This document shows positions 1 through 64,000 of a DNA stretch of 64,000 nucleotides, in pieces. The stretch's first letter is position 1; each line of letters starts with the position of its first letter. Source of the stretch: a virus (taxonomy: Duplodnaviria; Caudoviricetes). The notes beneath the pieces are model-generated. The model saw only the letters and a list, made by a program, of their open reading frames with translations. It was not told the DNA's origin and made no database searches. Made by a program: the position numbers and the translations under genes. The stretch covers positions 32,001 to 96,000 of IMG/VR virus record IMGVR_UViG_3300030330_005258; one strand, written 5' to 3'.

Positions 1-254
1 CCGAACCCGAGGTCGAAGTTGATCCCGAGGAAGCCATCGCCGAGCTTGCCGAAGACATGGAGCAAGCAGTTACCGAATTGCATCGAAAGCTTGAGGAATT
101 AGAGCCTCAAATTCGCAAAGTCTTTCAAGAAGTACCCGGTCGAGTGCTAAATAGGAAAAACAAGGCAGATGCCTTGGAGTCCATAGACGATATGGATCTC
201 GATACCATCATGAGATTTCTTAACTACATCACGGGCAGATACAACCCATTCTAA
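1..254 (+). CDS. hypothetical protein, 5'-truncated
   Basis: Frame of track ORF 57..254 stays open back to the window edge (EPEVEVDPEEAIAELAEDME...). Confidence 0.6.
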   Translation, partial: EPEVEVDPEEAIAELAEDMEQAVTELHRKLEELEPQIRKVFQEVPGRVLNRKNKADALESIDDMDLDTIMRFLNYITGRYNPF

Positions 255-272
255 AGGGGAATAAACTCCTAA

Positions 273-479
273 ATGCCGAGAATACCTAAGCCCCCGCCTA
301 AATTCAAGGTCGGGGATTTAGTTTATCTAGCATATGATACATTTAGCATTTATGGCATGGGTATAATACTGGCAAAGCACTCCCACGGAGATTGGGAGGT
401 CTACTGGTTTGGCGAAAGAGGATTATTTATCGAACATCCGATGGATATAAGGCATGTTACCTTGCCGGAAGACGACTGA
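273..479 (+). CDS. small SH3/KOW-like beta-barrel protein
   Basis: FKVGDLV...GMGIIL...WEVYWF pattern shared with about 9 other small ORFs. Confidence 0.6.
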   Translation: MPRIPKPPPKFKVGDLVYLAYDTFSIYGMGIILAKHSHGDWEVYWFGERGLFIEHPMDIRHVTLPEDD

Positions 480-490
480 CCGGTTATATT
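462..490 (+). promoter_or_regulatory. sigma70-type promoter
   Basis: TTGCCG-N17-TATATT upstream of GGAGAG RBS and ATG at 515. Confidence 0.5.
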
Positions 491-514
491 ATAGACGTAA
501 CACTGGAGAGTAAA

Positions 515-838
515 ATGTTTCGTCATGCGATGGCAATGCTACCAATTCTAGCCCTATCCGCCTGCGTGCGCGTGGGGTTTGACACCGGGACTTGGGAAGA
601 TTCACAGGAATGGTGGTTATGCGACCACGTAGAATCTCAGTATTCTGCGCTGGTAATTGCTGAAACCACTACCCCCGAGCCATGGTCGTCTATCGAGTTT
701 ATGGTATACGATGATGATCAGTTCCATGCACTTAATTTATTTGACTATGGTGGTGGTTTATGGCGTGTAGAAGCAAATCTGCTTGAACTTGACTGTTACT
801 CAGACGATCTTGGAGGCGATTTTGTCTACCACGAGTGA
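515..838 (+). CDS. putative lipoprotein
   Basis: Start moved to ATG 515 (RBS GGAGAG); signal peptide with lipobox-like LALSA-C. Confidence 0.55.
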   Translation: MFRHAMAMLPILALSACVRVGFDTGTWEDSQEWWLCDHVESQYSALVIAETTTPEPWSSIEFMVYDDDQFHALNLFDYGGGLWRVEANLLELDCYSDDLGGDFVYHE

Positions 839-1247
839 ATCCCGTCCATCTTGGGACACGATCTGGATGGAAATGGCACATTCTATCGCACGTCGGTCGT
901 ATGATCCCAAATACAAAGTTGGCGCGATCGTAGTGAGCGCCGACAACACATCCGTGTTGGCTCTGGGCTATAATGGCAACTTTGCTGGCGGACCCAATTG
1001 TCGTGATTCTCACGAACGTGGCAAATCTGGTCTAATTCACGCGGAAGTTAACGCCCTTTTGAAGATGGATTACCATAACCACAAGCGAAAAGTCATGTAT
1101 GTCACCCATTCCCCGTGTATTATGTGCGCAAAGGCCATAATCAATGCTGGAATTGACGAAGTTGTCTACGCCCGTAGGTATGATTATGAGAATAGCGTGG
1201 CTTTGCTCACAAGTGCGGGTGTAACTGTGAGGTATTGCGGTGAATAA
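822..1247 (+). CDS. dCMP deaminase
   Basis: RPSWD, KVGA, GYNG, HAEVNA and SPCIMCAK zinc motifs; probable TTG start 822 after GGAGG. Confidence 0.92.
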   Translation: MSTTSESRPSWDTIWMEMAHSIARRSYDPKYKVGAIVVSADNTSVLALGYNGNFAGGPNCRDSHERGKSGLIHAEVNALLKMDYHNHKRKVMYVTHSPCIMCAKAIINAGIDEVVYARRYDYENSVALLTSAGVTVRYCGE

Positions 1248-1761
1248 ACCATCCTATGTTGACTTTGAGCCCAAAACCTATGCGTGGAAGGCTGACATTG
1301 ACTATCGCAAACACCCCGAATTGTATCGGATTGGTCGAGGGCAACAAGGCGTACTCACTTGCGAACCCTACAAGGGTGAGATATTGCCACATTGGCGGTT
1401 TAGGACGCCGGAAATAGCCCTACAATCAGCACAAAAAATTTATGCGATGTTCTTATCGTATGTAAAAATCGGTGACTTTGTGGGGGCTGATATGGCGAAA
1501 AAGTTCTTGCATATGGGCTACACTCGGTCTCGTAGGTATGCCAATCATGCTAGTGGGCGAAAGTGGGCGAAGGTAGAGCCTTCTTGTGGAGGTAGTGCGG
1601 AAGCAACATGGAAAGTTTTACCGCGAGAAAAAGATTCGCGAAATAACGACAAGGCGAAAAGTGCTGAAAATTTTTACGCGTTTTGGAAGTTAGCAAGAGA
1701 GAATGCCGACTATTTAAGGATGCGTAAGGAGCACAAGCAACTTTATGAGACTACTAATTGA
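1240..1761 (+). CDS. DUF4385-family protein
   Basis: YRIGRGQQGVL..PYK.EILPHWRF.TP...DFVGADMAKKFL.MG.TRSRRYANH recalled family signature. Confidence 0.75.
   Translation: MNKPSYVDFEPKTYAWKADIDYRKHPELYRIGRGQQGVLTCEPYKGEILPHWRFRTPEIALQSAQKIYAMFLSYVKIGDFVGADMAKKFLHMGYTRSRRYANHASGRKWAKVEPSCGGSAEATWKVLPREKDSRNNDKAKSAENFYAFWKLARENADYLRMRKEHKQLYETTN
1710..1716 (+). promoter_or_regulatory. candidate phage late promoter CTATTTA
   Basis: Recurrent CTANTTA motif; here upstream of the leader-gene run starting at 1745. Confidence 0.5.
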
Positions 1762-2257
1762 AAACTGGCGACGCTTCCTAAAAGAAGACAAAACATCTTG
1801 CCCGCCGCCAACGCAAGACCTTGACCTAAATACGAAAAACAGAGATAGATGCCGCGAAGAAGCAGATTATGGACCTATGAACCCATTAAAAGAAAGCATG
1901 GGATATTGGAAAATGGCTGCCGAAAAGTGGGCAGGTGCTACACCCGAGGAAGCTATGGGGCAACGATGTGGCAATTGTGTCGCATTCGATGTGTCACCAA
2001 GAATGAAAGAATGCCTTCCAATCTCGACCGAACAAGTCGATCCTATGAGTATGATCGATGAACAACTAAAAGACAAGATGCTAGATGATTTCCCTGGATT
2101 TCCAGAAGAAGGTGCTGCTCTAGGTTTTGGCTATTGCCATATGTGGAAGTTTAAGTGTCACAGTGCCAGAGCCTGCAATACGTGGGCTGGTGGTGGACCA
2201 ATAGACACCGATGCAAAATCAGTTGAGACACAAACAGGGAAAAAAGAAGAAAAATGA
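1745..2257 (+). CDS. leader-bearing Cys-rich protein (putative head-internal protein)
   Basis: Leader MRLLIENWRRFLKE; CGNC...C...GYC...KC...AC cluster. Confidence 0.7.
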   Translation: MRLLIENWRRFLKEDKTSCPPPTQDLDLNTKNRDRCREEADYGPMNPLKESMGYWKMAAEKWAGATPEEAMGQRCGNCVAFDVSPRMKECLPISTEQVDPMSMIDEQLKDKMLDDFPGFPEEGAALGFGYCHMWKFKCHSARACNTWAGGGPIDTDAKSVETQTGKKEEK

Positions 2258-2754
2258 AACTCTTAATGGAAAACTGGCAGGAGTATCTTGAAGAGGAAGA
2301 GATACTAATGGAAAAGTGTTGGCCCGGCTATGAAAAGAAGGGTATGAAGAAGATGTTTGGTAAAATGTATCCAAACTGCGTCAAAAAGAAAAAGAGCAAA
2401 AAGAAAAATGAAGAAGTAGAACTAAGCGAAGCAGACCCCAAGAAGGGCACGGGTAAGAAGCCAAAAGGTTCTGGTCGTCGTCTATATACAGATGAGGACC
2501 CAAGTGATACAGTTTCTGTTAAGTTCTCGACCGTTCAAGACATCAAGGACACACTATCCAAGGCTTCGTTCAAGTCAAAGTCTCACAAGCGCCAATCTCA
2601 GATAATCAACCTTATCCACCAGAGAGCACGAGCGGCATATCAAAACGCCAAAGATCCAGAGGTCAAGGCTAGACTTAAGAAATCTTTTGAGTATGCCAAG
2701 AAGCGAAAAGAGGCTTCTAAACGTAAAACTCAGCGAATGAATAAAAAGAAATGA
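2254..2754 (+). CDS. leader-bearing basic modular protein
   Basis: Leader MKLLMENWQEYLEE; module CWPGYEKKG...YPNCVK; module DPKKGTGKKPKGSGRRLYTDE. Confidence 0.7.
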   Translation: MKLLMENWQEYLEEEEILMEKCWPGYEKKGMKKMFGKMYPNCVKKKKSKKKNEEVELSEADPKKGTGKKPKGSGRRLYTDEDPSDTVSVKFSTVQDIKDTLSKASFKSKSHKRQSQIINLIHQRARAAYQNAKDPEVKARLKKSFEYAKKRKEASKRKTQRMNKKK

Positions 2755-3338
2755 AGTTAATACTTGAAAACTTTCGTCAATATCTTGACGCAGATGAGGA
2801 TACACTTACTGGGCTCTCGTTTCAAGAAATGTCCCAGGCACTTAACTCCTCTATGGGGAAAGCCAAGCTAGCCCTTACTGATTCTCCGCTCCAAGACAGG
2901 ACTTACGAACAGGGTAGCAGAATGAAACCCAATGGACTTTGGTATGCCAAAGGCAACTCTTGGATGGAATTTGTGAGAACAGAAATGGCCGATATAATAG
3001 AAGATGCCAAATATGTCTATGCTATTGGTTTTGATAAAAGCAAAGTTCTTAGTATAACCTCGGGTAGACAAGCAGAGCGTGTCACATATATGTTTAAGGA
3101 TCACGAACTTTCCCGTAAAGCGAATATAAGCATTGTTGATTGGGACAGAATAACAAAGATAGGCAAAGCTGGGGTTGAATTTATACCTTATGAGAGAGGA
3201 TACTTTTCCGCAGACTACTCTATGGTTTGGTATTCGGGAATTGATGTTCCGTCTGGATGTATCTGGGACACTAGCATACTTACTACTAAACAAGTTGTCG
3301 CTGAATTGAAAGAAGATGGCTGGGAAGTGTATAGATGA
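2751..3338 (+). CDS. leader-bearing protein, KPxGLW domain (possibly ART-like fold)
   Basis: Leader MKLILENFRQYL; KPNGLWY...W...DW...DVPSGCIWD. Confidence 0.6.
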   Translation: MKLILENFRQYLDADEDTLTGLSFQEMSQALNSSMGKAKLALTDSPLQDRTYEQGSRMKPNGLWYAKGNSWMEFVRTEMADIIEDAKYVYAIGFDKSKVLSITSGRQAERVTYMFKDHELSRKANISIVDWDRITKIGKAGVEFIPYERGYFSADYSMVWYSGIDVPSGCIWDTSILTTKQVVAELKEDGWEVYR

Positions 3339-3895
3339 AACTACTAATTGAAAATTGGCGCAAGTTCTTGACCGAAGAACAAGGCCAATACATTGGAACT
3401 ATTGACGATGTAGGCAGAGACCTTTATCGCATCTCCAAACGCTATGGAGACAAGGGCGACAACTACGAACGCTTCCAGAAGGGAACCAAGGTTATAAGGT
3501 CCCGTGATCGGTCCGCTGATGACAATGAGCCCTATCTAAATTCTGATGGTAACCCAGAGCATAGGATTTATTTTTTCGGCTCTGGCGATGACGCCAAGGC
3601 TGCTATGATGTCCGACACACAAGAGTTGGAAGCGATTGTTGGTGACTTCTCTGACGAAGACAAAGAAAAAGGCATCAACGAGAACCTGCTGTTAGTGCGT
3701 ATTCCTATGAATCAAGTTCCAAAAGAGGTTGAGTTCTTCACCGATTACGAGTTGGAAGGAACTCCCTACGATGCTATTTATGGTGCGTATCCGGATGGTC
3801 GTGCTTGGACTCTCGCACCCAAAGCAACAGACATTCAGTTAGCGACCGATCTACTTAATTACGAAGAGGATGATTACTACTATGAAGATTACTAA
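3335..3895 (+). CDS. leader-bearing protein, possible ADP-ribosyltransferase-like fold
   Basis: Leader MKLLIENWRKFLTEE; LYRIS...RIYFF...LLLVRIP...FTDYE strand pattern. Confidence 0.6.
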   Translation: MKLLIENWRKFLTEEQGQYIGTIDDVGRDLYRISKRYGDKGDNYERFQKGTKVIRSRDRSADDNEPYLNSDGNPEHRIYFFGSGDDAKAAMMSDTQELEAIVGDFSDEDKEKGINENLLLVRIPMNQVPKEVEFFTDYELEGTPYDAIYGAYPDGRAWTLAPKATDIQLATDLLNYEEDDYYYEDY

Positions 3896-4238
3896 AGCAA
3901 GACTAAAGCAGATTATTAAAGAAGAGCTTGAGAGTGTTGTTGAAGAGCAAACAAGTGGCAATTTGTCAAATATCTACAAGTTATGTCCTCCAAATACAGA
4001 GTGTAAACCGGATACCCAGAAAACAAATTGGTGGGGTTCTCGTGGTAATCTTAATGAAGAACTCACCCGTCAAGACAAGTCCGATGTAAAGAAGATGGTC
4101 AAGGACGAACTTGAAAAACTCCTCAAGAAGAAGGAGATGAAGGACCAGATCTCCGAACTCACAAAGAAAATTCTCAAGAAGCTTTACAAGGATCTTTCAT
4201 TAGAGCACCCCTATATCATTGACCGCATCAAAATTTGA
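3882..4238 (+). CDS. small helical protein with MKITKARLKQIIKEEL motif
   Basis: ATG 3882 after GAGGA; preceded by CTACTTA at 3851. Confidence 0.65.
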   Translation: MKITKARLKQIIKEELESVVEEQTSGNLSNIYKLCPPNTECKPDTQKTNWWGSRGNLNEELTRQDKSDVKKMVKDELEKLLKKKEMKDQISELTKKILKKLYKDLSLEHPYIIDRIKI

Positions 4239-4247
4239 TGTTATATT
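4219..4247 (+). promoter_or_regulatory. sigma70-type promoter (extended -10), probably leaderless
   Basis: TTGACC-N17-TATATT with TG; expected +1 falls at the GTG start 4254. Confidence 0.6.
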
Positions 4248-4253
4248 ATAGAT

Positions 4254-4457
4254 GTGAAGTCAATCAACGCCGACCCATTCGCTGCACAGTATCCTCAAGC
4301 CAGCATTGGGGACTGGGTTTATTATCCCAAAACCAAAATTTGTGGCCTAGTTATAGGGGTTGACAACCAAACTGGTTTTATGCAAGTTCATGATTTCAAA
4401 ACTATGAATTTGCGGTGGGTAACCATGAACAATTTTGGTCAATATAAGGTTTTATGA
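4254..4457 (+). CDS. small SH3/KOW-like protein
   Basis: SIGDWVY...GLVIGVD. Confidence 0.55.
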   Translation: MKSINADPFAAQYPQASIGDWVYYPKTKICGLVIGVDNQTGFMQVHDFKTMNLRWVTMNNFGQYKVL

Positions 4458-4648
4458 GTGAAGGTGATCTAGTTAGACTTAAAACACGATATCCGATTTG
4501 GCTGTATTCGTTTGGTCTCACCGATGGGGACCTAGGAATAGTTGCTAAAATTGGGGAAGAGGATACCTTGGTTTATTGGCTAAGAATCAGAAAGCAAGGT
4601 TCTGTAAAGAATAACCTATTAGAACTCGTCGAGTTGGAGACAAAATGA
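4454..4648 (+). CDS. small SH3/KOW-like protein
   Basis: EGDLVRL...GIVAKI...LVYWL; ATGA-coupled to neighbours. Confidence 0.6.
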   Translation: MSEGDLVRLKTRYPIWLYSFGLTDGDLGIVAKIGEEDTLVYWLRIRKQGSVKNNLLELVELETK

Positions 4649-4944
4649 AAGAAAAAATTATTGTAGCCCTTTTTATGATTGGGGCTATCGGCGCATCAAT
4701 CACCATGAACCAAAAGTTAAATCATATCGACAACGAAGTCGAAAGAGTAAAGGTAGAATCAATTGTTTCATCTGGTAAGGCGATCTACCTGCCCGGAAGC
4801 GTATGCGTCATTAAGGCTACTTCTGATATAGACAAGACAAAAATGCGCCAATTTGCGGCTGCTTGTATCAAGTCTCACGAAGACTGGCTGCTAATCAATA
4901 ACGGCAACGCTATTTATAGTGATGCCAAGCAAGAAGTACCATAG
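4645..4944 (+). CDS. membrane-anchored or exported hypothetical protein
   Basis: N-terminal hydrophobic segment; RBS GGAG. Confidence 0.55.
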   Translation: MKEKIIVALFMIGAIGASITMNQKLNHIDNEVERVKVESIVSSGKAIYLPGSVCVIKATSDIDKTKMRQFAAACIKSHEDWLLINNGNAIYSDAKQEVP

Positions 4945-5185
4945 CAGCGATTTAGGAATAGGATCATTAGTCCGAGATGTTCAGACTGGCGACCTAGGGC
5001 TACTTGTCGAAAGAGTTGACCTATTTGAAAATATAGAGGGTCACGAACCAATCTGGGTCTGGGCAATGACTTGGACTGGTCCTGCCACAGACTCACACAA
5101 TCGTCACATACCTTTTATCGAAGAGGCAATCATTGGGCTCCTAAATGGTGGTGTTTGGGAATTAAAGGACAATGAGACCGATTGA
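4922..5185 (+). CDS. small SH3/KOW-like protein
   Basis: GIGSLVRD..TGDLGLLVER...WVWAMTWT; CTATTTA at 4910 just upstream. Confidence 0.6.
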   Translation: MPSKKYHSSDLGIGSLVRDVQTGDLGLLVERVDLFENIEGHEPIWVWAMTWTGPATDSHNRHIPFIEEAIIGLLNGGVWELKDNETD

Positions 5186-5450
5186 GGAGTTGCGTGATGA
5201 AGCCTCACATGTTATATTACATGTGGGTGACATGATTTACGATGTCCGCACGAAGTCCCGAGGGTTCCTGAGACAAAGAGAAAGAAAGATTGATATTATC
5301 GAAGACGACATTTATGTGTGGAGTATTTTTTGGTTTTCCCAGGACGAAGAAAGTGAATATAACAATCTAGAATTTATGGAAGAAGAGGGACTAAGATTAT
5401 CAATCGTTATTGGAACAATAGAATTATTTAGCATCAAACAAGGAGGATAG
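5172..5450 (+). CDS. small SH3/KOW-like protein, paralog of the preceding gene
   Basis: HVGDMIYD..TKSRGFL...YVWSIFWF...EE. Confidence 0.6.
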   Translation: MRPIEELRDEASHVILHVGDMIYDVRTKSRGFLRQRERKIDIIEDDIYVWSIFWFSQDEESEYNNLEFMEEEGLRLSIVIGTIELFSIKQGG

Positions 5451-5900
5451 ATGCCCAGTTGGAACGCTTACAAGGTCTTTGCCAGTGGTAAGAGAGCAAA
5501 GATGCCTTACACAACATTTGATTCAGAAGATTCAAAACATTTTTATGAGAGTATCTTACCAACTCTCACACCAAAGTTACAAAAGTCAAATTGGCTTATA
5601 TTAAACACAGAAGAGCCACAAGAGAGACAGGCAGAGGCAATAGACGAAGCTAAGGTCAAGTTTGAGAAGGACAAGATTAGATTGTTGGGAACACTTGCGG
5701 CTCAAAAATATCCAAAGTTTGCAAAGAAGAAAGTCGAAGCTTGTTTATCAATGTGTCCAGAGACTGGATGGAAATGGGCTTGGTGTGTTGTAGAGTGTGC
5801 CAGCCATCGGCACCTTGGCGAATTGTCTGAAAGATTTGATACCCGTGCAGGGGCAGATAGTTGGATCAGGGAGCAACTTGAATGTATGGAGCAGGCGTAA
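5451..5900 (+). CDS. hypothetical protein
   Basis: 149-aa ORF with AGGAGG RBS. Confidence 0.6.
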   Translation: MPSWNAYKVFASGKRAKMPYTTFDSEDSKHFYESILPTLTPKLQKSNWLILNTEEPQERQAEAIDEAKVKFEKDKIRLLGTLAAQKYPKFAKKKVEACLSMCPETGWKWAWCVVECASHRHLGELSERFDTRAGADSWIREQLECMEQA

Positions 5901-6097
5901 AGCACAAGATTGGAGATTTAGTTAGAATAAAAAAATGGCACCCCGATGGTCAAACTAAATGGGGCTTGGGCATCATAACTCAACGTCCAGAGAACAAACA
6001 AAAAAGTTTATTTATAAAAGTATACATTTTTAAACTTAAACGAGAGGAGTGGATTGCACCAGCGGAAATGGACATAATCTCTAACATAGACGAATAA
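5882..6097 (+). CDS. small SH3/KOW-like protein
   Basis: HKIGDLVRI...GLGIIT...IKVYIF. Confidence 0.55.
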   Translation: MYGAGVKHKIGDLVRIKKWHPDGQTKWGLGIITQRPENKQKSLFIKVYIFKLKREEWIAPAEMDIISNIDE

Positions 6098-6126
6098 CTC
6101 TCTATTTATTATAGAGGGTCATTGTA

Positions 6127-6294
6127 ATGAAGCAGACCAATAGTTTTGTCGATACCATGTCACTGACGTGTGTATTGATAAACGTTGGTCTGTTTTTATT
6201 TGCTTGGTATGATGAACAACCCGAATTGACGATGCTCGCACTATTTAATGTTACTTGCTTTTTAGTGTATTTTCTTATCTCGGGACGTAAATAA
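6127..6294 (+). CDS. 55-aa two-TM membrane protein (not in ORF track)
   Basis: MKQTNSFVDTMSLTCVLINVGLFLFAWYDEQPELTMLALFNVTCFLVYFLISGRK; GAGGG RBS; TAA overlaps the next ATG. Confidence 0.6.
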   Translation: MKQTNSFVDTMSLTCVLINVGLFLFAWYDEQPELTMLALFNVTCFLVYFLISGRK

Positions 6295-7478
6295 TGTATC
6301 AAAAATTTTGGAAGCAATTCCTCACAGAACAAAACGCAGACGCCACTTATCAATTTGTGCCGGATTCAGGACAAACGGTTGCTGATGTGCCTTCGCCACC
6401 TGCGTTGCCCACCATGGCGCCGGACGAACCAACAAGACGTGAGCCACGAGAGTCAACGGGCTTTAAAGCTTTTCTTAAATCAAAGGGTCTACAATACCGC
6501 GAGCACCTTGGCTCTGGGCAAGATGGTTTCGTAGTCAGGGCTTTTAACGTAGAGACAGGGCAGATGCTTGCTATTAAGTTTGTCAATGCTGCCAGAACAA
6601 GCATGGAGACAGCTAGAAGAGAAGTTAGAAATTATGAATTTGTAAAAAGAAATAGAGAGTCTCTTGGTGAAGATGCCAAATATCTGCCAGTTGTATATGA
6701 TGCAGAAATGGCTGGTGTCCCGGCTATGGGTGAAACCATGGATGGTAGACTGGTCGTTCATGGTGTTATCTACATGGAAGAGCTTGAGCCACTACCAGCA
6801 CAAGTTGCTAAAAACCTGTTTGCAGTGGGTGGAACAACGCCAGTAACAATGGCAGCAAAAGAAAAAAGAGACAGGAGGCTGTTTAAAAATCCCAAACTTG
6901 TTTCTTCGCTCTTGAATGTAGCCTGGAGTTTGACTGATCCTTCGACCACAAGTGGTTTTATGAGTATGGAAGCGCAATTTGCAGCAGAAAAAAGAATTAT
7001 TAGAGATTTTTTTAAGGATGAATATGACCCTGAACAGATAGAGCAAGACCCATACGTGCAATATTCTAGATTTGGAAAGCAGGCTAAAGCTCTTGCAAGT
7101 TTGTATATTAAAATCACTTATGAAGAAATGTTAAAAAATCCTGAAGATGAAACTGACCTGCCAATTGTTAGAGACTATGAATCTACAATCAAAGAGGACC
7201 TGTTGGATTCGTTTACCAAGGCTTACATAAAACCATTAGTAACTGGTGCGGCAGGAAGACAACTACGACACGCATCCGGTTTGCGCGGCTTTGACGACTT
7301 CTATGGTATGGAGAAAGATTTTGAAGAAGCCTTTCCAGAAACAGCCGGTGTTCGCGCAGCTATGAAAAAGTTTGCAGGACGCGACTTCAAGCCCTTTGAC
7401 GTTCACGCTAACAACGTAATGATGCGACCCAAAACAAATGATATTGTTATTGTTGATCTTGGAAGGTTCAATATCTAG
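6294..7478 (+). CDS. leader-bearing Ser/Thr protein kinase-like protein
   Basis: Leader MYQKFWKQFLTE; LGSGQDGFV, AIK, YMEEL, DVHANNVM, DLG. Confidence 0.8.
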   Translation: MYQKFWKQFLTEQNADATYQFVPDSGQTVADVPSPPALPTMAPDEPTRREPRESTGFKAFLKSKGLQYREHLGSGQDGFVVRAFNVETGQMLAIKFVNAARTSMETARREVRNYEFVKRNRESLGEDAKYLPVVYDAEMAGVPAMGETMDGRLVVHGVIYMEELEPLPAQVAKNLFAVGGTTPVTMAAKEKRDRRLFKNPKLVSSLLNVAWSLTDPSTTSGFMSMEAQFAAEKRIIRDFFKDEYDPEQIEQDPYVQYSRFGKQAKALASLYIKITYEEMLKNPEDETDLPIVRDYESTIKEDLLDSFTKAYIKPLVTGAAGRQLRHASGLRGFDDFYGMEKDFEEAFPETAGVRAAMKKFAGRDFKPFDVHANNVMMRPKTNDIVIVDLGRFNI

Positions 7479-7486
7479 TACAACCA

Positions 7487-7822
7487 ATGTATGAATACAA
7501 CGCGATATGCACAAGAGTTGTTGATGGTGATACAATAGATGCCAGAATAGACCTTGGGTTTAGTATATGGTTGGATTGCAGGATACGATTGGAAGGCATA
7601 GACGCTCCTGAGACCCGTACAAAAAACTTGGACGAGAAGATACAAGGGTTTAGAACTAAAGAGTTTTTAAAGACAATTGTAGATGGGGCTGGTGGTCATT
7701 TTGTTTTGAAGTCTCATGGTGTAGGCAAGTATGGAAGATGCATAGGAACTATTTACGTTGGCGGCGAGAATATAAATGAAAGACTACTCGCGGAAGGTTA
7801 CGCCAAGAGGTATGAAAAATGA
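7487..7822 (+). CDS. thermonuclease (SNase-like)
   Basis: RVVDGDTID...IRLEGIDAPE...GKYGR...NERLLAEGYA. Confidence 0.9.
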   Translation: MYEYNAICTRVVDGDTIDARIDLGFSIWLDCRIRLEGIDAPETRTKNLDEKIQGFRTKEFLKTIVDGAGGHFVLKSHGVGKYGRCIGTIYVGGENINERLLAEGYAKRYEK

Positions 7823-8073
7823 TTTTATTATTTGTTCTCGCGATGAGCGCGATGGCAGAGGAACCCGAAGATAGGTCGGAAAAACTATACAAAAGCTTTT
7901 GTGTTAATTGTCACGGAGAGAGCGTGGAAAAGGTGCCCCTAAACCCCGACAGCACCACAGAACAGAGGGTCAATACAATAAACTATGGTGTGTCAAGTAT
8001 GCCACCATACAATTGGATGCTACAAGAAGGCGAAGCAGAAAAACTAGTTAAGTATATGGAAGGTATTAAATGA
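7819..8073 (+). CDS. class I c-type cytochrome
   Basis: Signal peptide (AMA-EE), CVNCH heme motif, distal MPPY Met ligand. Confidence 0.85.
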   Translation: MILLFVLAMSAMAEEPEDRSEKLYKSFCVNCHGESVEKVPLNPDSTTEQRVNTINYGVSSMPPYNWMLQEGEAEKLVKYMEGIK

Positions 8074-10133
8074 AATTTCAGGCAAGATGGCGTAGATTCC
8101 TTACCGAAGGCGGAAATGTCTTCAAGGGTGAGCGCGTTGGCGCAATCCCTTTGGAGTTTATCGAGCCTACGCTTGAGCGATATTATGAAGAGCTTGGTCG
8201 TCTATTCCCACAACAGACAGCGTTCTTCCAAACTATTGAGCCGCTTGGGTCAGTTGGCAAAAAAGCAAAGTCCGGCGATATCGATTTAGCTATTGATGTG
8301 TCGGAGCTTGCCCCAAGTCGCAAGATTGATGACCAAATGCTACAAAGTTGGGAGTTAGACCCACAGGTGTGGGCGGATACACGCGCAAGATTCGCAAAAC
8401 GTGCAAGAAACGCCACAGACGAAGAGCTTGACCTACGTGCGTTCTTATATGAGTTAGCCAAGTACATCGGAGAGAACTCACAACTAATCAAGACAGACTT
8501 AAAAAAGGTTACTTCTGGTGGTATGTTTTCACTCTTTCCTCAGATCTCGGACTCTGGAGAGCAACAAGAGATTGGAATCCAAGTTGATTGGATGCTTGGC
8601 AATAAAGACTGGCTAAGGTTTGCTTACTTCTCGGACGTTCCGTCCGAAGACCAAGAAATGCTGAAGGGTTTACACAGAACTCAGTTGATTGTTGCTCTTC
8701 TCGGAGTGAAGGACTACTCGTTCCAGCACGCGAAGGGTGTATACCGGAAGGGCACCAAGGAAAAGGTTGTTACAAGCCCCCAGGAAACCCTAGAGCTTAT
8801 CGAAAAATTATATGGGACTCCTATATCGATTGAAGAATTACGTAACTTCAGCAGCCTATACGGCTGGATTGAAGCTAATTTGTCTGACGAGGACAAAGTA
8901 GAAGTTTATCGCTACTATCTGAAGATACTTGATAGTACAAGAGGTAACAAAGACCCCGCAACTGGTGAGTCATGTGGGCATATTCCAACAGAGTTGGAAG
9001 ATTTCTGGCGTCAGAACCAAGATACTATACCTCTCAGTGGCAAATTCTTGTGTAAAGACCAGAAAGCAAGGCTTATGGGCGATGAGATGCTTGAAGAAGC
9101 AGCAACACCACGCATCGCAAACCTTGGAAACGACGACATCATCGCACTAATCGACTTGATTCTGAGTGAAGAGTCGGTGTTGGAGGTGTCAGAGAAGATT
9201 GCAGGACAAAACCTGTCTGTAAAGGTTGAAAACGGTCAGGTGTATACAAAGTACAAGAACCAGCCAGAGTATAGAGAGGCGTATGAGCCGTTCAAGTCCA
9301 TCTTTGCAGCGCATGATGGCGATGGAGAATACGTTTTTGAGATGATTTCTCCAGACAACCGACCAGATTACGTCAATTATTTGACCGACAGCACCATTTT
9401 TGTGGACTTTTCTGGGCGGCTTACCGATGAAATGGCAAAGAAACTGTCAAATGAGTCGAATACCTTCATGACCAAGAAACAAATACGTCGCAATCAGTTC
9501 GATGTGACCCCAGAGCAGCGTCAAGAGTTGGTTGGTTTGCGGTCGAGAGCAGAACAAAGACTAAGAAAGCGAGACAAACAGGAGATTGCAGACCGTATCA
9601 AGGCAATCATCCTTTCTCCAAACGTGCAGAGTGTCCTTGGCGGGGGTGTTGAGGGTCTATATGTTACCGGTGGGTCAAAAAACTTTAAGATTCCAAGCCC
9701 AACTTACCAGAATTTGCAAAAACTACAGGTTGGTATCTATGCTGTGCTCTCCGGCAGAACAAGAATACCCAAAAAAGAAGTGCGCCAACGTGTGATTGAT
9801 GGCGACCAAAACGATAAAATAGTACAGGACTTGCGTAGATTCCTGTCATTTGCTCAAAATGATATACCAGCGGGCTACAGAATGTTTGTCAGCCCTGAAG
9901 AAGCCATGAATCTGTTGTCAAAAATGGATACTCCCGAGGGTAGAAAGCAAGTATACGTGTTTCTCAACAAAAGAATCAAGAAAAAGGGCGATTGGTACAC
10001 TCCAGAGCAACTTGAAGAAGCCAAGAAATGGTCGAGAAAGTACAAAAGCAGCATAAACTGCTCTAACCCAAAAGGTTTTAGCCAGAAACAGTATTGTAAA
10101 AGACAAAGCCGAGGCGGGAAGTATAAATCTTGA
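8070..10133 (+). CDS. leader-bearing polyprotein: Pol-beta nucleotidyltransferase + RNA-ligase-like domain + Cys mini-module
   Basis: Leader MKFQARWRRFLTE; LGSVGKK..SGDIDL and QVD; EKIAG, FEMI, IFVDF, EGLYV, FKI; KWSRKYKSSINCSNPKGFSQKQYC. Confidence 0.7.
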   Translation: MKFQARWRRFLTEGGNVFKGERVGAIPLEFIEPTLERYYEELGRLFPQQTAFFQTIEPLGSVGKKAKSGDIDLAIDVSELAPSRKIDDQMLQSWELDPQVWADTRARFAKRARNATDEELDLRAFLYELAKYIGENSQLIKTDLKKVTSGGMFSLFPQISDSGEQQEIGIQVDWMLGNKDWLRFAYFSDVPSEDQEMLKGLHRTQLIVALLGVKDYSFQHAKGVYRKGTKEKVVTSPQETLELIEKLYGTPISIEELRNFSSLYGWIEANLSDEDKVEVYRYYLKILDSTRGNKDPATGESCGHIPTELEDFWRQNQDTIPLSGKFLCKDQKARLMGDEMLEEAATPRIANLGNDDIIALIDLILSEESVLEVSEKIAGQNLSVKVENGQVYTKYKNQPEYREAYEPFKSIFAAHDGDGEYVFEMISPDNRPDYVNYLTDSTIFVDFSGRLTDEMAKKLSNESNTFMTKKQIRRNQFDVTPEQRQELVGLRSRAEQRLRKRDKQEIADRIKAIILSPNVQSVLGGGVEGLYVTGGSKNFKIPSPTYQNLQKLQVGIYAVLSGRTRIPKKEVRQRVIDGDQNDKIVQDLRRFLSFAQNDIPAGYRMFVSPEEAMNLLSKMDTPEGRKQVYVFLNKRIKKKGDWYTPEQLEEAKKWSRKYKSSINCSNPKGFSQKQYCKRQSRGGKYKS

Positions 10134-10162
10134 CTATTTAAGGTTGCGTGGAGGGCTCACCA

Positions 10163-10471
10163 ATGCCTGAAAATTATAATCAACTAGTTTTAGCTCAGTT
10201 ACAGTCTCTATCTCAAGCAATTGAGGCTCTCCGTGGCGATCTCCAGCTTGTTCGTCAAGAGATTACCGAGTTAAAAGCCAAAGAAGACAAGGTCGTGGAG
10301 CTTCGCGAGTGGAAGCAGAAGGTTGATGAAGTTGCATCACCCACTCAACTAGCAAAATTTGTCCAAGACATCCAAGATCTTAACAATTTCAAGACAAAAG
10401 CCGTCACAATCTTTGCAGTTGTGCAGTTTGCGATGGGTGCAATACTATTTGCTCTAAATTTTATTGATTGA
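10163..10471 (+). CDS. coiled-coil protein with C-terminal TM helix
   Basis: Heptad-rich body, hydrophobic C-terminus; GGAGGG RBS; CTATTTA at 10134. Confidence 0.65.
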   Translation: MPENYNQLVLAQLQSLSQAIEALRGDLQLVRQEITELKAKEDKVVELREWKQKVDEVASPTQLAKFVQDIQDLNNFKTKAVTIFAVVQFAMGAILFALNFID

Positions 10472-10495
10472 CAGACTTAAATGTAATGTTATATT
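10468..10495 (+). promoter_or_regulatory. sigma70-type promoter
   Basis: TTGACA-N16-TATATT with TG, upstream of 10513. Confidence 0.6.
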
Positions 10496-10512
10496 AACAT
10501 TATGGAGTTACA

Positions 10513-10782
10513 ATGATAAAATTAGGTGACTTTGTGGGTCAAATGCATCCAGATAAGACAATGATCTTAAAGAGAGGCATTGTGGTCGAGTCTTTAAGAG
10601 ACTCTTATGTTGTGCAATGGCTCTCGTTTAACAAACTTTTTTGGATGGAATTTAAAGGTGAAGTGTTTGCAGAGCTTAATAAGCGCTATTTACTAACGAA
10701 GATGTCATATCATCGCAATAATCGTGAAGCTGACATCATTATATTAAGCAAAGCAGGTGAAAATGGCGTGGGAGAAACTTGA
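10513..10782 (+). CDS. small SH3/KOW-like protein
   Basis: IKLGDFV...RGIVVE...YVVQWL. Confidence 0.55.
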   Translation: MIKLGDFVGQMHPDKTMILKRGIVVESLRDSYVVQWLSFNKLFWMEFKGEVFAELNKRYLLTKMSYHRNNREADIIILSKAGENGVGET

Positions 10783-11050
10783 TTCCGCTAGAATTGAACA
10801 AATAATAAGACAAATAACAGGAAAAAAGCTCGACAAATCAACAGATATGGTTGCGCCAGCCATTATCAAAGGCTCAGGTATTGTTTATTTGTGGGCACCC
10901 GTCAAAAAAACACTGATAAAGGTCAATAGAGGCGTATCTGTTCACATAGTAAGCTATGATATGGACGAAAAAGATAGAATTCTCATTTATGACGGCTATA
11001 ATCTGCTTGCCATACACCCAGATGACCTTGATGAGATAGGATTTAACTAA
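10763..11050 (+). CDS. hypothetical protein
   Basis: ORF with AGGTGA RBS. Confidence 0.55.
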   Translation: MAWEKLDSARIEQIIRQITGKKLDKSTDMVAPAIIKGSGIVYLWAPVKKTLIKVNRGVSVHIVSYDMDEKDRILIYDGYNLLAIHPDDLDEIGFN

Positions 11051-11051
11051 A

Positions 11052-11204
11052 TTGACAGTAACAATAACAAAATTTTGGAAATCTTTGCTTACAATTATTA
11101 CTTTTTGGGTATTTTATGCCTTTTTTGGCTTTGAAGTGACAGTTGTTACCCTATTGGCAGGCATTTTGGGCAATTTTTGGTCAAATTCCGACATTTTGGT
11201 GTAA
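11052..11204 (+). CDS. 50-aa membrane protein (not in ORF track)
   Basis: TTG start; MTVTITKFWKSLLTIITFWVFYAFFGFEVTVVTLLAGILGNFWSNSDILV fills the gap after the previous stop. Confidence 0.5.
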   Translation: MTVTITKFWKSLLTIITFWVFYAFFGFEVTVVTLLAGILGNFWSNSDILV

Positions 11205-11238
11205 AAAGTCGCTTTTTTACCCTATTTATCGATGAAAA

Positions 11239-11514
11239 ATGGAAAAAAAGAGCAATTTCGGCGAAATATCGGCTAAAAACATCAAAATAGGCGATATTGT
11301 CGCCTGGAACAAGTGGAATCTAGACAAATCTGGGTGGATTCAGCATCTTGGAGTCGTTTTAGAGGTCAAAAACGCTATTGTTAGCAACAGAATGGTGTGC
11401 GTAACCCTTGTTATGCCACTAAAAGAGCCCAAAATACCCCTCGAATTGTTCACTTTTTCCCTTAAATTGGTGTCCTCGGCAGAGGAAAAAGAGGCAAAAA
11501 ATGGACATAATTGA
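11239..11514 (+). CDS. small SH3/KOW-like protein
   Basis: IKIGDIVAW...LGVVLEV; CTATTTA at 11222. Confidence 0.55.
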   Translation: MEKKSNFGEISAKNIKIGDIVAWNKWNLDKSGWIQHLGVVLEVKNAIVSNRMVCVTLVMPLKEPKIPLELFTFSLKLVSSAEEKEAKNGHN

Positions 11515-11833
11515 CCATATTGGCATAAGAGTAGACGATCTGAAAGAGGCTGAAACATGGTATTTGAAGCGTTTGAAGGCAGAAGTGACCTTTAGGAGCG
11601 ATAAATACATTCGTTTGAAGGTGGCAAACACCAATATTGCCCTAATTGATAAGTTATACTACCCATATCCGCATGTGGCAATCCTCGTAGACAATCAAGA
11701 TGAGCTTCCACAGTTCGGACTGCGAATCAAACATCGTGATGGTACCATAGGCGTATATGTCGAAGACCCGTTTGGGAACTATTTAGAATATATTTGGTAT
11801 TCTCAAGACCAAGGTGAGACATTCCTAAAATGA
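11501..11833 (+). CDS. VOC/glyoxalase family protein
   Basis: IDHIGIRVDDL..AETWY...HVAI...YVEDPFGNYLE. Confidence 0.85.
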   Translation: MDIIDHIGIRVDDLKEAETWYLKRLKAEVTFRSDKYIRLKVANTNIALIDKLYYPYPHVAILVDNQDELPQFGLRIKHRDGTIGVYVEDPFGNYLEYIWYSQDQGETFLK

Positions 11834-12876
11834 AAAGCACACTACAGCCATTAGTAGACCAGTTTATGCCCTACGCACAGAAACGCATGGGTTTTAACAA
11901 GCTGCCTCGTATCTTTTTGCGTGATGACCCGCACAATGCACAAAACCCTCTTGGCAAAACTGCTTACTATGACCCAGCACAAATGTCAGTGACTCTATAC
12001 GTCACTGGGCGTCATCCAAAAGACGTTATGCGGTCTTTATCTCATGAGTTGATTCACCACACGCAGAATTGTAATGGACAGTTTGATGGTGCTTCTGAAA
12101 TGGGTGAGGGGTATGCACAGAACGATGAACATTTGCGTGAAATGGAACGACAAGCCTATGAACAAGGTAATTTAGTATTTAGGGATTGGGAAGATAGCAT
12201 AAAGGGCACTATTTATAATGAATCTTTGCAGAAAGGAGCAAAAAAGAAAATGTCATTGAAAGATTGGAAAAACAACGAGCTAAGAACCGTACTATCAGAG
12301 AGATGGGGGTTTTCTTTTAATCTCCTTAGTGAATCTCAAGAGGAAGAGCCTGTCGATGAAGCTAAGATCCCCGTAACAAAGAAAACTGACTCACCAGATT
12401 TTCATATTCGTCGCGAACTAAAAATGAATCCCGATGCCACTCGTCAAGAACTAGTCGATGCAGTGATGGAAAATATCCCAATGTCTAGAGAAAAATCTGA
12501 GGCAGCAGTTGACAAGCATTTATCCGGTGAAAAAGACATTGAAGAAGGCGCAGCATCCAGTGGTCGTGTAGTCACACCAGATCGTGGTGGTGAAGACCGC
12601 AGAGCTAATGACGAGCGCAAGCGTCCAATGGAGGAAGCAGAAAAGCCCGATTTTCCCGATGTGGACGGCGACGGCGACAGAGAAGAGCCCATTTCTAAGG
12701 CTTCCAAGGAAAAGAAAGATGATAAGGGTGGCGACAAGGAAGAGAAGTCCGACAAGGATGTTTCCAAAGTACCCCCACAGCTTCGCAAGCACGTCAAAGG
12801 CAAGATGGATGAACAAAAGATTCGTCGTATTATCCGCAAGCTAGTCAAAGAAGCAATGGCAAAGAAGGCCAAGTGA
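11830..12876 (+). CDS. zincin-like metallopeptidase fused to acidic modular tail
   Basis: RSLSHELIHH...ME..AY; tail with DVDGDGD motif and (V/I/M)xE sites. Confidence 0.7.
   Translation: MKSTLQPLVDQFMPYAQKRMGFNKLPRIFLRDDPHNAQNPLGKTAYYDPAQMSVTLYVTGRHPKDVMRSLSHELIHHTQNCNGQFDGASEMGEGYAQNDEHLREMERQAYEQGNLVFRDWEDSIKGTIYNESLQKGAKKKMSLKDWKNNELRTVLSERWGFSFNLLSESQEEEPVDEAKIPVTKKTDSPDFHIRRELKMNPDATRQELVDAVMENIPMSREKSEAAVDKHLSGEKDIEEGAASSGRVVTPDRGGEDRRANDERKRPMEEAEKPDFPDVDGDGDREEPISKASKEKKDDKGGDKEEKSDKDVSKVPPQLRKHVKGKMDEQKIRRIIRKLVKEAMAKKAK
12250..12876 (+). CDS. nested in-frame product (C-terminal part of 11830..12876)
   Basis: Own CTATTTA (12209), AAAGGAG RBS (12232) and in-frame ATG 12250 (MSLKDWKNNEL...). 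Confidence 0.5.
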   Translation: MSLKDWKNNELRTVLSERWGFSFNLLSESQEEEPVDEAKIPVTKKTDSPDFHIRRELKMNPDATRQELVDAVMENIPMSREKSEAAVDKHLSGEKDIEEGAASSGRVVTPDRGGEDRRANDERKRPMEEAEKPDFPDVDGDGDREEPISKASKEKKDDKGGDKEEKSDKDVSKVPPQLRKHVKGKMDEQKIRRIIRKLVKEAMAKKAK

Positions 12877-12878
12877 AG

Positions 12879-13118
12879 ATGTCAAAATGGCATGACTTTC
12901 TAGATGGTGTCGAGAGAAAACAAGACCTTAACAGCCTACTTGAACAGCTTGGCACTGATTTGAAGCTTATTAAGCCGCATACTTTAAATGAGGAGGTCAG
13001 ACTATCAACCATAGATGGGTTACTAATAGAAATTCGCCTCAAAGCAAGAAGACTAGAACAAGAAAATAAAGTGTTACTTAACAAGATTGCAATTCTTGAG
13101 GAAGACTTAGACCTATAG
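12879..13118 (+). CDS. small coiled-coil protein
   Basis: MSKWHDFL start resembles a shortened leader; C-terminal heptads. Confidence 0.55.
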   Translation: MSKWHDFLDGVERKQDLNSLLEQLGTDLKLIKPHTLNEEVRLSTIDGLLIEIRLKARRLEQENKVLLNKIAILEEDLDL

Positions 13119-13127
13119 GAGACTTTT

Positions 13128-13919
13128 ATGTCTGATCTCTATAACAGCATAGAAGAACTCATGCTTGAGTTGGAAGATGAAGATGGCGACCCCGTTGGAG
13201 GTCGCACTCTTGCTATTGTGCCTGGGGCATTCAAGCCTCCACATCTTGGGCACCTATCGATGGTCAAGCAGTATGCTTCTGAGGCAGATGAAGTAGTTGT
13301 TCTTATTTCTTCTCCTCTCAAAGCAAGCAGGGGTGTTGGCGGCAAGCCCATCACTGCACAGCAATCCAAGCAGATTTGGGAAATGCTACTCGCAGACCAA
13401 GGGTTATCCAATGTTCGTGTTGAGATTTCACCCAAACCATCGCCTATCACGGCGACATACGAGTATATTGGTGATGATGGTCCCTTAGAGCCCGGTATAA
13501 GACTTATTCTTGGCGCTAGCCAGAAGGGTGGTGATTTCAAGCGCTGGAAGGCGGCTACTAAATACGTCAAAGACGGAGTTGAGCTTCTACCACCAGAAGA
13601 AACTGCTGTAGTGCCAGCAAATAGACCCTCTGGAGAGCCATATAGCGCCACAGACGCCCGTAAAATGTTAGAACAGGGTGATGCTGCCGACGAGTTTTTT
13701 GGAGACGGTATGGGTGTCAGGGTGCGGACTATACTGGGTCTTGATGCATCGTTGGAAGAGATGTCAGCCATGGGTGGTGGCGCTGTGGCAGGATATGCCA
13801 TGCCGCTTGGTGCGAAGAAAAGAAAGAAGATTAAAAAGATCAAACATACACCGTATAATGAGATAGAATTATACAAAGAAGTTTTGAAACTACTTAAGAA
13901 AGAAGGTATCATCAAATGA
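13128..13919 (+). CDS. HxGH cytidylyl/adenylyltransferase-like (NMNAT/PPAT superfamily)
   Basis: VPGAFKPPHLGH...YSATDARK; tail LEE-MSAMGGGAVAGY. Confidence 0.8.
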   Translation: MSDLYNSIEELMLELEDEDGDPVGGRTLAIVPGAFKPPHLGHLSMVKQYASEADEVVVLISSPLKASRGVGGKPITAQQSKQIWEMLLADQGLSNVRVEISPKPSPITATYEYIGDDGPLEPGIRLILGASQKGGDFKRWKAATKYVKDGVELLPPEETAVVPANRPSGEPYSATDARKMLEQGDAADEFFGDGMGVRVRTILGLDASLEEMSAMGGGAVAGYAMPLGAKKRKKIKKIKHTPYNEIELYKEVLKLLKKEGIIK

Positions 13920-14692
13920 AAACTCCAGAAGATTTGCTTAGAGAGAATGTAAGAGCTTTGATCTCTCTTGTCAAGAAGAAAAACAAAAATACTCAAACCG
14001 AGGAACAGCAACTAAGAGCTATAATTCGTGAGTTCTTGCAGTATGAGCTTAAAGAAGCCAAAACTCCCGACGCAGCCGATCCAGCGCCACATCAATCTAC
14101 TGGTATTAATGTACTTGAGGATCTGCTCAAGAAGATTATTCCTCAAATAGAAGACGATTACAAGCTTCTTACAACTTCTGAAGAACAGCGTGAGTCATAC
14201 CGATCACACATTATCGATGCTGTGGTAAAGACTCTTACTCCCGTTGAGCTAAACAACGACGCAGCAGGCGACGGACCGCAAGGTGAACTTGACGAGGATA
14301 TTGATATTGAAATCTCCGACGATGATGAAGAAGATGATATGTTTATTGATATCAATCCCGAAGAGCCCAAAGAAGAAGAGGAAGAAGAAGATCCAAGGGA
14401 CGCTTTCGGTATCGAAGGTAAGGATACCACGGGTCGGAACATGGCGTATACAACTTTCAAGAAAATAGAATCACAAATCATCGATGCATACGATATGCTC
14501 TCTAATGCTGAAGATCAGGAATTGTTCTTTGACTATCTGATCGCAAACTTAAAACTGTACTTTGACAAGTTTGAAGCTGAAATACAACCAAGCGTTGAAG
14601 AGCCAACTAACCAAGAATATGATTCTGCAAAAGAAGAAGAGCCTGCTGGCGGGGGTGATGAAGGCGGGGATACCTTGGATCTGGAAATTTAA
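13916..14692 (+). CDS. acidic hypothetical protein (putative head/scaffold-associated)
   Basis: LRAIIREFL helix, LKE and LDE sites, D/E-rich linker; CTACTTA at 13890. Confidence 0.6.
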   Translation: MKTPEDLLRENVRALISLVKKKNKNTQTEEQQLRAIIREFLQYELKEAKTPDAADPAPHQSTGINVLEDLLKKIIPQIEDDYKLLTTSEEQRESYRSHIIDAVVKTLTPVELNNDAAGDGPQGELDEDIDIEISDDDEEDDMFIDINPEEPKEEEEEEDPRDAFGIEGKDTTGRNMAYTTFKKIESQIIDAYDMLSNAEDQELFFDYLIANLKLYFDKFEAEIQPSVEEPTNQEYDSAKEEEPAGGGDEGGDTLDLEI

Positions 14693-14693
14693 T

Positions 14694-14722
14694 TTGACAC
14701 TTTGTGCTTGGCCTGTTATGAT
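14694..14722 (+). promoter_or_regulatory. sigma70-type promoter, probably leaderless
   Basis: TTGACA-N17-TATGAT with TG; expected +1 coincides with ATG 14729, which has no RBS. Confidence 0.65.
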
Positions 14723-14728
14723 CTTTAT

Positions 14729-15076
14729 ATGAAGAAGAGAAGATCAAAGTATAAACATAAGAGTATAATTAATAATTTATTAAATAATAATATTATAAAT
14801 GAAAGCAATCTGACTTTTATAGATTCTATGTCTCTGGAAGATTTAATTGCTGTAAAATTAGAACTCTCAGCAAGATATATTAATAACAAACTTTATGCTT
14901 TCAACCTGTTGTCAAATACAAACAAACTAGTTAAAGAAGCAATAATCAAATTTGCTATCAGTGCTACTGACTCTAAGATGGATGCTGCCAGATTTCTTGG
15001 TATAGATTATGAAGGCTTACACCGACTAGTTAGAGAGTATAACCTTCAGGAATACTTTGATGAAATTAATAATTGA
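14729..15076 (+). CDS. Fis-type HTH DNA-binding protein
   Basis: C-terminal VKEAIIKFAI...SKMDAARFLGIDYEGLHRLVREYNL. Confidence 0.7.
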   Translation: MKKRRSKYKHKSIINNLLNNNIINESNLTFIDSMSLEDLIAVKLELSARYINNKLYAFNLLSNTNKLVKEAIIKFAISATDSKMDAARFLGIDYEGLHRLVREYNLQEYFDEINN

Positions 15077-15839
15077 AAGCTGGCGGCAATATATTACTGA
15101 GCAATCTGTAGATATTACAGACCATAATTTTAAAATAATGTTAGATCTTTATCAGGGAGCTACGGGAAGAAAACTTAGTGATAGCCAACATAATAAATAT
15201 AGATTTTTTTGGCGTCAATTTACTGTAAATGAAAGAGATATCTTGATTTATATATCTGCGGCTGCCACAATGGTTCCTCAACTGCTGCAAAACAAAATCA
15301 AACGCCTTTTGGGTGCAGGCTCCCAAGGTATTGTTTTTGAGCTTGATAATGGAAGAGCACTAAAATTATATAAGGGCGCTTATCGCGAAACTCAAGATGA
15401 TTTCTATGGTGCTGAATCTGGAAAGATCTTTTCTGGTGGTGGTAAAATCACAACTCTCCCAATCTTTGATAAAGGTGAAACCGAATACGGATTAAAATAT
15501 GTTGAAATGGCAAAAGTTTTGCCTTTTGATCTTTTCTTGAAAAGAACTGGACGAAAAGAGCTTGACGATAATATCTGGTATGCCCTTCAGCAAATCGCCG
15601 AAATGTCTTTAAAAGACAAAAACTCTGAAGCATATGCCGAAAGAGTCGATGAATTTAAAGAAAATGGCAGCTACCAAAATCTTACAGAACCTGAAATGGA
15701 TTCAATGATAGAAATGGTAAATTATGCTGTTTTTAACTATGGCGAAGATTACACTGATGATTTATATGACGAAAATTTCGGTGTTTTAGAACAAACAATG
15801 TCATCAAAAAAACCAATATTTGTGTTGTTTGATCCATGA
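15060..15839 (+). CDS. leader-bearing protein kinase-like protein
   Basis: Leader MKLIIESWRQYITE; LGAGSQGIVF, ALKLY, DLYDENFG, LFDP. Confidence 0.7.
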   Translation: MKLIIESWRQYITEQSVDITDHNFKIMLDLYQGATGRKLSDSQHNKYRFFWRQFTVNERDILIYISAAATMVPQLLQNKIKRLLGAGSQGIVFELDNGRALKLYKGAYRETQDDFYGAESGKIFSGGGKITTLPIFDKGETEYGLKYVEMAKVLPFDLFLKRTGRKELDDNIWYALQQIAEMSLKDKNSEAYAERVDEFKENGSYQNLTEPEMDSMIEMVNYAVFNYGEDYTDDLYDENFGVLEQTMSSKKPIFVLFDP

Positions 15840-15852
15840 TGGAGAATTTAAA

Positions 15853-16545
15853 ATGAAATTAATAATTGAAAACTTTAGAAAGTTCTTGGCAGAACAAAAT
15901 TTTATTTCTGATATTCCACTAGAACAAGATGAAGAAGGGAACATAATTCTTTATCATGTCTCCGGTGCTGAAGATATTGAAGAATTAGATCCTGACGTTG
16001 CTGCAAAGAATCTCAAGAATTATACTACTGCCGAATATAGAACCTGGGACAGACCCAGAGTTTTCTTTTTTACTCGTCTCGGACAAGAAGACACAGGAAT
16101 TGGACAGATACAGGGTATCCCTTATCGCGTTAGGTTGAAGCCAAACCAATTGTATCCAATTATGGAAGACCCAGCAGGGCTGTCTTCAAAACAAGAGCAA
16201 CAGAATTGGATGGAAGAGAACGTTCCAGAGTTTGCTGAAAGAGCACAAGAGGCAGAAAAGTGTTCTAATTCTGAGCGTTATGGACAATACCACATTTGTT
16301 CTAAGACACCTGATTCGGACGGATTATACTTTACGGACGAACGTTTTGCAGGTAAAAAGTTTCTTGTAGATAATCCCAAATTTCATCATCTCAAACCAAA
16401 TACATACGAAATGGTTGCACAACTTGCAGAAGAGCGTTATAATAGTATAGGGTTTATTTACCCACAAAGTGGCGAAAAAGATAACCAGATTGTTGTTTTG
16501 TGGCGTAAAGTTCCAGCAGAAAAACTAGATAAAGACTTTTATTAG
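15853..16545 (+). CDS. leader-bearing protein, ART-like fold
   Basis: Leader MKLIIENFRKFLAE; ILYHVS...LDP...RVFFF...YRVRL...GFIY. Confidence 0.6.
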   Translation: MKLIIENFRKFLAEQNFISDIPLEQDEEGNIILYHVSGAEDIEELDPDVAAKNLKNYTTAEYRTWDRPRVFFFTRLGQEDTGIGQIQGIPYRVRLKPNQLYPIMEDPAGLSSKQEQQNWMEENVPEFAERAQEAEKCSNSERYGQYHICSKTPDSDGLYFTDERFAGKKFLVDNPKFHHLKPNTYEMVAQLAEERYNSIGFIYPQSGEKDNQIVVLWRKVPAEKLDKDFY

Positions 16546-16553
16546 GAGTTAAA

Positions 16554-16805
16554 ATGCACGTTGGAAAAACTGTTTGGGCACCATACGGAAATACTGGTTT
16601 CCGCTGCGGCACAGTCGTAGAGGAACAAATGTGTGATGGTTGGAAATATGTTAAAGTTGATTGGGTTGACGATCACGAATTTAAAATGGATCGTCAAAGA
16701 CTAATTGACTTGCGCGGAAAGGATTGTCGTTCCGACTGGAGCAGGATAGATAAAGTAAATGTGTTTGATAAAGAAACAATGATTGAAAAAATAAATAAAT
16801 TATAA
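16554..16805 (+). CDS. small SH3/Tudor-like protein
   Basis: HVGKTVW...GTVVEE...VKVDWV; AGGAG RBS. Confidence 0.55.
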   Translation: MHVGKTVWAPYGNTGFRCGTVVEEQMCDGWKYVKVDWVDDHEFKMDRQRLIDLRGKDCRSDWSRIDKVNVFDKETMIEKINKL

Positions 16806-16826
16806 GAATGGTGTTCTGCCCTGACC

Positions 16827-16944
16827 GGCTCGGCGGGGATAATATGGTAATTAGGTCCATACCTATCACGACCTATCGGCTTCTAAACCCGTAGTTAAAA
16901 TGTAGGTTAGCTGCGGTGAGCAAGAGACCCGCAACCGAGTCACC
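16827..16944 (+). ncRNA. candidate cloverleaf/tRNA-like structured RNA
   Basis: 7-bp closing stem GGCTCGG/CCGAGTC followed by ACC, enclosing hairpins TATGG/CCATA, GACCTA/TAGGTT and TGCGG/CCGCA, in an ORF-free gap. Confidence 0.4.
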
Positions 16945-16958
16945 CTTTGGAGATTTGT

Positions 16959-17162
16959 ATGCATAGGTTTCGTGTTGATGAGTGGGTAATGTACCACCAA
17001 TTCCCTGCTGCTGATGCCGAGTGGTTGAGAAAAGGAAAGAGGGCAGTCATACTGGAGCATCTGGAAAACGGTAAATACAGAATTTATATAGATGATCCCG
17101 ACCTTGATGAACAGTGGAGAATAAAAAAGGTAAATGAAGCAGTTCTTAAACCTATTGACTAA
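16959..17162 (+). CDS. small SH3/KOW-like protein
   Basis: FRVDEWVMY...RAVILE...YRIYID. Confidence 0.55.
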   Translation: MHRFRVDEWVMYHQFPAADAEWLRKGKRAVILEHLENGKYRIYIDDPDLDEQWRIKKVNEAVLKPID

Positions 17163-17226
17163 TTACTTTCGGGCGTGCCCTGTCTGTGGATGCGACCCGT
17201 GTGATTGTTATGATCAGGATTATTAG
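17134..17226 (+). CDS. 30-aa Cys-rich micro-protein (not in ORF track)
   Basis: MKQFLNLLTNYFRACPVCGCDPCDCYDQDY; AAGGT RBS. Confidence 0.45.
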   Translation: MKQFLNLLTNYFRACPVCGCDPCDCYDQDY

Positions 17227-18148
17227 TTTATTATTTTTATTTATCTTTGCCGCTTCTTGCGGTCCTGATTACTCTGTTATAACGAAAGAAAACATAGAAG
17301 TAATCCAAGAAGAACAGATACAAATACAAATAGAAGCACCTGAAACCGAAGTCGTAATTGACTTCTTTGAACAACCGGAAAGACCAGAAAACCTAGACGT
17401 CTTAGTTGTTCTTGATACTTCCTGTTCTATGTCAGATAATTTTGAGAACGTATCAATAGGCTTGGACATCTTGAGAGGAGACATCGAACTTCTCACTTAC
17501 GACTATCAAATGGCTTTCATCAACAGTACGTTGAGGGAGCCATATTTTGCTGGTGTTATTGGTCCCGACACTACATCAATGGAAATATATCTCGCCCCTT
17601 ATAGCCTCGGTGTAGACAACGGCAGCGAAGCTCCTTTTACAAGTCTTTATAACTTTACCACAACCCCGGAAGGGTTGGAATTTTTAAGACCAAATGTCGC
17701 CAAGCTGTATATATTTGTCTCTGATGAACCAGAACAAAGCATAATGCCGGTGTCTTTGTTTAAAGAGTGGATGGATGAATACCACGAAGACGTAATTTAT
17801 GATGTCATAGTCATAGGGATAAACGAACAGAGCGATTGTGATTCATATTATGAGCCAGATCCAGATGATGAAAATAGATTTTTAATTTTTGCCAATTATT
17901 ACAATAAAATGATTATTGATATATGTGGCGACTTTCAATTAGCTTTAGCAGAAAACAGCTTTTTGGTCAAACCCATAACTTATATGGCACTATCTAGATT
18001 TCCAATAGAAGAATCAATTGTTGTTTATCAAAATGGTATTAAAGAAGAAGATTGGTACTATTTAGCATCTACCAACACTGTATATTTTGAGTTTGAAATC
18101 CTTGAAGGTGCAGCGATAAAAATTGGTTATGAGACATTAACAAATTAA
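17210..18148 (+). CDS. vWA-domain lipoprotein
   Basis: Lipobox FAAS-C; MIDAS DTSCSMSD; FVSDEPEQS. Confidence 0.8.
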   Translation: MIRIISLLFLFIFAASCGPDYSVITKENIEVIQEEQIQIQIEAPETEVVIDFFEQPERPENLDVLVVLDTSCSMSDNFENVSIGLDILRGDIELLTYDYQMAFINSTLREPYFAGVIGPDTTSMEIYLAPYSLGVDNGSEAPFTSLYNFTTTPEGLEFLRPNVAKLYIFVSDEPEQSIMPVSLFKEWMDEYHEDVIYDVIVIGINEQSDCDSYYEPDPDDENRFLIFANYYNKMIIDICGDFQLALAENSFLVKPITYMALSRFPIEESIVVYQNGIKEEDWYYLASTNTVYFEFEILEGAAIKIGYETLTN

Positions 18149-18787
18149 ATGATTACAGCAATGGGCGATGTAATGCGCGAAGCCTACAAGCGCAACTGGA
18201 TTACTACTCGTGACGGAAACTGTGCTGTCAGAATAAAAGGTTCTAACACAATATATCTAACGCCGTCTGGTATTAGAAAAACACTTATTTGTCCAGAGAT
18301 GATCGTTAGATTGACTCTTGGGGAAGAAATGCAGTTCAGCAGCAGTATGAATCTTCAGGTAACAGGTGAGTGGGATATGCATTACAGAATATTAAAAGAC
18401 GCCAAGCTTAGTACAAGCTCTGTGCATCTTCATCCACCGAATATAGTTGCTGCAATGTACGCAGGGTGGGACTTAGAAGAAATGGTTAAGCCATTTCCAG
18501 AAGTTTTTCGTTATACTCGTGTGGGACATAATGTTGCGGCTTGGCAGGCTCTATCAAAAGAGCTTGCGCAACACACCGCTCAAAATCTTGGTATTGAGGA
18601 CGGAATAAGAAAATTTGATATCGTTGGGCAAAAGAACCATGGCGTCACAGCCGTGGGCAAAAATCCTTGGGAAGCGTTTGAGCACATAGAAAGAGTTGAA
18701 CACATTTGTCAGATTGTGTTAGCATCAGGTGTGAACCCCCCAGGGAAGAAAAATGGAAAATTTGAAAAACTGTTTGGTGCTTTTTGA
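18149..18787 (+). CDS. class II aldolase/adducin family protein
   Basis: DGNCAVR, TPSG, E..MH..I, HLHP, NHGV. Confidence 0.88.
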   Translation: MITAMGDVMREAYKRNWITTRDGNCAVRIKGSNTIYLTPSGIRKTLICPEMIVRLTLGEEMQFSSSMNLQVTGEWDMHYRILKDAKLSTSSVHLHPPNIVAAMYAGWDLEEMVKPFPEVFRYTRVGHNVAAWQALSKELAQHTAQNLGIEDGIRKFDIVGQKNHGVTAVGKNPWEAFEHIERVEHICQIVLASGVNPPGKKNGKFEKLFGAF

Positions 18788-19577
18788 TGTTGATGGGACA
18801 TTAACTGAAGCAAGACAACGTATTAATAAAAATATGCTCGCAAGTTTGCGAGAGTTGTCTTTTAACACAGAGATAGGTTTGTTAACCGGCTCGGGTCTTG
18901 ATTACATTAAAGAACAATTGTGGCCATTGTTGGCAGACCCAGAACTAAGCCTTAATTGTCACATACTTCCCTGCAATGGCATTGAATATTATATTCCAAA
19001 TCCAGAATCACCCGGCAATTTTATTGAAATACACCGAAACAATATGGAAGCCAAGTTGGGTTTTGAAACTTTCCAATTTATCATGAAAACAATCATGAAG
19101 ATTCAGTCGCAGATAGCTGAATCAGATTACGATATTTCTTTTACAGGGCACCACATTCAAAACCGTGGCTCCACTCTAAACTGGTCGCCGATTGGTCGCA
19201 ACGCTCAGCATGGTGACCGACAGCAATTCAAAGCAATGGACAAAATTTATGGTATTAGAAGTCTTGCTATTCATAAATTTAGAGAAACTATGTTGCACCA
19301 TGGTATACACGATGTTACAATAAAGTTGGGCGGCGATACATCATTTGATATTTACCCCCGAGGCTGGGATAAAAGATACGCACTAAAGCATTTTCCAGAG
19401 ACTGATTGGGACGTATTTTTTGTTGGTGATAGGTGCCATCCTGACGGAAATGATTTTGAAATATATCAACATCTCTCGCCCCTTGGAAGATCCTTTGAAA
19501 CAAGTGGTCCCGAAGAAACTATAGAGATTATTGATGTACATCTGTACAAACAGCTTGGAAACCCAAGTAACTATTAA
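18753..19577 (+). CDS. phosphomannomutase, eukaryote-type HAD family
   Basis: FDVDGTLT, NWSPIGRN, GGDTSFDIYP.GWDK, FVGD...GNDFEIY. Confidence 0.85.
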   Translation: MENLKNCLVLFDVDGTLTEARQRINKNMLASLRELSFNTEIGLLTGSGLDYIKEQLWPLLADPELSLNCHILPCNGIEYYIPNPESPGNFIEIHRNNMEAKLGFETFQFIMKTIMKIQSQIAESDYDISFTGHHIQNRGSTLNWSPIGRNAQHGDRQQFKAMDKIYGIRSLAIHKFRETMLHHGIHDVTIKLGGDTSFDIYPRGWDKRYALKHFPETDWDVFFVGDRCHPDGNDFEIYQHLSPLGRSFETSGPEETIEIIDVHLYKQLGNPSNY

Positions 19578-19612
19578 AACTTGAATTATATAGTTCCTAT
19601 TTATTAGGAGTC

Positions 19613-20119
19613 ATGTCCAAAGAGTTCAATATGAAAACCCTAAAACTTGATTCCACCTATAGACCAATAGGTGTTATTGACTGTCTTGAAGCACTTGTGA
19701 TGTGTATTGTTGGGAAGGCGACAGCAGTTGAGGAGTACGAAGAACAAATATCTTCTCCGTCCGTCACTTTTAATCTGCCATCGGTGATAGTGCTAAAAAC
19801 AGTAGTTAAATTTATCAGTCGTGGTGTAAAACCCTCCAGAAAGAATATACTTTGGAGAGACAATGGGCAATGTCAGTATTGTGGTATAATTGAGGCACAA
19901 AAGGATATGACCATTGATCACATTGTTCCTCGTTGTCGTGGTGGCGAAAATACTTGGACAAACTTGGTAACTTGTTGCAAAAAGTGTAATCAAAAAAAGA
20001 GAGACCGAACACCACAAGAAGCAGATATGAAACTTCGCAAAAAACCAGTTAAACCAAAAACATCGCTACTTAGATATACAAACGAGATTGTTCCTATATG
20101 GAATATATACTTGTGGTAA
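19613..20119 (+). CDS. HNH endonuclease (McrA-like)
   Basis: RD..CQYC...TIDHIVP...GG..W.NLVTCCKKCNQKK. Confidence 0.9.
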   Translation: MSKEFNMKTLKLDSTYRPIGVIDCLEALVMCIVGKATAVEEYEEQISSPSVTFNLPSVIVLKTVVKFISRGVKPSRKNILWRDNGQCQYCGIIEAQKDMTIDHIVPRCRGGENTWTNLVTCCKKCNQKKRDRTPQEADMKLRKKPVKPKTSLLRYTNEIVPIWNIYLW

Positions 20120-20217
20120 CCGCAGCATCGTCGGCAATAACGGTGGGAGGCTGCCTGATCCAAACGTCGGCAGAGGTTTTCGGTCATCCTACATTCTAGA
20201 TACAAAACCGATCTTCC
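20119..20217 (+). ncRNA. candidate three-way-junction RNA between HNH and phoH
   Basis: P1 GGGAGG/TCTTCC, P2 CTGCC/GGCAG, P3 GGTTTT/AAAACC; weak upstream hairpin ACCG/CGGT. Confidence 0.4.
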
Positions 20218-20254
20218 TTTGGCTATACTATTTACAGCAGTCATAGGAGACTAA

Positions 20255-21583
20255 ATGGCTAAGAAAAACTATGTCCTTGATACTAGTGTGTACCTAACAG
20301 ACGCTGATGCACTATTCAAGTTTGACAATCACGACATCTTCATCCCTCTCAAGGTTCTTGAAGAAATCGATAAGCACAAGAAGCGTCAAGATTCTGTTGG
20401 AATCAACGCTCGAAAGATCATTAGAACGCTTGACGAACTGCGTGCAAAAGGTAATCTACAAAAGGGCGCAAGACTCGGTAAGGGTAAGGGCGTTCTTAAG
20501 GCTGTCTCTTATGAAGTTTTAAAAGATGTTGTCTTTCCTTCTGATCTCGACCTAAGCATACCCGATCACATGATCATTGCAACCGCGACGGCGGTGCGCC
20601 AAGAGTCCACCCGCAAGACTTGCGTTGTGTCTCGTGACATTAACATGCGCGTCATCTGTGATTCAATTGGTATGCCATCCGAAGACTACACAACAGAGCG
20701 CGTTGTACATTCTTCAGACGAACTCTACTCTGGTTTGGCTGTACATCTTGTAGATGATCAGGTAATCGATCGCTTCTATGACGACGAAGATATTTTGATC
20801 GGAGAGGACGAAGTAGAAGGAGAATGGCACCCAAACCAGTATGTGCTTATGGTATCCAATGCCAATGAGAAAAAAACATGTTTAGGGCGCTTCTATACCC
20901 ATTTTCAGCCCATAAAAAAAATAGTCCACTCCAAGATACCTGATTGGAAAATATCATCAAGAAACAAGGAGCAGGCGTTCGCAATTGACCTTCTTATGGA
21001 TCCGTCTGTAAAGGTTGTGTCACTTGTTGGGCGTGCTGGTTCTGGTAAGACTCTGTGTGCGATTGCTGCCGGACTGCAACAGACGATTGGTCTGAGGGAA
21101 AATCCATATGATCGGATGATTGTCTCGCGCCCCGTTCAGCCACTTGGCAAGGACATTGGTTTCTTGCCTGGAACGATGGAAGAAAAGATGCTTCCTTGGC
21201 TGATGCCCATCCAAGATAACCTTCAGTTTTTGGTTGGAGGCAACAGAAACACGCTCCAGATGTACATGGACCAAGGCAAGATTGAAATCGAAGCACTAAC
21301 CTACATACGCGGACGCTCCATCGCAAACGCTTTTATTATAATAGATGAAGCACAAAACTTAACAGCACACGAAATTAAGACTATAATGACTCGTGTGGGT
21401 GAAGGAACCAAAATTGTGCTTACAGGTGACATAGAACAAATTGATAACGTGTATGTGAACGAGACCTCTAACGGTCTTGCACATGCGGTTGAGAAGTTTA
21501 AGGAATATCCTATCGCTGGGCATGTCACCTTCACAAAGGGCGAGCGGTCCGAAGTTGCCACACTTGCGTCAAAGGTATTGTAA
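20255..21583 (+). CDS. phoH: PIN-PhoH (PhoH2/YlaK-like) protein
   Basis: YVLDTSV PIN domain, SRDINMR; GRAGSGKT, GFLPG, RGRSI, DEAQN, GD..QID. Confidence 0.93.
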   Translation: MAKKNYVLDTSVYLTDADALFKFDNHDIFIPLKVLEEIDKHKKRQDSVGINARKIIRTLDELRAKGNLQKGARLGKGKGVLKAVSYEVLKDVVFPSDLDLSIPDHMIIATATAVRQESTRKTCVVSRDINMRVICDSIGMPSEDYTTERVVHSSDELYSGLAVHLVDDQVIDRFYDDEDILIGEDEVEGEWHPNQYVLMVSNANEKKTCLGRFYTHFQPIKKIVHSKIPDWKISSRNKEQAFAIDLLMDPSVKVVSLVGRAGSGKTLCAIAAGLQQTIGLRENPYDRMIVSRPVQPLGKDIGFLPGTMEEKMLPWLMPIQDNLQFLVGGNRNTLQMYMDQGKIEIEALTYIRGRSIANAFIIIDEAQNLTAHEIKTIMTRVGEGTKIVLTGDIEQIDNVYVNETSNGLAHAVEKFKEYPIAGHVTFTKGERSEVATLASKVL

Positions 21584-22023
21584 TGTTTATCCAAATCATT
21601 CTAGGAATCTTTGCAGCTTCGTTTATTGAGTGGATAGTTCACAAACACATCTTACATGAGCTAGGAAAAAAGAAAGTATCAATTTTTTCTTTTCACTGGG
21701 GTGTCCACCACGCCCATGCTAGAAGAAATAATTTTCTTGATAGCAACATATCTGCTAGGGAAGCATTCGGGGTTTTTAGCCTTTGTGTTCTTGCATTACC
21801 AATTTTATTCTTGCTTCCTTTCATGTATTATGTTATGTTATTACATGCTGCTGCCTATTATGTTTTACATACGGTAGCACATCGATATCCAAGCTTTGCT
21901 AAAAAGTGGATGCCTTGGCACTATGATCATCACATGGGCAAGAACCAAAACATGAACTGGTGTGTCGTTCACCCGCTAGCAGACTGGATTATGAAAACAA
22001 GGATAAAATATGACTACGAGTAA
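21583..22023 (+). CDS. fatty-acid hydroxylase/sterol desaturase family membrane protein
   Basis: His boxes HKHILH, HHAH, HTVAH, HYDHH between TM segments. Confidence 0.8.
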   Translation: MFIQIILGIFAASFIEWIVHKHILHELGKKKVSIFSFHWGVHHAHARRNNFLDSNISAREAFGVFSLCVLALPILFLLPFMYYVMLLHAAAYYVLHTVAHRYPSFAKKWMPWHYDHHMGKNQNMNWCVVHPLADWIMKTRIKYDYE

Positions 22024-22306
22024 TAATGAAGTCTCCGTTGGAGACAATGTAAATGTCGGAGCAAACGTTGTAGTTGCTGCCGAAAACCCTCTAAAGCAAA
22101 TGTTGCTGGAATACGTTGGCAATAAGTATGCGACAGAAGAGGACGAAGGTGAGTTTGAAGTCACAGTCCAAATGATTGTAGACACGCTTGCACATGAATT
22201 CCCAGAGTTCGTCATGATTATGGCAGAAGAGAACTGGGTGAGAGGATATCAACAAGGAATAGACGATGCCACTAAGTTACCTCCAACAACGCCAACAGAT
22301 GCTTGA
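22010..22306 (+). CDS. hypothetical phage protein
   Basis: Coupled ORF; EENWVRGYQQGIDD. Confidence 0.6.
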   Translation: MTTSNNEVSVGDNVNVGANVVVAAENPLKQMLLEYVGNKYATEEDEGEFEVTVQMIVDTLAHEFPEFVMIMAEENWVRGYQQGIDDATKLPPTTPTDA

Positions 22307-22955
22307 GCAATCAAATAATTTTTATACACCCTCGGGCATTCATGTCTATACCAAAGACGAAATGATGAATGACCTTGTTGATTTGGAGGGGGTTGTTTCA
22401 AAATTAGAAGCGACCCTCCCAGATCATCTAAGGGATGGTGTGGAAATGATCATTGTTGGTCAGTTTGATGAGTTTGCTGAAAGAGACATAAACGCATTCT
22501 ACAAGGATGGCGCCCTATATGTCTCTAATTTTCAAACCGATAACGACGACTTACTTGATGATTTAATTCATGAGACAGCACACTCTGTTGAAGAACAATA
22601 TGGAATGGAAATATACGCAGATCAAAAAATAAAAAATGAGTTTTTGAGAAAGCGAGAACACTTATACAATATCTTGTCAAAAATGAATATGGCGACAGAC
22701 AAACAGAGATTCATGGATACTGAATACGAACAGGAATTTGATGAATACCTCTTTAATGATGTAGGCTATGATAAATTGTCTGAGATATTAAAGGGTGTTG
22801 TTGTAACTCCCTACGCTATGACTTCGTTGCGAGAGTATTTCGCAACAGCATTTACAGAGTTTTACTTCCAGCCTGACTCTCATAATTACATAAAGAAGGT
22901 ATCTCCAGAGCTTTACAGAAAGCTCGCCATGTTACACCAAGAAGGAGACACTTGA
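22299..22955 (+). CDS. zinc metallopeptidase (lethal-factor/ATLF-like)
   Basis: IHETAH ... YAMTSLREYFATAF. Confidence 0.65.
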   Translation: MLEQSNNFYTPSGIHVYTKDEMMNDLVDLEGVVSKLEATLPDHLRDGVEMIIVGQFDEFAERDINAFYKDGALYVSNFQTDNDDLLDDLIHETAHSVEEQYGMEIYADQKIKNEFLRKREHLYNILSKMNMATDKQRFMDTEYEQEFDEYLFNDVGYDKLSEILKGVVVTPYAMTSLREYFATAFTEFYFQPDSHNYIKKVSPELYRKLAMLHQEGDT

Positions 22956-22980
22956 CATTTGCACCAGAGGGTGTTATATT
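22952..22980 (+). promoter_or_regulatory. sigma70-type promoter
   Basis: TTGACA-N17-TATATT with TG, before GGAG RBS of 23000. Confidence 0.7.
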
Positions 22981-22999
22981 AGGGGTATAGGAGATTACT

Positions 23000-23758
23000 A
23001 TGCCCCATATTTCGTTCTCGGCATTAAAAGATTGGAACACCTGCGCTTGGTATCACAAGCTAACGCGCATTGACAAGGTAAAAGGCTTCACTGGCAACGC
23101 CTTCACAGCATTTGGAAATGCCATCCATGATGTCTGTGAGAAGAAGCTGCTCAAAGAAGAGATTGAAGAGGAAGACTATTTCCTCAAAAGGTTTGAACAT
23201 TTTCTTGGGACTCTTGATGAAGAGCCAGATCAGAAGCTCGTATCGGACATGCGCTCACAAGGCAAAGCCATTCTGCCTGAGATTGAAGATGCGCTTGAAG
23301 ATTACTTCGGAGAGTATGAAGTACTTGGCTCCGAGATTCCACTTGATGAACCAATTGAAGGTGAAGACAAATTTATTTTCAAGGGCTACATCGACGGCGT
23401 TATTGCCACTCCCGATGGTAAGATTCATATCTTCGACTGGAAGACTTGTTCTTGGGGCTGGGATGCCAAGCGCCGTAGTGCCCCAATGACTACTTACCAG
23501 CTTACCCTTTACAAGTATTTCTTTGCTCGTAAGATGGAAATTGATCCAAAGAATATTGAGACGCACTTCGCCCTGCTCAAGAGAACATCGAAGAAAGATA
23601 AAGTTGAATTTTTCAGAGTAACGTCTGGTCCGAGAAAGACTGAGAACGCTACAAAACTTTTGAAAAAAGCACTATACAATATCAAGAACAAGAGATACAT
23701 TAAGAACAGACTTTCTTGTAAGTTTTGTGAATTTAACAAAACAGAGCATTGTATGTAG
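23000..23758 (+). CDS. PD-(D/E)xK exonuclease (Cas4/RecB-like)
   Basis: ISFSAL..WNTC, FG..IH, E...GYID...DWKT, YQL.LY, CKFC...C. Confidence 0.88.
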   Translation: MPHISFSALKDWNTCAWYHKLTRIDKVKGFTGNAFTAFGNAIHDVCEKKLLKEEIEEEDYFLKRFEHFLGTLDEEPDQKLVSDMRSQGKAILPEIEDALEDYFGEYEVLGSEIPLDEPIEGEDKFIFKGYIDGVIATPDGKIHIFDWKTCSWGWDAKRRSAPMTTYQLTLYKYFFARKMEIDPKNIETHFALLKRTSKKDKVEFFRVTSGPRKTENATKLLKKALYNIKNKRYIKNRLSCKFCEFNKTEHCM

Positions 23759-23766
23759 AGGAATTG

Positions 23767-25035
23767 ATGACAAAGAAAAAGATTTTGGTCCTGTCGGACC
23801 ACCCGCTATCACCATCTGGTGTTGGCTCACAAACAAAGTATGTAATTGAAGCCCTCCTAAAGACCGGACGCTATCAATTCATTTGCCTTGGCGGGGCGAT
23901 GAAGCACAAAGATTATACACCGCAAAAGGTTGATCCCTGGGGTGATGATTTTCGTATTTTCCCTGTCGATGGATACGGTAATCATGAAATTATTCGTTCT
24001 GTTTTGCAAAAAGAGCGCCCCGACGCACTCTGGTTTATGACCGACCCTCGCTTTTATGGTTGGCTTTGGGAAATTGAAAATGAGATTCGTGCAAATATCC
24101 CAATGATTTATTATCATGTTTGGGACAACTTTCCTCCTCCTTACTTCAACGCGGACTTTTATAATTCCAATGATGTGGTTGCCTGCATATCCAAGGTCAC
24201 ACACGAAATTGTTAAATCTGTAGCACCAGAAGTTGACTCCGTTTATTTGCCACATGCAGTAAACGAGTTGTTCTTTTGTCCTGCAAAGTCAGAGGAAGAT
24301 AAAGCCGTTGTTAATAACCTGAGAGCAGATCTAACAAGGCAAAATAAAAATAAAAAAATATTCTTTTGGAACAATCGAAATGCTAGAAGAAAACAAAGTG
24401 GTACTCTAATATGGTGGTTCAAAGAATGGCTTGATAAGGTTGGTCATGATAAAGCCATGTTGCTTATGCATACTGACGCAAAGGACCCACACGGGCAAGA
24501 CCTTCCTCATATAATAAATCATCTAGGTTTACATCAAGGACAAGTATTGTTATCAACCACCAAGGTGGCTCCACAACAATTAGCAAATTTGTATAGAGCA
24601 GCGGACTATACGATTAATATATCTGATGCCGAAGGATTCGGTTTGGCAACTCTTGAGTCTTTATCATGTGGCACACCAATAATTGTCAATATGACAGGCG
24701 GTTTGCAAGAACAAGTTACTGATGGTAAAAACTTTTTTGGTTTTGCAATAAATCCTTCATCAAAAACTGTCATTGGCTCATTGCAAGTTCCTTACATTTA
24801 TGAAGATAGAATTTCACAAACAGATTTTGAAAAATCTTTAACTAAAGCGCTAAGATTGCCATCAAAAAAATATCGTCAAATGTCTGCGGCTGGACGAAGG
24901 CACGTCCTAAAATCATACAATTTTGAAAAGTTTGAAAAGTCTTGGGTTGATTTGATGGATAAGGTTATAGAAGAAAATGGCTCTTGGGAAAATAGAAAAC
25001 AATATAAAAATTGGCATCTTATGGAGGTAGCATGA
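23767..25035 (+). CDS. GT-B (GT4-like) glycosyltransferase
   Basis: NRNARRK, AEGFGLATLESLSCGTPII...GGLQE. Confidence 0.88.
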   Translation: MTKKKILVLSDHPLSPSGVGSQTKYVIEALLKTGRYQFICLGGAMKHKDYTPQKVDPWGDDFRIFPVDGYGNHEIIRSVLQKERPDALWFMTDPRFYGWLWEIENEIRANIPMIYYHVWDNFPPPYFNADFYNSNDVVACISKVTHEIVKSVAPEVDSVYLPHAVNELFFCPAKSEEDKAVVNNLRADLTRQNKNKKIFFWNNRNARRKQSGTLIWWFKEWLDKVGHDKAMLLMHTDAKDPHGQDLPHIINHLGLHQGQVLLSTTKVAPQQLANLYRAADYTINISDAEGFGLATLESLSCGTPIIVNMTGGLQEQVTDGKNFFGFAINPSSKTVIGSLQVPYIYEDRISQTDFEKSLTKALRLPSKKYRQMSAAGRRHVLKSYNFEKFEKSWVDLMDKVIEENGSWENRKQYKNWHLMEVA

Positions 25036-26276
25036 GAAAAAAGATACTGTTAAAAGGACCGTTACTGACCCGCTCCGGCTATGGCGAACAGGCAAGATTT
25101 GCACTACGCTCTCTAAGGTCCAGAGAAGATTTATTTGATATTTTTATCCAACCACTACAGTGGGGGCAAACTTCTTGGACAAACGAAGTAAACGAAGAAA
25201 GACTTTGGATTGACCAAACAATTGAAAAAACAATAGCCTATATTCAGCAAGGGGGCACCTTCGATATGTCTCTACAGGTTACAATTCCAAATGAGTTTCA
25301 AAAAATTGCACACTACAACATTGGTTATACAGCGGGCATTGAAACAACAAAGGCAGCCCCACAGTGGCTTGTAAAATGCAATGAAATGGATAAAATTATA
25401 ACGATATCAAGTTTTTCAAAAAGTGTTCTGGACTCAACTGAATACCAAGCACAAGTCAAGGAGACTGGAGAAAATGTCATTGTTAGAACTGAAACTGATG
25501 TAGAATTTGTTAATTATCCAGTTAAGGTTTATGATGAATTACCAGAACTAGATCTGGACATTACAACTTCTTTCAACTTTCTCACTGTAGCCCAGTTTGG
25601 TCCAAGAAAAAACCTACAAAATACCATAAAATGGTTTGTAGAAGAATTTAGAAATGATGATGTTGGATTAGTTGTTAAATCAAATATTGCAAAAAACTCG
25701 TTAATAGATCGAAATACACTCAAAGGCAATATTTCTTCCTTACTACAGTCATTGGGCGATAGACAGTGTAAAGTCTACTTGTTACATGGAGATATGACTG
25801 ATGAAGAAATGCACTCTCTGTATAAAAACGAAAAGATTAATGCATTTGTTTCTCTCCCACATGGTGAGGGGTTTGGGCTTCCTCTATTTGAGGCAGCATA
25901 CTCTGAACTTCCTGTAGTTACGGTAGGCTGGTCTGGACAAATGGACTTTCTTGTAGATGAGCAGGGTCAAGAACAATTTTATAATGTTGCCTTTGATCTA
26001 CAACAAGTTCAAAAAGAGGTTGTTTGGGACGGCGTCATAGTGGCGGACAGTATGTGGGCATATGCTCGCGAAGGCTCTGCAAAGCAACAGATGAGGCTTT
26101 GTTACGAGCATGGAATTGCGGGAACAACAAAGTGGGATAATTCTCGAATTACAGAGCGCTTTTCTAGCGAAAAGATGTATAGTAAATTTGTCAGCGCCAC
26201 GGGCATACATAATTTTGTGAGCGATGATAATGTTGATGAGTGGCTGGATAGTTTAGGAATCGAAGAGTATGAATGA
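25032..26276 (+). CDS. GT-B (GT4-like) glycosyltransferase
   Basis: RSGYG, RKN, HGEGFGLPLFEAA...WSGQMDF. Confidence 0.88.
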   Translation: MRKKILLKGPLLTRSGYGEQARFALRSLRSREDLFDIFIQPLQWGQTSWTNEVNEERLWIDQTIEKTIAYIQQGGTFDMSLQVTIPNEFQKIAHYNIGYTAGIETTKAAPQWLVKCNEMDKIITISSFSKSVLDSTEYQAQVKETGENVIVRTETDVEFVNYPVKVYDELPELDLDITTSFNFLTVAQFGPRKNLQNTIKWFVEEFRNDDVGLVVKSNIAKNSLIDRNTLKGNISSLLQSLGDRQCKVYLLHGDMTDEEMHSLYKNEKINAFVSLPHGEGFGLPLFEAAYSELPVVTVGWSGQMDFLVDEQGQEQFYNVAFDLQQVQKEVVWDGVIVADSMWAYAREGSAKQQMRLCYEHGIAGTTKWDNSRITERFSSEKMYSKFVSATGIHNFVSDDNVDEWLDSLGIEEYE

Positions 26277-27114
26277 AATTGTTTATATAGCTGACTCGAT
26301 GTATCCAGAATTCATTGGCGGCGGCGAATTAAACGATTATGAACTTTGTGAAATTTTAAAAAACAATGTTAATGTTCAAAAAATAAAATCTTCAAATGTT
26401 ACAACTGATTTTTTATCAAAAAATGAAGACTGCTTTTTTATATTATCAAATTTTTTATTATTGAATAAAAATTGTTATAATTTCATACTAAACAATTTAA
26501 AATATGTTATTTATGAACATGACCATAAATATTTGAGGTCTAGAAATCCAGCAGAATATATTAATTATCAAGCTCCGCAATCAGAGATAGTAAACAAACA
26601 GCTTTACATAAATGCAATAGCGGTATTGTGCCAAAGCTCTTTTCATAAAAATATAATAGAAAAGAACACCGGCTTAAAAAACGTTGTAAATTTGTCTGGA
26701 AATTTATGGAGTATGGCAACCCTTGACGTTCTAGAGAAAAATAGCTTGAAACCAAAGCATGATTTAGTTTCTATAATGAAAAGCAATAACTGGCATAAAA
26801 ATACTTCAGATGCTATCTCATACTGCGCAGCCAAAAAACTAAATTACGAATTAATCCATGCCGCTCCATATGAAAAGTTTTTAAACAATTTGTCAAACAA
26901 CAACAAGCTAGTATTCTTCCCAAAGACTCCAGAAACTTTATCAAGAATTTGTGTAGAAGCGAGAATGATGGGAATGTCAGTAGTAACAAACAAGAATGTT
27001 GGTGCTTCATATGAAGATTGGTTTTCTCTGAAAGGTAAAAAAATGATAGATTTTATGAAAAATAAAAGAATTGAAATTAGTCAAGTTATTAAGGATCTGA
27101 TAAGTGAAAAATAA
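26269..27114 (+). CDS. divergent GT-B glycosyltransferase
   Basis: GGGE, PETLSRICVEARMMG. Confidence 0.65.
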   Translation: MNEIVYIADSMYPEFIGGGELNDYELCEILKNNVNVQKIKSSNVTTDFLSKNEDCFFILSNFLLLNKNCYNFILNNLKYVIYEHDHKYLRSRNPAEYINYQAPQSEIVNKQLYINAIAVLCQSSFHKNIIEKNTGLKNVVNLSGNLWSMATLDVLEKNSLKPKHDLVSIMKSNNWHKNTSDAISYCAAKKLNYELIHAAPYEKFLNNLSNNNKLVFFPKTPETLSRICVEARMMGMSVVTNKNVGASYEDWFSLKGKKMIDFMKNKRIEISQVIKDLISEK

Positions 27115-27853
27115 ATTTTTAATTGTAATGCCTTTTTACAACGCCCAGAAGTGGGTATCAAAAAGCATTAAAAGCGTAAAGTTGCAAAATTATGACAACT
27201 TTCATTGCATTGTCGCGGATGATTGTTCAACAGACCAATCTTACGAGATTTGTAAACAATCAATTGGTAATGACAATAGGTTTACACTTATCAGGAGCGA
27301 GACTAATTTAGGTCCACTTGGAAACGCCTATGAAGCAGCCATGAATCACGGAAAGAACAAAGACGATATTATTGTAATATTAGATGGTGATGATTTTTTT
27401 TATAGCCCCAATACTTTGCAAATTTTAAATGATGCGTACAATGCTAATGATTGCTGGATGACATATGGTAGTTATATTAACCTATCAAATAAAAATGTTG
27501 GTAAATTTTCAAGACAACTACCACAGAAAGTAATTAAAGAGAATTTATTCAGGAATTATGAGTGGTGTACATCACACTTGAGAAGTTATAAACTTGGTTT
27601 ACTACAAAGTGTCAGAAGACAAGATCTTTTAGATGAAGAGGGGAGATACATTCGCGCCGCTGGTGACTTGGCATTAATGTTCCCATTGCTGGAGATGAGT
27701 TCTGAGCGTTCACAATTTATAAAAGATATTCTTTATATCTGGAACGACTTAAACGAAATGAACGAACATAAAACCAAAAGGGAACTACAAATAAAAAGCG
27801 AGCTATACATTAGAAACATGACAAAGTATAATAGAATTGAGGAATTAGTATGA
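27104..27853 (+). CDS. GT2 glycosyltransferase
   Basis: MPFYNA, DDCSTD, LDGDD. Confidence 0.88.
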   Translation: MKNKFLIVMPFYNAQKWVSKSIKSVKLQNYDNFHCIVADDCSTDQSYEICKQSIGNDNRFTLIRSETNLGPLGNAYEAAMNHGKNKDDIIVILDGDDFFYSPNTLQILNDAYNANDCWMTYGSYINLSNKNVGKFSRQLPQKVIKENLFRNYEWCTSHLRSYKLGLLQSVRRQDLLDEEGRYIRAAGDLALMFPLLEMSSERSQFIKDILYIWNDLNEMNEHKTKRELQIKSELYIRNMTKYNRIEELV

Positions 27854-28707
27854 CAATTGAAAAAAACAAACTCTACTTGGTTACTGGTGCAACAGGTTTT
27901 CTTGGGCAGACATTGGTTGAGAAAATCATAGCCCTCGGAGGGCGCGTTAGGGCTTTTAGTAGAAACGAAGGGAAGCTAATAACTTTAAAGCAAGCATTCC
28001 CAAGTGTTGAAATATACACAGGTGATATATCAGATAAGTTTGAAACTAGACAAGCGATGGCTGGCGTGGATGGAGTTTTTCATCTTGCCGCATCTAAGCA
28101 CGTTGGTCTCGCCGAGACATACAGCAGAGAATGCACAAAAACTAATGTTATTGGTAGCCTTAACATTCTGGAAGAATCATTAGATAGCAAGCTTGATTTT
28201 GTAATCGGAATTAGTACAGACAAAGCAGCCCAAGTTAGTGGCGTTTACGGAGCCTCTAAGTTGCTTATGGAAAGACTATTTCTTCAGTTTGAAAGAGTCA
28301 ATCCAGGCACAAGTTATAGAATTGTTAGATATGGAAATGTCCTTTATTCCACAGGCTCTGTTCTCTGCAAGTGGAAAGATTTATTATTGCAAGGAAAGCA
28401 GGTTATTGTGACTGACCCCGCCGCAACAAGGTTTTTTTGGACCCGCGACCAAGCAGTTGAATTAATTTTTTCTTGTCTTGAGAAGGCGCCTAGTGCCCAT
28501 CCTTGGGTACCACAAATGAGATCAATGACAATAGGTGATTTATTGACAGCCATGTCCACAAAATATTTACCAGAAGGCTGCGCTCTTGATATAAAACAAA
28601 TAGGTTTACAGCCCGGCGAGAACTTACATGAAAAGATAATGGAAGAAGGACCCGCTTCAAATGAAGTTGAACGATTTTCCATAGATGAAATAATGGAGAT
28701 TATCTAA
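27850..28707 (+). CDS. UDP-sugar 4,6-dehydratase (PseB/CapD-like)
   Basis: TGATGFLG, AASKHV, STDKA, YGASK, RYGNV..STGSV, TRF, PGENLHE. Confidence 0.88.
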   Translation: MTIEKNKLYLVTGATGFLGQTLVEKIIALGGRVRAFSRNEGKLITLKQAFPSVEIYTGDISDKFETRQAMAGVDGVFHLAASKHVGLAETYSRECTKTNVIGSLNILEESLDSKLDFVIGISTDKAAQVSGVYGASKLLMERLFLQFERVNPGTSYRIVRYGNVLYSTGSVLCKWKDLLLQGKQVIVTDPAATRFFWTRDQAVELIFSCLEKAPSAHPWVPQMRSMTIGDLLTAMSTKYLPEGCALDIKQIGLQPGENLHEKIMEEGPASNEVERFSIDEIMEII

Positions 28708-30299
28708 TGAAAATAGCCGGTCTTTGTTCTGGGCATGACTGCTCATTTGCAGTTTTGGAAGATGGGGTGCCTGTTATTCATGCAGAGCTTGAGAGGTACT
28801 TGAGAGTAAAAGAGCCACTCGGTGACTCACTTGAATTTCTTTTTGACACATATCCAGAGTTTAACGATATAAAACACTTCACTCATTGTGTGGATACTTG
28901 GAATGGTGGTATAAGAAATAGATACCCTTCTACATTCAAAAATATGCAAAATATCTTAAACAAAAACTCTGGTAAATTTTATGAACCGGGTCACCATGAG
29001 TCGCACGCTGCTAACGCGTTTTTTTCTAGCAATTTTGATGACGCCTTGATCGTGACGATTGACGGCGGCGGTAGGGATTATGATAAAAACGGAAATGTAA
29101 TCATAACAACTTTTACAATTTGGAAAGGCGAAGGAAACAAGATTAAGCCAATTATCATAATCCCAATAGAAAAACTCAATCTTGGTGTAATGTGGCAATT
29201 ATGCACGACAAATATTTTTGGTTTATCAGGAGGGTACCCAAAGGGAAATCAAGCTGGTTCCGTAATGGCAATGGCTGTAATGGGAGACCCGTCAGAGCAT
29301 TATAGTTACTTTAAAATGTATGGCGGTAATATACAACACACGAATTTTGACTTTGAAAGATTTAGGAAGCTAGCAAATGAATCAGAAGAACAAAGGTTTA
29401 ATATTGCAGCATCATTACAAAAAGTAACGGAAGATATAGTCAGATCTATCATACTCAAGTATGCAAAAAAGTATCCTTCAAAAAATCTTTGCCTATCTGG
29501 TGGGGTTGTATTAAATTCTGTGATGTCTGGCAAAATGTTTGACTGGTTTAAGGATATGTATGATGATATATATATGTGCCCAGTGCCATATGATGCAGGT
29601 CTTGCAATTGGTGCAGCACAGTGGCTATGGCATCAAGAACTAGACAACCCTCGAATATCTTGGGACAAAAATGCCACCCCATATCTTGGAGAGCTTTATA
29701 ATAAAAATGATGTAATCTCGGCAATTGAAAAATTCGATGATAGAGTAATATCACATCAAGCTGATGATCAATCAGTGTTAGAGAAGCTCGCCGATCAAAA
29801 AATTGTTTCTGTATTCACGGGTGGTTCAGAATCTGGTCGCCGCGCTCTTGGCAACAGAAGTATTTTGGCAGACCCAAGATCTCCAAATATGAAGGATATT
29901 ATAAATGAAAAAGTCAAGCATAGGCAATGGTATAGACCGTTTGCGCCTGCCATATTAAGAGAGCGAGTCACAGACTGGTTTGTAAGAGATATTGAAAGCC
30001 CTTATATGGGTTTTGTAATAAAATTTAAAAACGATGTAATTGACAAAGTTCCAGCAGTAGTACACCACGACGGCTCAGGTAGGCTTCAGACTGTAAGAGA
30101 AACTGATAATAAATGGTTCTACAACTTTTTAAAGAAATGGGAGGACCTTACAGAAGTGCCAATACTATTAAACACTAGTTTTAATGATAGAGAACCGATT
30201 GTCGAAACGCCAGAAGATGCAATAAAATGTTTCTTAAAGACCGACATAGATTATTTGTATTTTTGTGATTACAATATTGTTTTAGAAAAGAAGGTGTAA
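28707..30299 (+). CDS. O-carbamoyltransferase (NodU/CmcH family)
   Basis: GHD, HHESHA, DGGG, GGVVLN, RALGNRSILADP, RPFAP, DGSGRLQT, LNTSFN. Confidence 0.93.
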   Translation: MKIAGLCSGHDCSFAVLEDGVPVIHAELERYLRVKEPLGDSLEFLFDTYPEFNDIKHFTHCVDTWNGGIRNRYPSTFKNMQNILNKNSGKFYEPGHHESHAANAFFSSNFDDALIVTIDGGGRDYDKNGNVIITTFTIWKGEGNKIKPIIIIPIEKLNLGVMWQLCTTNIFGLSGGYPKGNQAGSVMAMAVMGDPSEHYSYFKMYGGNIQHTNFDFERFRKLANESEEQRFNIAASLQKVTEDIVRSIILKYAKKYPSKNLCLSGGVVLNSVMSGKMFDWFKDMYDDIYMCPVPYDAGLAIGAAQWLWHQELDNPRISWDKNATPYLGELYNKNDVISAIEKFDDRVISHQADDQSVLEKLADQKIVSVFTGGSESGRRALGNRSILADPRSPNMKDIINEKVKHRQWYRPFAPAILRERVTDWFVRDIESPYMGFVIKFKNDVIDKVPAVVHHDGSGRLQTVRETDNKWFYNFLKKWEDLTEVPILLNTSFNDREPIVETPEDAIKCFLKTDIDYLYFCDYNIVLEKKV

Positions 30300-30300
30300 T

Positions 30301-32076
30301 GTGACAATTCCTACAATCTTTATTCCTATATGTGATCAAAATTTGTGGATATTAAAAATATATTCACATTTGTTTAAAAAGTTTTGGGGTGACGAGCAAC
30401 CGGTGGTTGTTCTTGGATTTGGAAAGCCTGATTTTGAATTACCAAAAAACTTCACATTTGTTTCACTAGCAGAGAAACAAGAGGGCGGTGCGTCTAAGTG
30501 GACAAGATACCTCTATAATTATTTTTCTTCGATTGAAGATGAACATGTGATTTTTACATTAGAAGACTTCTTCCCAATCCAGAAACCGAATATAGAGGTT
30601 TTAAATTCTCTGTATAGCTTTGCTAAAAAACATGACATAGGGAGATGTGATATAACTTGGGATTCTTATGTTAATATTTTCGATAAAAATAATATCGCTA
30701 CCAGAAGCAAGAGTTATAAAGTATTAGCAAAGAATGATGATTTTGTTATTTTAGATATTCCAAAAAATGCCCCATATAGGATCTCAACCCAGCCATCCAT
30801 TTGGCAAAGACAGTATTTGCTAAATTTTTTGAACAACGACTGGTCGCCCTGGGATTTTGAAATACGTGGGACACATGAATCTTCCAAGTCAGATAAAAAA
30901 ATAATCGCTATTGCGGATTCAACATTTGTAAACTATCCCACCAAATGGATTCACAAAGGTGCTGTCTCAAGATACCACGAAGGAAAAATTAATGTTCTTG
31001 GCTTAGATATCAAGACAATCAAAGAATTAATTGACTTAGACCTAGTTCAGCAAGAGAATCTTCAATGGGGTCAATGGAATGGAAGCGTGCCGACCTTTGA
31101 TGAATTAGGTGGCTTTGATTTTCACCCAGTTAAGATGCCCGCACACGAAGCTTCCGCAACGAATTGGAAAGAATATCAAAACATCTACAATCCTGATAAA
31201 GAAATCGTAAACCTGTTTGATAACACCTTTTCTCATACTAAAGACTTATGGGGATATATAACTGCAACCGGCGTCAAGATGTGGGGTAAGCCCCAGAAGA
31301 TAGAATTTATTAAAAATAAAATGAACTATGATGGTATAACTTTTTTTGTGGACGATTACATATCAAATATCAATCTTGTTAAAGCGGTAAATAGTAAATA
31401 TAAAGTTGCTTGGTTGCTAGAGCCAAAAGAGTTAAAGCCAAATCCATACATGGCTGTTGAACATCACTCAGACGAATTTGATCTTGTCATAACCCACGAC
31501 AGCCAGCTAATACAGCGATTTAAAAATTGTAAGCATATTCAACAAGCTGAATGTAGAGTCGCTCATGAAGATTGGGGCATTCACAAAAAAGACAAAATGG
31601 TCTCTTTAATAGCAGCTAACAAAAAAATGATGGAAGGTCATCGATTTAGGTTTACTGTCGCGGAAAAACTACACGCAAAGCACAACTTTGATCTTTACGG
31701 CGCTGCTTTCAATAATAGATTTGAAAACAAAACTGATGCCTTAAAAGATTACTATTTTTCAATTACAATCCACAATACAATACAAGATAATTTTTTTACT
31801 GATGGTATTGTTGATTGCTTTGCACTTGGAACTATCCCTATATTTAGAGGTTGCCCCAACATAGGCAAGTTTTTTAACAAAGATGGCATAATATGCTTTA
31901 ATACAATAGATGAATTGGATGTCATATTAACTAACTTGACAGAAAAAGATTACTATGATAGGATAGAGGCAGTTAAAGAAAACTATGAAATATCTAAAAG
32001 ATTTAAAAGAACCAACGAAGACCAAATAATAGATGATGTATTGACATACTTAACAAACTTGGAGAAAGAACAATGA
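30301..32076 (+). CDS. two-domain glycosyltransferase (GT-A-like + GT10-like)
   Basis: N-terminal LEDF, QPSIW, PWDFE; C-terminal YYFSITIHN...DCFALGTIPIFRG. Confidence 0.7.
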   Translation: MTIPTIFIPICDQNLWILKIYSHLFKKFWGDEQPVVVLGFGKPDFELPKNFTFVSLAEKQEGGASKWTRYLYNYFSSIEDEHVIFTLEDFFPIQKPNIEVLNSLYSFAKKHDIGRCDITWDSYVNIFDKNNIATRSKSYKVLAKNDDFVILDIPKNAPYRISTQPSIWQRQYLLNFLNNDWSPWDFEIRGTHESSKSDKKIIAIADSTFVNYPTKWIHKGAVSRYHEGKINVLGLDIKTIKELIDLDLVQQENLQWGQWNGSVPTFDELGGFDFHPVKMPAHEASATNWKEYQNIYNPDKEIVNLFDNTFSHTKDLWGYITATGVKMWGKPQKIEFIKNKMNYDGITFFVDDYISNINLVKAVNSKYKVAWLLEPKELKPNPYMAVEHHSDEFDLVITHDSQLIQRFKNCKHIQQAECRVAHEDWGIHKKDKMVSLIAANKKMMEGHRFRFTVAEKLHAKHNFDLYGAAFNNRFENKTDALKDYYFSITIHNTIQDNFFTDGIVDCFALGTIPIFRGCPNIGKFFNKDGIICFNTIDELDVILTNLTEKDYYDRIEAVKENYEISKRFKRTNEDQIIDDVLTYLTNLEKEQ

Positions 32077-32813
32077 GTAAGATAAGAATCAGTGTGTTGT
32101 GTCCAACTAGAAAGAGAATGGCACTCATGAGAAGAGTTGCTGAAAAATGCTTTGAAACATGCCATAATCCAGAGCAAATTGAGCTTATTTTTGGTATAGA
32201 TGACGACGACACTGAATCAATAGAAATGGCTCAGGCATTACAAAAAGAGCTAGCTCCGAATAACATAGAATACATTGTATGGCCAAGAAACAAGTTTATA
32301 TTTTCTGATTTAATTAATCAATGCTCCAAGCCAGGGAAAGGAGAAATTTTTAATATTATGTCTGATGATGCTATACACAACTCTAAAGATTGGGATAAAA
32401 TAGCATTAGAGATATTCGATAACCACCCAGACAAAATAATTTTATTACAGACAAGCGGCGGCGCTAACCAAAGCACAGGATTTCCATTTATGCATAGAAA
32501 CTGGAGAGATGCAGCAGGCTACTTGCTGTCTCCAATTTTTGAGGGCGACTGGGGAGATTATTGGCTGACGGATGTTATAAGGGGTCTGCCAGGAAATAGA
32601 TTTGTTTTTTCAACAGATATCGAAATCAGACATCTCCATGCCGAGTGGGGTCACATGGAAAAAGACGAAACGTATTATGAACATCTGAAAGAAAGGCAAG
32701 CGCAAGAAGCGTTGCCAAGAGAGCAACACCCATATCATGGCATCGAGGGGACAAGACTTAAGAACTTGGAAATTCAAAAGTTAAACAATTTTATTAAAAA
32801 CTATAACAAATAG
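32073..32813 (+). CDS. GT2-like glycosyltransferase
   Basis: ISVLCPTRKR, IDDDD, MSDDA, D.WL, HLH. Confidence 0.75.
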   Translation: MSKIRISVLCPTRKRMALMRRVAEKCFETCHNPEQIELIFGIDDDDTESIEMAQALQKELAPNNIEYIVWPRNKFIFSDLINQCSKPGKGEIFNIMSDDAIHNSKDWDKIALEIFDNHPDKIILLQTSGGANQSTGFPFMHRNWRDAAGYLLSPIFEGDWGDYWLTDVIRGLPGNRFVFSTDIEIRHLHAEWGHMEKDETYYEHLKERQAQEALPREQHPYHGIEGTRLKNLEIQKLNNFIKNYNK

Positions 32814-32825
32814 GAATATGTAATA

Positions 32826-33245
32826 ATGCATGAAAAGAGAAAATATTTGCCCACTCTATCTGAATTGATTGATAGGCTTTCGATTGTACAACTAAAAGAG
32901 GTCTTTATAACTGACCACAAGGAAGAATATGCAAAAGAAATTTCTGATATTTTGCATGATATTGAGTTGACAATTAAAGAAAACAATGTTACTTTAGATA
33001 GTGAGACAATAAGAGCAATAGTAGTATTATCTCAAATGAATCTGCATATCTGGCATAATGAATCTAACTACCGAAAAGGAATTAGAGACGGCAACAATCT
33101 TGAACTTACTCATGGACTGAATGGCATTAGAAATACTGCAAAGAATATAATTCAAGAAATTGTCGGCGGCAGAAAAGACTACAAGATAGATTGTCTCGCA
33201 GCAGAATTTAAAGACTGGGAAATAAGTTGGAGTCAAGATGAATAA
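32826..33245 (+). CDS. DUF4254-like helical protein
   Basis: ELIDRLSIVQLK...NLHIWH...N..RN. Confidence 0.6.
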   Translation: MHEKRKYLPTLSELIDRLSIVQLKEVFITDHKEEYAKEISDILHDIELTIKENNVTLDSETIRAIVVLSQMNLHIWHNESNYRKGIRDGNNLELTHGLNGIRNTAKNIIQEIVGGRKDYKIDCLAAEFKDWEISWSQDE

Positions 33246-34200
33246 TAAAAAACTTTTAGTTTGTGGTGGCACCGGCTTTATGGGCAGAAATATAGCGAAT
33301 TATTTCAATTCGCTTGCTGGCTATGAAGTTCATATTACAGGCTACAAGAGACAAATTGCAGATTGGCCAGAGAGTCAATATCACCAGATCGATCTAACAT
33401 CACGACAAGATGTCAATCAACTATTTGAAAAAAACAACTTTGATGTTGTAATACAAGCAGCCGCAAATACCTCCGGCTCAAAGGATATCCTAGAGCGTCC
33501 ATACCTGCATGTAACAGATAATGCGATAATGAATTCAATAATTTTGCAAGCTTGTTATGATCATTTTGTTGGTCATTTTTTGTTCTTAAGTTGTGGAGTT
33601 ATGTATAATCCTGACAGGAGCCCAGTAACTGAACAAGATTTTTTTCTAGACGAGGGCATATATTCTAAATATTTTGGCGTCGGATGGACAAAGGTTTACG
33701 TTGAAAAGATGTGTGAGTTCTTTGCCGGGCTTGGCAGGACTAAGCACACCGCAATCAGACATAGTAACACTTACGGACCTCATGATAAGTATGATCTTGA
33801 GAAGTCTCACATGTTTGGTGCCACAATCACAAAAGTAATGAAGGCACAAGACGGTGAAGAGATAGTTGTATGGGGTGATGGTTCCACCGAGAGAGATTTA
33901 CTTTACGTTGATGACGTTGTTGATTTCATTCACAAAGCAATCGACAATCAAAAAAATCACTATGAACTTTATAATGTTGGATATGGAAAATCTTTTTCAG
34001 TAAAACAAATAGTTGAAAAAATAGTATCGATTTCTGGCAAAAATCTTTCAATAACTCATGATTTGACAAAGCCGAGTATTAACACGAAGTTGGCTTTGCT
34101 ATCAGATAAGGCGTTTAAAGAATTGGGCTGGGAGCCGAAGGTTTCAATTGATGATGGCATAGCCAAAACCATCGCGTGGTATAAAAACAATATAGGATAA
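33238..34200 (+). CDS. NAD-dependent epimerase/reductase-like SDR (GDP-fucose synthase-like)
   Basis: GGTGFMG, RHSNTYGPHD, VWGDG..RD. Confidence 0.85.
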   Translation: MNNKKLLVCGGTGFMGRNIANYFNSLAGYEVHITGYKRQIADWPESQYHQIDLTSRQDVNQLFEKNNFDVVIQAAANTSGSKDILERPYLHVTDNAIMNSIILQACYDHFVGHFLFLSCGVMYNPDRSPVTEQDFFLDEGIYSKYFGVGWTKVYVEKMCEFFAGLGRTKHTAIRHSNTYGPHDKYDLEKSHMFGATITKVMKAQDGEEIVVWGDGSTERDLLYVDDVVDFIHKAIDNQKNHYELYNVGYGKSFSVKQIVEKIVSISGKNLSITHDLTKPSINTKLALLSDKAFKELGWEPKVSIDDGIAKTIAWYKNNIG

Positions 34201-34203
34201 CAA

Positions 34204-34845
34204 ATGAATTTATATGTTCCAGAAACTTTCAAAGATCAAGAGGTAAGGCAAGTTCACCTAACGGAACAAGATCTTATAGATTTTGAATTAAGAGTTAAAG
34301 ATGAATATGAGAAGGCTACAATCACTGGTCCGGTGCATATGTCAAAAGGCAACGAAAAACAGTTGATAGAAATTTTCAAGTACATTCATCCCGACGATTG
34401 GGTTTTTTCGTCTTGGCGTAACCATTATCACTCTCTCCTACATGGCGTACCGGAAGAGCACCTATGGGAACTGATAACCGCCGGCAAAAGTATGAGTGTG
34501 TATTGTGGTGAGCCAAAATTGTACACGTCTTCTATAGTTGGTGGTATCATACCAATAGCACTTGGCGCCGCAAAGGCACTTAAGATGAAAAAAACAGGCA
34601 GAAAGGTTTGGGCTTTTGTTGGTGATATGACTGCTGAAACCGGCGGCTTTCATGAAGCCTATAAATATTCTCGTCGCCACAACCTTCCACTAGAATTTGT
34701 AATTGAAGATAACGATATGAGCACAAATACACCAACTAGTGAAACTTGGAATGGAGTTAAGAGCCACTTTCCTAAAGATGTTTTTTATTATTCTTACGAG
34801 AGAGGCTATCCACACCACGGCACCGGTCAGTGGGTTTTATTTTAG
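34204..34845 (+). CDS. ThDP-dependent E1-alpha-like subunit
   Basis: H...GNE, WRNHYH, SSIVGG, GDMTAETG...EDN. Confidence 0.85.
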   Translation: MNLYVPETFKDQEVRQVHLTEQDLIDFELRVKDEYEKATITGPVHMSKGNEKQLIEIFKYIHPDDWVFSSWRNHYHSLLHGVPEEHLWELITAGKSMSVYCGEPKLYTSSIVGGIIPIALGAAKALKMKKTGRKVWAFVGDMTAETGGFHEAYKYSRRHNLPLEFVIEDNDMSTNTPTSETWNGVKSHFPKDVFYYSYERGYPHHGTGQWVLF

Positions 34846-34853
34846 GAGCAAAG

Positions 34854-35387
34854 ATGAAGTATGTAGAACATTTGGTTAAGTCCATGGAATTCTTGGCAGA
34901 AGACCCAAGAACAATCTTTATTGGTCAATCTGTTGCTTATAGTGGCAACTCTATTTACAACACTCTAAAGACTATTCCAAATGACAGAAAGATCGAAACG
35001 CCTGTCTTTGAAGAAACTCAAATGGGATTGTCAATTGGTCTTGCCATGGAGGGTTATGTACCAGTGACATGCTACCCCCGTTTTGACTTTTTGCTATTGG
35101 CAGTTAATCAGCTTGTTAATCATTTAGATAAAATGGAAGAAATGACACGAGGAACTTTTAAGCCCCGTGTTATAGTTAGAACATCAATCGGCGCCAAGGT
35201 TCCCCTTAATGGTGGCGTGCAGCACACAAAAGATCACACAGAGGCATTTAGGCATTTGCTAGAAAATGTTGAAGTTGTTTTGCTAGAAAATAAAGAAGAC
35301 ATTTTTCCTGCTTACAAAAAAGCCCTAGAAAGAGAAGATAGTAAGCCAACACTCTTAGTAGAATATGGCGAATATTACAATCAATGA
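34854..35387 (+). CDS. ThDP-dependent E1-beta-like subunit (pyrimidine-binding domain only)
   Basis: GQSV, ETPVFEETQMG...G, QLVNH, QH. Confidence 0.8.
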   Translation: MKYVEHLVKSMEFLAEDPRTIFIGQSVAYSGNSIYNTLKTIPNDRKIETPVFEETQMGLSIGLAMEGYVPVTCYPRFDFLLLAVNQLVNHLDKMEEMTRGTFKPRVIVRTSIGAKVPLNGGVQHTKDHTEAFRHLLENVEVVLLENKEDIFPAYKKALEREDSKPTLLVEYGEYYNQ

Positions 35388-36190
35388 TGCTAACCACTCC
35401 CGAAATACAAGAAAAAGCCGACGAACATCGCAAAAAGATACTCAAAGTAATCAACCGTGTAGGCAAGGGGCATGTTGGGGGAGCTTTCTCCTGTATTGAT
35501 ATATTGAGTGTTCTTTATTACAGTGGGATACTAAACATCACCCCAGAGAATATAAATGACCCCAACCGCAATAGGTTTCTATTAAGCAAGGGTCACGCCT
35601 GTATAGCTCAATATGTTATTTTAAATGACTTAGGCTTTTTTGATGATCAAGAGTTATTTAAAATGAATCAAGGTGGTATTTTGGGGGAACATCCAGATAC
35701 AAATATACCCGGCATAGAATTCATATCAGGCTCTCTTGGACATGGCTTAAGTGTTGCGCTGGGCTTCGCCCTTGCCGCCAAAATGAACAAACAAGATTAT
35801 TTAACATACGTTGTATTAGGTGATGGAGAGTGTGGCGAAGGTTCGGTATGGGAGGCTATTAGCATAGCACCCCACCTTAAATTATCTAATTTGGTAGCAA
35901 TCATAGATCGAAACAGACTGTGCATTCATGGGGATACTGAACAAATTCACCCACTTGACCCCCTAGATAAGAGACTTGAATCTTTCGGTTGGAATGTCAT
36001 GGAAATAGACGGACACAACTTTGGGGACCTTTACGTCTCATTGAATAACCTACACCCTTCTAAGCCCACGGCTATTATTGCAAACACAATAAAGGGCAAA
36101 GGCGTTAGTTTTATGGAAAACAAAAACACTTGGCACCATGGCGGCATAAGTGATGAAATACTTGATAAGGCATTGAGAGAAATACAATGA
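35384..36190 (+). CDS. transketolase N-terminal subunit
   Basis: GHVGG..S, RFLLSKGH, GSLGHGL, GDGECGEG..WEA, TIKGKG..WH. Confidence 0.9.
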   Translation: MMLTTPEIQEKADEHRKKILKVINRVGKGHVGGAFSCIDILSVLYYSGILNITPENINDPNRNRFLLSKGHACIAQYVILNDLGFFDDQELFKMNQGGILGEHPDTNIPGIEFISGSLGHGLSVALGFALAAKMNKQDYLTYVVLGDGECGEGSVWEAISIAPHLKLSNLVAIIDRNRLCIHGDTEQIHPLDPLDKRLESFGWNVMEIDGHNFGDLYVSLNNLHPSKPTAIIANTIKGKGVSFMENKNTWHHGGISDEILDKALREIQ

Positions 36191-37125
36191 AAGACGATGT
36201 TATAGTTGATATGAGAGATGCGTTTTTTGATCAGCTATATCGGTATATCTCTATTGATAAAAATGTTGTAATCTTGACGGCAGACCACGGCGCCTTTGGC
36301 TTAAAAAAGATTGAGAATGATTACCCTGAACAATATCTCAATATTGGCATTGCAGAACAGGCACTTGTAAGCATCGCTGCTGGATTAGCCAAGTGCGGAA
36401 AAAAAGTATATATATATGCCATAAATAATTTTGTTTCATTAAGAGTTTTGGAGCAAATAAATATTGATTTGTGTGCGATGAATTTAGATGTCAATATCAT
36501 CGGTGTCGGCGCTGGCTTTACTTATAGCACAGATGGTCCTACTCACCAAGGTGTTCAAGATTTATCTGCTATGATAAACTTGCCAAACTTACAGGTCTAC
36601 AATGTTACTGATGACATTAATACCAAAAAGCTTGTAGAGCTTTCATACAATAACTCTGGTCCCAAATATTTTAGAATTGAAAAAGGAAAGCTCCCTAGGA
36701 TATATTCACCGGCAGACGACGTATCTGGTGGTCAAAAAGTTATAACCCCACAGGATAGTGATTATGTGATAATATCTTCTGGTTATATGACACAAAAGGT
36801 TAATAATGTTGTAAAATCTTTAAGCGAACAAAATATTCTTTTGAGACACATGGATCTGTTTAGGATAAGTCCACTACCAATAAGTGATATTGTGTCTTTC
36901 ACAAAAAATAAAAATGTTATTATTGTGGAGGACAATATTAAAAACGGAGGCATTGCAGAAAAAGTCTTTTGCTTATTAAAAGAGCACCAACATACTGGAA
37001 GAGTTTTGAGCATTTCATTAAAAAACAAATTTTATTTTGATTTTGGTGATAGGGATATGCTTCATAAGATCGCTAAGATAGATGAAGATTCGATAACTGA
37101 AAAAATAAAAAGTTTTATACATTGA
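36187..37125 (+). CDS. transketolase C-terminal subunit
   Basis: GIAEQ, DGPTHQ, GPKYFR, VED..GG. Confidence 0.9.
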   Translation: MKDDVIVDMRDAFFDQLYRYISIDKNVVILTADHGAFGLKKIENDYPEQYLNIGIAEQALVSIAAGLAKCGKKVYIYAINNFVSLRVLEQINIDLCAMNLDVNIIGVGAGFTYSTDGPTHQGVQDLSAMINLPNLQVYNVTDDINTKKLVELSYNNSGPKYFRIEKGKLPRIYSPADDVSGGQKVITPQDSDYVIISSGYMTQKVNNVVKSLSEQNILLRHMDLFRISPLPISDIVSFTKNKNVIIVEDNIKNGGIAEKVFCLLKEHQHTGRVLSISLKNKFYFDFGDRDMLHKIAKIDEDSITEKIKSFIH

Positions 37126-37133
37126 GGTAAATT

Positions 37134-38117
37134 ATGTATTTAGGAAAAAAAGTTTTAGTAGCTGGCGGCACTGGAACAATTGGCATCCCATTGGTTGAGA
37201 TGCTAGTTGAGAGAGGCGCCGTAGTGACCGTAGTTTCTATGGACTCAGAAGAATACGCCACAATGGTATTGCCACCAGAGGTAAGTTTTAAAAAAATGGA
37301 CCTGACCTCCACTGACAATTGTTTGCGAGCGACCCATGGGCAAGATTACGTGTTCAATCTTGTCGGAATAAAAGGCTCAGTTGGCATTGGGGAAACAAAA
37401 GTTGCAAGCTATTTTGTGCCGATGCTTAGGTTTCAAACAAATTTGATGGATGCGGCATTCCATTCAGAAGTATCAAGATATATGTTTGTCAGTAGTGTGT
37501 GCATCTACCCACAAGCATCCGAACATTTTGAAGATAATGCCTGGAATGGTATGCCAAAACAGAACGACCGGATCCCAGGATTGGCAAAGAGAATCGGAGA
37601 AATACAAGGAGAGACTTATTTGAAAGAGCACGGCTGGGACGCTGTACGAGTTGTTAGACCCAGCAATGTTTATGGTCCTTTTGATGACTTTAACCCCGCC
37701 ACTGCTCAAGTTATTCCATCTTTGATCTCCAGAACACTTTCTGGAGAAAGTCCCTTAAACGTCTGGGGGGATGGTTCTGCGATTAGAGATTTTGTATATT
37801 CGAGAGAAGTTGCGCATTGGTTGCTGGAGGCTTTAGAGCACGCGCCACCATGTGTCCCAATCAATCTAGGCTCGGGCAATCCATGCTCAATTAAGCAGGT
37901 TGCTGAAGTTATTTGTAATGTACAGCAGCCCCCTACACAAATTATATGGGACACCTCCAAGCCAGCAGGCGACCCAATTAGACTAATGAATATGGAAAGA
38001 GCACAAAAATATTTAAACTTTAAACAAATCTATCCTTTAGAGAAAGGGATAGAGGAGACAATTAAATGGATTGTGGATAATCCATATTTAGCTAAATTAA
38101 AAGGATTCAAAATATGA
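37134..38117 (+). CDS. NAD-dependent epimerase-like SDR
   Basis: GGTGTIG, SSVCIYP, RPSNVYGPFD, WGDGSAIRDF. Confidence 0.85.
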   Translation: MYLGKKVLVAGGTGTIGIPLVEMLVERGAVVTVVSMDSEEYATMVLPPEVSFKKMDLTSTDNCLRATHGQDYVFNLVGIKGSVGIGETKVASYFVPMLRFQTNLMDAAFHSEVSRYMFVSSVCIYPQASEHFEDNAWNGMPKQNDRIPGLAKRIGEIQGETYLKEHGWDAVRVVRPSNVYGPFDDFNPATAQVIPSLISRTLSGESPLNVWGDGSAIRDFVYSREVAHWLLEALEHAPPCVPINLGSGNPCSIKQVAEVICNVQQPPTQIIWDTSKPAGDPIRLMNMERAQKYLNFKQIYPLEKGIEETIKWIVDNPYLAKLKGFKI

Positions 38118-38527
38118 GTTACAATAGAAAGTTTGTTTTACCGGCTGCTGAGTTAGTTGATAGAATATCAGTAGACCAAATTAAAGAAATGTTGTTTGAC
38201 GATAACAGCAGTATTACTCGTGAAATACAAGATATTTCAGATGATTTAGATCACATTATAAAAGAAAAAAATGTTGTTTTTAATGCTAGACTATTGAGGG
38301 TAATAGTGGCTCTGTCTCAAATTAATGTGCATATTTGGTATTTGAAAGATATGATGCAGGACAAGCCAGAGAAGTATGATGAATTGCTTAAACTAGCTCA
38401 CCAAATAAACGGTGTTAGAAATAGATTGAAAAATCTATTACTTGAAGAATTTGGAGATAAAGAAAAGAGTCTCCTCCGTAGCAATTTTGACACCGATGGT
38501 CTAAAGGGCTGGGAAGTTAGCCTGTGA
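38114..38527 (+). CDS. DUF4254-like helical protein, paralog of 32826
   Basis: ELVDRISVDQIK...LSQINVHIWY...HQINGVRN. Confidence 0.6.
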   Translation: MSYNRKFVLPAAELVDRISVDQIKEMLFDDNSSITREIQDISDDLDHIIKEKNVVFNARLLRVIVALSQINVHIWYLKDMMQDKPEKYDELLKLAHQINGVRNRLKNLLLEEFGDKEKSLLRSNFDTDGLKGWEVSL

Positions 38528-38528
38528 C

Positions 38529-39632
38529 ATGAGATACATTGAGCTACCGGCTTTTGATAATCGTATTTCAAGAATAGCTCTCGGAGTCAACAAAACCGGA
38601 AATAAAAAATCAGCAACCCCGGAAAAAGAATCGCGCCGTGTTTCTTTTTATCATGAAGCGATAGATTTGGGGATCAATTTTTTTGATACTGCTGAACTTT
38701 ATGGCGGCGGCTATTCGGAAGAGGTTTTAGGTAAAGCCCTTCAAGGTAGCTACAGGCACGATAATATAATATGCACCAAGTTTAATGCAAAAAACTCGTC
38801 AAAAGAAAAAATTCAAACATCTCTGGAGGGCAGCTTAAGAAGGTTAAATACCGAATACGTTGACTTGTATTTAGCTCATTGGCCAAACCCAAATGTACCA
38901 TTTGATGATTTATTAGAATCTTTGCAAAAATTCAAAAAGCAAGGAAAAGTAAGATCATTTGGACTTAGTAACGCAACACTTTCAGAAATAGAGAGGTTTT
39001 ATCTGTTAAATGATAGCCAGCCCTGCGTTATAGAAAACGAATATAACATAATCGACAGAAGTGTAGAGGACGGTATTTTACCCTTTGTGCAGCGTAGTGG
39101 GTGCTTATTCTTGTCTTATAGCCCATTGGCTCAAGGCATACCAATAACAAAAAATAAGCAAATTGATATGTTGTGTAACAAATACAGATGTACGATACAA
39201 CAATTATTTTTAGCTTGGATACATGATAGAAATGTTGTATCAATTGTTAGAACAATGAACAGCAGCCATTTACAAGACAATGTTTCGTCTTTAATGATTA
39301 AATTGGAAACTCATGAAAAGCAACTTCTACAAGATACATTTTCATTAAAAAAAATCAAAGTTAATATTGAATCGATCAATTTAGACAAAAGCCCATATGT
39401 ATCAGTTCAAGATGCAATTCAAAATTTTGAAGATTTGATTCCAAGCCCCTCGATGCTGGCGAATAGAATAGATAGAGGTTATAATTTTTCTCCTCTGCGC
39501 CTTATAAAAAATGGCAATCGATACGATATTTTGAATGGATTTGGCATGTCTGAAATTAAAAAGATTTGGGCTTGGAAAATTTCAAGACCATATGATAACA
39601 AAATGGAGGCTTATATATACAATGATTTATAA
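38529..39632 (+). CDS. aldo/keto reductase with degenerate ParB/Srx-like C-terminal domain
   Basis: FFDTAELYG, TK, AHWP, GLSN, YSPLAQG. Confidence 0.85.
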   Translation: MRYIELPAFDNRISRIALGVNKTGNKKSATPEKESRRVSFYHEAIDLGINFFDTAELYGGGYSEEVLGKALQGSYRHDNIICTKFNAKNSSKEKIQTSLEGSLRRLNTEYVDLYLAHWPNPNVPFDDLLESLQKFKKQGKVRSFGLSNATLSEIERFYLLNDSQPCVIENEYNIIDRSVEDGILPFVQRSGCLFLSYSPLAQGIPITKNKQIDMLCNKYRCTIQQLFLAWIHDRNVVSIVRTMNSSHLQDNVSSLMIKLETHEKQLLQDTFSLKKIKVNIESINLDKSPYVSVQDAIQNFEDLIPSPSMLANRIDRGYNFSPLRLIKNGNRYDILNGFGMSEIKKIWAWKISRPYDNKMEAYIYNDL

Positions 39633-40737
39633 AACAATAGGAACAGACAGGGTATCAGCGATTGGATTTGGAACCGGGTTCACTGCCCCTGAAAATAGAA
39701 ATTGTGACACCCTGCAACAAACAATACACAACTCTATTGATTTGGGTGTGAATTTCATAGATACAGCACCAGTATACGGTAATGGAGTTTCGGAAACGAT
39801 GCTTGGTCAAGTTTTAAAAAACATAGGCAGAGAAAAGGTGTTTCTTGCCTCCAAGGTGTCACCAGAAGATACGAGCTACAAAGGTGTGATAAGCTCAGCC
39901 GAACAAAGTTTGAAAAGATTACAAACAGAAACCATTGACCTTTTTCAAATACACTGGCCAAGCGTAAATATACCACTGTCAGAAACAGCAGAAGCAATGG
40001 AAAAACTGGTTTCAGATGGAAAGATTAGATACATTGGCGTTAGTAATTTTCAAATGCACGAGATAGTTGAGACAAAGAATAGTCTAAAGCAGAACTCTCT
40101 TGCCTCTATACAATCAGAATATAATTTTTTTGAGAGATCCATGGAAGACAAAGTTTTACCTTTTTGTAAAAAAAATGATATGATGCTAATAGCCTATAGC
40201 CCACTAGCACAAGGTAATTTGGCAAACGGTAAACAACAAAAGACAATATTAACCCAAATGGCACAAAAATATGGTGCAACAACCGGGCAACTTGTGTTAA
40301 GATGGCTTATAGAAAATGATAATGTTTTGGTTATACCAAATACCTCTAAACCCCATCGTGCGATAGAGAATGCAAAAGCCGCAAACTTTACAATTTCTAA
40401 GGAAGATTTCATGATACTATCTGAAAATCTTAAAACTTTACAGCAATTAATTGATGTGAAAGATGTTAGAGTCTCCAATGACTACAGCAGAAAAGTATAT
40501 CAAACAATTGAAGAGGCAAAAGAAAATAAAATGAATCTTTCTCCGTCTCCAATTGAATTATCTGAGGAAATGAAGAAGGGGAACTTTTTAAAACCGATAA
40601 GACTAAAAGAATTGGAGAAGCCTATAGATGGCAAGCGATATGATTTAGTTGAAGGAAGATTGCGTTACTGGGCTTGGACTATAGCCCATGGATATGATAA
40701 GCCAATCCCGGCTTTAGTTTGGAAAACAAGGAGTTAA
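39622..40737 (+). CDS. aldo/keto reductase fused to ParB/Srx-like domain
   Basis: FIDTAPVYG, SK, IHWP, GVSN, YSPLAQG; LKPIRL...YDLVEGRLRYWA. Confidence 0.85.
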   Translation: MIYKTIGTDRVSAIGFGTGFTAPENRNCDTLQQTIHNSIDLGVNFIDTAPVYGNGVSETMLGQVLKNIGREKVFLASKVSPEDTSYKGVISSAEQSLKRLQTETIDLFQIHWPSVNIPLSETAEAMEKLVSDGKIRYIGVSNFQMHEIVETKNSLKQNSLASIQSEYNFFERSMEDKVLPFCKKNDMMLIAYSPLAQGNLANGKQQKTILTQMAQKYGATTGQLVLRWLIENDNVLVIPNTSKPHRAIENAKAANFTISKEDFMILSENLKTLQQLIDVKDVRVSNDYSRKVYQTIEEAKENKMNLSPSPIELSEEMKKGNFLKPIRLKELEKPIDGKRYDLVEGRLRYWAWTIAHGYDKPIPALVWKTRS

Positions 40738-40738
40738 A

Positions 40739-41494
40739 ATGACAGACAAGAAAGCAATCATCACTTACGATGATCAAAAAGAAAGAGATGCTCGAAATGA
40801 ATTATATGAATTATTGAAGGAGTGTCCAATACCAGAGGACCAAGTTTTATCAAATTTGGGTCTTTTTTTGAATTCTAAAAACTTATCTAGAATTCTTTTT
40901 ATGAATTACATATATCAAAAAATTGTTGATGTCCAAGGGGTCGTTTTTGAATTTGGAACGCGCTGGGGACAAAATGTGGCGCTCTTTGCAGCGTTGCGCG
41001 GTATCTATGAGCCCTTTAACAGACACAGAAAGATAGTGGCTTTTGATACTTTTGAAGGGTTTCCTTCAATTCATGAGAAGGATGGAGACTCATCTATGAT
41101 GGTGGAGGGTATGCTTAGCTTGACTGAAAATTATGATCAATATTTGTCTAGCGTTGTTTCAACAATTGAAAAAGACAACCCATTGTCTCATATACAAAAA
41201 TTCGAACTTAGAAAGGGAGACGGAATAGTCGAGATTGATTCATATCTTGAACAGAATCCCGAAACAATTATCTCATTAGCTTACTTCGATTTTGATCTAT
41301 ATGCGCCCACCAAGAAGTGCCTAGAAGCCATAAAGCCTCGCTTGACTAAGGGCAGCGTCGTATGCTTTGATGAACTTAATGATCCTGATTCTCCCGGAGA
41401 GACCTTGGCACTGATGGAAGTTTTCGGTCTCGAAAATGTTACGCTCAAGAGATTTCCATATGTCTCTAGAATATCATATTTTATAGTGGAGTAG
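40739..41494 (+). CDS. TylF/MycF-like SAM-dependent sugar O-methyltransferase
   Basis: EFGTRWG, FDTFEGFP, DFDLYAPT, FDELN...PGE. Confidence 0.8.
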   Translation: MTDKKAIITYDDQKERDARNELYELLKECPIPEDQVLSNLGLFLNSKNLSRILFMNYIYQKIVDVQGVVFEFGTRWGQNVALFAALRGIYEPFNRHRKIVAFDTFEGFPSIHEKDGDSSMMVEGMLSLTENYDQYLSSVVSTIEKDNPLSHIQKFELRKGDGIVEIDSYLEQNPETIISLAYFDFDLYAPTKKCLEAIKPRLTKGSVVCFDELNDPDSPGETLALMEVFGLENVTLKRFPYVSRISYFIVE

Positions 41495-41496
41495 AA

Positions 41497-42480
41497 ATGA
41501 TTAATGATTTGAATAACGCAAAGGTGCTTGTTACCGGAGGCACCGGTATGATTGGTAGGTATTTGGTAGACAAACTTCTTGCAAGAGGCTGCGAAGTAAC
41601 TGTTGTATCCCTCGATGACCCCGAGGGCTTGCCAGAGCCTGTAAAGTTTATGAAACTGGACTTAACAATTCTGGATAACTGCCTTAAGGCGTGCGAGGGA
41701 CAAGACTACGTTTTTAATTTAATTGGCATCAAGGGATCTCCAAAAATGTCTAGAGAGCGACCTGCCAGTTTTATGGTCCCCATGCTAATGTTTAACACAG
41801 CCATGATGGAAGCTGCCATGCGCAGTAACGTGAAATGGTATCTATACACTAGCTCTGTTGGAGTCTATCATCCTGCTGAAGTGTTCAAAGAGGATGATGT
41901 GTGGAAGACTTTTCCGTCTGACAACGACAAGCACCCCGGCTGGGCAAAGAGAATTGGAGAACTTCAGGCTGATGCATATCGTATACAATACGGTAGAAAC
42001 AATATATCAATTGTTAGACCAGCTAACGTATATGGCAAGTGGGACAACTTTGATCCAGAGAATGCCATGGTTATACCATCACTTATAAACAGAATAGTGT
42101 CAGGAGAATCTCCTCTTGTATGTTGGGGCGATGGAAAGCCAATTAGAGATTTCATTTATGCTGGTGATTGCGCCGATGGTATGATTCACATGGTTGAAAA
42201 TGGAGTGACAGATCCTGTAAATTTGGGTAGTGGTGACGGAGTATCAATTAAAGAAGTTGCAGAAGCTATCAGAGATTGTTATAATAAAGATATAGAGATT
42301 GAATGGGATATTACCAAGCCCAAAGGGGACGCCCGCCGCCTAATGGATACTACAAGAGCAGAGTCAAATGGTTTTGTCTGTAGTACACACCTAGTTGACG
42401 GCATTAGAGAAACGCTCCAATGGTTCTTGGAAAATAGAGATCTCTACAAGAAAAGAAACAATTACTTTGTAAAGGACTGA
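41497..42480 (+). CDS. NAD-dependent epimerase-like SDR
   Basis: TGGTGMIG, SSVGVY, RPANVYG..D, WGDG.PIRDF. Confidence 0.85.
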   Translation: MINDLNNAKVLVTGGTGMIGRYLVDKLLARGCEVTVVSLDDPEGLPEPVKFMKLDLTILDNCLKACEGQDYVFNLIGIKGSPKMSRERPASFMVPMLMFNTAMMEAAMRSNVKWYLYTSSVGVYHPAEVFKEDDVWKTFPSDNDKHPGWAKRIGELQADAYRIQYGRNNISIVRPANVYGKWDNFDPENAMVIPSLINRIVSGESPLVCWGDGKPIRDFIYAGDCADGMIHMVENGVTDPVNLGSGDGVSIKEVAEAIRDCYNKDIEIEWDITKPKGDARRLMDTTRAESNGFVCSTHLVDGIRETLQWFLENRDLYKKRNNYFVKD

Positions 42481-42481
42481 C

Positions 42482-42994
42482 ATGATAATAAAAGACACTA
42501 AGTTGCAGGGAGTAAAACTTATAATCCCTGATAGATTTGAAGACCATCGAGGATCTTACATGGAGCTTTATGATTCAAAAAATTTTGAATCAATTACGAG
42601 TGAGTGTTTTATTCAAGATGATATTTCAATTTCAAACAAGGGTGTCTTGAGGGGGCTTCATGGCGATTGGAGAACTACAAAAATAGTCACAGTTATAAAC
42701 GGCTCGGGCTATGCGCTGATAGCAGATAACCGCCCATCCTCGCCCACCTATAAACAATGGCAGTCCTTTACCCTCAGTAAGCAAAATAAGCAAATGCTTC
42801 TGCTTCCTGCCGGCATTGGCAATTCAATATTAGCTCTTGAAGATAATATGATTTATTATTACAAGCAAAATACACATTTTGTAGATGGGCAACAATTTAC
42901 AATAAAGTGGGACAGCCCCGAGTGGGACTTTTGGTGGCCAATCAAAGAGCCAATTTTGTCCATGAGAGACCAGAGAGGCGATTATGTCAAATAA
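42482..42994 (+). CDS. rmlC: dTDP-4-dehydrorhamnose 3,5-epimerase family
   Basis: FEDHRG, QD.IS.S..GVLRGLHG, D.RP.SPTY.QW, WP...PILS.RD. Confidence 0.88.
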   Translation: MIIKDTKLQGVKLIIPDRFEDHRGSYMELYDSKNFESITSECFIQDDISISNKGVLRGLHGDWRTTKIVTVINGSGYALIADNRPSSPTYKQWQSFTLSKQNKQMLLLPAGIGNSILALEDNMIYYYKQNTHFVDGQQFTIKWDSPEWDFWWPIKEPILSMRDQRGDYVK

Positions 42995-43997
42995 AAATTG
43001 TATTATTACGGGCATAACAGGCATGGTTGGCTCTCATTTGGCTGACTACTTGCTTGAAAATACAGATTGGGAAGTTCATGGCTTGACCCGATGGAATGAC
43101 AGGATGGACAATATTGAGCACCTGATGCAGCGGATAAACAAGAAGGATAGAATCCATCTACAGTATGGTGATATAAATGATTTAAGCTCAATGTTGGCTG
43201 TGTTTGATAGAGTCAAACCAGATTATGTTTTTCACTTAGCAGCACAGAGCTATCCAAAGACAAGCTTTGAGTCGCCTCTAGAAACTCTTGAGACAAATAT
43301 ACTTGGAACTGCTAAAGTTTTAGATGCCATAAAGACTCTTAGTTTGGAACCGGTAATTCATGTCTGTGCTTCATCTGAAGTATTTGGCAGAGTGCCAAAA
43401 GAGTTTCTACCAATACACGAAGATGTACAATTTCATCCAGCCTCACCCTATGCTATTTCAAAAGTTGGAACAGATCTTATTGGCAGGTTTTACGCCGAGG
43501 CGTATGGATTAAAAGTTATGACAACTCGCATGTTCACACACACTGGTCCACGCAGGGGCGACGTCTTTGCGGAGTCTACATTTGCTAAACAAATAGCTAT
43601 GATAGAAGCAGGACTACAGGAGCCAACCATAAAGGTTGGTAACCTTGACTCTTTGAGAACGTGGTCAGATGTTAGAGATGCCGTTCGCGCTTACCACATG
43701 TTGGTGACAAACAATCCAATCGCCGGAGAATATTATAACATTGGAGGCACGTTTAGTTGTACAGTTAGGGAAATGTTAGAATATTTGATTTCTCTTTCTA
43801 CTGTTAAAAATATATCAATTGAAACTGACCCCGATAGGTTACGACCAATTGATGCCGACTTGCAGGTACCAGATACTTCAAAGTTCAAAAATCATACAGG
43901 GTGGGAGCCGGAAATCTCATTTGAAAAAACAATGCAAGATTTACTTAACTACTGGCGTGATAATGTCAACAACGGCAGAAGGTTCTTAAGTAGATGA
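42984..43997 (+). CDS. gmd: GDP-mannose 4,6-dehydratase family
   Basis: ITGITGMVGSHL, HLAAQS, SSEVFG, SPYAISK, GNLDSLR. Confidence 0.85.
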   Translation: MSNKNCIITGITGMVGSHLADYLLENTDWEVHGLTRWNDRMDNIEHLMQRINKKDRIHLQYGDINDLSSMLAVFDRVKPDYVFHLAAQSYPKTSFESPLETLETNILGTAKVLDAIKTLSLEPVIHVCASSEVFGRVPKEFLPIHEDVQFHPASPYAISKVGTDLIGRFYAEAYGLKVMTTRMFTHTGPRRGDVFAESTFAKQIAMIEAGLQEPTIKVGNLDSLRTWSDVRDAVRAYHMLVTNNPIAGEYYNIGGTFSCTVREMLEYLISLSTVKNISIETDPDRLRPIDADLQVPDTSKFKNHTGWEPEISFEKTMQDLLNYWRDNVNNGRRFLSR

Positions 43998-44725
43998 GTA
44001 TTTTAGTAATAGGGGAAAGTTGTAACGATATTTTTCATTATGGTGTTTGTAATAGGCTTTGTCCAGAAGCCCCCGTACCAGTTTTCAATTCCTCCAAGGT
44101 AGTAAATAACGGTGGCATGGCAATGAATGTTTATAGTAATTTGTTATCTTTAGGATCTAATGTACAAATCCACACTAACTCAAATTGGAAAAACATAACA
44201 AAAACACGATTTGTTGATAGAAGAACAAATCACATGTTTATGAGACTAGACGAACGCGATGATGAATATGGAAAAATAAATTTAAAAGATCTTGAATTAA
44301 AAAATTATGATGCAGTGATAGTATCTGATTACAATAAAGGATTTATGTCCGAGAGTGATATAAGTTATATTTCTAAAAATTCAAAGTTAAGTTTTCTAGA
44401 TACTAAAAAGAAGCTTGGCTCTTGGTGTGATGATTTTTCATTTATAAAAATAAATCATCTAGAATATGAAAGAACAAAAAACACAATTACTGATAAGGTG
44501 TTAAAAAAGTTGATAGTAACGCGAGGACCTCGCGGCTGTGTCTACAAAGGCAAGACTTACGGTGTCGAGTTGGTAGAGGTTAAAGACACTTCTGGCGCTG
44601 GCGATACTTTTATAGCAGCACTTTGCTTTAAATATTGCCTTACAGGCGACATAGACAAATCAATACAGTTTGCCAATCAATGCTCAACCACAGTTGTGCA
44701 AAAGATGGGAGTTGTTACAATATGA
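43994..44725 (+). CDS. HldE/RfaE-like sugar kinase (PfkB family)
   Basis: RLCPEAPVPV, GGMA.NV, SDYNKG, DTSGAGDTF. Confidence 0.88.
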   Translation: MSILVIGESCNDIFHYGVCNRLCPEAPVPVFNSSKVVNNGGMAMNVYSNLLSLGSNVQIHTNSNWKNITKTRFVDRRTNHMFMRLDERDDEYGKINLKDLELKNYDAVIVSDYNKGFMSESDISYISKNSKLSFLDTKKKLGSWCDDFSFIKINHLEYERTKNTITDKVLKKLIVTRGPRGCVYKGKTYGVELVEVKDTSGAGDTFIAALCFKYCLTGDIDKSIQFANQCSTTVVQKMGVVTI

Positions 44726-45114
44726 AAATAGTTTGGACAAACGGTTGTTTTGATGTCCTTCATCGCGGACACATAGAATTATTCAAATATGCCAAATCTC
44801 TTGGAGATTATTTGGTTGTTGGTATTGACACCGATGAAAGAGTTAAGGCTGCCAAAGGCGACACGCGCCCGTTTAACACTATAGAAGACAGGGTTGCGAT
44901 GCTTGAGTCAATTAAATACATTGATGAAATAAGAGTGTTTGACCACGATGATGAACTGGATACACAGGTTCTTTTAAGTCGCGCCGAAACAATGGTAGTG
45001 GGCTCTGACTATAAAGATAGGCAAGTAATTGGTTCCAGACATGTGCGAGAGGTAAAATTTTTTGATAGGATAGACGGGTACTCAACAACTAAAATTTTAG
45101 TGGGATTGCAATGA
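44722..45114 (+). CDS. HldE/RfaE-like nucleotidyltransferase
   Basis: NGCFDVLHRGH, KG..RP, GSDY, YSTT. Confidence 0.9.
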   Translation: MKIVWTNGCFDVLHRGHIELFKYAKSLGDYLVVGIDTDERVKAAKGDTRPFNTIEDRVAMLESIKYIDEIRVFDHDDELDTQVLLSRAETMVVGSDYKDRQVIGSRHVREVKFFDRIDGYSTTKILVGLQ

Positions 45115-45437
45115 CTTATGTTTTTGATATAGACGGAACCATATGTTCCAAAACAGACGGAGACTATACACAAGCAAAACCTTTTCATGATAGAATCAAG
45201 AAAGTGAATCGCCTTTATGATGAAGGGCACATGATTATCTTCTTAACCGCAAGAGGAATGGGAAGACATAATAATAATTTTCTTAATGCACAGAGGGACT
45301 TTTATGACTTCACTCTAGCGCAGTTAAAGCATTGGGGTGCGAAACACCACCAACTGTTTCTAGGTAAGCCATCCGGCGACTATTACATTGATGATAAGGG
45401 AATAAATGATGAAGACTTCTTCAACACAGGAAATTAA
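45111..45437 (+). CDS. HAD phosphatase (capsule-biosynthesis type)
   Basis: FDIDGTIC, TARG, GKP, YIDDK. Confidence 0.85.
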   Translation: MTYVFDIDGTICSKTDGDYTQAKPFHDRIKKVNRLYDEGHMIIFLTARGMGRHNNNFLNAQRDFYDFTLAQLKHWGAKHHQLFLGKPSGDYYIDDKGINDEDFFNTGN

Positions 45438-45774
45438 ATTTGTACCCAAAGGCTGGGGCTTTGAAAAGTGGATTGTCAATAATGAAGAATATTGTGGCAA
45501 GCTGCTTTACTTTGTGAAAGGAAAAAGGTGTTCATGGCATTATCACAAATTAAAAGATGAAGTATTTTATGTCCAATCAGGAAAAATACAAGTTTTTTAT
45601 GGCGAAGGCGACAATATACTAGATAGTAATGTCGTGGTATTAGAAAAAGGCGATAACTTTCATGTATATCGCGGATTAAGACACCAAATGTTAGCGCTTG
45701 AAGACACAGAACTATTTGAGTTTTCAACTCAACATTTTGACAGTGACAGTTACAGAATTCAAAAAGGAGATTGA
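45409..45774 (+). CDS. cupin sugar isomerase-like protein
   Basis: KGWG.E, SWHYH..KDE, H...A, EFST. Confidence 0.8.
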   Translation: MKTSSTQEIKFVPKGWGFEKWIVNNEEYCGKLLYFVKGKRCSWHYHKLKDEVFYVQSGKIQVFYGEGDNILDSNVVVLEKGDNFHVYRGLRHQMLALEDTELFEFSTQHFDSDSYRIQKGD

Positions 45775-45775
45775 C

Positions 45776-45997
45776 ATGAGTAACGGAACGTTTAAATTAT
45801 CAAATCAGGCACTTGGGGCTGTAATGATGGCTCTACAGGAGTCACTACTAAATGAATTGGACATTGTTCCAATCTTAAAGGGCTTTGAGCTTGCACAGGG
45901 CGAAGATGGTTTGGTTGTGACAAACCCACCAACCGTCCGCGTCAGCAACAACAAGCCAATCACAGAACAAGACTTAAAGACGATGGCGGGCGAGTAG
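45776..45997 (+). CDS. hypothetical phage protein
   Basis: ATG 45776 after AAGGAG. Confidence 0.6.
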   Translation: MSNGTFKLSNQALGAVMMALQESLLNELDIVPILKGFELAQGEDGLVVTNPPTVRVSNNKPITEQDLKTMAGE

Positions 45998-46252
45998 TTG
46001 CCCCGCTATCGCTATATGTGTGAAGACTGCGAGCAAGAGTTCGTAGCCTTTCATTCGCTTTCAGATACACAGGACTCTTGCACCCTGTGTGGTCACGAGA
46101 GCATCACAAAAATGGTAGGCAAGCCCATAGTCCTTAACAAAAAATTGACAAATTCTGGGGACACTGGGAGCCTTACAAACGAATATATTGAAGCCAACCG
46201 CGAGCTTCTAAAAGATATGAAGGAGGAAGCTAGCAATGGATTTTATGAGTAG
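45998..46252 (+). CDS. FmdB-family zinc-ribbon protein
   Basis: MP.Y.Y.CEDC...CTLCG. Confidence 0.8.
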   Translation: MPRYRYMCEDCEQEFVAFHSLSDTQDSCTLCGHESITKMVGKPIVLNKKLTNSGDTGSLTNEYIEANRELLKDMKEEASNGFYE

Positions 46253-46568
46253 GCTTGAGATGGTGCTATCACTTATACTGTTGGTATCACTTGGTATCAA
46301 TGTTTTGCTGTTTGTGTATTCTCGCAACGTAGCGCAAAAGCTTGTAATGATCTCTGCGGAGATTGATGATATGCGTGCTGCTGTAGCTAGCTTCGCCTCA
46401 CACGTAAAGACCGTCTATGAAATGGAAATGTTCTATGGCGACCAAACATTGCAAGCACTAATGGATCATGCTCGTTCATTTCGAGAATACATGGAAGAGT
46501 TTGATTTCATATACATACCAGAGGATGAAGAGGAAGATGCCGAGACGCAGCAGATCGAAGAAGTCTAA
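46236..46568 (+). CDS. membrane-anchored coiled-coil protein
   Basis: N-terminal TM; AGGAGG RBS. Confidence 0.6.
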   Translation: MDFMSRLEMVLSLILLVSLGINVLLFVYSRNVAQKLVMISAEIDDMRAAVASFASHVKTVYEMEMFYGDQTLQALMDHARSFREYMEEFDFIYIPEDEEEDAETQQIEEV

Positions 46569-47229
46569 TCATTATTTTACGAAAGATCACGAGAACGCAA
46601 TAATAGAATATTGTTCAACTGACTGTAATAAGAAAAAGACAGAAATATATGTAAAGATGTTACAGCCAGCTTTCAGTGAGATGGTAGACAAAATAGTATT
46701 CACATACAAGTTTACAACACTACCAAATATAGACATATTGAGGGACGAGTGCAAGATATGGCTCATGACCATACTCGATAAGTTCCAGCCCGATAAGGGG
46801 CACAAAGCGTTTTCGTATTTTTCAGTGATTACAAAAAACTGGTTTATTCACAAGGTCAAGAAACAAAAACGCAAGAATTTGAGAGAGGTAGACTATGATG
46901 CCGCCCCAAAGAGATATGAACAAGAATACCTTGCGACAGAGCAGACCTGGGTTACTGACCAATTAGAGCGAGAGTTTTGGAAGTCTTTCTACGAGGACAT
47001 GAAGACTTGGGAGTCAAATGATATGCGCGATAATGACGAGCGCGTATACAAGGCAATCATCGTTCTATTTGAGAGCAAAGACGATATAGAAATTTTTAAC
47101 AAAAAAGCTATTTACCTATACCTGCGCGAGATCACTGGTCTTAATACAAAGCAGGTTGTAAATTCCCTAAACAAGTTTAGGGAGCACTACAGGGACTTTA
47201 GGTCCGATTGGGAAAACGGCAAGATATGA
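46537..47229 (+). CDS. phage RNA polymerase sigma factor (gp55-like, late)
   Basis: NHYFT..HE..I; region-2-like LDKFQPDKGHKAFSYFSVITKNWFI. Confidence 0.7.
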   Translation: MPRRSRSKKSNHYFTKDHENAIIEYCSTDCNKKKTEIYVKMLQPAFSEMVDKIVFTYKFTTLPNIDILRDECKIWLMTILDKFQPDKGHKAFSYFSVITKNWFIHKVKKQKRKNLREVDYDAAPKRYEQEYLATEQTWVTDQLEREFWKSFYEDMKTWESNDMRDNDERVYKAIIVLFESKDDIEIFNKKAIYLYLREITGLNTKQVVNSLNKFREHYRDFRSDWENGKI

Positions 47230-47513
47230 ACAACGAATTTGACGATTTGATGGATGAGGCAATAGAAAACATACGGAACGATCGCGATACTGCGAAAGAG
47301 TTCCTTAATGAATTAGCCAACCAGATCGCTCAAAATGCAGAGAACAACCGAGCCCTGTCTCCTGTGGCTGCGAAGCACATTGAAACTATGCAGCGCTCCA
47401 ATGAGCAGTTAGTAAAAGTGCTGACTCTGAAACAAAAAGAGAGAACAAAAGAAATTGGTCTAACAGATGAAGACAAGGCTAGTCTTTTTGATATGATTCA
47501 GGGAGATGCCTAA
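47226..47513 (+). CDS. hypothetical helical protein
   Basis: ATGA-coupled to the sigma gene. Confidence 0.6.
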   Translation: MNNEFDDLMDEAIENIRNDRDTAKEFLNELANQIAQNAENNRALSPVAAKHIETMQRSNEQLVKVLTLKQKERTKEIGLTDEDKASLFDMIQGDA

Positions 47514-48838
47514 TGGCACGTCGCAAGAATTATTACGCCTTTACTGACTTCAATTATACGGACGGTGCAGCAGAGCTTTTCAACAATACGATTAGGAATG
47601 CTTTTGAATATGATGCGTTTAATAGTGACATATTCACGGCGAAAGTATTACACAAGGCACCGACATCAGATCCTGAGAAATTTCTATACAGAATTAGGAT
47701 TATGGGCAACTTGTCGCCACACAGATTTATAGAAGATCCGTGCAGTTTATCATCAGCTATTGTTGAAGACCAGAAACAAATAATAAATAATTTGTTAAGT
47801 CTCCACACAAAACTTATTAGCACAGAAGTGCTAGATAAATCTGACATACTTAAAGTAAGACTGAATAGAAGCGGTCAGTCTTTTGACTTAGTTGAAGCAG
47901 CACAATTGGTTAGTGTTGAGAGGCGAGCAGGCACCGACGCGCACCTCTTGGACGGCTCTGAACTCGCAGAATTTAAAAGTTGCAGTGAGTTGTTTGACAA
48001 GGCAGCAACTTTTGACGAAAGCGTTGCAGGCGAGGTACCACCCGCACCTATAGGCGAGCCTATGGACCAAGCCACACTAGACATAATGATGCAAGATTTT
48101 TATGATACTTTCAGAGGCTTTTTAATACGACAGGGCTATAAAGCAGCAGATATTGGAAACGGCTCTAGATCTAGAACAACGCTTGAGGGAAGACAAATGA
48201 TTATGAGGTTTGCTGAAGATTACGGCTTGCCCGAAGCAGCCGAGATTAAAAAAACCCATCCAGCCGCTACCAGCGGCAAAAGATTTTCTAATCTTGACGA
48301 AACTGTATTGACTAAAGAGTTAACAGAGACCATAAGAAAAAAATTAAAAGCCCAAGGTTTAAAGATCGCACAGCCAGAATTGAGCAGCCATAATCCAAAC
48401 AATGGATACGTTGCGATGGACTTTCAATTGTTAAATCAACCTAAGCCATCATTTGCTTTATTGGCAGATTTAGCGGAACAATTCAAGTCTGATGATACTT
48501 ATTCCACGATGCACTTGGAGATTTACCGCACTGTTTTGGAACCTACTAACGGTAACGCTAAGTGTGGCACTGGTAAATGCGGCGTCGTGCATTTTGATAT
48601 GCTGCCGACTGATGCGGTACGTGCAGAGTATATGAGAAATTATTCCACAGTCAACCCATATGTAGAGGTCGCCGAAGATGAATATGCAGATCCAGATCTT
48701 CAATCTGAGATTGATAAGTTATACAAGGATGAGGACCCGCCAACATCGGCAACAGATCCATCATCAACGGATCCTTTCGACCCAGCAAACACCCAAGAAA
48801 GCGCCCCCGCCGACCCCTATGCAACATCTCCATCATGA
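47513..48838 (+). CDS. baseplate-region protein with possible M15/LAS peptidase domain
   Basis: SSH.....AMD ... VHFD motifs; position in structural module. Confidence 0.5.
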   Translation: MARRKNYYAFTDFNYTDGAAELFNNTIRNAFEYDAFNSDIFTAKVLHKAPTSDPEKFLYRIRIMGNLSPHRFIEDPCSLSSAIVEDQKQIINNLLSLHTKLISTEVLDKSDILKVRLNRSGQSFDLVEAAQLVSVERRAGTDAHLLDGSELAEFKSCSELFDKAATFDESVAGEVPPAPIGEPMDQATLDIMMQDFYDTFRGFLIRQGYKAADIGNGSRSRTTLEGRQMIMRFAEDYGLPEAAEIKKTHPAATSGKRFSNLDETVLTKELTETIRKKLKAQGLKIAQPELSSHNPNNGYVAMDFQLLNQPKPSFALLADLAEQFKSDDTYSTMHLEIYRTVLEPTNGNAKCGTGKCGVVHFDMLPTDAVRAEYMRNYSTVNPYVEVAEDEYADPDLQSEIDKLYKDEDPPTSATDPSSTDPFDPANTQESAPADPYATSPS

Positions 48839-48852
48839 TTTAAGGAACAACA

Positions 48853-49860
48853 ATGGCTAGATCAAAAAAAGTAAGTATTATTGACCCATCAAAATTTTCT
48901 GGTTTAAAAAAAGAACAAGCTAAGGAAATTCAACGCCAAGTAGATATGATGTCTGAAAAAGACGTTGTAAACCAAATACCACCAAACCTAAGTGGATTAT
49001 ACAATACCAAAAAATTAGATATTGAAATAAATTATAATTCAAGTCCTAATGAAAAGGTAATTAAACACAACGGCGCCTTCATTACATTTGGGGCAGATAA
49101 GCCAACTGGCACAGCTAGTGGCTATGGCGGCAAGGGCGCCATGGGTGCAAACAGAATTGACTTGGTTGTTGGAAGACAATCAATGGGTAATCCAAAAGAT
49201 GGTACAACGTCAGATAACAGCTTCCAAGCAGATGCTGCAAGAATATATATTTCTCAGCTAACTGACATTGATGCCAACTTTGGTATTGATCCTGGCAAAT
49301 CTGGTTTCTTAGAGGCTCGCTCTGGTATAGGGATAAAGGCTGATGGTGTTAGAATTATAGGCAGAGAGGGCGTCAAGATCGTCACGGGTCGTATGCAGGG
49401 TAGCAATGAAAAGAACTCGCTTGGAGGTAAGCTACTACCTGCCCCCACTATCGAACTGATAGCTGGCAATAACACAGAACCCCGCCCGGCTGCTGGCAGC
49501 ATTGGGGCATTCTTTGGAGAAGATGAAGTATTTGATCCGCTCCAGGGAGTTGCGATGGGCGAGAATGTTGTTAAAGCATTCCAAGATTTAATGTTCTTAT
49601 TGCAAGATGTGATAGGCGTTGTAAGAAAGACAAAATTGAACCAAAAAGTATTAAATTTTGCATTTTCAGCGGCTGCGTCTTTGCCCCCTCCCCTCGCGGG
49701 TCCATTTTTGGCTGCTGCTATTGCATTCTATAGCACCAAAGAGGCTACCACAACAATGGAACTGTGGAGGGCAAATATTGATGCCACACTGTTTGACATT
49801 AACTATTGTCAGCCATTTGGCTTCCGCTACATTGAAAGTAGAAATGTCAAATCAACCTAA
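48853..49860 (+). CDS. putative baseplate hub/spike protein
   Basis: Beta-rich RIDLVVGR, DAARIYISQ.TDID, SGIGIKADGVRIIGREGVKIVT; context near gp25. Confidence 0.55.
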   Translation: MARSKKVSIIDPSKFSGLKKEQAKEIQRQVDMMSEKDVVNQIPPNLSGLYNTKKLDIEINYNSSPNEKVIKHNGAFITFGADKPTGTASGYGGKGAMGANRIDLVVGRQSMGNPKDGTTSDNSFQADAARIYISQLTDIDANFGIDPGKSGFLEARSGIGIKADGVRIIGREGVKIVTGRMQGSNEKNSLGGKLLPAPTIELIAGNNTEPRPAAGSIGAFFGEDEVFDPLQGVAMGENVVKAFQDLMFLLQDVIGVVRKTKLNQKVLNFAFSAAASLPPPLAGPFLAAAIAFYSTKEATTTMELWRANIDATLFDINYCQPFGFRYIESRNVKST

Positions 49861-49877
49861 TTACTTGAGAGTTTAAA

Positions 49878-52800
49878 ATGGCAAATCCTTCCCCTTTCCT
49901 GCAATATCAGGACAAAAATGGCGATTTTCTTCTTGATGATTGCGAGATAAAACTACCGGGACCAATTGAGAAAGTATGTCTTGATTGTGTGCCAAACCCA
50001 AAGGCACTTGTCCAGAACTGGAAAACGAGCTTAAATACTCCCTTTCTTAATGAAAAGTTGTGTCTATACCAAGTTGGTGTCAAGACATCCCACACAGATA
50101 CGGGCGGCAACGATGGCATTATAGAAAGATTTGAAATCTATAAAGAAGAAGCCATAGAATTATTTTTGGATGAATATGAAAAAGAGGTTGGTGTAAAAAA
50201 TATAGAGGCTCTTCGGGCAGCCATAATATATGATCCAGAAAAAGACTTTCAACTTGAAGCTAGGTCAAATTCAGTCCTTTCTCTCTTATACTCCGTCCCA
50301 TTTGAAGTAATTGAGAATCTTGAAGATGCGTCAGATGACAACGACGACGACGAGAGAGAGCCAATTGAGGTCACCTACCTAGCTTCTGAACTACCTGTTT
50401 TGTTTACAAGAGTCAGGAAGGGTCTTGGGCTTTACTCCCGATACACCACCGCAGAAAATGTGCTTAATGGCTCTAGTCTTGTGTTTGACAAAAGCCGCTC
50501 CGTTTTCAATATCAATGACTATGGAGACCGTGGATTTGGCAGAAGCAGCCAAATGGCTAAAGTATTTGTTGAGCTTGATAGGTTTTTAAACCGCAGAGGA
50601 TTCAACATTGTGGGCGCCGGGTCATTTGGTTTTGGAAGAGATAGGGTTGTAAAATTAAAGATTGGGTTTGATAAAAATTTCAAAGTTAAAAAATTAGCAG
50701 TTTTTTCTCTTGGTTGTAGAGAAAAGCCAAAGGTGTTCAAGGGCAGAAAAATCTCTGCTTTGAATAGAATAGATGTATTTAAAGACCGTACCGCCATGGC
50801 TTATTTTGCTCAATTGGCAGATATGGAGAGAGATCTAACCGCTAGAAGTCCAAAAAAATTCACTGAGTTTATCATGGACTACACATTCCCAACTGTTGTA
50901 TTCTTAAATGCGGAAGAGATTCTGGAGGGAGAGACAAATTGTGTTGCTGACAAAATCAGAGACACTGTCCAGGGTCTTGGTCAAGACTTGCTTGACGATG
51001 TGCTTGGCATTGGAGATATTCTTGCATACCAATTTCATAAACACATATGCAGAACAGAAGAAGAAGAAAATAGCCTGAGAGAACAATTTGGAGAAGTCTA
51101 TCGACCTGTTGAAGAAATGTCGATATTTGGTAACAAGAACAAGGAAAAGGAATCAGTCTTCAGCAAAGGAAGCCTGGGTGCGATTGGCGGAATGGCTAAA
51201 CAACAAGCATATGAAAAACTACAAGCCAATCCCAATGTTTTTGTTCAGCTATGTGCTGATGTTCTTATCGCCGGAACTCCTGTCGGCGGCGCCGTCAGTG
51301 TTCGCGGAATTTGGGATGCATCTTTTAATAAATTAAAGCTTTGTGGTCTGCTTGATTTCCTTCTTGACGCTCTTGGGTGTTTGTGGGGAGGCTTGGAGCT
51401 TGAAGAAGCATTAAGAATAGCTCTAACCAGTGCCTTACAGGCGATGGGTATTAAGAATTTTGGTGTACTATTTGTCGGATTGCCACCAGAAGAGCAAGCA
51501 GAGCTTGACGCGCTTGTGAAAAGAAAGCTTGCTGAGTCAAGACAGTCTGCCGATACAAGACAGACGGCAGCCCAAGACCAACAAAGAGATTCTGTTGATA
51601 CCCCGGATCCGCGCCGAGATGAAAGTGGATTTTTTGGAGGTACATTTGGTGAAATAGATTTTGTCAAGCCATTCGAAGACCCTGCACTAATGGAACAAGA
51701 GGACGCCGCAAGAACAGCCGGACCTTATGAGGGTACCACTGTTTCTAGCGGTGTGTATGAAGCGCAAAGCAGCAACTTTGGAAGAAGACCAAGAATAGGA
51801 ACAACCTACAACAATCCAGAAGAAATATCTGGACGACAAACTGCTGCCGCCGATGCCATAAAGAGTTTAGACAAGAGGGCGGAACAAACCTTTTCACCTG
51901 ATGTCATAATGGAAGCCTATATACTTGCCCTTGTTGAATACTATTCAGGTAGGCTATTAGATCTCGTTGACAAACTAAATGAATTTCCAGGCGCTGAGAT
52001 TATTAGTAAAATTCTTGCAGTTGTGGATTGTCCACGCCCACCATTGTTCACACCAAGTGTGATGGATTTCTTAAAAGACATTGAGCTTCCATTTTGTAGA
52101 AACATCGGCGACGTCGCGCTACCAAAATTTTTTCTGCCTCCGATAAGCTTGAAAGATATTTTAAAAAGACTTGCAATTGCCATTGCGGAAGCGATTATTC
52201 AATATGTGCTGGATATTCTATTAAAACTGATGATCAAGATATGTGAAATTCTTGGGGAGGCAATCTGTAAAGCTCTTGAAACTGCCGGAAATATTATTGG
52301 CGGTCTCCCTGGGTTGATAACTGGCAATACCACTATTCGTGATATTGTCAGAGATTCAATATGTGGTCCTGGCGCTTCTGATGAAGATGTGGATGACTCT
52401 ATCGCAGCCATGTTTGAGACCCTCGGAGGCGCTGGCGCTAATTTGGCGAATAAGGACAAGGTTCTTGAATTCAACGAGGCGATTGCATCTTCATCGACCC
52501 GTCAAGAAATAATTGATGCTTCACTAGGCAATCCATCCCAAGAATTCTTGTCAATTGTAGACACCATAATCGATGTTCAATTCCCAGAATTCAGGGACGC
52601 CATGCCAAATACACAGGCTATTGGCTCGTTCTTCAGTAACTTTGGTAATCTATTGCCCGCAGAAGTTAAAGCCCAGTTGGACGACATAGCAAATCAAAAT
52701 TACGAAAACCTAGATTTGCCAGCAAACCCGACACTGTGTGCCACGCCGGATCAGATTGCTGAATTCTGTGCAGTCCGAGCGAGTATTTTAGAGGGAAGAG

Positions 52801-55800
52801 CATCAGATGAACAAATAGCAACCCTGTGTACACGACCAACACAAGATTTTGCCGATTTGAATAATGTTCTTCAAGATGGTATTCCTGGCACAATTATGAA
52901 TAACATGCCCCCAATACTGTCAGACCCAGGCTGTAGCAACGGCTTATTCCCATATGAGCCTGAAGAATTGCAATCAGCAGCTTCTGCTGGGTTAACAGCC
53001 GATCTAGAGAACTTAAAGGTTGCCTATTCTTTTGATATGCTTGGCAATGGTATTGGCAAGAAGAACTGGGGATATATGAACATGGTTCTCAGTGACACTA
53101 TGGGCAGACCTTTCACAAACCATATGAGAAATGTGAATAGATTCGCGCTATTTGGTAGTAAAAAATATGTTGATTTCTATGTTGATCAGGAGGCAAACGA
53201 TGAAGATGATGGAGGCGATGACGTTGGGCTTTTTGGATATGGTCCCGAGCGCAAGCAAAGAGGTGCATTCCCGGTATATGTTGGTGAATGGGCAGCAACC
53301 TATTGGAATGGAAGCTCTGACAAAATAAAAGTCAATACACCAAATAATTCTTTAACCGATCCAAAAACATTTACAATTGAAACAAACGATGACATAACTG
53401 CTTTGTACAATTATGGCTACAACATGAAGTATAAGCCGACCGAAGATGGATATAAAATTACAAGAAGACGAAGAAAATCACAAGCAGATATAGTCTTAAA
53501 ATTTAGAGATAACAGAGACGGCAATGGTGACGGCTTGTTTAATGACGAAAATATGTCCCTTGGTTATAATCTTAAGTTTTTCTTCTCTGCCATACGCGAT
53601 GGTGGAAACACCAGAGACAACAATGTTAGAGTGCTTATCAACCGAACAGAGAATAATGACAACTATAAAATTGATCAAGAAGAAGCCTACGGCGCTGAAT
53701 ATGATACTACAATTCCAGAAGAGAGCGAAGAGAGAAAAAAGAGCAAAAAAGTGATCTCAAATAGGAGATATGAATTTGTTGGTTCTGATGGCAGCGTTGA
53801 CGATTTATTGGATGAAATCGGTAGCCAATTTATTAGCGAATATCCCAAATTTGAAACAAGTTTGGATGAGGGCGGAAAGGAATCGCCACTAATAGTTCTA
53901 ATGTCCGAGATGCTTGGAATATCAATTTCGCAAGCTAAATCTTACTGGACTACATCAACAGAGAAGATAATCGAATCCTTTGGGAATAAAATATTTAATT
54001 TGGATACTAACAAATCTTTTATGTATGGGGCAAAGCCAAACACCCTCACAAGTGAAGATGCACAATACGGCGTAGTGCGTAACGGCAATTTTGTCCCTTA
54101 CGCAGATGTTGAGGTTGATGGCGAAACCTTATCAAACGACGATTCCGTATTAGGCATCAGTAGGGACCAGCACAAAAACGGTGATAAAGCAAGAGTTTAT
54201 TATTTAGACCCAAATAAGTTTGGTGGTTCTTACATCAACCCCAAGGTATACATCAAGCCAGTCGATACCGAAGGTCTGTTGGGTCTTGTAAATGTGATGT
54301 TCCCGGAGCTTAGCCCCTGCAAGCCACAGAATACTGATTTAGTTGACTTTGGGGATATTGCCTCAACAATCTCTAACAGCTATGCGAACTATCCCGACGA
54401 TCCGCGTTTGGCTAGCGATCCAGATTGTGTGGTTGAAAAGCCATTTGATAGAATTTTAAGTAGAGCAGCAAAGTCAGGCATAGAAGGAACTATTGCTGCC
54501 GCTTGTCGAATTTATGCATCGATTCACTTTTTAAAAACAATAAATACTTTTGCTGTGTTAAAGCCTGATTTTAAAAATAATATGAGCACCATGTACGCAT
54601 CGTTTATCTTGGAACACATGGAAAGAGAAATGAGAGATTCACAAGGTGCTTTTGGCGAATTGTTCAATCCTTTTAAAGATGACGAATTCTACTATGCTTT
54701 CTTGGAACAAGCAGTGCAAACTTATTTCCAAATGGTTCAGTCTGGAAAAATCACAGAGGTGCCTACAGACATTGAATCTGCTTTGGAGAGGATAGGCGAT
54801 GCGCAAAACAAATATAAGTATCCCGATAGAGATAGAATGCAAAAGGCGAAAGCAAATGGAAACGCCCCTGTGTTTCAAACACTGCCGCAGTTTAGAGAGG
54901 ATAGAAACCTCGCAGCAGTAAAATCTGTAGAAGAGGATTGTAAACTTATTCTTAAGGAATTTATGGTCAAAGAAGTCAACTACCTATCTAATGTATTTTA
55001 CGAAAATATGATATCTGAAGGCTTTATTGACAAAGACACATACATCTACAATGTTATGTATTATATTCTATCTGCTGAATCTGGTCTTACCGCCGGCTCA
55101 GAACTTGATATGGCAGGAGAAATAAAAGAAGAAGTAGTTGATATACCCACTGGCGATAACCAATACACGGATGGCAATATGCTGGCCTTAGAGGATGGTA
55201 CCCCTTATGTTGGATATTACCATAATCATGTGGATGAAGCAGGCGATACGATCTTTATGGTAGGAGGGGAACATAGTATAGAGGCTCACGCTGTTCTCCG
55301 CCCCTTTGCTAATAAAGTACAAGTAAACATAGGCAACATCAAGGGCGCCACCAGCGCAGGGGATAAGCCTTTTTACATTAGAAAGTATATTAAGGTAGAA
55401 GGTAGCAAAACTTATGATGACGCAATATCTGGTGTTGTAGACACTCTAAGGGGCGGCGGCGACACACTGGTATCAGAGGCTTATCCCGGCTCGCTTGAGC
55501 ATGTCTACGACGCTGGAACGCCAGAAGCTATACAAAATAGAGTTGCGAGAGTGCGCGAGAAGGCTGAGTCTGAAGGTAGGGACCCTACACCTGACGAACT
55601 AAGCGCGGCAAGAGAAGGCGACGGGCGCCCCGTCGTTGGTCTCAAGGGTGAGCTTGGTGTAAGATATGGGCTAGAGTTCAGAGCCTCCACGGGAGATCTT
55701 ATCGCCAGTTCCGAAATTGATGTGCTCGATCTGCCCCTAAGTATGCTACAGCCACTTGAGGGCGGAAGCAAAGAATTGCTGTGCCTCATTAATAAATTAA

Positions 55801-56309
55801 TAGATGATCCAAAATTTAAATTATTTATGGATTATGCGTTGCCTGTGAGAAAAATGGTATCTGCATTAGCCATCTATAATGACTTAACTTATCTCCAATC
55901 AATTGGGCAGATATCCAGTGGAGGTAAAAAGGTAAATAAATCTAATATAGGTGAAAAACCCGGCATTAAAGTTGACTCTAACGGGAACTTTATAAGGCAA
56001 GTGCCCGGCTGGATCCCTAGAAAAGAGCGCCCTGGGGGGCTGTTTGTACTCACTTGGGACGAGTGGAACCGGCAGACTCTTGGTAAATCAACCGCAGTGT
56101 TGAAAAAGATGTTTAAATCTTATTATTATTCTCGTGATTTTGGCAAGCAAGATAGACCTACGCCCACCGGCGCGCAAATTGCTATTCAAAATCTGAAAGA
56201 GAAATTTAAGTTTGCACCCGGCGATCGATCGGTGCCTCGTTGGAACCGTAGAGCAAGTAATCCGTTCGATGCCCGAGGTCGTATGTGCGAGAGATCAGAT
56301 GACAACTAA
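49878..56309 (+). CDS. very large (2143 aa) putative virion/baseplate protein
   Basis: Long ORF between spike-like and gp25-like genes; CTAATTA at 49857. Confidence 0.6.
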   Translation: MANPSPFLQYQDKNGDFLLDDCEIKLPGPIEKVCLDCVPNPKALVQNWKTSLNTPFLNEKLCLYQVGVKTSHTDTGGNDGIIERFEIYKEEAIELFLDEYEKEVGVKNIEALRAAIIYDPEKDFQLEARSNSVLSLLYSVPFEVIENLEDASDDNDDDEREPIEVTYLASELPVLFTRVRKGLGLYSRYTTAENVLNGSSLVFDKSRSVFNINDYGDRGFGRSSQMAKVFVELDRFLNRRGFNIVGAGSFGFGRDRVVKLKIGFDKNFKVKKLAVFSLGCREKPKVFKGRKISALNRIDVFKDRTAMAYFAQLADMERDLTARSPKKFTEFIMDYTFPTVVFLNAEEILEGETNCVADKIRDTVQGLGQDLLDDVLGIGDILAYQFHKHICRTEEEENSLREQFGEVYRPVEEMSIFGNKNKEKESVFSKGSLGAIGGMAKQQAYEKLQANPNVFVQLCADVLIAGTPVGGAVSVRGIWDASFNKLKLCGLLDFLLDALGCLWGGLELEEALRIALTSALQAMGIKNFGVLFVGLPPEEQAELDALVKRKLAESRQSADTRQTAAQDQQRDSVDTPDPRRDESGFFGGTFGEIDFVKPFEDPALMEQEDAARTAGPYEGTTVSSGVYEAQSSNFGRRPRIGTTYNNPEEISGRQTAAADAIKSLDKRAEQTFSPDVIMEAYILALVEYYSGRLLDLVDKLNEFPGAEIISKILAVVDCPRPPLFTPSVMDFLKDIELPFCRNIGDVALPKFFLPPISLKDILKRLAIAIAEAIIQYVLDILLKLMIKICEILGEAICKALETAGNIIGGLPGLITGNTTIRDIVRDSICGPGASDEDVDDSIAAMFETLGGAGANLANKDKVLEFNEAIASSSTRQEIIDASLGNPSQEFLSIVDTIIDVQFPEFRDAMPNTQAIGSFFSNFGNLLPAEVKAQLDDIANQNYENLDLPANPTLCATPDQIAEFCAVRASILEGRASDEQIATLCTRPTQDFADLNNVLQDGIPGTIMNNMPPILSDPGCSNGLFPYEPEELQSAASAGLTADLENLKVAYSFDMLGNGIGKKNWGYMNMVLSDTMGRPFTNHMRNVNRFALFGSKKYVDFYVDQEANDEDDGGDDVGLFGYGPERKQRGAFPVYVGEWAATYWNGSSDKIKVNTPNNSLTDPKTFTIETNDDITALYNYGYNMKYKPTEDGYKITRRRRKSQADIVLKFRDNRDGNGDGLFNDENMSLGYNLKFFFSAIRDGGNTRDNNVRVLINRTENNDNYKIDQEEAYGAEYDTTIPEESEERKKSKKVISNRRYEFVGSDGSVDDLLDEIGSQFISEYPKFETSLDEGGKESPLIVLMSEMLGISISQAKSYWTTSTEKIIESFGNKIFNLDTNKSFMYGAKPNTLTSEDAQYGVVRNGNFVPYADVEVDGETLSNDDSVLGISRDQHKNGDKARVYYLDPNKFGGSYINPKVYIKPVDTEGLLGLVNVMFPELSPCKPQNTDLVDFGDIASTISNSYANYPDDPRLASDPDCVVEKPFDRILSRAAKSGIEGTIAAACRIYASIHFLKTINTFAVLKPDFKNNMSTMYASFILEHMEREMRDSQGAFGELFNPFKDDEFYYAFLEQAVQTYFQMVQSGKITEVPTDIESALERIGDAQNKYKYPDRDRMQKAKANGNAPVFQTLPQFREDRNLAAVKSVEEDCKLILKEFMVKEVNYLSNVFYENMISEGFIDKDTYIYNVMYYILSAESGLTAGSELDMAGEIKEEVVDIPTGDNQYTDGNMLALEDGTPYVGYYHNHVDEAGDTIFMVGGEHSIEAHAVLRPFANKVQVNIGNIKGATSAGDKPFYIRKYIKVEGSKTYDDAISGVVDTLRGGGDTLVSEAYPGSLEHVYDAGTPEAIQNRVARVREKAESEGRDPTPDELSAAREGDGRPVVGLKGELGVRYGLEFRASTGDLIASSEIDVLDLPLSMLQPLEGGSKELLCLINKLIDDPKFKLFMDYALPVRKMVSALAIYNDLTYLQSIGQISSGGKKVNKSNIGEKPGIKVDSNGNFIRQVPGWIPRKERPGGLFVLTWDEWNRQTLGKSTAVLKKMFKSYYYSRDFGKQDRPTPTGAQIAIQNLKEKFKFAPGDRSVPRWNRRASNPFDARGRMCERSDDN

Positions 56310-56331
56310 TTATAAACGTGAGGTAAAATGA

Positions 56332-56700
56332 ATGGCTTCTTTGGCACCCAAACTACCGCTTACTTTAGATTCTGGCGATGGCTATACATCAATTAAAAGA
56401 CTAAAAGATTTAATAAAACAAAATTTCAAAATGTTAATCTTAACAAATCCGGGAGAAAGGGTTATGAACCCTGATTTTGGCGTTGGAATTAGGCAATTTT
56501 TATTTGAGAACTTTGAAAGCGATGTTTATGCAAGAATAGATACCAAAATCAGAGAACAGGCTGCTTTTTACTTGCCAGTTATTACAATACAAAGTATACA
56601 ATTTGGAACTGGCACAATAGAGGATAACTCCCTTGGTCTTCGCATAGAATACAGGATACCAGATATAGCCGCTAGAGATTTGCTTGAGTTTACTATTTAA
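56332..56700 (+). CDS. baseplate wedge protein, gp25/GpW-like
   Basis: IKQN..LILTNPGERVMNPDFGVG..FLFE. Confidence 0.9.
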   Translation: MASLAPKLPLTLDSGDGYTSIKRLKDLIKQNFKMLILTNPGERVMNPDFGVGIRQFLFENFESDVYARIDTKIREQAAFYLPVITIQSIQFGTGTIEDNSLGLRIEYRIPDIAARDLLEFTI

Positions 56701-56716
56701 GGTGAGGTACGCTTAG

Positions 56717-58513
56717 ATGGGAAATAAAAAAATAAATACGCCTGCAATCAATTACACCAATAGAGAATATGAAGGCATAAGGGAAGACCTTACGCAAATA
56801 GCAGAGCGCTTCTATCCTGATACATTTCAAGACTTTAGTGAAGCTTCGTTTGGTGCCATGATGCTAGACGCAGTGGCATACGTTGGCGACCAGCTTTCTT
56901 TTTATCTTGATTACAATGTAAACGAGGCGTTTTTAGATACATCATACCAGCTAAATAATATTATTAGGCACGGGCGCGTGCTTGGCTACAAAATTCCTGG
57001 CCGCCCTTCAACTTTTGGAACAGTTGCTTTGTATGTGCTGGTCCCCGCTAGTTTGACTGCCCTTGGACCCGACAGAAGATACATACCAATAATAAAAAGA
57101 GGAACGAGATTTAATAGCACAAATGGATCTAATTTTGTTCTAACCGAAGATGTCAACATGGCAGAATCATCCAACCCGGTAGTGGTGGCCAGAACTGATG
57201 CCACGACCGGAGCCCCAACATTTTTTGCTGTCAAGTCATACGGCAAAGTTGTTTCGGGTTTCTTTAACACAGAAACAATTGATGTCGGTGCATTTGAAAG
57301 ATTTAGAAGAGTTCAACTTACTGAGCCTAATGTTTCAGAAATTATTAGTGTTTTTGACTCCGAAGGCAATGAATATTTTGAAGTTGAGAATCTTTCGCAA
57401 GACACTGTATTCAAAACTTTAACAAACAAAAATTATAAAAACGATAATGTTCCTTCAGTTATGAAACCCCTTTTGGTAAATAGAAAATTCATGACCGTGT
57501 TTGATAGAGACGGCGTTGCACTACAATTTGGAAGCGGTGACGAACTGAAAGGCGATGTAGTTGCAGAACCACAAAGTTTAGCTATTGATGTTTTTGGAAA
57601 ATCTTATGTGACTGATACATCATTTGATCCAAGCAGATTGGTTTCAAACAAATACTACGGAATTGTTCCACAAAATACAGCGTTGACAATATTATATCGA
57701 CAAACAAATCCAACGAATTCGAATGTAGCAGCAGGTTCTATCAGCAATGTCGCAAGTTCAATTTTAGAATTTGAAGATTCATCTGTACTAGCTGCTGGGA
57801 GCATTAGGGCTGTTAGGGCTTCTCTTGAGGTTTCAAATGAAACCCCGATTGTCGGAAACGTATCAAACCCAACATCTGCTGAAGTTAAACAAAGAATCTA
57901 CGACACCTTTCCAACACAAAATAGGGCGGTAACACAAAGGGATTATGAAAATCTGGTTTATAGAATGCCCGCCAGCTTTGGGTCAATTAAGAGATGTTCA
58001 GTACAAAAAGACCCAGATTCACAAAAACGAAATCTCAATGTCTATGTTGTTTCAGAAGATCCCCAGGGAAAATTAATTAACTCAAACACTACCATAAAGG
58101 AAAATATCAAGACTTGGCTAAATCATTATCGTATGATTAACGATACAATTGATATTCTTGATCCATTTATAATAAATATTGGAATTAATTTTGTTGTCAA
58201 ACCAGAAGTTAATTCTGATAAATTTAAAGTTTTAAACGATTGCGTAAACGCCATAGCTGCGGAGTATAACAATCCACTTTTCATTGGAGAATCCCTATCT
58301 CTCTCTAGAATTTTCAATATTTTGAATAATGTAAATGGTGTTAATGATGCAGTGAAGGTGCAGATTGTTAATAAAAATTCATCAAACTACTCAAATGTAT
58401 TTTTCCAAATTGGTGAAAATATGTCCCCCGACGGAGATATGCTAATATGCCCAAAGAACGCCATATTTGAACTAAAATTTCCAGAAGTAGATGTAAAAGG
58501 TAAGCTAAGGTAA
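56717..58513 (+). CDS. baseplate wedge protein, gp6/baseplate-J-like
   Basis: YTNREY..IR, DFSEAS.G, YVGD.LSFYLD, LQFGSG, QNRAVT..DY. Confidence 0.85.
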   Translation: MGNKKINTPAINYTNREYEGIREDLTQIAERFYPDTFQDFSEASFGAMMLDAVAYVGDQLSFYLDYNVNEAFLDTSYQLNNIIRHGRVLGYKIPGRPSTFGTVALYVLVPASLTALGPDRRYIPIIKRGTRFNSTNGSNFVLTEDVNMAESSNPVVVARTDATTGAPTFFAVKSYGKVVSGFFNTETIDVGAFERFRRVQLTEPNVSEIISVFDSEGNEYFEVENLSQDTVFKTLTNKNYKNDNVPSVMKPLLVNRKFMTVFDRDGVALQFGSGDELKGDVVAEPQSLAIDVFGKSYVTDTSFDPSRLVSNKYYGIVPQNTALTILYRQTNPTNSNVAAGSISNVASSILEFEDSSVLAAGSIRAVRASLEVSNETPIVGNVSNPTSAEVKQRIYDTFPTQNRAVTQRDYENLVYRMPASFGSIKRCSVQKDPDSQKRNLNVYVVSEDPQGKLINSNTTIKENIKTWLNHYRMINDTIDILDPFIINIGINFVVKPEVNSDKFKVLNDCVNAIAAEYNNPLFIGESLSLSRIFNILNNVNGVNDAVKVQIVNKNSSNYSNVFFQIGENMSPDGDMLICPKNAIFELKFPEVDVKGKLR

Positions 58514-59931
58514 TGGCAATTAGAAGATATAAGGCAACAGCCGACAACACAATAGCGAATGGCTATCAAGAAAATTTAGCTACTCGTGCCACAGGCTCCA
58601 ATATGGGACTGGCAGATGTTAGTGAGGTTTATTCTATTTATGGCAGACAATCAGCAGCTTCATCAGAATTATCAAGAATAATTACACAATTTGATGTAGC
58701 TTCGATTACTGCTGATAGGAATGCGGGCGATATACCTGCATCTGGGCAAGTAAAATTTTATTTGAAACTTTATAACGCTGAAACTTCTAAAACTGTTCCA
58801 AAAGATTTTAAACTAGTTGTAGAGGCGATTTCTCGTGCTTGGACTGAAGGTGACGGCTTGGATCTTGAAAACTACAAAGATCTTGGTGTTTCAAATTGGA
58901 TTAGCGCCTCCAGTGGTGTAGCCTGGACAACTGCGGGTGGCGACTATCACGCAACTCCAACATATGAGCAGACATTCGAGACTGGTCTTGAAGATTTAGA
59001 AATTGATATTTCGACACTCGTAGAACAATGGATAGCAGAATCTAAAGCAAATTATGGTGTTGGTGTGAGATTAACATCTTCATTGGAGTCGGCTACAGAC
59101 TCTTACTATACTAAAAGATTTTTTGCAAGAGGCACACAATACTTTTTTAAAAAACCTGTAATTGAAGCTAGATGGGATTCGTCAATCCAAGACGACAGAG
59201 GAGACTTTTATATGTCTTCTTCGTTAGCCCCGGCATCTGATAATTTAAATACTCTATATCTTTACAACTACATTCGCGGACAATTGACAAATATTCCTGC
59301 GGTTGGCACCGGAGAAATATATGTTGACCTTTACGAAACACTAGGCGAAACAGCATTGACCCAGGTAATTGCGACTCCCGCAACAGGCGGATATGTCTCA
59401 ACTGGAATATATTCTTGCTCTGTTTGCTTAACAGGGACTTACTCAACCTTGCGCGACGTTTGGCACACAGGCGGCGTTGAATACTTTACAGGAAGTATTT
59501 CTCCTGAATCGTTTGCGGCGACTTCATTTTCGAACGGCAACTACCGATATGTGACAAAAATAAAGAATTTAAGAAATAAATATTTCTCGGAGGAAGAGGC
59601 TCGCTTCAATGTCTACGTCAGAAACAAAAACTGGTCCCCAACTATTTATACAGTAGCGTCAGCGGAAATAGAAAATACCATTATTGCAAGCGCATCATAC
59701 AGAGTTTATAGAGTTTTGGATGGACTGAATGTTATACCACACGGCACCGGATCAGACTTACATACAATTCTTTCCTACGATGTTTCAGGAAACTATTTCA
59801 ATCTCGATATGTCGCTTCTTGAACCGGGATACGAATATGGCATCAAACTCGCATTCTATGATTCACAGAGGCAATCTTGGATCGAGCAAGACCAAAAATT
59901 CTTATTCCGAGTAGAAGATCATGAGTACTAG
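58513..59931 (+). CDS. virion structural protein
   Basis: ADNTI, SRI..QFD, WTEG.G, W...GGD, P.IEARWD; structural context. Confidence 0.65.
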   Translation: MAIRRYKATADNTIANGYQENLATRATGSNMGLADVSEVYSIYGRQSAASSELSRIITQFDVASITADRNAGDIPASGQVKFYLKLYNAETSKTVPKDFKLVVEAISRAWTEGDGLDLENYKDLGVSNWISASSGVAWTTAGGDYHATPTYEQTFETGLEDLEIDISTLVEQWIAESKANYGVGVRLTSSLESATDSYYTKRFFARGTQYFFKKPVIEARWDSSIQDDRGDFYMSSSLAPASDNLNTLYLYNYIRGQLTNIPAVGTGEIYVDLYETLGETALTQVIATPATGGYVSTGIYSCSVCLTGTYSTLRDVWHTGGVEYFTGSISPESFAATSFSNGNYRYVTKIKNLRNKYFSEEEARFNVYVRNKNWSPTIYTVASAEIENTIIASASYRVYRVLDGLNVIPHGTGSDLHTILSYDVSGNYFNLDMSLLEPGYEYGIKLAFYDSQRQSWIEQDQKFLFRVEDHEY

Positions 59932-62900
59932 AGATTTATTTGAACGTTCAAAAAATTATATTTCAGATACCGACCAGAGGGACGCGTTTTCTGATGCAGA
60001 ATCATCAAGAAACGTAGATGCAATTTCTGAAAAGCATAAGTCTTTTGAACCACAGGTAGATTATAGCGAGCCGCTATCTTTTGCCCGCTTTGGTTCTGCT
60101 GAGCTATACTATCAGGGCGCGTTTGATAGGATCAAAGATTTCTATCCGTATGATGGCTCAGATGCTGAATACAACGAGTTTTATAACAAATCGCTAGATA
60201 TTGAAAAATACATTTTCAATAACTTATATCCTCGGACCAATGGTTATGTTAACTTTTCAAGTTCGTCAATCTCGCTGAAAGGCGGACCGCACACAATCAG
60301 TTCTAATAAAACAAAGGGTCTTTTTAAGGATCCAGAATCTTCTCAGAGAGAGACAGCAAATGTTTATGATGAAGATATCTACACCACCGCCGGACTCCCA
60401 ACAGATTACGGAGAGGGAACAAGGGAATCAAACTTAAAGTGTGATTTTCAGACTGGTGTAACGATTGAGTTTTGGCTCAAAAATGATACACTAGATACAA
60501 ACACAAAACAAGCACTTTTTCACTTAACAAATTCCTCTGGCGGCGATGAGTTTACGTTATATTTATCAGGCACTTCGGGCTCTCCATTTTTTACGACGCT
60601 TAGCTCTTCGCACGTAGCAAGGTTTGGAGATGCTAGAATTGGCTCTACCCCCGACACAAGTTCTATTCAGCAATGGAACCATTATGCAATCTCTTTTAAA
60701 AACACAGGCAGCGGCACATCAACCAAATTTTATATTAATGGCGTCTTGGATCAGACCATTGTTCTTGGCAGCAGTGGCTTTAACCCGCTAACCCAAAAAG
60801 AGACTGTTGCCCACATCGCATCTGGTTCTCATGATGAAGGTCATCTCTTTTTCTCCGGCTCTATGGATGAGTTTCGTTTTTGGAAGACCGAGAGAACAGC
60901 ACAAGATATTGGTAGAAATTGGTTTGGGCAAGTGCGGGGCGGCTCAAATACAGACATTTCTAATACCACCCTTGGTGTCTATTATAAATTTAACGAGGGT
61001 ATAACAGGTGTCACAGCAACAGATAGCGTTGTTCTTGACTATTCTGGTCGTATTTCTAACGGAACTTTTAACGGATACACAGCTACATCTAGAAATACTG
61101 GGTCGGCTATTGTATCTGCTAGTGCTGCCACCACAGAGTACCTTGATCCAATTATCTATGGCACTCACCCATCGGTATCTAGTTTAAGAACTACTCTGAT
61201 CAACAGAGGTATCGATCACGACTCTCGAAACAATGCTGCTTTTGTTACCATGATGCCAAGTTGGATTCTTGAAGAACATGAGGAAATAGGCAATACTAAC
61301 TTTAAATATTTAAGCCACATAATAGGCTCTTATTTTGATAAGCTGTATCTTCAGATTGAAGCTGTATCGACCCTGAAGTCGCCAATCTATACCAGTTCGT
61401 CGTACAAGCCACTCCCATTTGCTAGTCATATGCCTGCTTCACTTGGGCTTGAAACGCCTGAAATCTTTGTTGATGCAAATGTTCTTGAAAAATTTATAAA
61501 CAAAAGTGAAACACAAGCATATGAAAATGATTTAAATGACGTAAAGAACTTGATCTATTTAAATCTTTACAACAACTTGACTTATCTTTTTAAGTCTAAG
61601 GGAACAGAAAAAGCAATAAGAAATGTTTTACGTGCTTTTAATATAGATGACAAACTTGTTAGATTTAACACTTATGCAAACAACTACACTTTTGAGCTTG
61701 AGAATAATCTAAAAAATACAATTGTAAGAAAATCATCTGCAAATTTCAACAAAGCTTCGCACCTTGGTGCCGTTGTTTACTCCTCCGGCTCGGCTACTAG
61801 CAGGCAGCTTGGGTACATCTCAGGCTCAGACGTTGACTCACACGAGTTAAGATATGGTTTAACTCACGAAGTTGATGTTATATTCCCCAAATTTATTAAA
61901 ATTATAGATACTTTTAGCAGAGATTTTACAAGAGTATCGCTGTTCGGTTTACATTCTGCTAGCGCAAACAGTCCGTCTACCACTGTATATGATCCAAGCT
62001 TTTATGTATACGCGCAGCGCGATGAAGCATACTCTAAAAATGTCAAGTTTGTATTAAGTTCCTCTTTGCTTTCCAGTGAAATATCAAGTAGCCTATATCA
62101 CGGCGTCTACGATGATGAAAACTGGAATCTCTCAGTCAGGATTAAGCCGGATGCCCTAGATCTTACTGGATCTGTTGACGGGGTGGCGGCTTCAAATTAT
62201 ACAATTGAGTTTGCTGGATATAATCAAAGGCTGGGTGAGATTAGAAACTTCTTTAAGGTTTCTGCTTCGGCAAATCAAGCTAACACGCAAAACTTATTAA
62301 AATCTCCAAAAAGGTCTTTCGTTGGCGCACACAGAACCAATGTCACCGGCGCTCTGGAATACAAGTCAGACACTTTAATAACAGCGACGAGATTTTGGAC
62401 ACAGTATCTTGACGACACTTCGCTACAGCAACACGCCTTTGATTTTGATAATTATGGTGTTGCTGACGCAAATCAACACTTGTCGCCTTTGGATCCTGAT
62501 AATAGCAAGACTCTGAACAGACACACGTTAGCATTGAACTATGAATTTAGAAACGTAACAGCTTCGGACGGCACTGGTGCCTTTACAGTAACTGACATTA
62601 GTTCTGGCTCTCTGGACGGTCTTGCAGGGCATTACGGCAAACTGGGCGAGATATCATCCTATCTATATCCCGGCGTAGGTTTTGGCTTCTCAGCAAATTC
62701 CTCAGATGTTGTGTTAAAGCAAGAAGTAAATTCGCACCAGTTCATAAATCCCGAACTAGCTATCGGCAGCAACCTCGTTCAAATAAGAACTGATGATGAT
62801 AAGTTATTTGATTCTGTTGATACAATTCCAAATTATCACTATATTCTTGAAAAGAGCATGTATAACGCAATTTCCGAAGAGATGCTTAATTTCTTTGCCG

Positions 62901-64000
62901 GCGTAAACGACTTTCATAATCTTATAGGACATCCAGTCCATCAATATAGAATGGAATATAAGGGCTTAAACAAGCTCAGAGAATCTTTTTTCCGCCGTGT
63001 AACGAGTGTTACAGAAGTCGAGAGATTCGTAGATTACTATAAGTGGTTTGACGACACCATGTCCCAAATAATAGGACAGCTTATACCTGCGTCGGCTGAT
63101 TACACGCCAGATATCTTAAACACTATCGAGTCCCATGCTCTGGAGCGCAACAAATACCAACATAAAATTCCCATGATGGCTTTCACCTCCTCCACGGAGG
63201 GGGTGGCTTTTGGTGCGGAAGAGCTTCGTTATGATTGGCAAAGAAACCATGCTCCTGTCGGCGGACTAGAAAAGCAAAATTCAAATTGGTGGAAAGAGCG
63301 CGCTGAACGACAAGGGACCATTAGTTCAGGTGATGCTAACGTAGACACCGCAAGAAGTCAAATTAGAAGAGTAGCAACAAATCAAACTAACGGTAGTGTT
63401 GGAAGAAGTTTCACAGATGACGGCACAAGATATACTCGTTCTAATTTCAAATATCGTACTCTATCGAAGGGCTTTGTTTTCGAGAAGAAAATATCAAGAG
63501 AAATCAAAGGTGGAACGAATTTTGAACATAACAAAGATATACACTTTGCTTATACCGCACTACATCCCGCTGGTCCAGTAACAACTGAAGATAATGTCTT
63601 TGTTCCACAAAACGTGCTGCTAGGATTTGTAGACGACTTGGTCGCCCTTCAAGATACAAGCGACCCACCAAAAATACCAAATGAAAAGATTAAAAGAAAT
63701 ATTTTGGTTTTGCATGGTCGTGATTACGAAGCTGGTGTCGGCTACAAGAATAGAAAATCTTCCTTCTCCTTCCCATTCAATATAATATCCTCTTCTGTTA
63801 CTACTGGGTACAACAAGTCAGTAGTAGAGCTTGTTACCGCTAGCATCGAAGTTACTAACCTACATAACGATGTATATGGTCCAGACATGGAGCGCCCCAT
63901 GCAAGGCATCTTTACAGAGCACGCTGTGGGCGGTCACCAATCGAGACACGTAAAGCTAAACACAGGTGGCGACAATTACCTCAACAGACCTGAAGCATGG
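59921..64000 (+). CDS. large LamG/concanavalin-domain virion protein, 3'-truncated (not in ORF track)
   Basis: ATG 59921 (MSTRDLFERS...FARFGSAELYY...YPYDGS); start and end (...RPEAW) are in the same frame and no stop-terminated ORF is listed here; TIEFWLK, WNHYAISF, FYING, GSMDEFRFWK. Confidence 0.8.
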   Translation, partial: MSTRDLFERSKNYISDTDQRDAFSDAESSRNVDAISEKHKSFEPQVDYSEPLSFARFGSAELYYQGAFDRIKDFYPYDGSDAEYNEFYNKSLDIEKYIFNNLYPRTNGYVNFSSSSISLKGGPHTISSNKTKGLFKDPESSQRETANVYDEDIYTTAGLPTDYGEGTRESNLKCDFQTGVTIEFWLKNDTLDTNTKQALFHLTNSSGGDEFTLYLSGTSGSPFFTTLSSSHVARFGDARIGSTPDTSSIQQWNHYAISFKNTGSGTSTKFYINGVLDQTIVLGSSGFNPLTQKETVAHIASGSHDEGHLFFSGSMDEFRFWKTERTAQDIGRNWFGQVRGGSNTDISNTTLGVYYKFNEGITGVTATDSVVLDYSGRISNGTFNGYTATSRNTGSAIVSASAATTEYLDPIIYGTHPSVSSLRTTLINRGIDHDSRNNAAFVTMMPSWILEEHEEIGNTNFKYLSHIIGSYFDKLYLQIEAVSTLKSPIYTSSSYKPLPFASHMPASLGLETPEIFVDANVLEKFINKSETQAYENDLNDVKNLIYLNLYNNLTYLFKSKGTEKAIRNVLRAFNIDDKLVRFNTYANNYTFELENNLKNTIVRKSSANFNKASHLGAVVYSSGSATSRQLGYISGSDVDSHELRYGLTHEVDVIFPKFIKIIDTFSRDFTRVSLFGLHSASANSPSTTVYDPSFYVYAQRDEAYSKNVKFVLSSSLLSSEISSSLYHGVYDDENWNLSVRIKPDALDLTGSVDGVAASNYTIEFAGYNQRLGEIRNFFKVSASANQANTQNLLKSPKRSFVGAHRTNVTGALEYKSDTLITATRFWTQYLDDTSLQQHAFDFDNYGVADANQHLSPLDPDNSKTLNRHTLALNYEFRNVTASDGTGAFTVTDISSGSLDGLAGHYGKLGEISSYLYPGVGFGFSANSSDVVLKQEVNSHQFINPELAIGSNLVQIRTDDDKLFDSVDTIPNYHYILEKSMYNAISEEMLNFFAGVNDFHNLIGHPVHQYRMEYKGLNKLRESFFRRVTSVTEVERFVDYYKWFDDTMSQIIGQLIPASADYTPDILNTIESHALERNKYQHKIPMMAFTSSTEGVAFGAEELRYDWQRNHAPVGGLEKQNSNWWKERAERQGTISSGDANVDTARSQIRRVATNQTNGSVGRSFTDDGTRYTRSNFKYRTLSKGFVFEKKISREIKGGTNFEHNKDIHFAYTALHPAGPVTTEDNVFVPQNVLLGFVDDLVALQDTSDPPKIPNEKIKRNILVLHGRDYEAGVGYKNRKSSFSFPFNIISSSVTTGYNKSVVELVTASIEVTNLHNDVYGPDMERPMQGIFTEHAVGGHQSRHVKLNTGGDNYLNRPEAW

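What the first reader, a model, noticed from the sequence alone, without database searches (positions are those of the whole stretch)
1745..16545. Shared N-terminal address tag on at least 8 unrelated proteins: candidate virion-packaged effector arsenal
Seen: MRLLIENWRRFLKE (1745), MKLLMENWQEYLEE (2254), MKLILENFRQYL (2751), MKLLIENWRKFLTE (3335), MYQKFWKQFLTE (6294), MKFQARWRRFLTE (8070), MKLIIESWRQYITE (15060), MKLIIENFRKFLAE (15853), and a weaker MSKWHDFL (12879). After the tag the proteins share nothing: two kinases, an NTase/ligase, ART-like domains, Cys modules. Each of the eight full-tag genes lies directly or by operon coupling behind the CTANTTA motif that also precedes baseplate genes. 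Known: T4 internal proteins use a ~10-aa capsid-targeting sequence (MKTYQEFIAE) removed by prohead protease gp21 after (I/L)xE, and are injected with the DNA. Inference: this is a portable packaging/delivery tag that loads diverse host-modifying or anti-defence enzymes into the head so they act before phage genes are expressed.
Basis: partly seen in the sequence, partly recalled or inferred. Interest (0 to 1): 0.88.

Follow-up and report, generated by a model that had tools for sequence, protein, structure and literature searches.

The report
Shared head-loading leader on phage enzymes
An uncultured ocean relative of phage T4 starts at least nine unrelated proteins, several of them enzymes, with the same 14-residue peptide. 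The peptide looks like a longer version of T4's "pack me into the capsid and cut me off" signal, so these proteins are probably loaded into the virus head, though no particle has been examined.

Summary
Observation confirmed. Eight + strand genes in window 1745-16545 start with MKLLIENWRKFLxE or a shortened form. The core motif occurs nowhere else in the six-frame translation of the 154.6-kb genome. One diverged ninth copy lies between the portal and prohead-protease genes. The bodies share no detectable similarity, and codon usage shows selection on the peptide.

Best reading (about 0.6): a prohead-targeting leader like T4's capsid targeting sequence, removed by the phage's T4-type gp21 protease.
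- It is exactly 14 residues and ends in (L/I)xE.
- Its aromatic-x-x-F-(L/I)-x-E spacing matches the four mapped residues of the T4 signal.
- It is virus-only. All seven near-complete carrier genomes encode the protease.
- In 37 of 70 relatives picked only by protease homology, such a gene lies between portal and protease.
- One orthologous cargo carries this leader, a short form or the genome's other leader (MKITK type), always joined at [LIV]xE|GGNVF. A cultured phage has it leaderless, starting MGGNVF.

Packaging, cleavage and injection are untested, and no isolate carries the leader. The promoter claim holds for six of eight genes.

This scan had already flagged this stretch, and the MKITK leader in this genome, with the same reading. 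Verdict: new variant of a known kind.

The parts
1745..2257 (+). Leader gene 1: MRLLIENWRRFLKE plus a 156-aa acidic body with 8 Cys. First gene of a translationally coupled set of four (ATGA overlaps).
   Evidence: Body homologues are annotated HiPIP in GenBank phages. In Actinomycetia phage DSL-LC01 the homologue lies between the portal/giant ORF and the capsid maturation protease genes. No Pfam hit.
2254..2754 (+). Leader gene 2: MKLLMENWQEYLEE plus a very basic (pI 10.1, 45 K+R) 152-aa body with a CWPGY...PNC motif. Its charge resembles T4's basic internal proteins.
2751..3338 (+). Leader gene 3: MKLILENFRQYLDA, the only copy without Glu at position 14, plus a 181-aa body of unknown fold.
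3335..3895 (+). Leader gene 4: canonical MKLLIENWRKFLTE plus a 172-aa acidic body.
   Evidence: A homologue with the leader sits on a 15.9-kb contig binned in an Opitutia MAG.
3882..4238 (+). Neighbouring gene with the genome's second leader type (MKITKARLKQIIKEELE), directly after the four W-type genes.
6294..7478 (+). Leader gene 5: short form MYQKFWKQFLTE plus a 382-aa protein-kinase-like body.
   Evidence: Pfam Pkinase E 2.8e-4, below the cut-off, and PHROG kinase E 2.9e-5. At least 35 of 109 homologues carry precomputed PF00069. The leader is kept down to 32% identity, and the most distant homologues carry MKLLLENWRRF.
8070..10133 (+). Leader gene 6: short form MKFQARWRRFLTE plus a 674-aa body with an N-terminal Pol-beta-like nucleotidyltransferase domain. 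Translationally coupled to 7487 and 7819.
   Evidence: AF2 model with leader helix 2-12 and low-confidence linker 14-24. The Foldseek top 50 are all family-X polymerases, prob 0.84-1.00, E 0.014-0.08. Orthologues carry full, short or K-type leaders, and 114 of 115 have [LIV]xE directly before GGN[VI]F. A leaderless homologue starting MGGNVF occurs in Flavobacterium phage immuto.
15060..15839 (+). Leader gene 7: MKLIIESWRQYITE plus a 245-aa body with a Gly-rich-loop/Lys motif. A kinase-like fold is possible but unconfirmed.
   Evidence: Searches gave no significant family hit. The motif was read directly from the sequence.
15853..16545 (+). Leader gene 8: MKLIIENFRKFLAE plus a variable linker and a 200-aa ADP-ribosyltransferase-like domain.
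   Evidence: 37 of 38 aligned orthologues (35-94% identity) keep the leader; one row is N-terminally truncated. The linker varies in length. AF2 pLDDT 86.5; leader helix 2-13 has pLDDT below 50 and is detached. VIA-wide top rows are almost all ART-superfamily, best Z 7.0. ESM Atlas gives an ART-PolyVal lead.
1710..1716 (+). Candidate late-promoter motif CTATTTA, 29 nt upstream of the four-gene leader operon.
   Evidence: The same (A)CTATTTA precedes the gp22-like scaffold gene and the tail and baseplate genes.
6241..6247 (+). CTATTTA motif upstream of the 6294 kinase-like gene.
7749..7755 (+). CTATTTA motif inside the 3' end of ORF 7487, upstream of the coupled 7819/8070 genes.
14694..14722 (+). 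Sigma-70-like promoter (TTGACA, 17 nt, TATGAT, TG extension; 11 of 12) upstream of the 15060 and 15853 leader genes.

Best explanation
The 14-residue N-terminal peptide M-K-L-L-I-E-N-W-R-K-F-L-x-E is a prohead-targeting leader of the T4 capsid-targeting-sequence kind. As an amphipathic helix it would dock the nascent protein onto the scaffolding core while the prohead assembles. The phage's T4-type gp21 (S77) protease would then cut after Glu14, at the (L/I)-x-E motif. The mature protein would stay inside the head with the DNA and probably enter the host on infection. Cargo in this genome includes a kinase-like protein, a Pol-beta-like nucleotidyltransferase, an ART-fold protein, a very basic DNA-binder-like protein and a Cys-rich protein. 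Shown here: the leader itself, its sharp 14-residue boundary, its restriction to T4-like viral genomes that encode gp21, its presence in the portal-to-protease gene block, and its modular exchange on orthologous cargo. Inferred: docking to the core, cleavage, retention in the head, injection, and any host-takeover or anti-defence role.
For: 1) The genome encodes an S77 prohead protease (E 1.8e-30). It is 30% identical to T4 gp21 and keeps the His and Ser motifs. It also encodes a gp23 capsid protein.
2) T4 gp21 cuts after L/I-x-E. The T4 CTS is the 10 residues MKTYQEFIAE, with residues 4 and 7 needed for targeting and 8 and 10 for processing (PMC9026906; PMC8442874). The leader has W8, F/Y11, L/I12 and E14 at the same spacing.
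3) A DNA pattern covering only residues 1-9 found 92 IMG/VR stretches, with about 0.2 expected by my own estimate. At the residues not searched for, 72 of 75 distinct N-termini have an aromatic residue or His at 11, 69 have L/I/V/M at 12 and 64 have E at 14. Conservation collapses at position 15.
4) All 7 carrier records that are at least 81% complete (183-203 kb) hold the S77 protease. Every other carrier is a fragment of a genome of that size.
5) In 596 Gb of prokaryote genomes the pattern hits an internal G6PD motif. Only one true N-terminal leader was found, on a short contig that is probably viral.
6) Among 70 distinct portal-to-gp21 intervals from relatives retrieved only by gp21 homology, 37 hold a W-leader ORF and 48 hold a W- or K-type leader ORF. 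This is the place of T4's prohead-core genes 67 and 68. The own genome has one at 129573.
7) T4 gp21 itself starts MNEPQLLIETW, T4 gp23 is cut at FLTE|AEIGG, and this clade's gp21 starts MKLLREYYELCEGGVCQDLLTE.
8) Orthologues of the 8070 enzyme carry the full leader, the short leader or the K-type leader. 114 of 115 have [LIV]xE right before GGN[VI]F. The homologue in phage immuto starts MGGNVF.
9) AF2 places the leader as a separate low-confidence helix followed by a linker, in two cargo proteins.
10) Six of the eight genes lie behind the (A)CTATTTA motif that also precedes head and tail genes.
11) A profile of the leader finds 677 representatives of 50%-identity clusters at E <= 0.001. 143 of the best 150 matches start at residue 1-3.
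Against: There are no virion data, and no cultured phage carries the leader, so packaging, cleavage and injection are all untested. The leader profile finds nothing in T4, cyanophage S-SCSM1, RM378, Mel-JY01, a 484-kb uncultured phage or Flavobacterium phage immuto. Homology with the T4 CTS therefore cannot be shown, and the resemblance rests on short motifs. (L/I)xE is a low-information motif, and the cargo proteins contain a few further such sites (3-8 in each whole protein, the leader's own included). The copy at 2751 lacks Glu14. The genes at 15060 and 15853 lack an exact late motif and sit behind a sigma-70-like promoter, although T4 IP genes are also read early (own knowledge). 22 of 70 relatives have no leader ORF between portal and protease. 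The NTase cargo has a leaderless homologue among replication and nucleotide-metabolism genes in phage immuto, so the cargo need not be an 'effector'.
Confidence: 0.6

Rival explanations
1. The leader does target proteins to the prohead core, but the tagged proteins act only during assembly, as core or scaffold accessories or maturation factors. They are degraded or expelled like T4 gp22, gp67 and gp68, and are not delivered to the next host.
For: The most conserved location of the leader is the portal-to-protease block, where T4 keeps its core genes. The cargo proteins contain a few further (L/I)xE sites (3-8 per whole protein, the leader's own included).
Against: Cargo with kinase-like, ART-like and Pol-beta-like enzyme folds has no obvious scaffold role. 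T4's packaged Alt is likewise an ART enzyme (annotation). A well-folded body with a detached leader fits a single cut at the leader.
Confidence: 0.15
2. The peptide is a docking or oligomerisation helix for some other hub inside the infected cell, such as a replication or transcription factory, the phage's tubulin-like protein or a membrane site. It would have nothing to do with the capsid.
For: It is a short amphipathic helix. Some proteins carry a second internal or C-terminal copy. The NTase cargo has a leaderless homologue among replication genes. Two of the genes sit behind a sigma-70-like promoter.
Against: This does not explain the invariant [LIV]xE boundary, the match to the spacing of the T4 CTS residues, the enrichment between portal and protease, or the leader-like N-terminus of gp21 itself.
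Confidence: 0.12
3. The shared sequence is mainly a DNA-level recombination junction that lets cassettes be shuffled. A similar idea was proposed for T-even internal-protein loci (own knowledge).
For: Leader types are exchanged on an orthologous cargo at a fixed junction. The genes are clustered and joined by ATGA overlaps.
Against: 48% of identical-residue codon pairs differ synonymously, so DNA identity is low. Conservation is at the residue level across orthologues down to about 30% identity. Shuffling is more likely a consequence of the shared leader than its function.
Confidence: 0.03

Closest known systems
[quoted passage not shown]
   Same: A short N-terminal peptide shared by otherwise unrelated proteins. 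It starts M-K and ends (L/I)-x-E. Aromatic residues sit at -6 and -3 from the Glu, matching the mapped targeting residues 4 and 7 and processing residues 8 and 10 of the T4 CTS. The genome encodes a gp21-type S77 protease. One cargo protein is small and very basic.
   Different: 14 rather than 10 residues, with an extra LLIE(N)W half that resembles the N-terminus of T4 gp21. There is no detectable sequence homology to T4 IP genes. It sits on at least 9 genes per genome and at least 677 cluster representatives, including enzymes up to 687 aa. A second leader (MKITK type) with the same hydrophobic register coexists with it and can replace it. Nothing has been tested experimentally.
T4 Alt, an ADP-ribosyltransferase packaged in the head and injected with the DNA, with gp21-cleaved propeptides at both termini
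   Same: An enzyme cargo with an ART fold (here the 15853 protein) behind a putative gp21-cleaved propeptide. Some metagenomic relatives carry the leader at both ends (P0083, P0087).
   Different: No sequence homology to Alt was tested or shown. The ART fold assignment has middling scores (best Z 7.0). The catalytic residues were not assessed.
Propeptide-bearing ejection and inner-body proteins of phiKZ-like giant phages (phiKZ, 201phi2-1, SPN3US)
   Same: Many head-internal proteins are processed after Glu by a diverged gp21-type protease, and large sets of proteins are packaged with the DNA (PMC9026906).
   Different: Their cleavage motif is S/A-x-E, their propeptides are long and varied rather than one short shared leader, and the phage lineage is different.
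MKITKxxLKxIIKEE leader of the same genome
   Same: Same genome, same clade and same proposed function. Hydrophobic residues sit at positions 3, 8, 11 and 12, with Glu at 14. It is found next to gp21 and interleaved with W-type genes, and it replaces the W-type leader on NTase orthologues.
   Different: The residues differ: Lys/Ile-rich, with no Trp.

Membership tests
T4-type capsid targeting sequence / gp21-processed internal head proteins | A short N-terminal peptide shared by proteins that are otherwise unrelated | tested here: met
   Eight genes in the window plus one in the head module. The bodies give no BLASTP hit with E below 0.3.
T4-type capsid targeting sequence / gp21-processed internal head proteins | The peptide ends in the gp21 cleavage motif (L/I)-x-E | tested here: met
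   7 of 8 window copies. 62 of 75 IMG/VR N-termini, at positions that were not part of the search pattern. 114 of 115 NTase orthologues at the junction. The motif definition comes from PMC9026906.
T4-type capsid targeting sequence / gp21-processed internal head proteins | The genome encodes a T4-type (S77) prohead protease | tested here: met
   PF03420 E 1.8e-30. 30% identity to T4 gp21. 7 of 7 near-complete carrier genomes have it.
T4-type capsid targeting sequence / gp21-processed internal head proteins | Targeting residues: aromatic or hydrophobic at T4 CTS positions 4 and 7 | tested here: met
   W/F at position 8 and F/Y at 11 in all 8 copies, at the same spacing from the terminal Glu as Y4 and F7 of MKTYQEFIAE. 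This is a comparison by sequence only.
T4-type capsid targeting sequence / gp21-processed internal head proteins | Detectable sequence homology to the T4 CTS or IP genes | tested here: not met
   The leader profile A1 gives 6-10 hits in genomes of this clade but none in T4 or five other T4-like or large phages.
T4-type capsid targeting sequence / gp21-processed internal head proteins | The protein is present in the mature head with the leader removed, and is injected | not testable with these tools
   The clade is uncultured: no megablast hit to any GenBank phage and no proteomics.
Protein kinase domain (PF00069), for the 6294 protein | Score above the Pfam gathering cut-off | tested here: inconclusive
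   The protein itself scores 20.8 bits against a cut-off of 31.7. PHROG kinase E 2.9e-5. At least 35 of 109 homologues carry a precomputed PF00069 hit.
ADP-ribosyltransferase superfamily, for the 15853 protein | ART fold | tested here: inconclusive
   Foldseek best E 0.16. VIA-wide top rows are almost all ART members but the best Z is 7.0, within the tool's 'middling' range. The catalytic motif was not assessed.
Pol-beta-like nucleotidyltransferase fold, for the 8070 protein | Palm domain fold with the G-S ... D-x-D signature | tested here: met
   The Foldseek top 50 are all family-X polymerases, prob 0.84-1.00, though E is 0.014-0.08. GSVGKK...GDIDLAID was read from the sequence. The DUF6267 lead from the ESM Atlas was not confirmed (the control did not ring).

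The most novel reading that the evidence does not exclude
An abundant, uncultured lineage of ocean T4-like phages may use a small 'address code' to load many enzyme families into the capsid. The code would be two interchangeable 14-residue leaders with one hydrophobic register (positions 3, 8, 11, 12, with Glu14), both ending in the prohead-protease site. Cargo would include kinase-like, ART-like and Pol-beta-like proteins, several hundred cluster representatives at the least. That would be a virion-delivered enzymatic arsenal much larger and more modular than T4's three internal proteins plus Alt, with leader swapping as the means of recruiting new cargo.
Probability: 0.4. Interest if true: 0.8.

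Novelty: new variant of a known kind. Interest (0 to 1): 0.62.

Why it matters
If the leader works as proposed, it can be read directly from sequence to tell which proteins an uncultured marine phage carries inside its head and delivers first. That would turn hundreds of 'hypothetical' metagenomic families into candidate first-strike host-takeover or counter-defence proteins. It would show that T4's capsid-targeting principle is old and expandable: two leader types, larger enzyme cargo and leader swapping. It would also offer a second, longer packaging tag for engineering protein delivery by phage capsids. Because the leader ends at a predicted cleavage site, mass spectrometry of viral fractions can test the claim without a cultured host.

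Tried and rejected
1) Chance or annotation artefact: rejected by the genome-wide scans.
2) Recent DNA duplication or gene conversion: rejected by the synonymous codon differences.
3) A cellular motif: the genome-contig scan gave 36 hits, but nearly all are an internal glucose-6-phosphate dehydrogenase motif (ETFVAMKLFIENWRW...), not N-terminal leaders.
4) Looking for a cultured carrier led nowhere. Megablast of the region and of two relatives found nothing. tblastn with the 22-residue leader found nothing. The per-genome profile found nothing in six isolates or reference phages.
5) A literature search for the leader string returned nothing relevant, and no paper in the library describes a marine CTS-like leader.
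6) Pfam DUF6267 for 8070, an ESM Atlas lead, was not confirmed.
7) The second 'kinase' at 15060 had no support from Pfam, PHROGs or PDB sequence searches.
8) MSKWHDFL at 12879 is not a member by the position matrix.
9) My first two regex counts of head-module leaders were too strict, because they required a nearby stop codon. One search is the corrected count.
10) One search was a mistyped, empty query.

Full report
THE OBSERVATION. The window is bases 32001-96000 of a 154,577-bp IMG/VR viral contig that CheckV rates 64% complete. The core [WF][RKQH]x[FY][LI]x[ED] occurs seven times in the six-frame translation of the whole genome, always at these ORF starts. The eighth copy (2751...YLDA) differs only at the last position. 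A position matrix separates the six full-length copies (30-38 bits) from everything else. The best remaining hit (13.2 bits) is a diverged copy at an ORF start at genome 129573, MKVIMENWDRFILQEE, and noise ends at 12.7. With the leader removed, no two bodies resemble each other (best BLASTP E 0.32). 69 of 145 identical-residue codon pairs use different codons, so selection acts on the peptide. Genes 1745, 2254, 2751 and 3335 overlap by ATGA, as do 7487, 7819 and 8070. MSKWHDFL at 12879 is not supported.

WHAT KIND OF PHAGE. The genome encodes a T4-type prohead protease (PF03420, E 1.8e-30). It is 30% identical to T4 gp21 and keeps the GELxHP and SSRG motifs. The genome also encodes a gp23 capsid protein. 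The closest capsid proteins are only 34-40% identical: an uncultured 484-kb phage, Microcystis phage Mel-JY01 and Rhodothermus phage RM378. Nothing in GenBank phages matches at the DNA level. This is an uncultured, deep-branching T4-like lineage.

THE LEADER IS WIDESPREAD, VIRUS-ONLY AND EXACTLY 14 RESIDUES LONG.
- A degenerate DNA pattern covering only residues 1-9 found 92 stretches in IMG/VR, against roughly 0.2 expected by my own estimate from the pattern's degeneracy. All are at ORF starts and are followed by diverse bodies.
- At the positions that were not searched for, 72 of 75 distinct N-termini have an aromatic residue or His at 11, 69 have L/I/V/M at 12 and 64 have Glu at 14. At position 15 the commonest residue drops to 18 of 75.
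- Every carrier contig is either a near-complete genome of 183-203 kb or a CheckV fragment of one. All seven records that are at least 81% complete have the S77 protease.
- In 596 Gb of prokaryote genomes the same pattern hits an internal motif of glucose-6-phosphate dehydrogenase. Only one real N-terminal leader turned up, on a 15.9-kb contig binned in a MAG, and its body is homologous to the 3335 gene.
- A profile of the leader finds 677 representatives of 50%-identity clusters at E <= 0.001 among 1.84 billion. 143 of the best 150 matches start at residue 1-3.
- Per genome, the profile finds 6, 10 and 6 copies in this genome and two complete relatives, always clustered. It finds none in T4, S-SCSM1, RM378, Mel-JY01, LR756508 or Flavobacterium phage immuto. 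The leader is specific to this clade.

LINK TO THE HEAD.
- T4 keeps its prohead-core genes 67 and 68 between portal gene 20 and protease gene 21. In this genome the diverged ninth copy lies in exactly that interval.
- About 17 of the 92 pattern hits in relatives also fell in that interval.
- To remove ascertainment bias I retrieved relatives by gp21 homology alone. Of 70 distinct portal-to-gp21 intervals, 37 hold a W-type leader ORF (typically MSxEMKVIMERWDRF...), 24 hold a K-type (MKITK...) ORF, 48 hold either and 22 hold neither.
- The clade's gp21 begins MKLLREYYELCEGGVCQDLLTE.
- T4 gp21 begins MNEPQLLIETW. T4 gp67 begins MEGLIEAI. T4 gp23 is cut at ...FLTE|AEIGG.
- The review PMC9026906 notes the LIE-9 site of T4 gp21 and suggests that its propeptide may target it to the core like a CTS.

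COMPARISON WITH THE T4 SIGNAL.
- The T4 CTS is MKTYQEFIAE (PMC8442874).
- Residues 4 and 7 matter for targeting and residues 8 and 10 for processing. Asp at position 10 blocks processing but not targeting. gp21 cuts after L/I-x-E (PMC9026906).
- The leader's W8, F/Y11, L/I12 and E14 reproduce that spacing. The short forms on 6294 and 8070 are nearly the T4 length.
- The leader also holds a second L/I-x-E at residues 4-6.
- This resemblance rests on short motifs. Common ancestry cannot be shown.

MODULARITY.
- Among 38 aligned orthologues of the 15853 protein (35-94% identity), 37 keep the leader (one row is N-terminally truncated), while the linker after it varies from 0 to about 20 residues.
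- The kinase-like family keeps MYQKFW[NK]QFLxE down to 32% identity, and its most distant members carry MKLLLENWRRF.
- The most telling case is the 8070 enzyme. Its orthologues carry the full leader (MKLLIENWRRFLTE), the short one, or a K-type leader (MKFTIAEIRRIIAE, MIKVRIKKTLRE). In 114 of 115 the three residues before GGN[VI]F are [LIV]xE.
- The cultured Flavobacterium phage immuto also has an S77 protease. It encodes the same domain without any leader, starting MGGNVF, among primase, exonuclease and NMNAT genes. The predicted cut therefore coincides with a natural protein start.
- The W-type and K-type leaders share one register: hydrophobic residues at 3, 8, 11 and 12, with Glu at 14.
- Some metagenomic proteins carry a second internal or C-terminal copy. 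This recalls T4 Alt, which is processed at both ends.

STRUCTURE AND CARGO.
- AF2 with an orthologue alignment gives a confident body for 15853 (pLDDT 86.5). The leader forms a detached helix (residues 2-13, pLDDT below 50) followed by a coil.
- Foldseek finds nothing significant for that model, but its weak rows and nearly all VIA-wide rows are ADP-ribosyltransferase-superfamily proteins, best Z 7.0.
- The 8070 model has leader helix 2-12, a low-confidence linker, and an N-domain whose top 50 Foldseek hits are all family-X polymerases (prob 0.84-1.00, E 0.014-0.08).
- 6294 is kinase-like. For 15060 the kinase call rests only on motifs.
- 2254 is very basic (pI 10.1).
- The 1745 body has homologues labelled HiPIP. 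In Actinomycetia phage DSL-LC01 the homologue lies between the portal/giant ORF and the capsid maturation protease genes.

EXPRESSION SIGNALS. (A)CTATTTA occurs 42 times on the + strand and 5 on the - strand, with 13.7 expected per strand; with the leading A the counts are 27 and 1. It precedes the gp22-like gene and the tail and baseplate genes. In the finding's region it sits before the 1745 operon, before 6294 and before 7819/8070, and also before several untagged genes. The genes at 15060 and 15853 have no exact copy and follow a strong sigma-70-like site at 14694-14722.

VERDICT. The capsid-loading reading is the best-supported one (confidence 0.6), but packaging, cleavage and injection are inferred. 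The main rivals are an assembly-only role in the core (0.15) and a docking helix for another intracellular hub (0.12). Relative to the known T4 CTS, this is a new variant of a known kind. This scan had already noted this same stretch (e1-5760971) and the K-type leader of this genome (e1-5761003), with the same reading. New here are the unbiased head-module synteny, the leader swapping at a fixed [LIV]xE junction, the leaderless natural orthologue, the shared register of the two leaders, and the resemblance to the T4 gp21 N-terminus.

Noticed in passing
window 7819-8073: An 84-aa ORF with a signal-peptide-like start (MILLFVLAMSAMA) and a CxxCH haem-binding motif (CVNCHG). It looks like a small cytochrome c and is translationally coupled between an SNase-like nuclease gene (7487-7822) and the leader-bearing NTase gene.
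   Followed up: no
window 11830-12876 and 13128-13919: Two untagged enzyme-like genes lie inside the leader-gene region. One has an HExxH motif (SHELIHH) and a long K/E/D-rich tail. The other has a PPHLGH (HxGH) nucleotidyltransferase-like motif. Pfam gave only a weak DUF6647 hit for the first.
   Followed up: partly
whole genome; e.g. window 1710, 6241, 10134, 11222, 11779: (A)CTATTTA is strongly strand-biased: 42 on + and 5 on - for CTATTTA, 27 and 1 with the leading A. It sits 20-70 nt upstream of the gp22-like, tail-fibre and baseplate genes. It is a candidate late promoter that differs from T4's TATAAATA.
   Followed up: partly
window 10010-10133 (C-terminus of the 8070 protein) and 2320-2390: Short Cys-bracketed basic motifs recur on unrelated proteins (KYKSSINCSNPKGFSQKQYC and CWPGYEKKGMKK...PNC). 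The first matches gp122 of Synechococcus phage Bellamy at 58% over 42 residues.
   Followed up: no
proteins P0083, P0085, P0087, P0091, P0105, P0162: Metagenomic proteins carry the leader at the N-terminus and again internally or at the very C-terminus, not preceded by Met. They may be polyprotein-like fusions whose internal leaders act as cleavage or docking modules.
   Followed up: partly
genome 131080-131145 (outside the window) and loci L011, L024, L065, L087, L095: The prohead protease of the whole clade starts with a leader-like MKLLREYYELCEGGVCQDLLTE that contains a conserved CxGGxC pair. This part lies outside the Pfam S77 match.
   Followed up: partly
Genome-contig loci L100-L135: The peptide MK(L/F)(L/F/M)IENWRW is a conserved internal motif of bacterial glucose-6-phosphate dehydrogenases. 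It resembles the first nine residues of the leader by coincidence and will contaminate naive motif searches.
   Followed up: yes
genome 130148-130495 and its homologues in relatives: A small conserved ORF (about 113 aa) with a hydrophobic N-terminus and a CPMCMGF motif sits between the two leader genes of the head module in nearly all relatives. Its function is unknown.
   Followed up: no

What the first reader, a model, noticed from the sequence alone, without database searches (positions are those of the whole stretch)
8070..10133. Pol-beta nucleotidyltransferase fused to an RNA-ligase-like domain behind a packaging tag
Seen: GS..SGDID plus a third Asp (QVD) in the N-half. The C-half has motif-I-like EKIAG (Lys kept; the Asp of KxDG replaced by Ala), FEMI, IFVDF, EGLYV and FKI. 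The halves are separated by MLEE-A near 9090. Known: T4 Rnl1/Pnk repairs tRNA cut by anticodon nucleases; the Pol-beta superfamily includes CCA-adding enzymes, protein AMPylases and CD-NTases. Inference: a pre-packaged RNA end-healing/repair kit, or a nucleotide-signal modulator acting at injection.
Basis: partly seen in the sequence, partly recalled or inferred. Interest (0 to 1): 0.72.

Follow-up and report, generated by a model that had tools for sequence, protein, structure and literature searches.

The report
Head-tagged phage PolX-like/ligase-like fusion protein
An uncultured marine T4-like phage encodes a 687-residue protein that joins a small DNA-polymerase-X-like enzyme to an RNA-ligase-like enzyme behind a T4-style "load into the head" peptide; it is probably cut into two enzymes in the capsid and injected with the DNA to extend and seal broken nucleic acid, but no activity, cutting or packaging has been measured.

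Summary

- **Two modules.** Each also exists as a stand-alone protein. The boundary lies exactly at the LEE|A site near 9090.
- **N module (residues 14-343).** It folds (pLDDT 90.7) as a palm plus thumb. Its best matches are family X DNA polymerases (Z 8.9-7.3), including nearly all of ASFV PolX. The GS/DxD/D catalytic residues are invariant.
- **C module (344-650).** It folds (pLDDT 86.7) as a ligase-type nucleotidyltransferase. It is closest to RNA ligases (NgrRnl Z 9.2, REL1 8.1, Trl1, Rnl2). Lys376, Glu424, Glu528 and Lys540 are conserved, and the C-terminal domain is helical rather than an OB fold.
- **No family match.** Neither module matches any Pfam, PHROG or PDB sequence family, including RlaP and the RNA- and DNA-ligase models.
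- **Leader.** Seven proteins of this genome share the leader's core motif. The genome encodes a gp21-type prohead protease. L/I-x-E sites bracket both modules, and leaderless homologues start exactly at those sites.

Best reading: capsid-packaged, protease-processed fill-and-seal enzymes. RNA versus DNA substrate is unresolved. The scan has met similar modules in at least eight other phage genomes. Verdict: new variant of a known kind; nothing has been tested at the bench.

The parts
8070..10133 (+). Whole gene: 687-aa polyprotein (leader + PolX-like module + ligase-like module + basic tail), stop TGA at 10131-10133
   Evidence: The start ATG overlaps the stop of the upstream cytochrome-c-like gene.
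8070..8108 (+). Leader, residues 1-13, ending in F-L-T-E; predicted capsid-targeting sequence with prohead-protease cleavage after E13
   Evidence: The core motif [WF]xx[FY][LI]x[ED] heads 7 ORFs of this genome, against 0.66 expected in shuffles. Orthologues carry the canonical MKLLIENWRRFLTE form. Leaderless homologues start at M-GG. Low pLDDT.
8109..9098 (+). N module, residues 14-343: family-X-polymerase-like nucleotidyltransferase (palm + thumb + C-terminal helices)
   Evidence: AlphaFold pLDDT 90.7. Foldseek top 50 are all PolX. VIA-align top 9 are all PolX, Z 8.9-7.3. Stand-alone homologues of about 300 aa.
8247..8288 (+). G60-S61 ... S68-G-D70-I-D72-L: Pol-beta NTase signature with the two metal-binding Asp
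   Evidence: Invariant in 44 homologues. On strands 57-59 and 70-76 of the model.
8580..8588 (+). Q171-V-D173: third catalytic Asp
   Evidence: Q171 and D173 are invariant. On strand 165-177.
8664..8687 (+). K199-G-L-H-R-T-Q-L206: family-specific, nearly invariant block at the start of the thumb-like region
   Evidence: At least 90% conserved. Helix 200-213. Its role is inferred only.
9090..9098 (+). L341-E-E343 | A344: inter-module junction; predicted prohead-protease site
   Evidence: Kept in 14 of 15 diverged full-length orthologues, including L-S-E|S in the 35%-identical P0124. Stand-alone C modules carry LxE[AS] here, and leaderless ones start M-[PA]-TPRF.
9099..10019 (+). C module, residues 344-650: ligase-type covalent nucleotidyltransferase domain plus all-helical C-terminal domain (RNA-ligase-like architecture, no OB fold)
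   Evidence: pLDDT 86.7. VIA-align top 39 are all ligase/capping NTases, led by RNA ligases. Foldseek PDB. BFVD viral RNA ligases.
9192..9212 (+). E375-K376-I-A-G-Q-N: motif I, candidate adenylate-accepting Lys376 (KxAG instead of KxDG)
   Evidence: E and K at least 90% conserved. K, A and G invariant in A3. At the end of a strand followed by a loop.
9336..9410 (+). F423-E424-M-I (motif III-like Glu), R431-P-D-Y, and I443-F-V-D-F447 (motif IIIa-like aromatic strand)
   Evidence: E424, D433 and Y437 at least 90% conserved. On strands 79-86 and 102-106 of the C-half model. Motif assignment rests on order and spacing only.
9639..9695 (+). G524-G-G-V-E528-G-L-Y-V (motif IV-like) and F539-K540-I-P (motif V-like, single Lys)
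   Evidence: E528 invariant; G529, K540 and P542 at least 90% conserved. The 12-residue IV-to-V spacing compares with 13-15 in T4 Rnl1 and 14 in NgrRnl (residue numbers from PDB titles, and from own knowledge).
10011..10019 (+). L648-E-E650 | A651: second LEE|A; possible third protease site, releasing the tail
   Evidence: Kept in 11 of 15 orthologues. Lies where pLDDT falls.
10020..10130 (+). Basic tail, residues 651-687 (pI about 10.4, two Cys); optional add-on, disordered in the model
   Evidence: Present in about half of the orthologues, absent in P0094-96 and P0124. Unique in this genome. pLDDT below 50.

Best explanation
The gene encodes a polyprotein cargo of the phage head.

1. The 13-residue leader acts like a T4 capsid-targeting sequence and takes the protein into the prohead core.
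2. The phage's gp21-type prohead protease then cuts after L/I-x-E at E13|G14 and E343|A344, and perhaps at E650|A651.
3. This releases a 37.7-kDa family-X-polymerase-like nucleotidyltransferase that starts GGNVF, and a ligase of about 35 kDa with the RNA-ligase fold that starts AATPR.
4. Both are ejected with the DNA and act in sequence on broken nucleic acid. The PolX-like enzyme adds missing nucleotide(s) to a 3'-OH. The ligase becomes adenylylated on Lys376, activates the 5'-phosphate and seals the nick.

I lean towards RNA, or a strand ending in a ribonucleotide within a duplex or stem, as the 3'-OH substrate. The ligase module has RNA-ligase architecture, and its nearest structural neighbours are nick-sealing RNA ligases.

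Shown: the ORF, the two-module build, both folds, the conserved catalytic residues, the shared leader, the protease gene, and the conserved junction sites.

Inferred: packaging, cleavage, ejection, both enzymatic activities, their cooperation, and the substrate.
For: Modules:
- The exhaustive HMMER search splits the hits cleanly into residues ~8-335 and ~340-645, each with many stand-alone proteins.
- More than 100 clusters carry the fusion. P0124, at 35% identity, is still fused.

N-module fold:
- pLDDT 90.7.
- Foldseek: all 50 listed matches are PolX.
- An aligner independent of Foldseek: pol beta Z 8.9 over 179 aa, ASFV PolX Z 8.7 over 164 of 176 aa, then lambda, Tth PolX, TdT and mu. Terminal transferases follow at Z 6.7 or less.
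- The catalytic GS/DxD/D residues are invariant.

C-module fold:
- pLDDT 86.7.
- The top 39 matches are all ligase/capping NTases, led by NgrRnl Z 9.2, REL1 8.1, Trl1 7.6/7.3 over 212-222 aa including the helical domain, and Rnl2 7.0.
- 43 viral matches at E<=1e-3, mostly annotated RNA ligases.
- K376, E424, E528 and K540 are conserved.

Packaging:
- 7 ORF starts share the class A motif (0.66 expected) and 8 share the class B motif (0 expected).
- A Peptidase_S77 gene scores 102 bits.
- Only 8 [LI]xE triplets occur in the protein. Three sit at module borders and five lie inside predicted helices.
- The border sites are conserved in 13, 14 and 11 of 15 orthologues.
- Of 97 N-module homologues, 45 start at M-GG, 30 have a leader ending [LIVMF]xE|GG, and all 17 internal copies have [LIVMF]xE|GG.
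- T4 rules, a CTS of about 10 residues and gp21 cutting after L/I-x-E, come from PMC9026906 and PMC3012670.

Concept precedents:
- RlaP Pol-beta NTases work with RNA ligases and add 1-2 NMP to damaged RNA 3' ends.
- NgrRnl seals duplex nicks whose 3'-OH strand is RNA (abstract of PMC4408790).
Against: - There are no biochemical or proteomic data of any kind.
- Fold scores are moderate (best Z about 9, TM 0.3-0.4). The tool notes that a best Z of 7-8 can occur without a clear relationship.
- Motif I lacks the Asp (KxAG), and motif V has one Lys, not two.
- Motif-to-residue assignment rests on order, spacing and secondary structure, not on a residue-level superposition.
- The N module's closest folds are DNA polymerases, which fits DNA repair at least as well as RNA repair.
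- No end-healing kinase or phosphatase was recognised among the tagged neighbours.
- Stand-alone N and C modules are usually not adjacent: only 1 of 6 independent loci has both.
- In polyprotein cargo, fusion may reflect co-packaging rather than a shared pathway.
- No T4-type late promoter lies upstream.
- The conserved E before GG could in principle belong to the fold rather than to a cleavage site.
Confidence: 0.5

Rival explanations
1. DNA gap repair. The two modules form a miniature base-excision or single-strand-break repair pair, like PgVPolX or ASFV PolX plus its ligase. The PolX-like enzyme fills short gaps in the incoming, sunlight- or nuclease-damaged phage genome, and the ligase seals the DNA nick. 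Packaging may or may not apply.
For: - The N module's best structural matches are all template-directed or end-joining family X DNA polymerases, aligned over palm and thumb.
- A viral PolX-ligase fusion with proven gap-filling and nick-sealing activity exists: PgVPolX, PMC5537341.
- No other DNA-ligase family is detectable in the 154.6 kb held.
- One stand-alone C module lies 1.6 kb from a T4 endonuclease V-type pyrimidine-dimer excision gene.
- All homologues come from aquatic viromes, where DNA damage in free virions is plausible (the damage rationale is inference).
Against: - The ligase module lacks the OB domain that ATP-dependent DNA ligases carry (own knowledge). It has a helical C-domain instead.
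- It scores higher against RNA ligases (Z 9.2-6.5) than DNA ligases (about 6.3 or lower) or NAD+ LigA (5.0).
- The N module has no 8-kDa lyase or helix-hairpin-helix fingers region, although ASFV PolX lacks them too (own knowledge).
- Neighbours of stand-alone C modules include RNA enzymes: SpoU methylase, RNase T and a TilS-like ATPase.
Confidence: 0.3
2. Not a head cargo. The shared N-terminal peptide serves another purpose, such as a common regulatory, localisation or oligomerisation helix, or a recombination-spread gene start. The fusion then works uncut in the cytoplasm during ordinary infection, as T4 Rnl1/Pnkp and NrdC.11 do.
For: - No virion proteomics exists.
- The gene lies among small early-type genes (dCMP deaminase, PhoH, nuclease) and not in the head gene block.
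- No T4 late-promoter consensus lies upstream.
- Similarity to the T4 CTS is loose.
- 45 of 97 N-module homologues have no leader at all, so the enzymes do not need packaging to function.
Against: - The leader ends in the gp21 recognition motif, and the genome encodes that protease.
- Internal junctions in 17 of 17 multidomain homologues carry the same motif directly before GG. A purely N-terminal signal would not explain this.
- Leader-bearing small ORFs flank the protease gene, where T4 has its prohead core genes (T4 gene order is own knowledge).
- T4 internal-protein genes also lie outside the head gene block (own knowledge).
Confidence: 0.25
3. Host-directed modifying enzymes rather than repair. 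The Pol-beta module nucleotidylylates a host protein or blocks tRNA 3' ends (MenT-like), or makes a signalling nucleotide. The ligase-fold module adenylylates a non-nucleic-acid target or works with the recurrent NMNAT-like partner in NAD+/nucleotide chemistry.
For: - Pol-beta NTases in virion-packaged polyvalent proteins have been predicted to modify proteins (PMC5512222).
- MenT1, CD-NTases and OAS appear among weaker structural matches, Z 4.3-5.2.
- An NMNAT/PPAT-like HIGH-motif nucleotidyltransferase is the most consistent neighbour or fusion partner of both modules. A simple fill-and-seal model does not explain this.
Against: - PolX matches stand 2-4 Z units above these families and extend through the thumb.
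- The ligase module keeps the full set of ligase motif residues in the right order.
- All of its structural neighbours down to rank 39 belong to the ligase/capping-enzyme superfamily, nearly all polynucleotide ligases or capping enzymes.
- The N module also sits beside domains with weak Pfam RNA-ligase hits in P0256 and P0268.
Confidence: 0.12

Closest known systems
T4 internal proteins IPI-IPIII and Alt (capsid-targeting sequence, gp21 processing, ejection with the DNA)
   Same: A short N-terminal leader ending in L/I-x-E is shared by otherwise unrelated proteins of one phage. A gp21-family protease is present. Alt is likewise an enzyme trimmed at both ends (PMC9026906, PMC3012670).
   Different: The leader sequence differs from the T4 CTS. 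The cargo here is a two-enzyme polyprotein with an internal site, and neither enzyme type is known as head cargo. Packaging here is predicted, not shown.
RlaP (PF10127) Pol-beta nucleotidyltransferases associated with RNA ligases; T4 NrdC.11
   Same: A Pol-beta-superfamily NTase with three catalytic Asp is coupled to an RNA-ligase-type enzyme. The proposed logic is the same: restore nucleotides, then ligate.
   Different: The RlaP profile gives no match anywhere in the genome even at E<=10. The N module's fold neighbours are PolX palm plus thumb. The coupling is by fusion, not operon. RlaP proteins are not known as head cargo.
PgVPolX of Phaeocystis globosa virus 16T (PolX core fused to an NAD+-dependent DNA ligase domain; PMC5537341)
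   Same: A viral single-chain polymerase-X-then-ligase arrangement, with experimentally shown gap filling plus sealing.
   Different: PgVPolX has a full Pol-beta-like core with lyase activity and a LigA-type ligase. Here the polymerase is reduced to palm plus thumb, the ligase is RNA-ligase-like (LigA only Z 5.0), and the chain carries head-targeting and protease marks.
ASFV Pol X (174 aa) with the ASFV DNA ligase
   Same: A minimal palm-plus-thumb PolX. 164 of its 176 residues align to the N module at Z 8.7. The partner is a ligase.
   Different: They are separate genes of a eukaryotic virus. The ASFV ligase is a DNA ligase with extra DNA-binding domains. The N module is twice as long, with a helical insert of about 40 aa and a C-terminal helical extension.
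Nick-sealing RNA ligases NgrRnl/DraRnl (Rnl5), T4 Rnl2 and T. brucei REL1; tRNA ligases T4 Rnl1 and fungal Trl1-LIG
   Same: The same nucleotidyltransferase fold, with motif I Lys and motifs III, IV and V in the same order, and no OB domain. Trl1-LIG also aligns through the helical C-domain.
   Different: No sequence-profile match to PF09511 or PF09414. Motif I is KxAG. Motif V has a single Lys. A helical insert lies between motifs IIIa and IV.
Bacterial LigD (polymerase + ligase + phosphoesterase for end joining)
   Same: One chain combines a nucleotide-adding enzyme with a ligase. LigD's polymerase adds ribonucleotides that its ligase prefers to seal (own knowledge), which is the logic proposed here.
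   Different: The LigD polymerase is an archaeo-eukaryotic-primase fold, not PolX, and its ligase is an OB-containing DNA ligase. It is cellular, not virion-borne.

Membership tests
Family X DNA polymerases (PolX) | Pol-beta-type palm with hG[GS] and DxD on adjacent strands plus a third acidic residue on a later strand | tested here: met
   G60-S61, D70, D72 and D173 are invariant in 44 homologues and lie on strands 57-59, 70-76 and 165-177.
Family X DNA polymerases (PolX) | Palm plus thumb three-dimensional similarity to solved PolX enzymes | tested here: met
   Foldseek listed matches are all PolX, E about 4e-5. VIA-align top 9 are all PolX, Z 8.9-7.3, 156-188 aligned residues, model range 17-264. 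Scores are moderate.
Family X DNA polymerases (PolX) | Match to the curated sequence profile (Pfam DNA_pol_B_palm PF14792) | tested here: not met
   No Pfam hit at E<=1 for the protein, and PF14792 is not among the families listed for the 44 homologues. No PDB sequence hit.
Family X DNA polymerases (PolX) | N-terminal 8-kDa lyase and helix-hairpin-helix fingers subdomains | tested here: not met
   Only about 45 residues precede the GS strand, and the structural alignments start at pol beta residue ~139. ASFV PolX lacks these subdomains too (own knowledge).
Family X DNA polymerases (PolX) | Template-directed nucleotide addition to a primer 3'-OH | not testable with these tools
   Needs a primer-extension assay.
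RlaP (PF10127) | Match to the RlaP profile | tested here: not met
   No match in the whole genome at E<=10, while controls matched. Not listed for the homologues.
RlaP (PF10127) | Genetic association with an RNA ligase | tested here: met
   Fused to a ligase-fold module here and in more than 100 clusters. Weak RNA-ligase Pfam hits lie next to the module in P0256 and P0268.
ATP-dependent RNA ligases (covalent nucleotidyltransferase superfamily) | Ligase/capping-enzyme nucleotidyltransferase fold | tested here: met
   Ranks 1-39 are all members of the superfamily. NgrRnl Z 9.2 (161 aa, 19% identity), REL1 8.1, Trl1 7.6, Rnl2 7.0. Also.
ATP-dependent RNA ligases (covalent nucleotidyltransferase superfamily) | Motif I lysine nucleophile in KxDG/KxHG | tested here: inconclusive
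   K376 and G379 are conserved, but the third position is Ala throughout the family. The role of K376 is assigned by motif order, not by superposition.
ATP-dependent RNA ligases (covalent nucleotidyltransferase superfamily) | Motifs III, IIIa, IV and V in order | tested here: met
   E424, the aromatic strand 443-447, E528-G529 and K540 are conserved and lie on successive strands. Motif V has one Lys (K-I-P).
ATP-dependent RNA ligases (covalent nucleotidyltransferase superfamily) | Match to curated RNA-ligase profiles (PF09511, PF09414) | tested here: not met
   No hit at E<=1 in hmmscan and none at E<=10 in the genome.
ATP-dependent RNA ligases (covalent nucleotidyltransferase superfamily) | No OB domain; a family-specific accessory domain instead | tested here: met
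   C-half residues 204-300 are all helical. They align to the helical domain of Trl1-LIG (model range up to 306-309).
ATP-dependent RNA ligases (covalent nucleotidyltransferase superfamily) | Self-adenylylation and 3'-OH/5'-PO4 sealing | not testable with these tools
   Needs an enzyme assay.
T4-type capsid-targeting-sequence cargo | Short N-terminal propeptide ending in L/I-x-E, shared by unrelated proteins of the phage | tested here: met
   F-L-T-E13. 7 class A and 8 class B leaders, all at ORF starts, against 0.66 and 0 in shuffles.
T4-type capsid-targeting-sequence cargo | gp21-family prohead protease in the same genome | tested here: met
   PF03420 scores 102.4 bits, E 1.8e-30, at G000:C1:131137-131595.
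T4-type capsid-targeting-sequence cargo | Presence of the processed protein in virions and ejection into the host | not testable with these tools
   Needs virion mass spectrometry. The phage is uncultured.
PgVPolX-type PolX-ligase fusion | C-terminal domain homologous to NAD+-dependent DNA ligase | tested here: inconclusive
   LigA appears only at Z 5.0, below about 38 ATP-dependent enzymes. No sequence match.

The most novel reading that the evidence does not exclude
Aquatic T4-like phages ship a ready-made nucleic-acid mending kit inside the capsid: a PolX-like end-extender and an RNA-ligase-like sealer, with an NMNAT-like partner. The prohead protease cuts the kit from polyproteins, and it is injected with the genome to repair the incoming DNA or host-cleaved RNA before any phage gene is expressed. 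This would be the first virion-delivered polynucleotide repair system. It would also define two new enzyme families.
Probability: 0.3. Interest if true: 0.8.

Novelty: new variant of a known kind. Interest (0 to 1): 0.6.

Why it matters
Known head-packaged phage proteins inhibit restriction, modify RNA polymerase or transcribe early genes. None is known to repair nucleic acid. If these two enzymes are injected, phage counter-defence or genome maintenance starts before the first phage gene is expressed, which would change how early infection is modelled in aquatic phages.

Both modules are abundant in marine and freshwater viromes. There are 802 representative hits, essentially virus-only, and no curated family covers them. 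Assigning their activities would annotate many 'hypothetical' proteins.

A compact PolX-like enzyme and a divergent KxAG ligase could also be useful reagents. The conserved L/I-x-E junctions give a directly testable prediction for virion proteomics.

Tried and rejected
- **Family and PDB sequence searches.** Pfam and PHROG scans of the protein, and Pfam scans of 65 homologues, gave nothing relevant. PDB sequence and profile searches gave nothing.
- **RlaP.** The profile gave no match in the genome.
- **RNA- and DNA-ligase profiles.** No match in the genome, whose record is about 64% complete.
- **DUF6267.** The ESM Atlas hinted at it, by features for both halves and by shape for the N half at TM 0.56. 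The profile matches neither this genome nor five related viral records, and its control search matched nothing anywhere. Left unresolved.
- **Ligase-like regions of P0256/P0268.** The C-module profile does not match them, and PDB sequence search gave them no ligase support. The 'second ligase family' link rests only on sub-threshold Pfam hits.
- **Immuto 907-aa neighbour.** It has no BLASTP similarity to the C module.
- **T4 late promoter TATAAATA.** 5 matches against 4.5 expected, none upstream of the gene. The sigma-70 and terminator scans were at chance level.
- **Other tagged proteins.** Family scans identified no end-healing enzyme.
- **Failed or corrected calls.** The search for related loci with the 21-sequence alignment had no usable conserved block; it was repeated with 8 sequences. 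The Burroughs & Aravind 2016 RNA-repair paper could not be fetched under the id tried.
- **CD-NTase, OAS and CCA-adding readings of the N half.** Ranked below PolX, Z 4.1-5.2 against 8-9.
- **Complex prediction of N module with C module.** No verdict, score 0.00. This is not evidence either way.
- **Cellular genomes.** Only two hits for the N module, both on metagenome-assembled contigs.


Full report
**1. Observation**

Window 8070-10133 (+) is a single 687-codon ORF. Its ATG overlaps the stop codon of the upstream cytochrome-c-like gene (ATGA), and GAAGG lies six bases upstream. It sits in a long run of co-oriented genes.

Antisense ORFs are short and unsupported. Promoter and terminator scans were at chance level.

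**2. Two modules**

No Pfam, PHROG or PDB sequence match exists for the protein. An exhaustive HMMER search of 1.8 billion representatives gave 802 hits. They fall into two non-overlapping sets, residues ~8-335 and ~340-645. Each set includes many stand-alone proteins of 290-345 aa and many other fusions.

The word-indexed search found more than 100 clusters with the same fused architecture in marine metagenomes, including Tara. P0124, at 35% identity, is still fused.

Both families are essentially virus-only. The Atlas clusters are 96-100% viral. Among 185,579 species genomes there were only two hits, both on metagenome-assembled contigs. The only cultured carrier, of the N module alone, is Flavobacterium phage immuto.

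**3. N module (residues 14-343)**

In 44 homologues of 26-49% identity, T34, G60, S61, D70, D72, Q171, D173 and P306 are invariant. G14-G15 and K199-G-L-H-R-T-Q-L206 are nearly so. The AlphaFold model is confident: pLDDT 90.7, pTM 0.88.

- In Foldseek against the PDB, every listed match is a family X polymerase: beta, lambda, mu, TdT and ASFV PolX, at E about 4e-5.
- An aligner that does not depend on Foldseek agrees. The top nine of 48,161 representatives are all PolX, at Z 8.9-7.3 over 156-188 residues.
- They span pol beta's palm and thumb and 164 of the 176 residues of ASFV PolX.
- Terminal uridylyl/adenylyl transferases follow at Z 6.7 or less. OAS, CD-NTases, MenT1 and the CCA-adding enzyme score 5.2-4.1.

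The module is therefore a minimal PolX-like palm plus thumb. It has a helical insert of about 40 residues between the DxD strand and the third Asp, and a C-terminal helical extension. It is not a member of the Pfam PolX palm family or of RlaP by sequence.

**4. C module (residues 344-650)**

In 21 homologues, E375, K376, E424, D433, Y437, E528, G529, K540, P542 and others are at least 90% conserved. They are invariant among the eight full-length stand-alone ones. The model has pLDDT 86.7.

- The structural neighbours at ranks 1-39 are all ligase or capping-enzyme nucleotidyltransferases, led by RNA ligases.
  - NgrRnl: Z 9.2, 161 aa, 19% identity.
  - T. brucei REL1: Z 8.1.
  - Trl1-LIG: Z 7.6 and 7.3, over 212-222 aa including the helical domain.
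  - T4 Rnl2: Z 7.0.
  - Rnl3 and T4 Rnl1: Z 6.5.
- DNA ligases and capping enzymes score about 6.3-5.0, and LigA scores 5.0.
- Foldseek on the PDB and on viral models agrees, with 43 viral hits at E<=1e-3, mostly annotated RNA ligases or kinase-ligases.

The conserved residues fall on successive strands in the ligase motif order:

| Motif | Residues |
|---|---|
| I | K376 |
| III | E424 |
| IIIa | strand 443-447 |
| IV | E528-G529 |
| V | K540 |

The IV-to-V spacing is 12 residues. The domain after motif V is helical, not an OB fold.

Deviations from the ligase consensus are KxAG in motif I, a single Lys in motif V, and a helical insert before motif IV. Pfam RNA- and DNA-ligase profiles do not detect it.

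**5. The tag and the junctions**

The genome is a 154.6-kb viral record, about 64% complete, and the window is bases 32001-96000 of it. It is T4-like. It has a gp6-type baseplate wedge gene and a gp21-type prohead protease at 102 bits. Its nearest cultured relative is phage immuto, at 42% identity on the protease.

- Seven ORFs start with the core of the target's leader, against 0.66 expected. Eight start with a second leader type (LKQIIKEE core), against 0 expected. All are on the coding strand at ORF starts.
- Leader-bearing small ORFs flank the protease gene.
- T4 gp21 cuts after L/I-x-E, and a leader of about 10 residues suffices for head targeting (PMC9026906, PMC3012670).
- The protein has only eight [LI]xE triplets. 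Three lie at E13|G14, E343|A344 and E650|A651. The other five lie inside predicted helices.
- These three sites are kept in 13, 14 and 11 of 15 diverged orthologues. Several of those carry the canonical MKLLIENWRRFLTE leader.
- Across 97 representative N-module homologues, 45 begin M-GG, 30 have a short leader ending [LIVMF]xE|GG, and all 17 internally fused copies have [LIVMF]xE|GG at the junction.
- Initiator Met is normally removed before Gly (own knowledge). Both routes would therefore give the same mature N-terminus, GGNVF.
- C modules behave alike: leaderless forms start M-[PA]-TPRF, and the others have LxE[AS] just before TPR.

This is strong indirect evidence for processing at the borders. 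It is not proof.

**6. Context**

The most consistent partner of both modules is a HIGH-motif (HxGH) nucleotidyltransferase of NMNAT/PPAT type.

- It is fused to the N module in P0145, P0148, P0174, P0175 and P0256, and in an Atlas cluster represented by a 531-aa protein.
- It is fused to the C module in P0166 and P0178.
- It is the gene immediately upstream of stand-alone C modules in 4 of 6 independent loci.
- It is present in this window at 13128-13919.

An atypical kinase-like protein (6294-7478, same leader) and an HExxH protein (11830-12876) recur in the same fusions. Stand-alone N and C modules are seldom adjacent; only L009 has both.

Because the fusions may be polyprotein cargo, they support co-delivery more firmly than a shared pathway.

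**7. Mechanism and rivals**

Literature gives two precedents for coupling a Pol-beta-type enzyme to a ligase.

- RlaP NTases add 1-2 NMP to damaged RNA 3' ends next to RNA ligases (PMC7824862 and bioRxiv 10.64898/2025.12.29.696909).
- PgVPolX is a viral PolX-ligase fusion that fills and seals DNA gaps (PMC5537341).

I conclude that the protein is most likely a head-packaged, protease-split pair of fill-and-seal enzymes (confidence 0.5).

On the substrate, I lean towards RNA or a ribo-terminated strand, because the ligase has RNA-ligase architecture and nick-sealing RNA ligases are its nearest folds. DNA gap repair of the incoming genome is a serious rival (0.3), because the polymerase module's neighbours are DNA polymerases.

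The other rivals are non-packaged cytoplasmic action (0.25, orthogonal to the substrate question) and host-directed nucleotidylylation or NAD-linked chemistry (0.12). The last of these draws on the unexplained NMNAT-like partner.

**8. Novelty and standing**

The individual ideas are known: CTS cargo, NTase-plus-ligase repair, and PolX-ligase fusion. Their combination in a predicted head-delivered polyprotein, built from two families unknown to curated databases, is a new variant.

This scan has already met similar modules in at least eight other phage genomes, with similar readings. Those are unverified AI notes. I tested the shared claims on this protein independently.

Nothing here has been measured at the bench. 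Virion proteomics and simple adenylylation, sealing and extension assays would settle it.

Noticed in passing
window 13128-13919 (+); L005 4354-4962; L009 9139-9918; L010 9195-9956; L012 319-1080: A HIGH-motif (HxGH) NMNAT/PPAT-like nucleotidyltransferase is the most constant neighbour or fusion partner of both modules. It sits directly upstream of stand-alone ligase-like genes in 4 of 6 loci. It is fused to the ligase-like module in P0166 and P0178. It is fused to the PolX-like module in several proteins and in an Atlas cluster represented by a 531-aa protein. The fill-and-seal model does not explain its role.
   Followed up: partly
window 11830-12876 (+): A 348-aa protein with an HExxH motif (S-H-E-L-I-H-H) and an acidic/basic C-terminal half. 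It resembles the C-terminal part of the 907-aa 'NadR' protein of Flavobacterium phage immuto (seen in the alignment). It also resembles the metallopeptidase-like end of P0174. It may belong to the same recurring gene set.
   Followed up: partly
window 6294-7478 (+): A 394-aa protein with the same leader type (ending F-L-T-E|Q) and weak protein-kinase / ABC1-like matches. A similar atypical kinase domain occurs in the 2206-aa polyprotein P0256, together with the PolX-like and NMNAT-like domains.
   Followed up: partly
G000:C1 31937, 35870, 114461, 118715, 120776, 121285, 122005, 130821 (window -63, 3870, and beyond its end): A second leader family (MKITKxRLKQIIKEE-type) heads 8 ORFs, against 0 expected. 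Several of them flank the prohead protease gene, where T4 has its prohead core genes.
   Followed up: partly
homologues P0217, P0227, P0231, P0232, P0208 (alignment A2, C-terminal columns): Leaderless stand-alone ligase-like proteins end in an amphipathic segment (for example LLREYIRRLL, LLRQLIKEHL) that looks like the N-terminal leaders. The targeting helix may sometimes sit at the C-terminus.
   Followed up: no
window 10020-10130 (+): A conserved basic tail with two Cys (core S-I-N-C-S-x-P-K-G-F-S-Q-K-Q-Y-C-K-R-Q) follows a second LEE|A. It is present in about half of the orthologues and is unique in this genome. Its function is unknown; DNA binding inside the head is a guess.
   Followed up: partly
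window 7487-7822 and 7819-8073 (+): A Staphylococcal-nuclease-type gene and a small cytochrome c (cbb3-type haem motif, signal-peptide-like start) lie directly upstream and are translationally coupled to the target. Neither has the leader.
   Followed up: no
L005/L006 2304-7799: A stand-alone ligase-like gene sits among RNA-handling genes: an RNase T-type exonuclease, a SpoU 2'-O-methyltransferase and a TilS-like PP-loop ATPase. In another contig, a T4 endonuclease V-type gene lies 1.6 kb away. The contexts point to both RNA and DNA.
   Followed up: no
P0137, P0145, P0149, P0160, P0259 (regions just after the PolX-like module): Many multidomain homologues carry a second, smaller Pol-beta palm directly after the PolX-like module. 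It hits Pfam DNA_pol_B_palm, NTP_transf_2 or Polbeta near or below the cut-offs.
   Followed up: partly
ESM Atlas cluster with PF19782 (DUF6267): The Atlas shape search links DUF6267 to the N half (TM 0.56, 217 aa), whereas earlier scan notes call DUF6267 ligase-like. The profile matches neither this genome nor five related records, so the relation is unresolved.
   Followed up: partly
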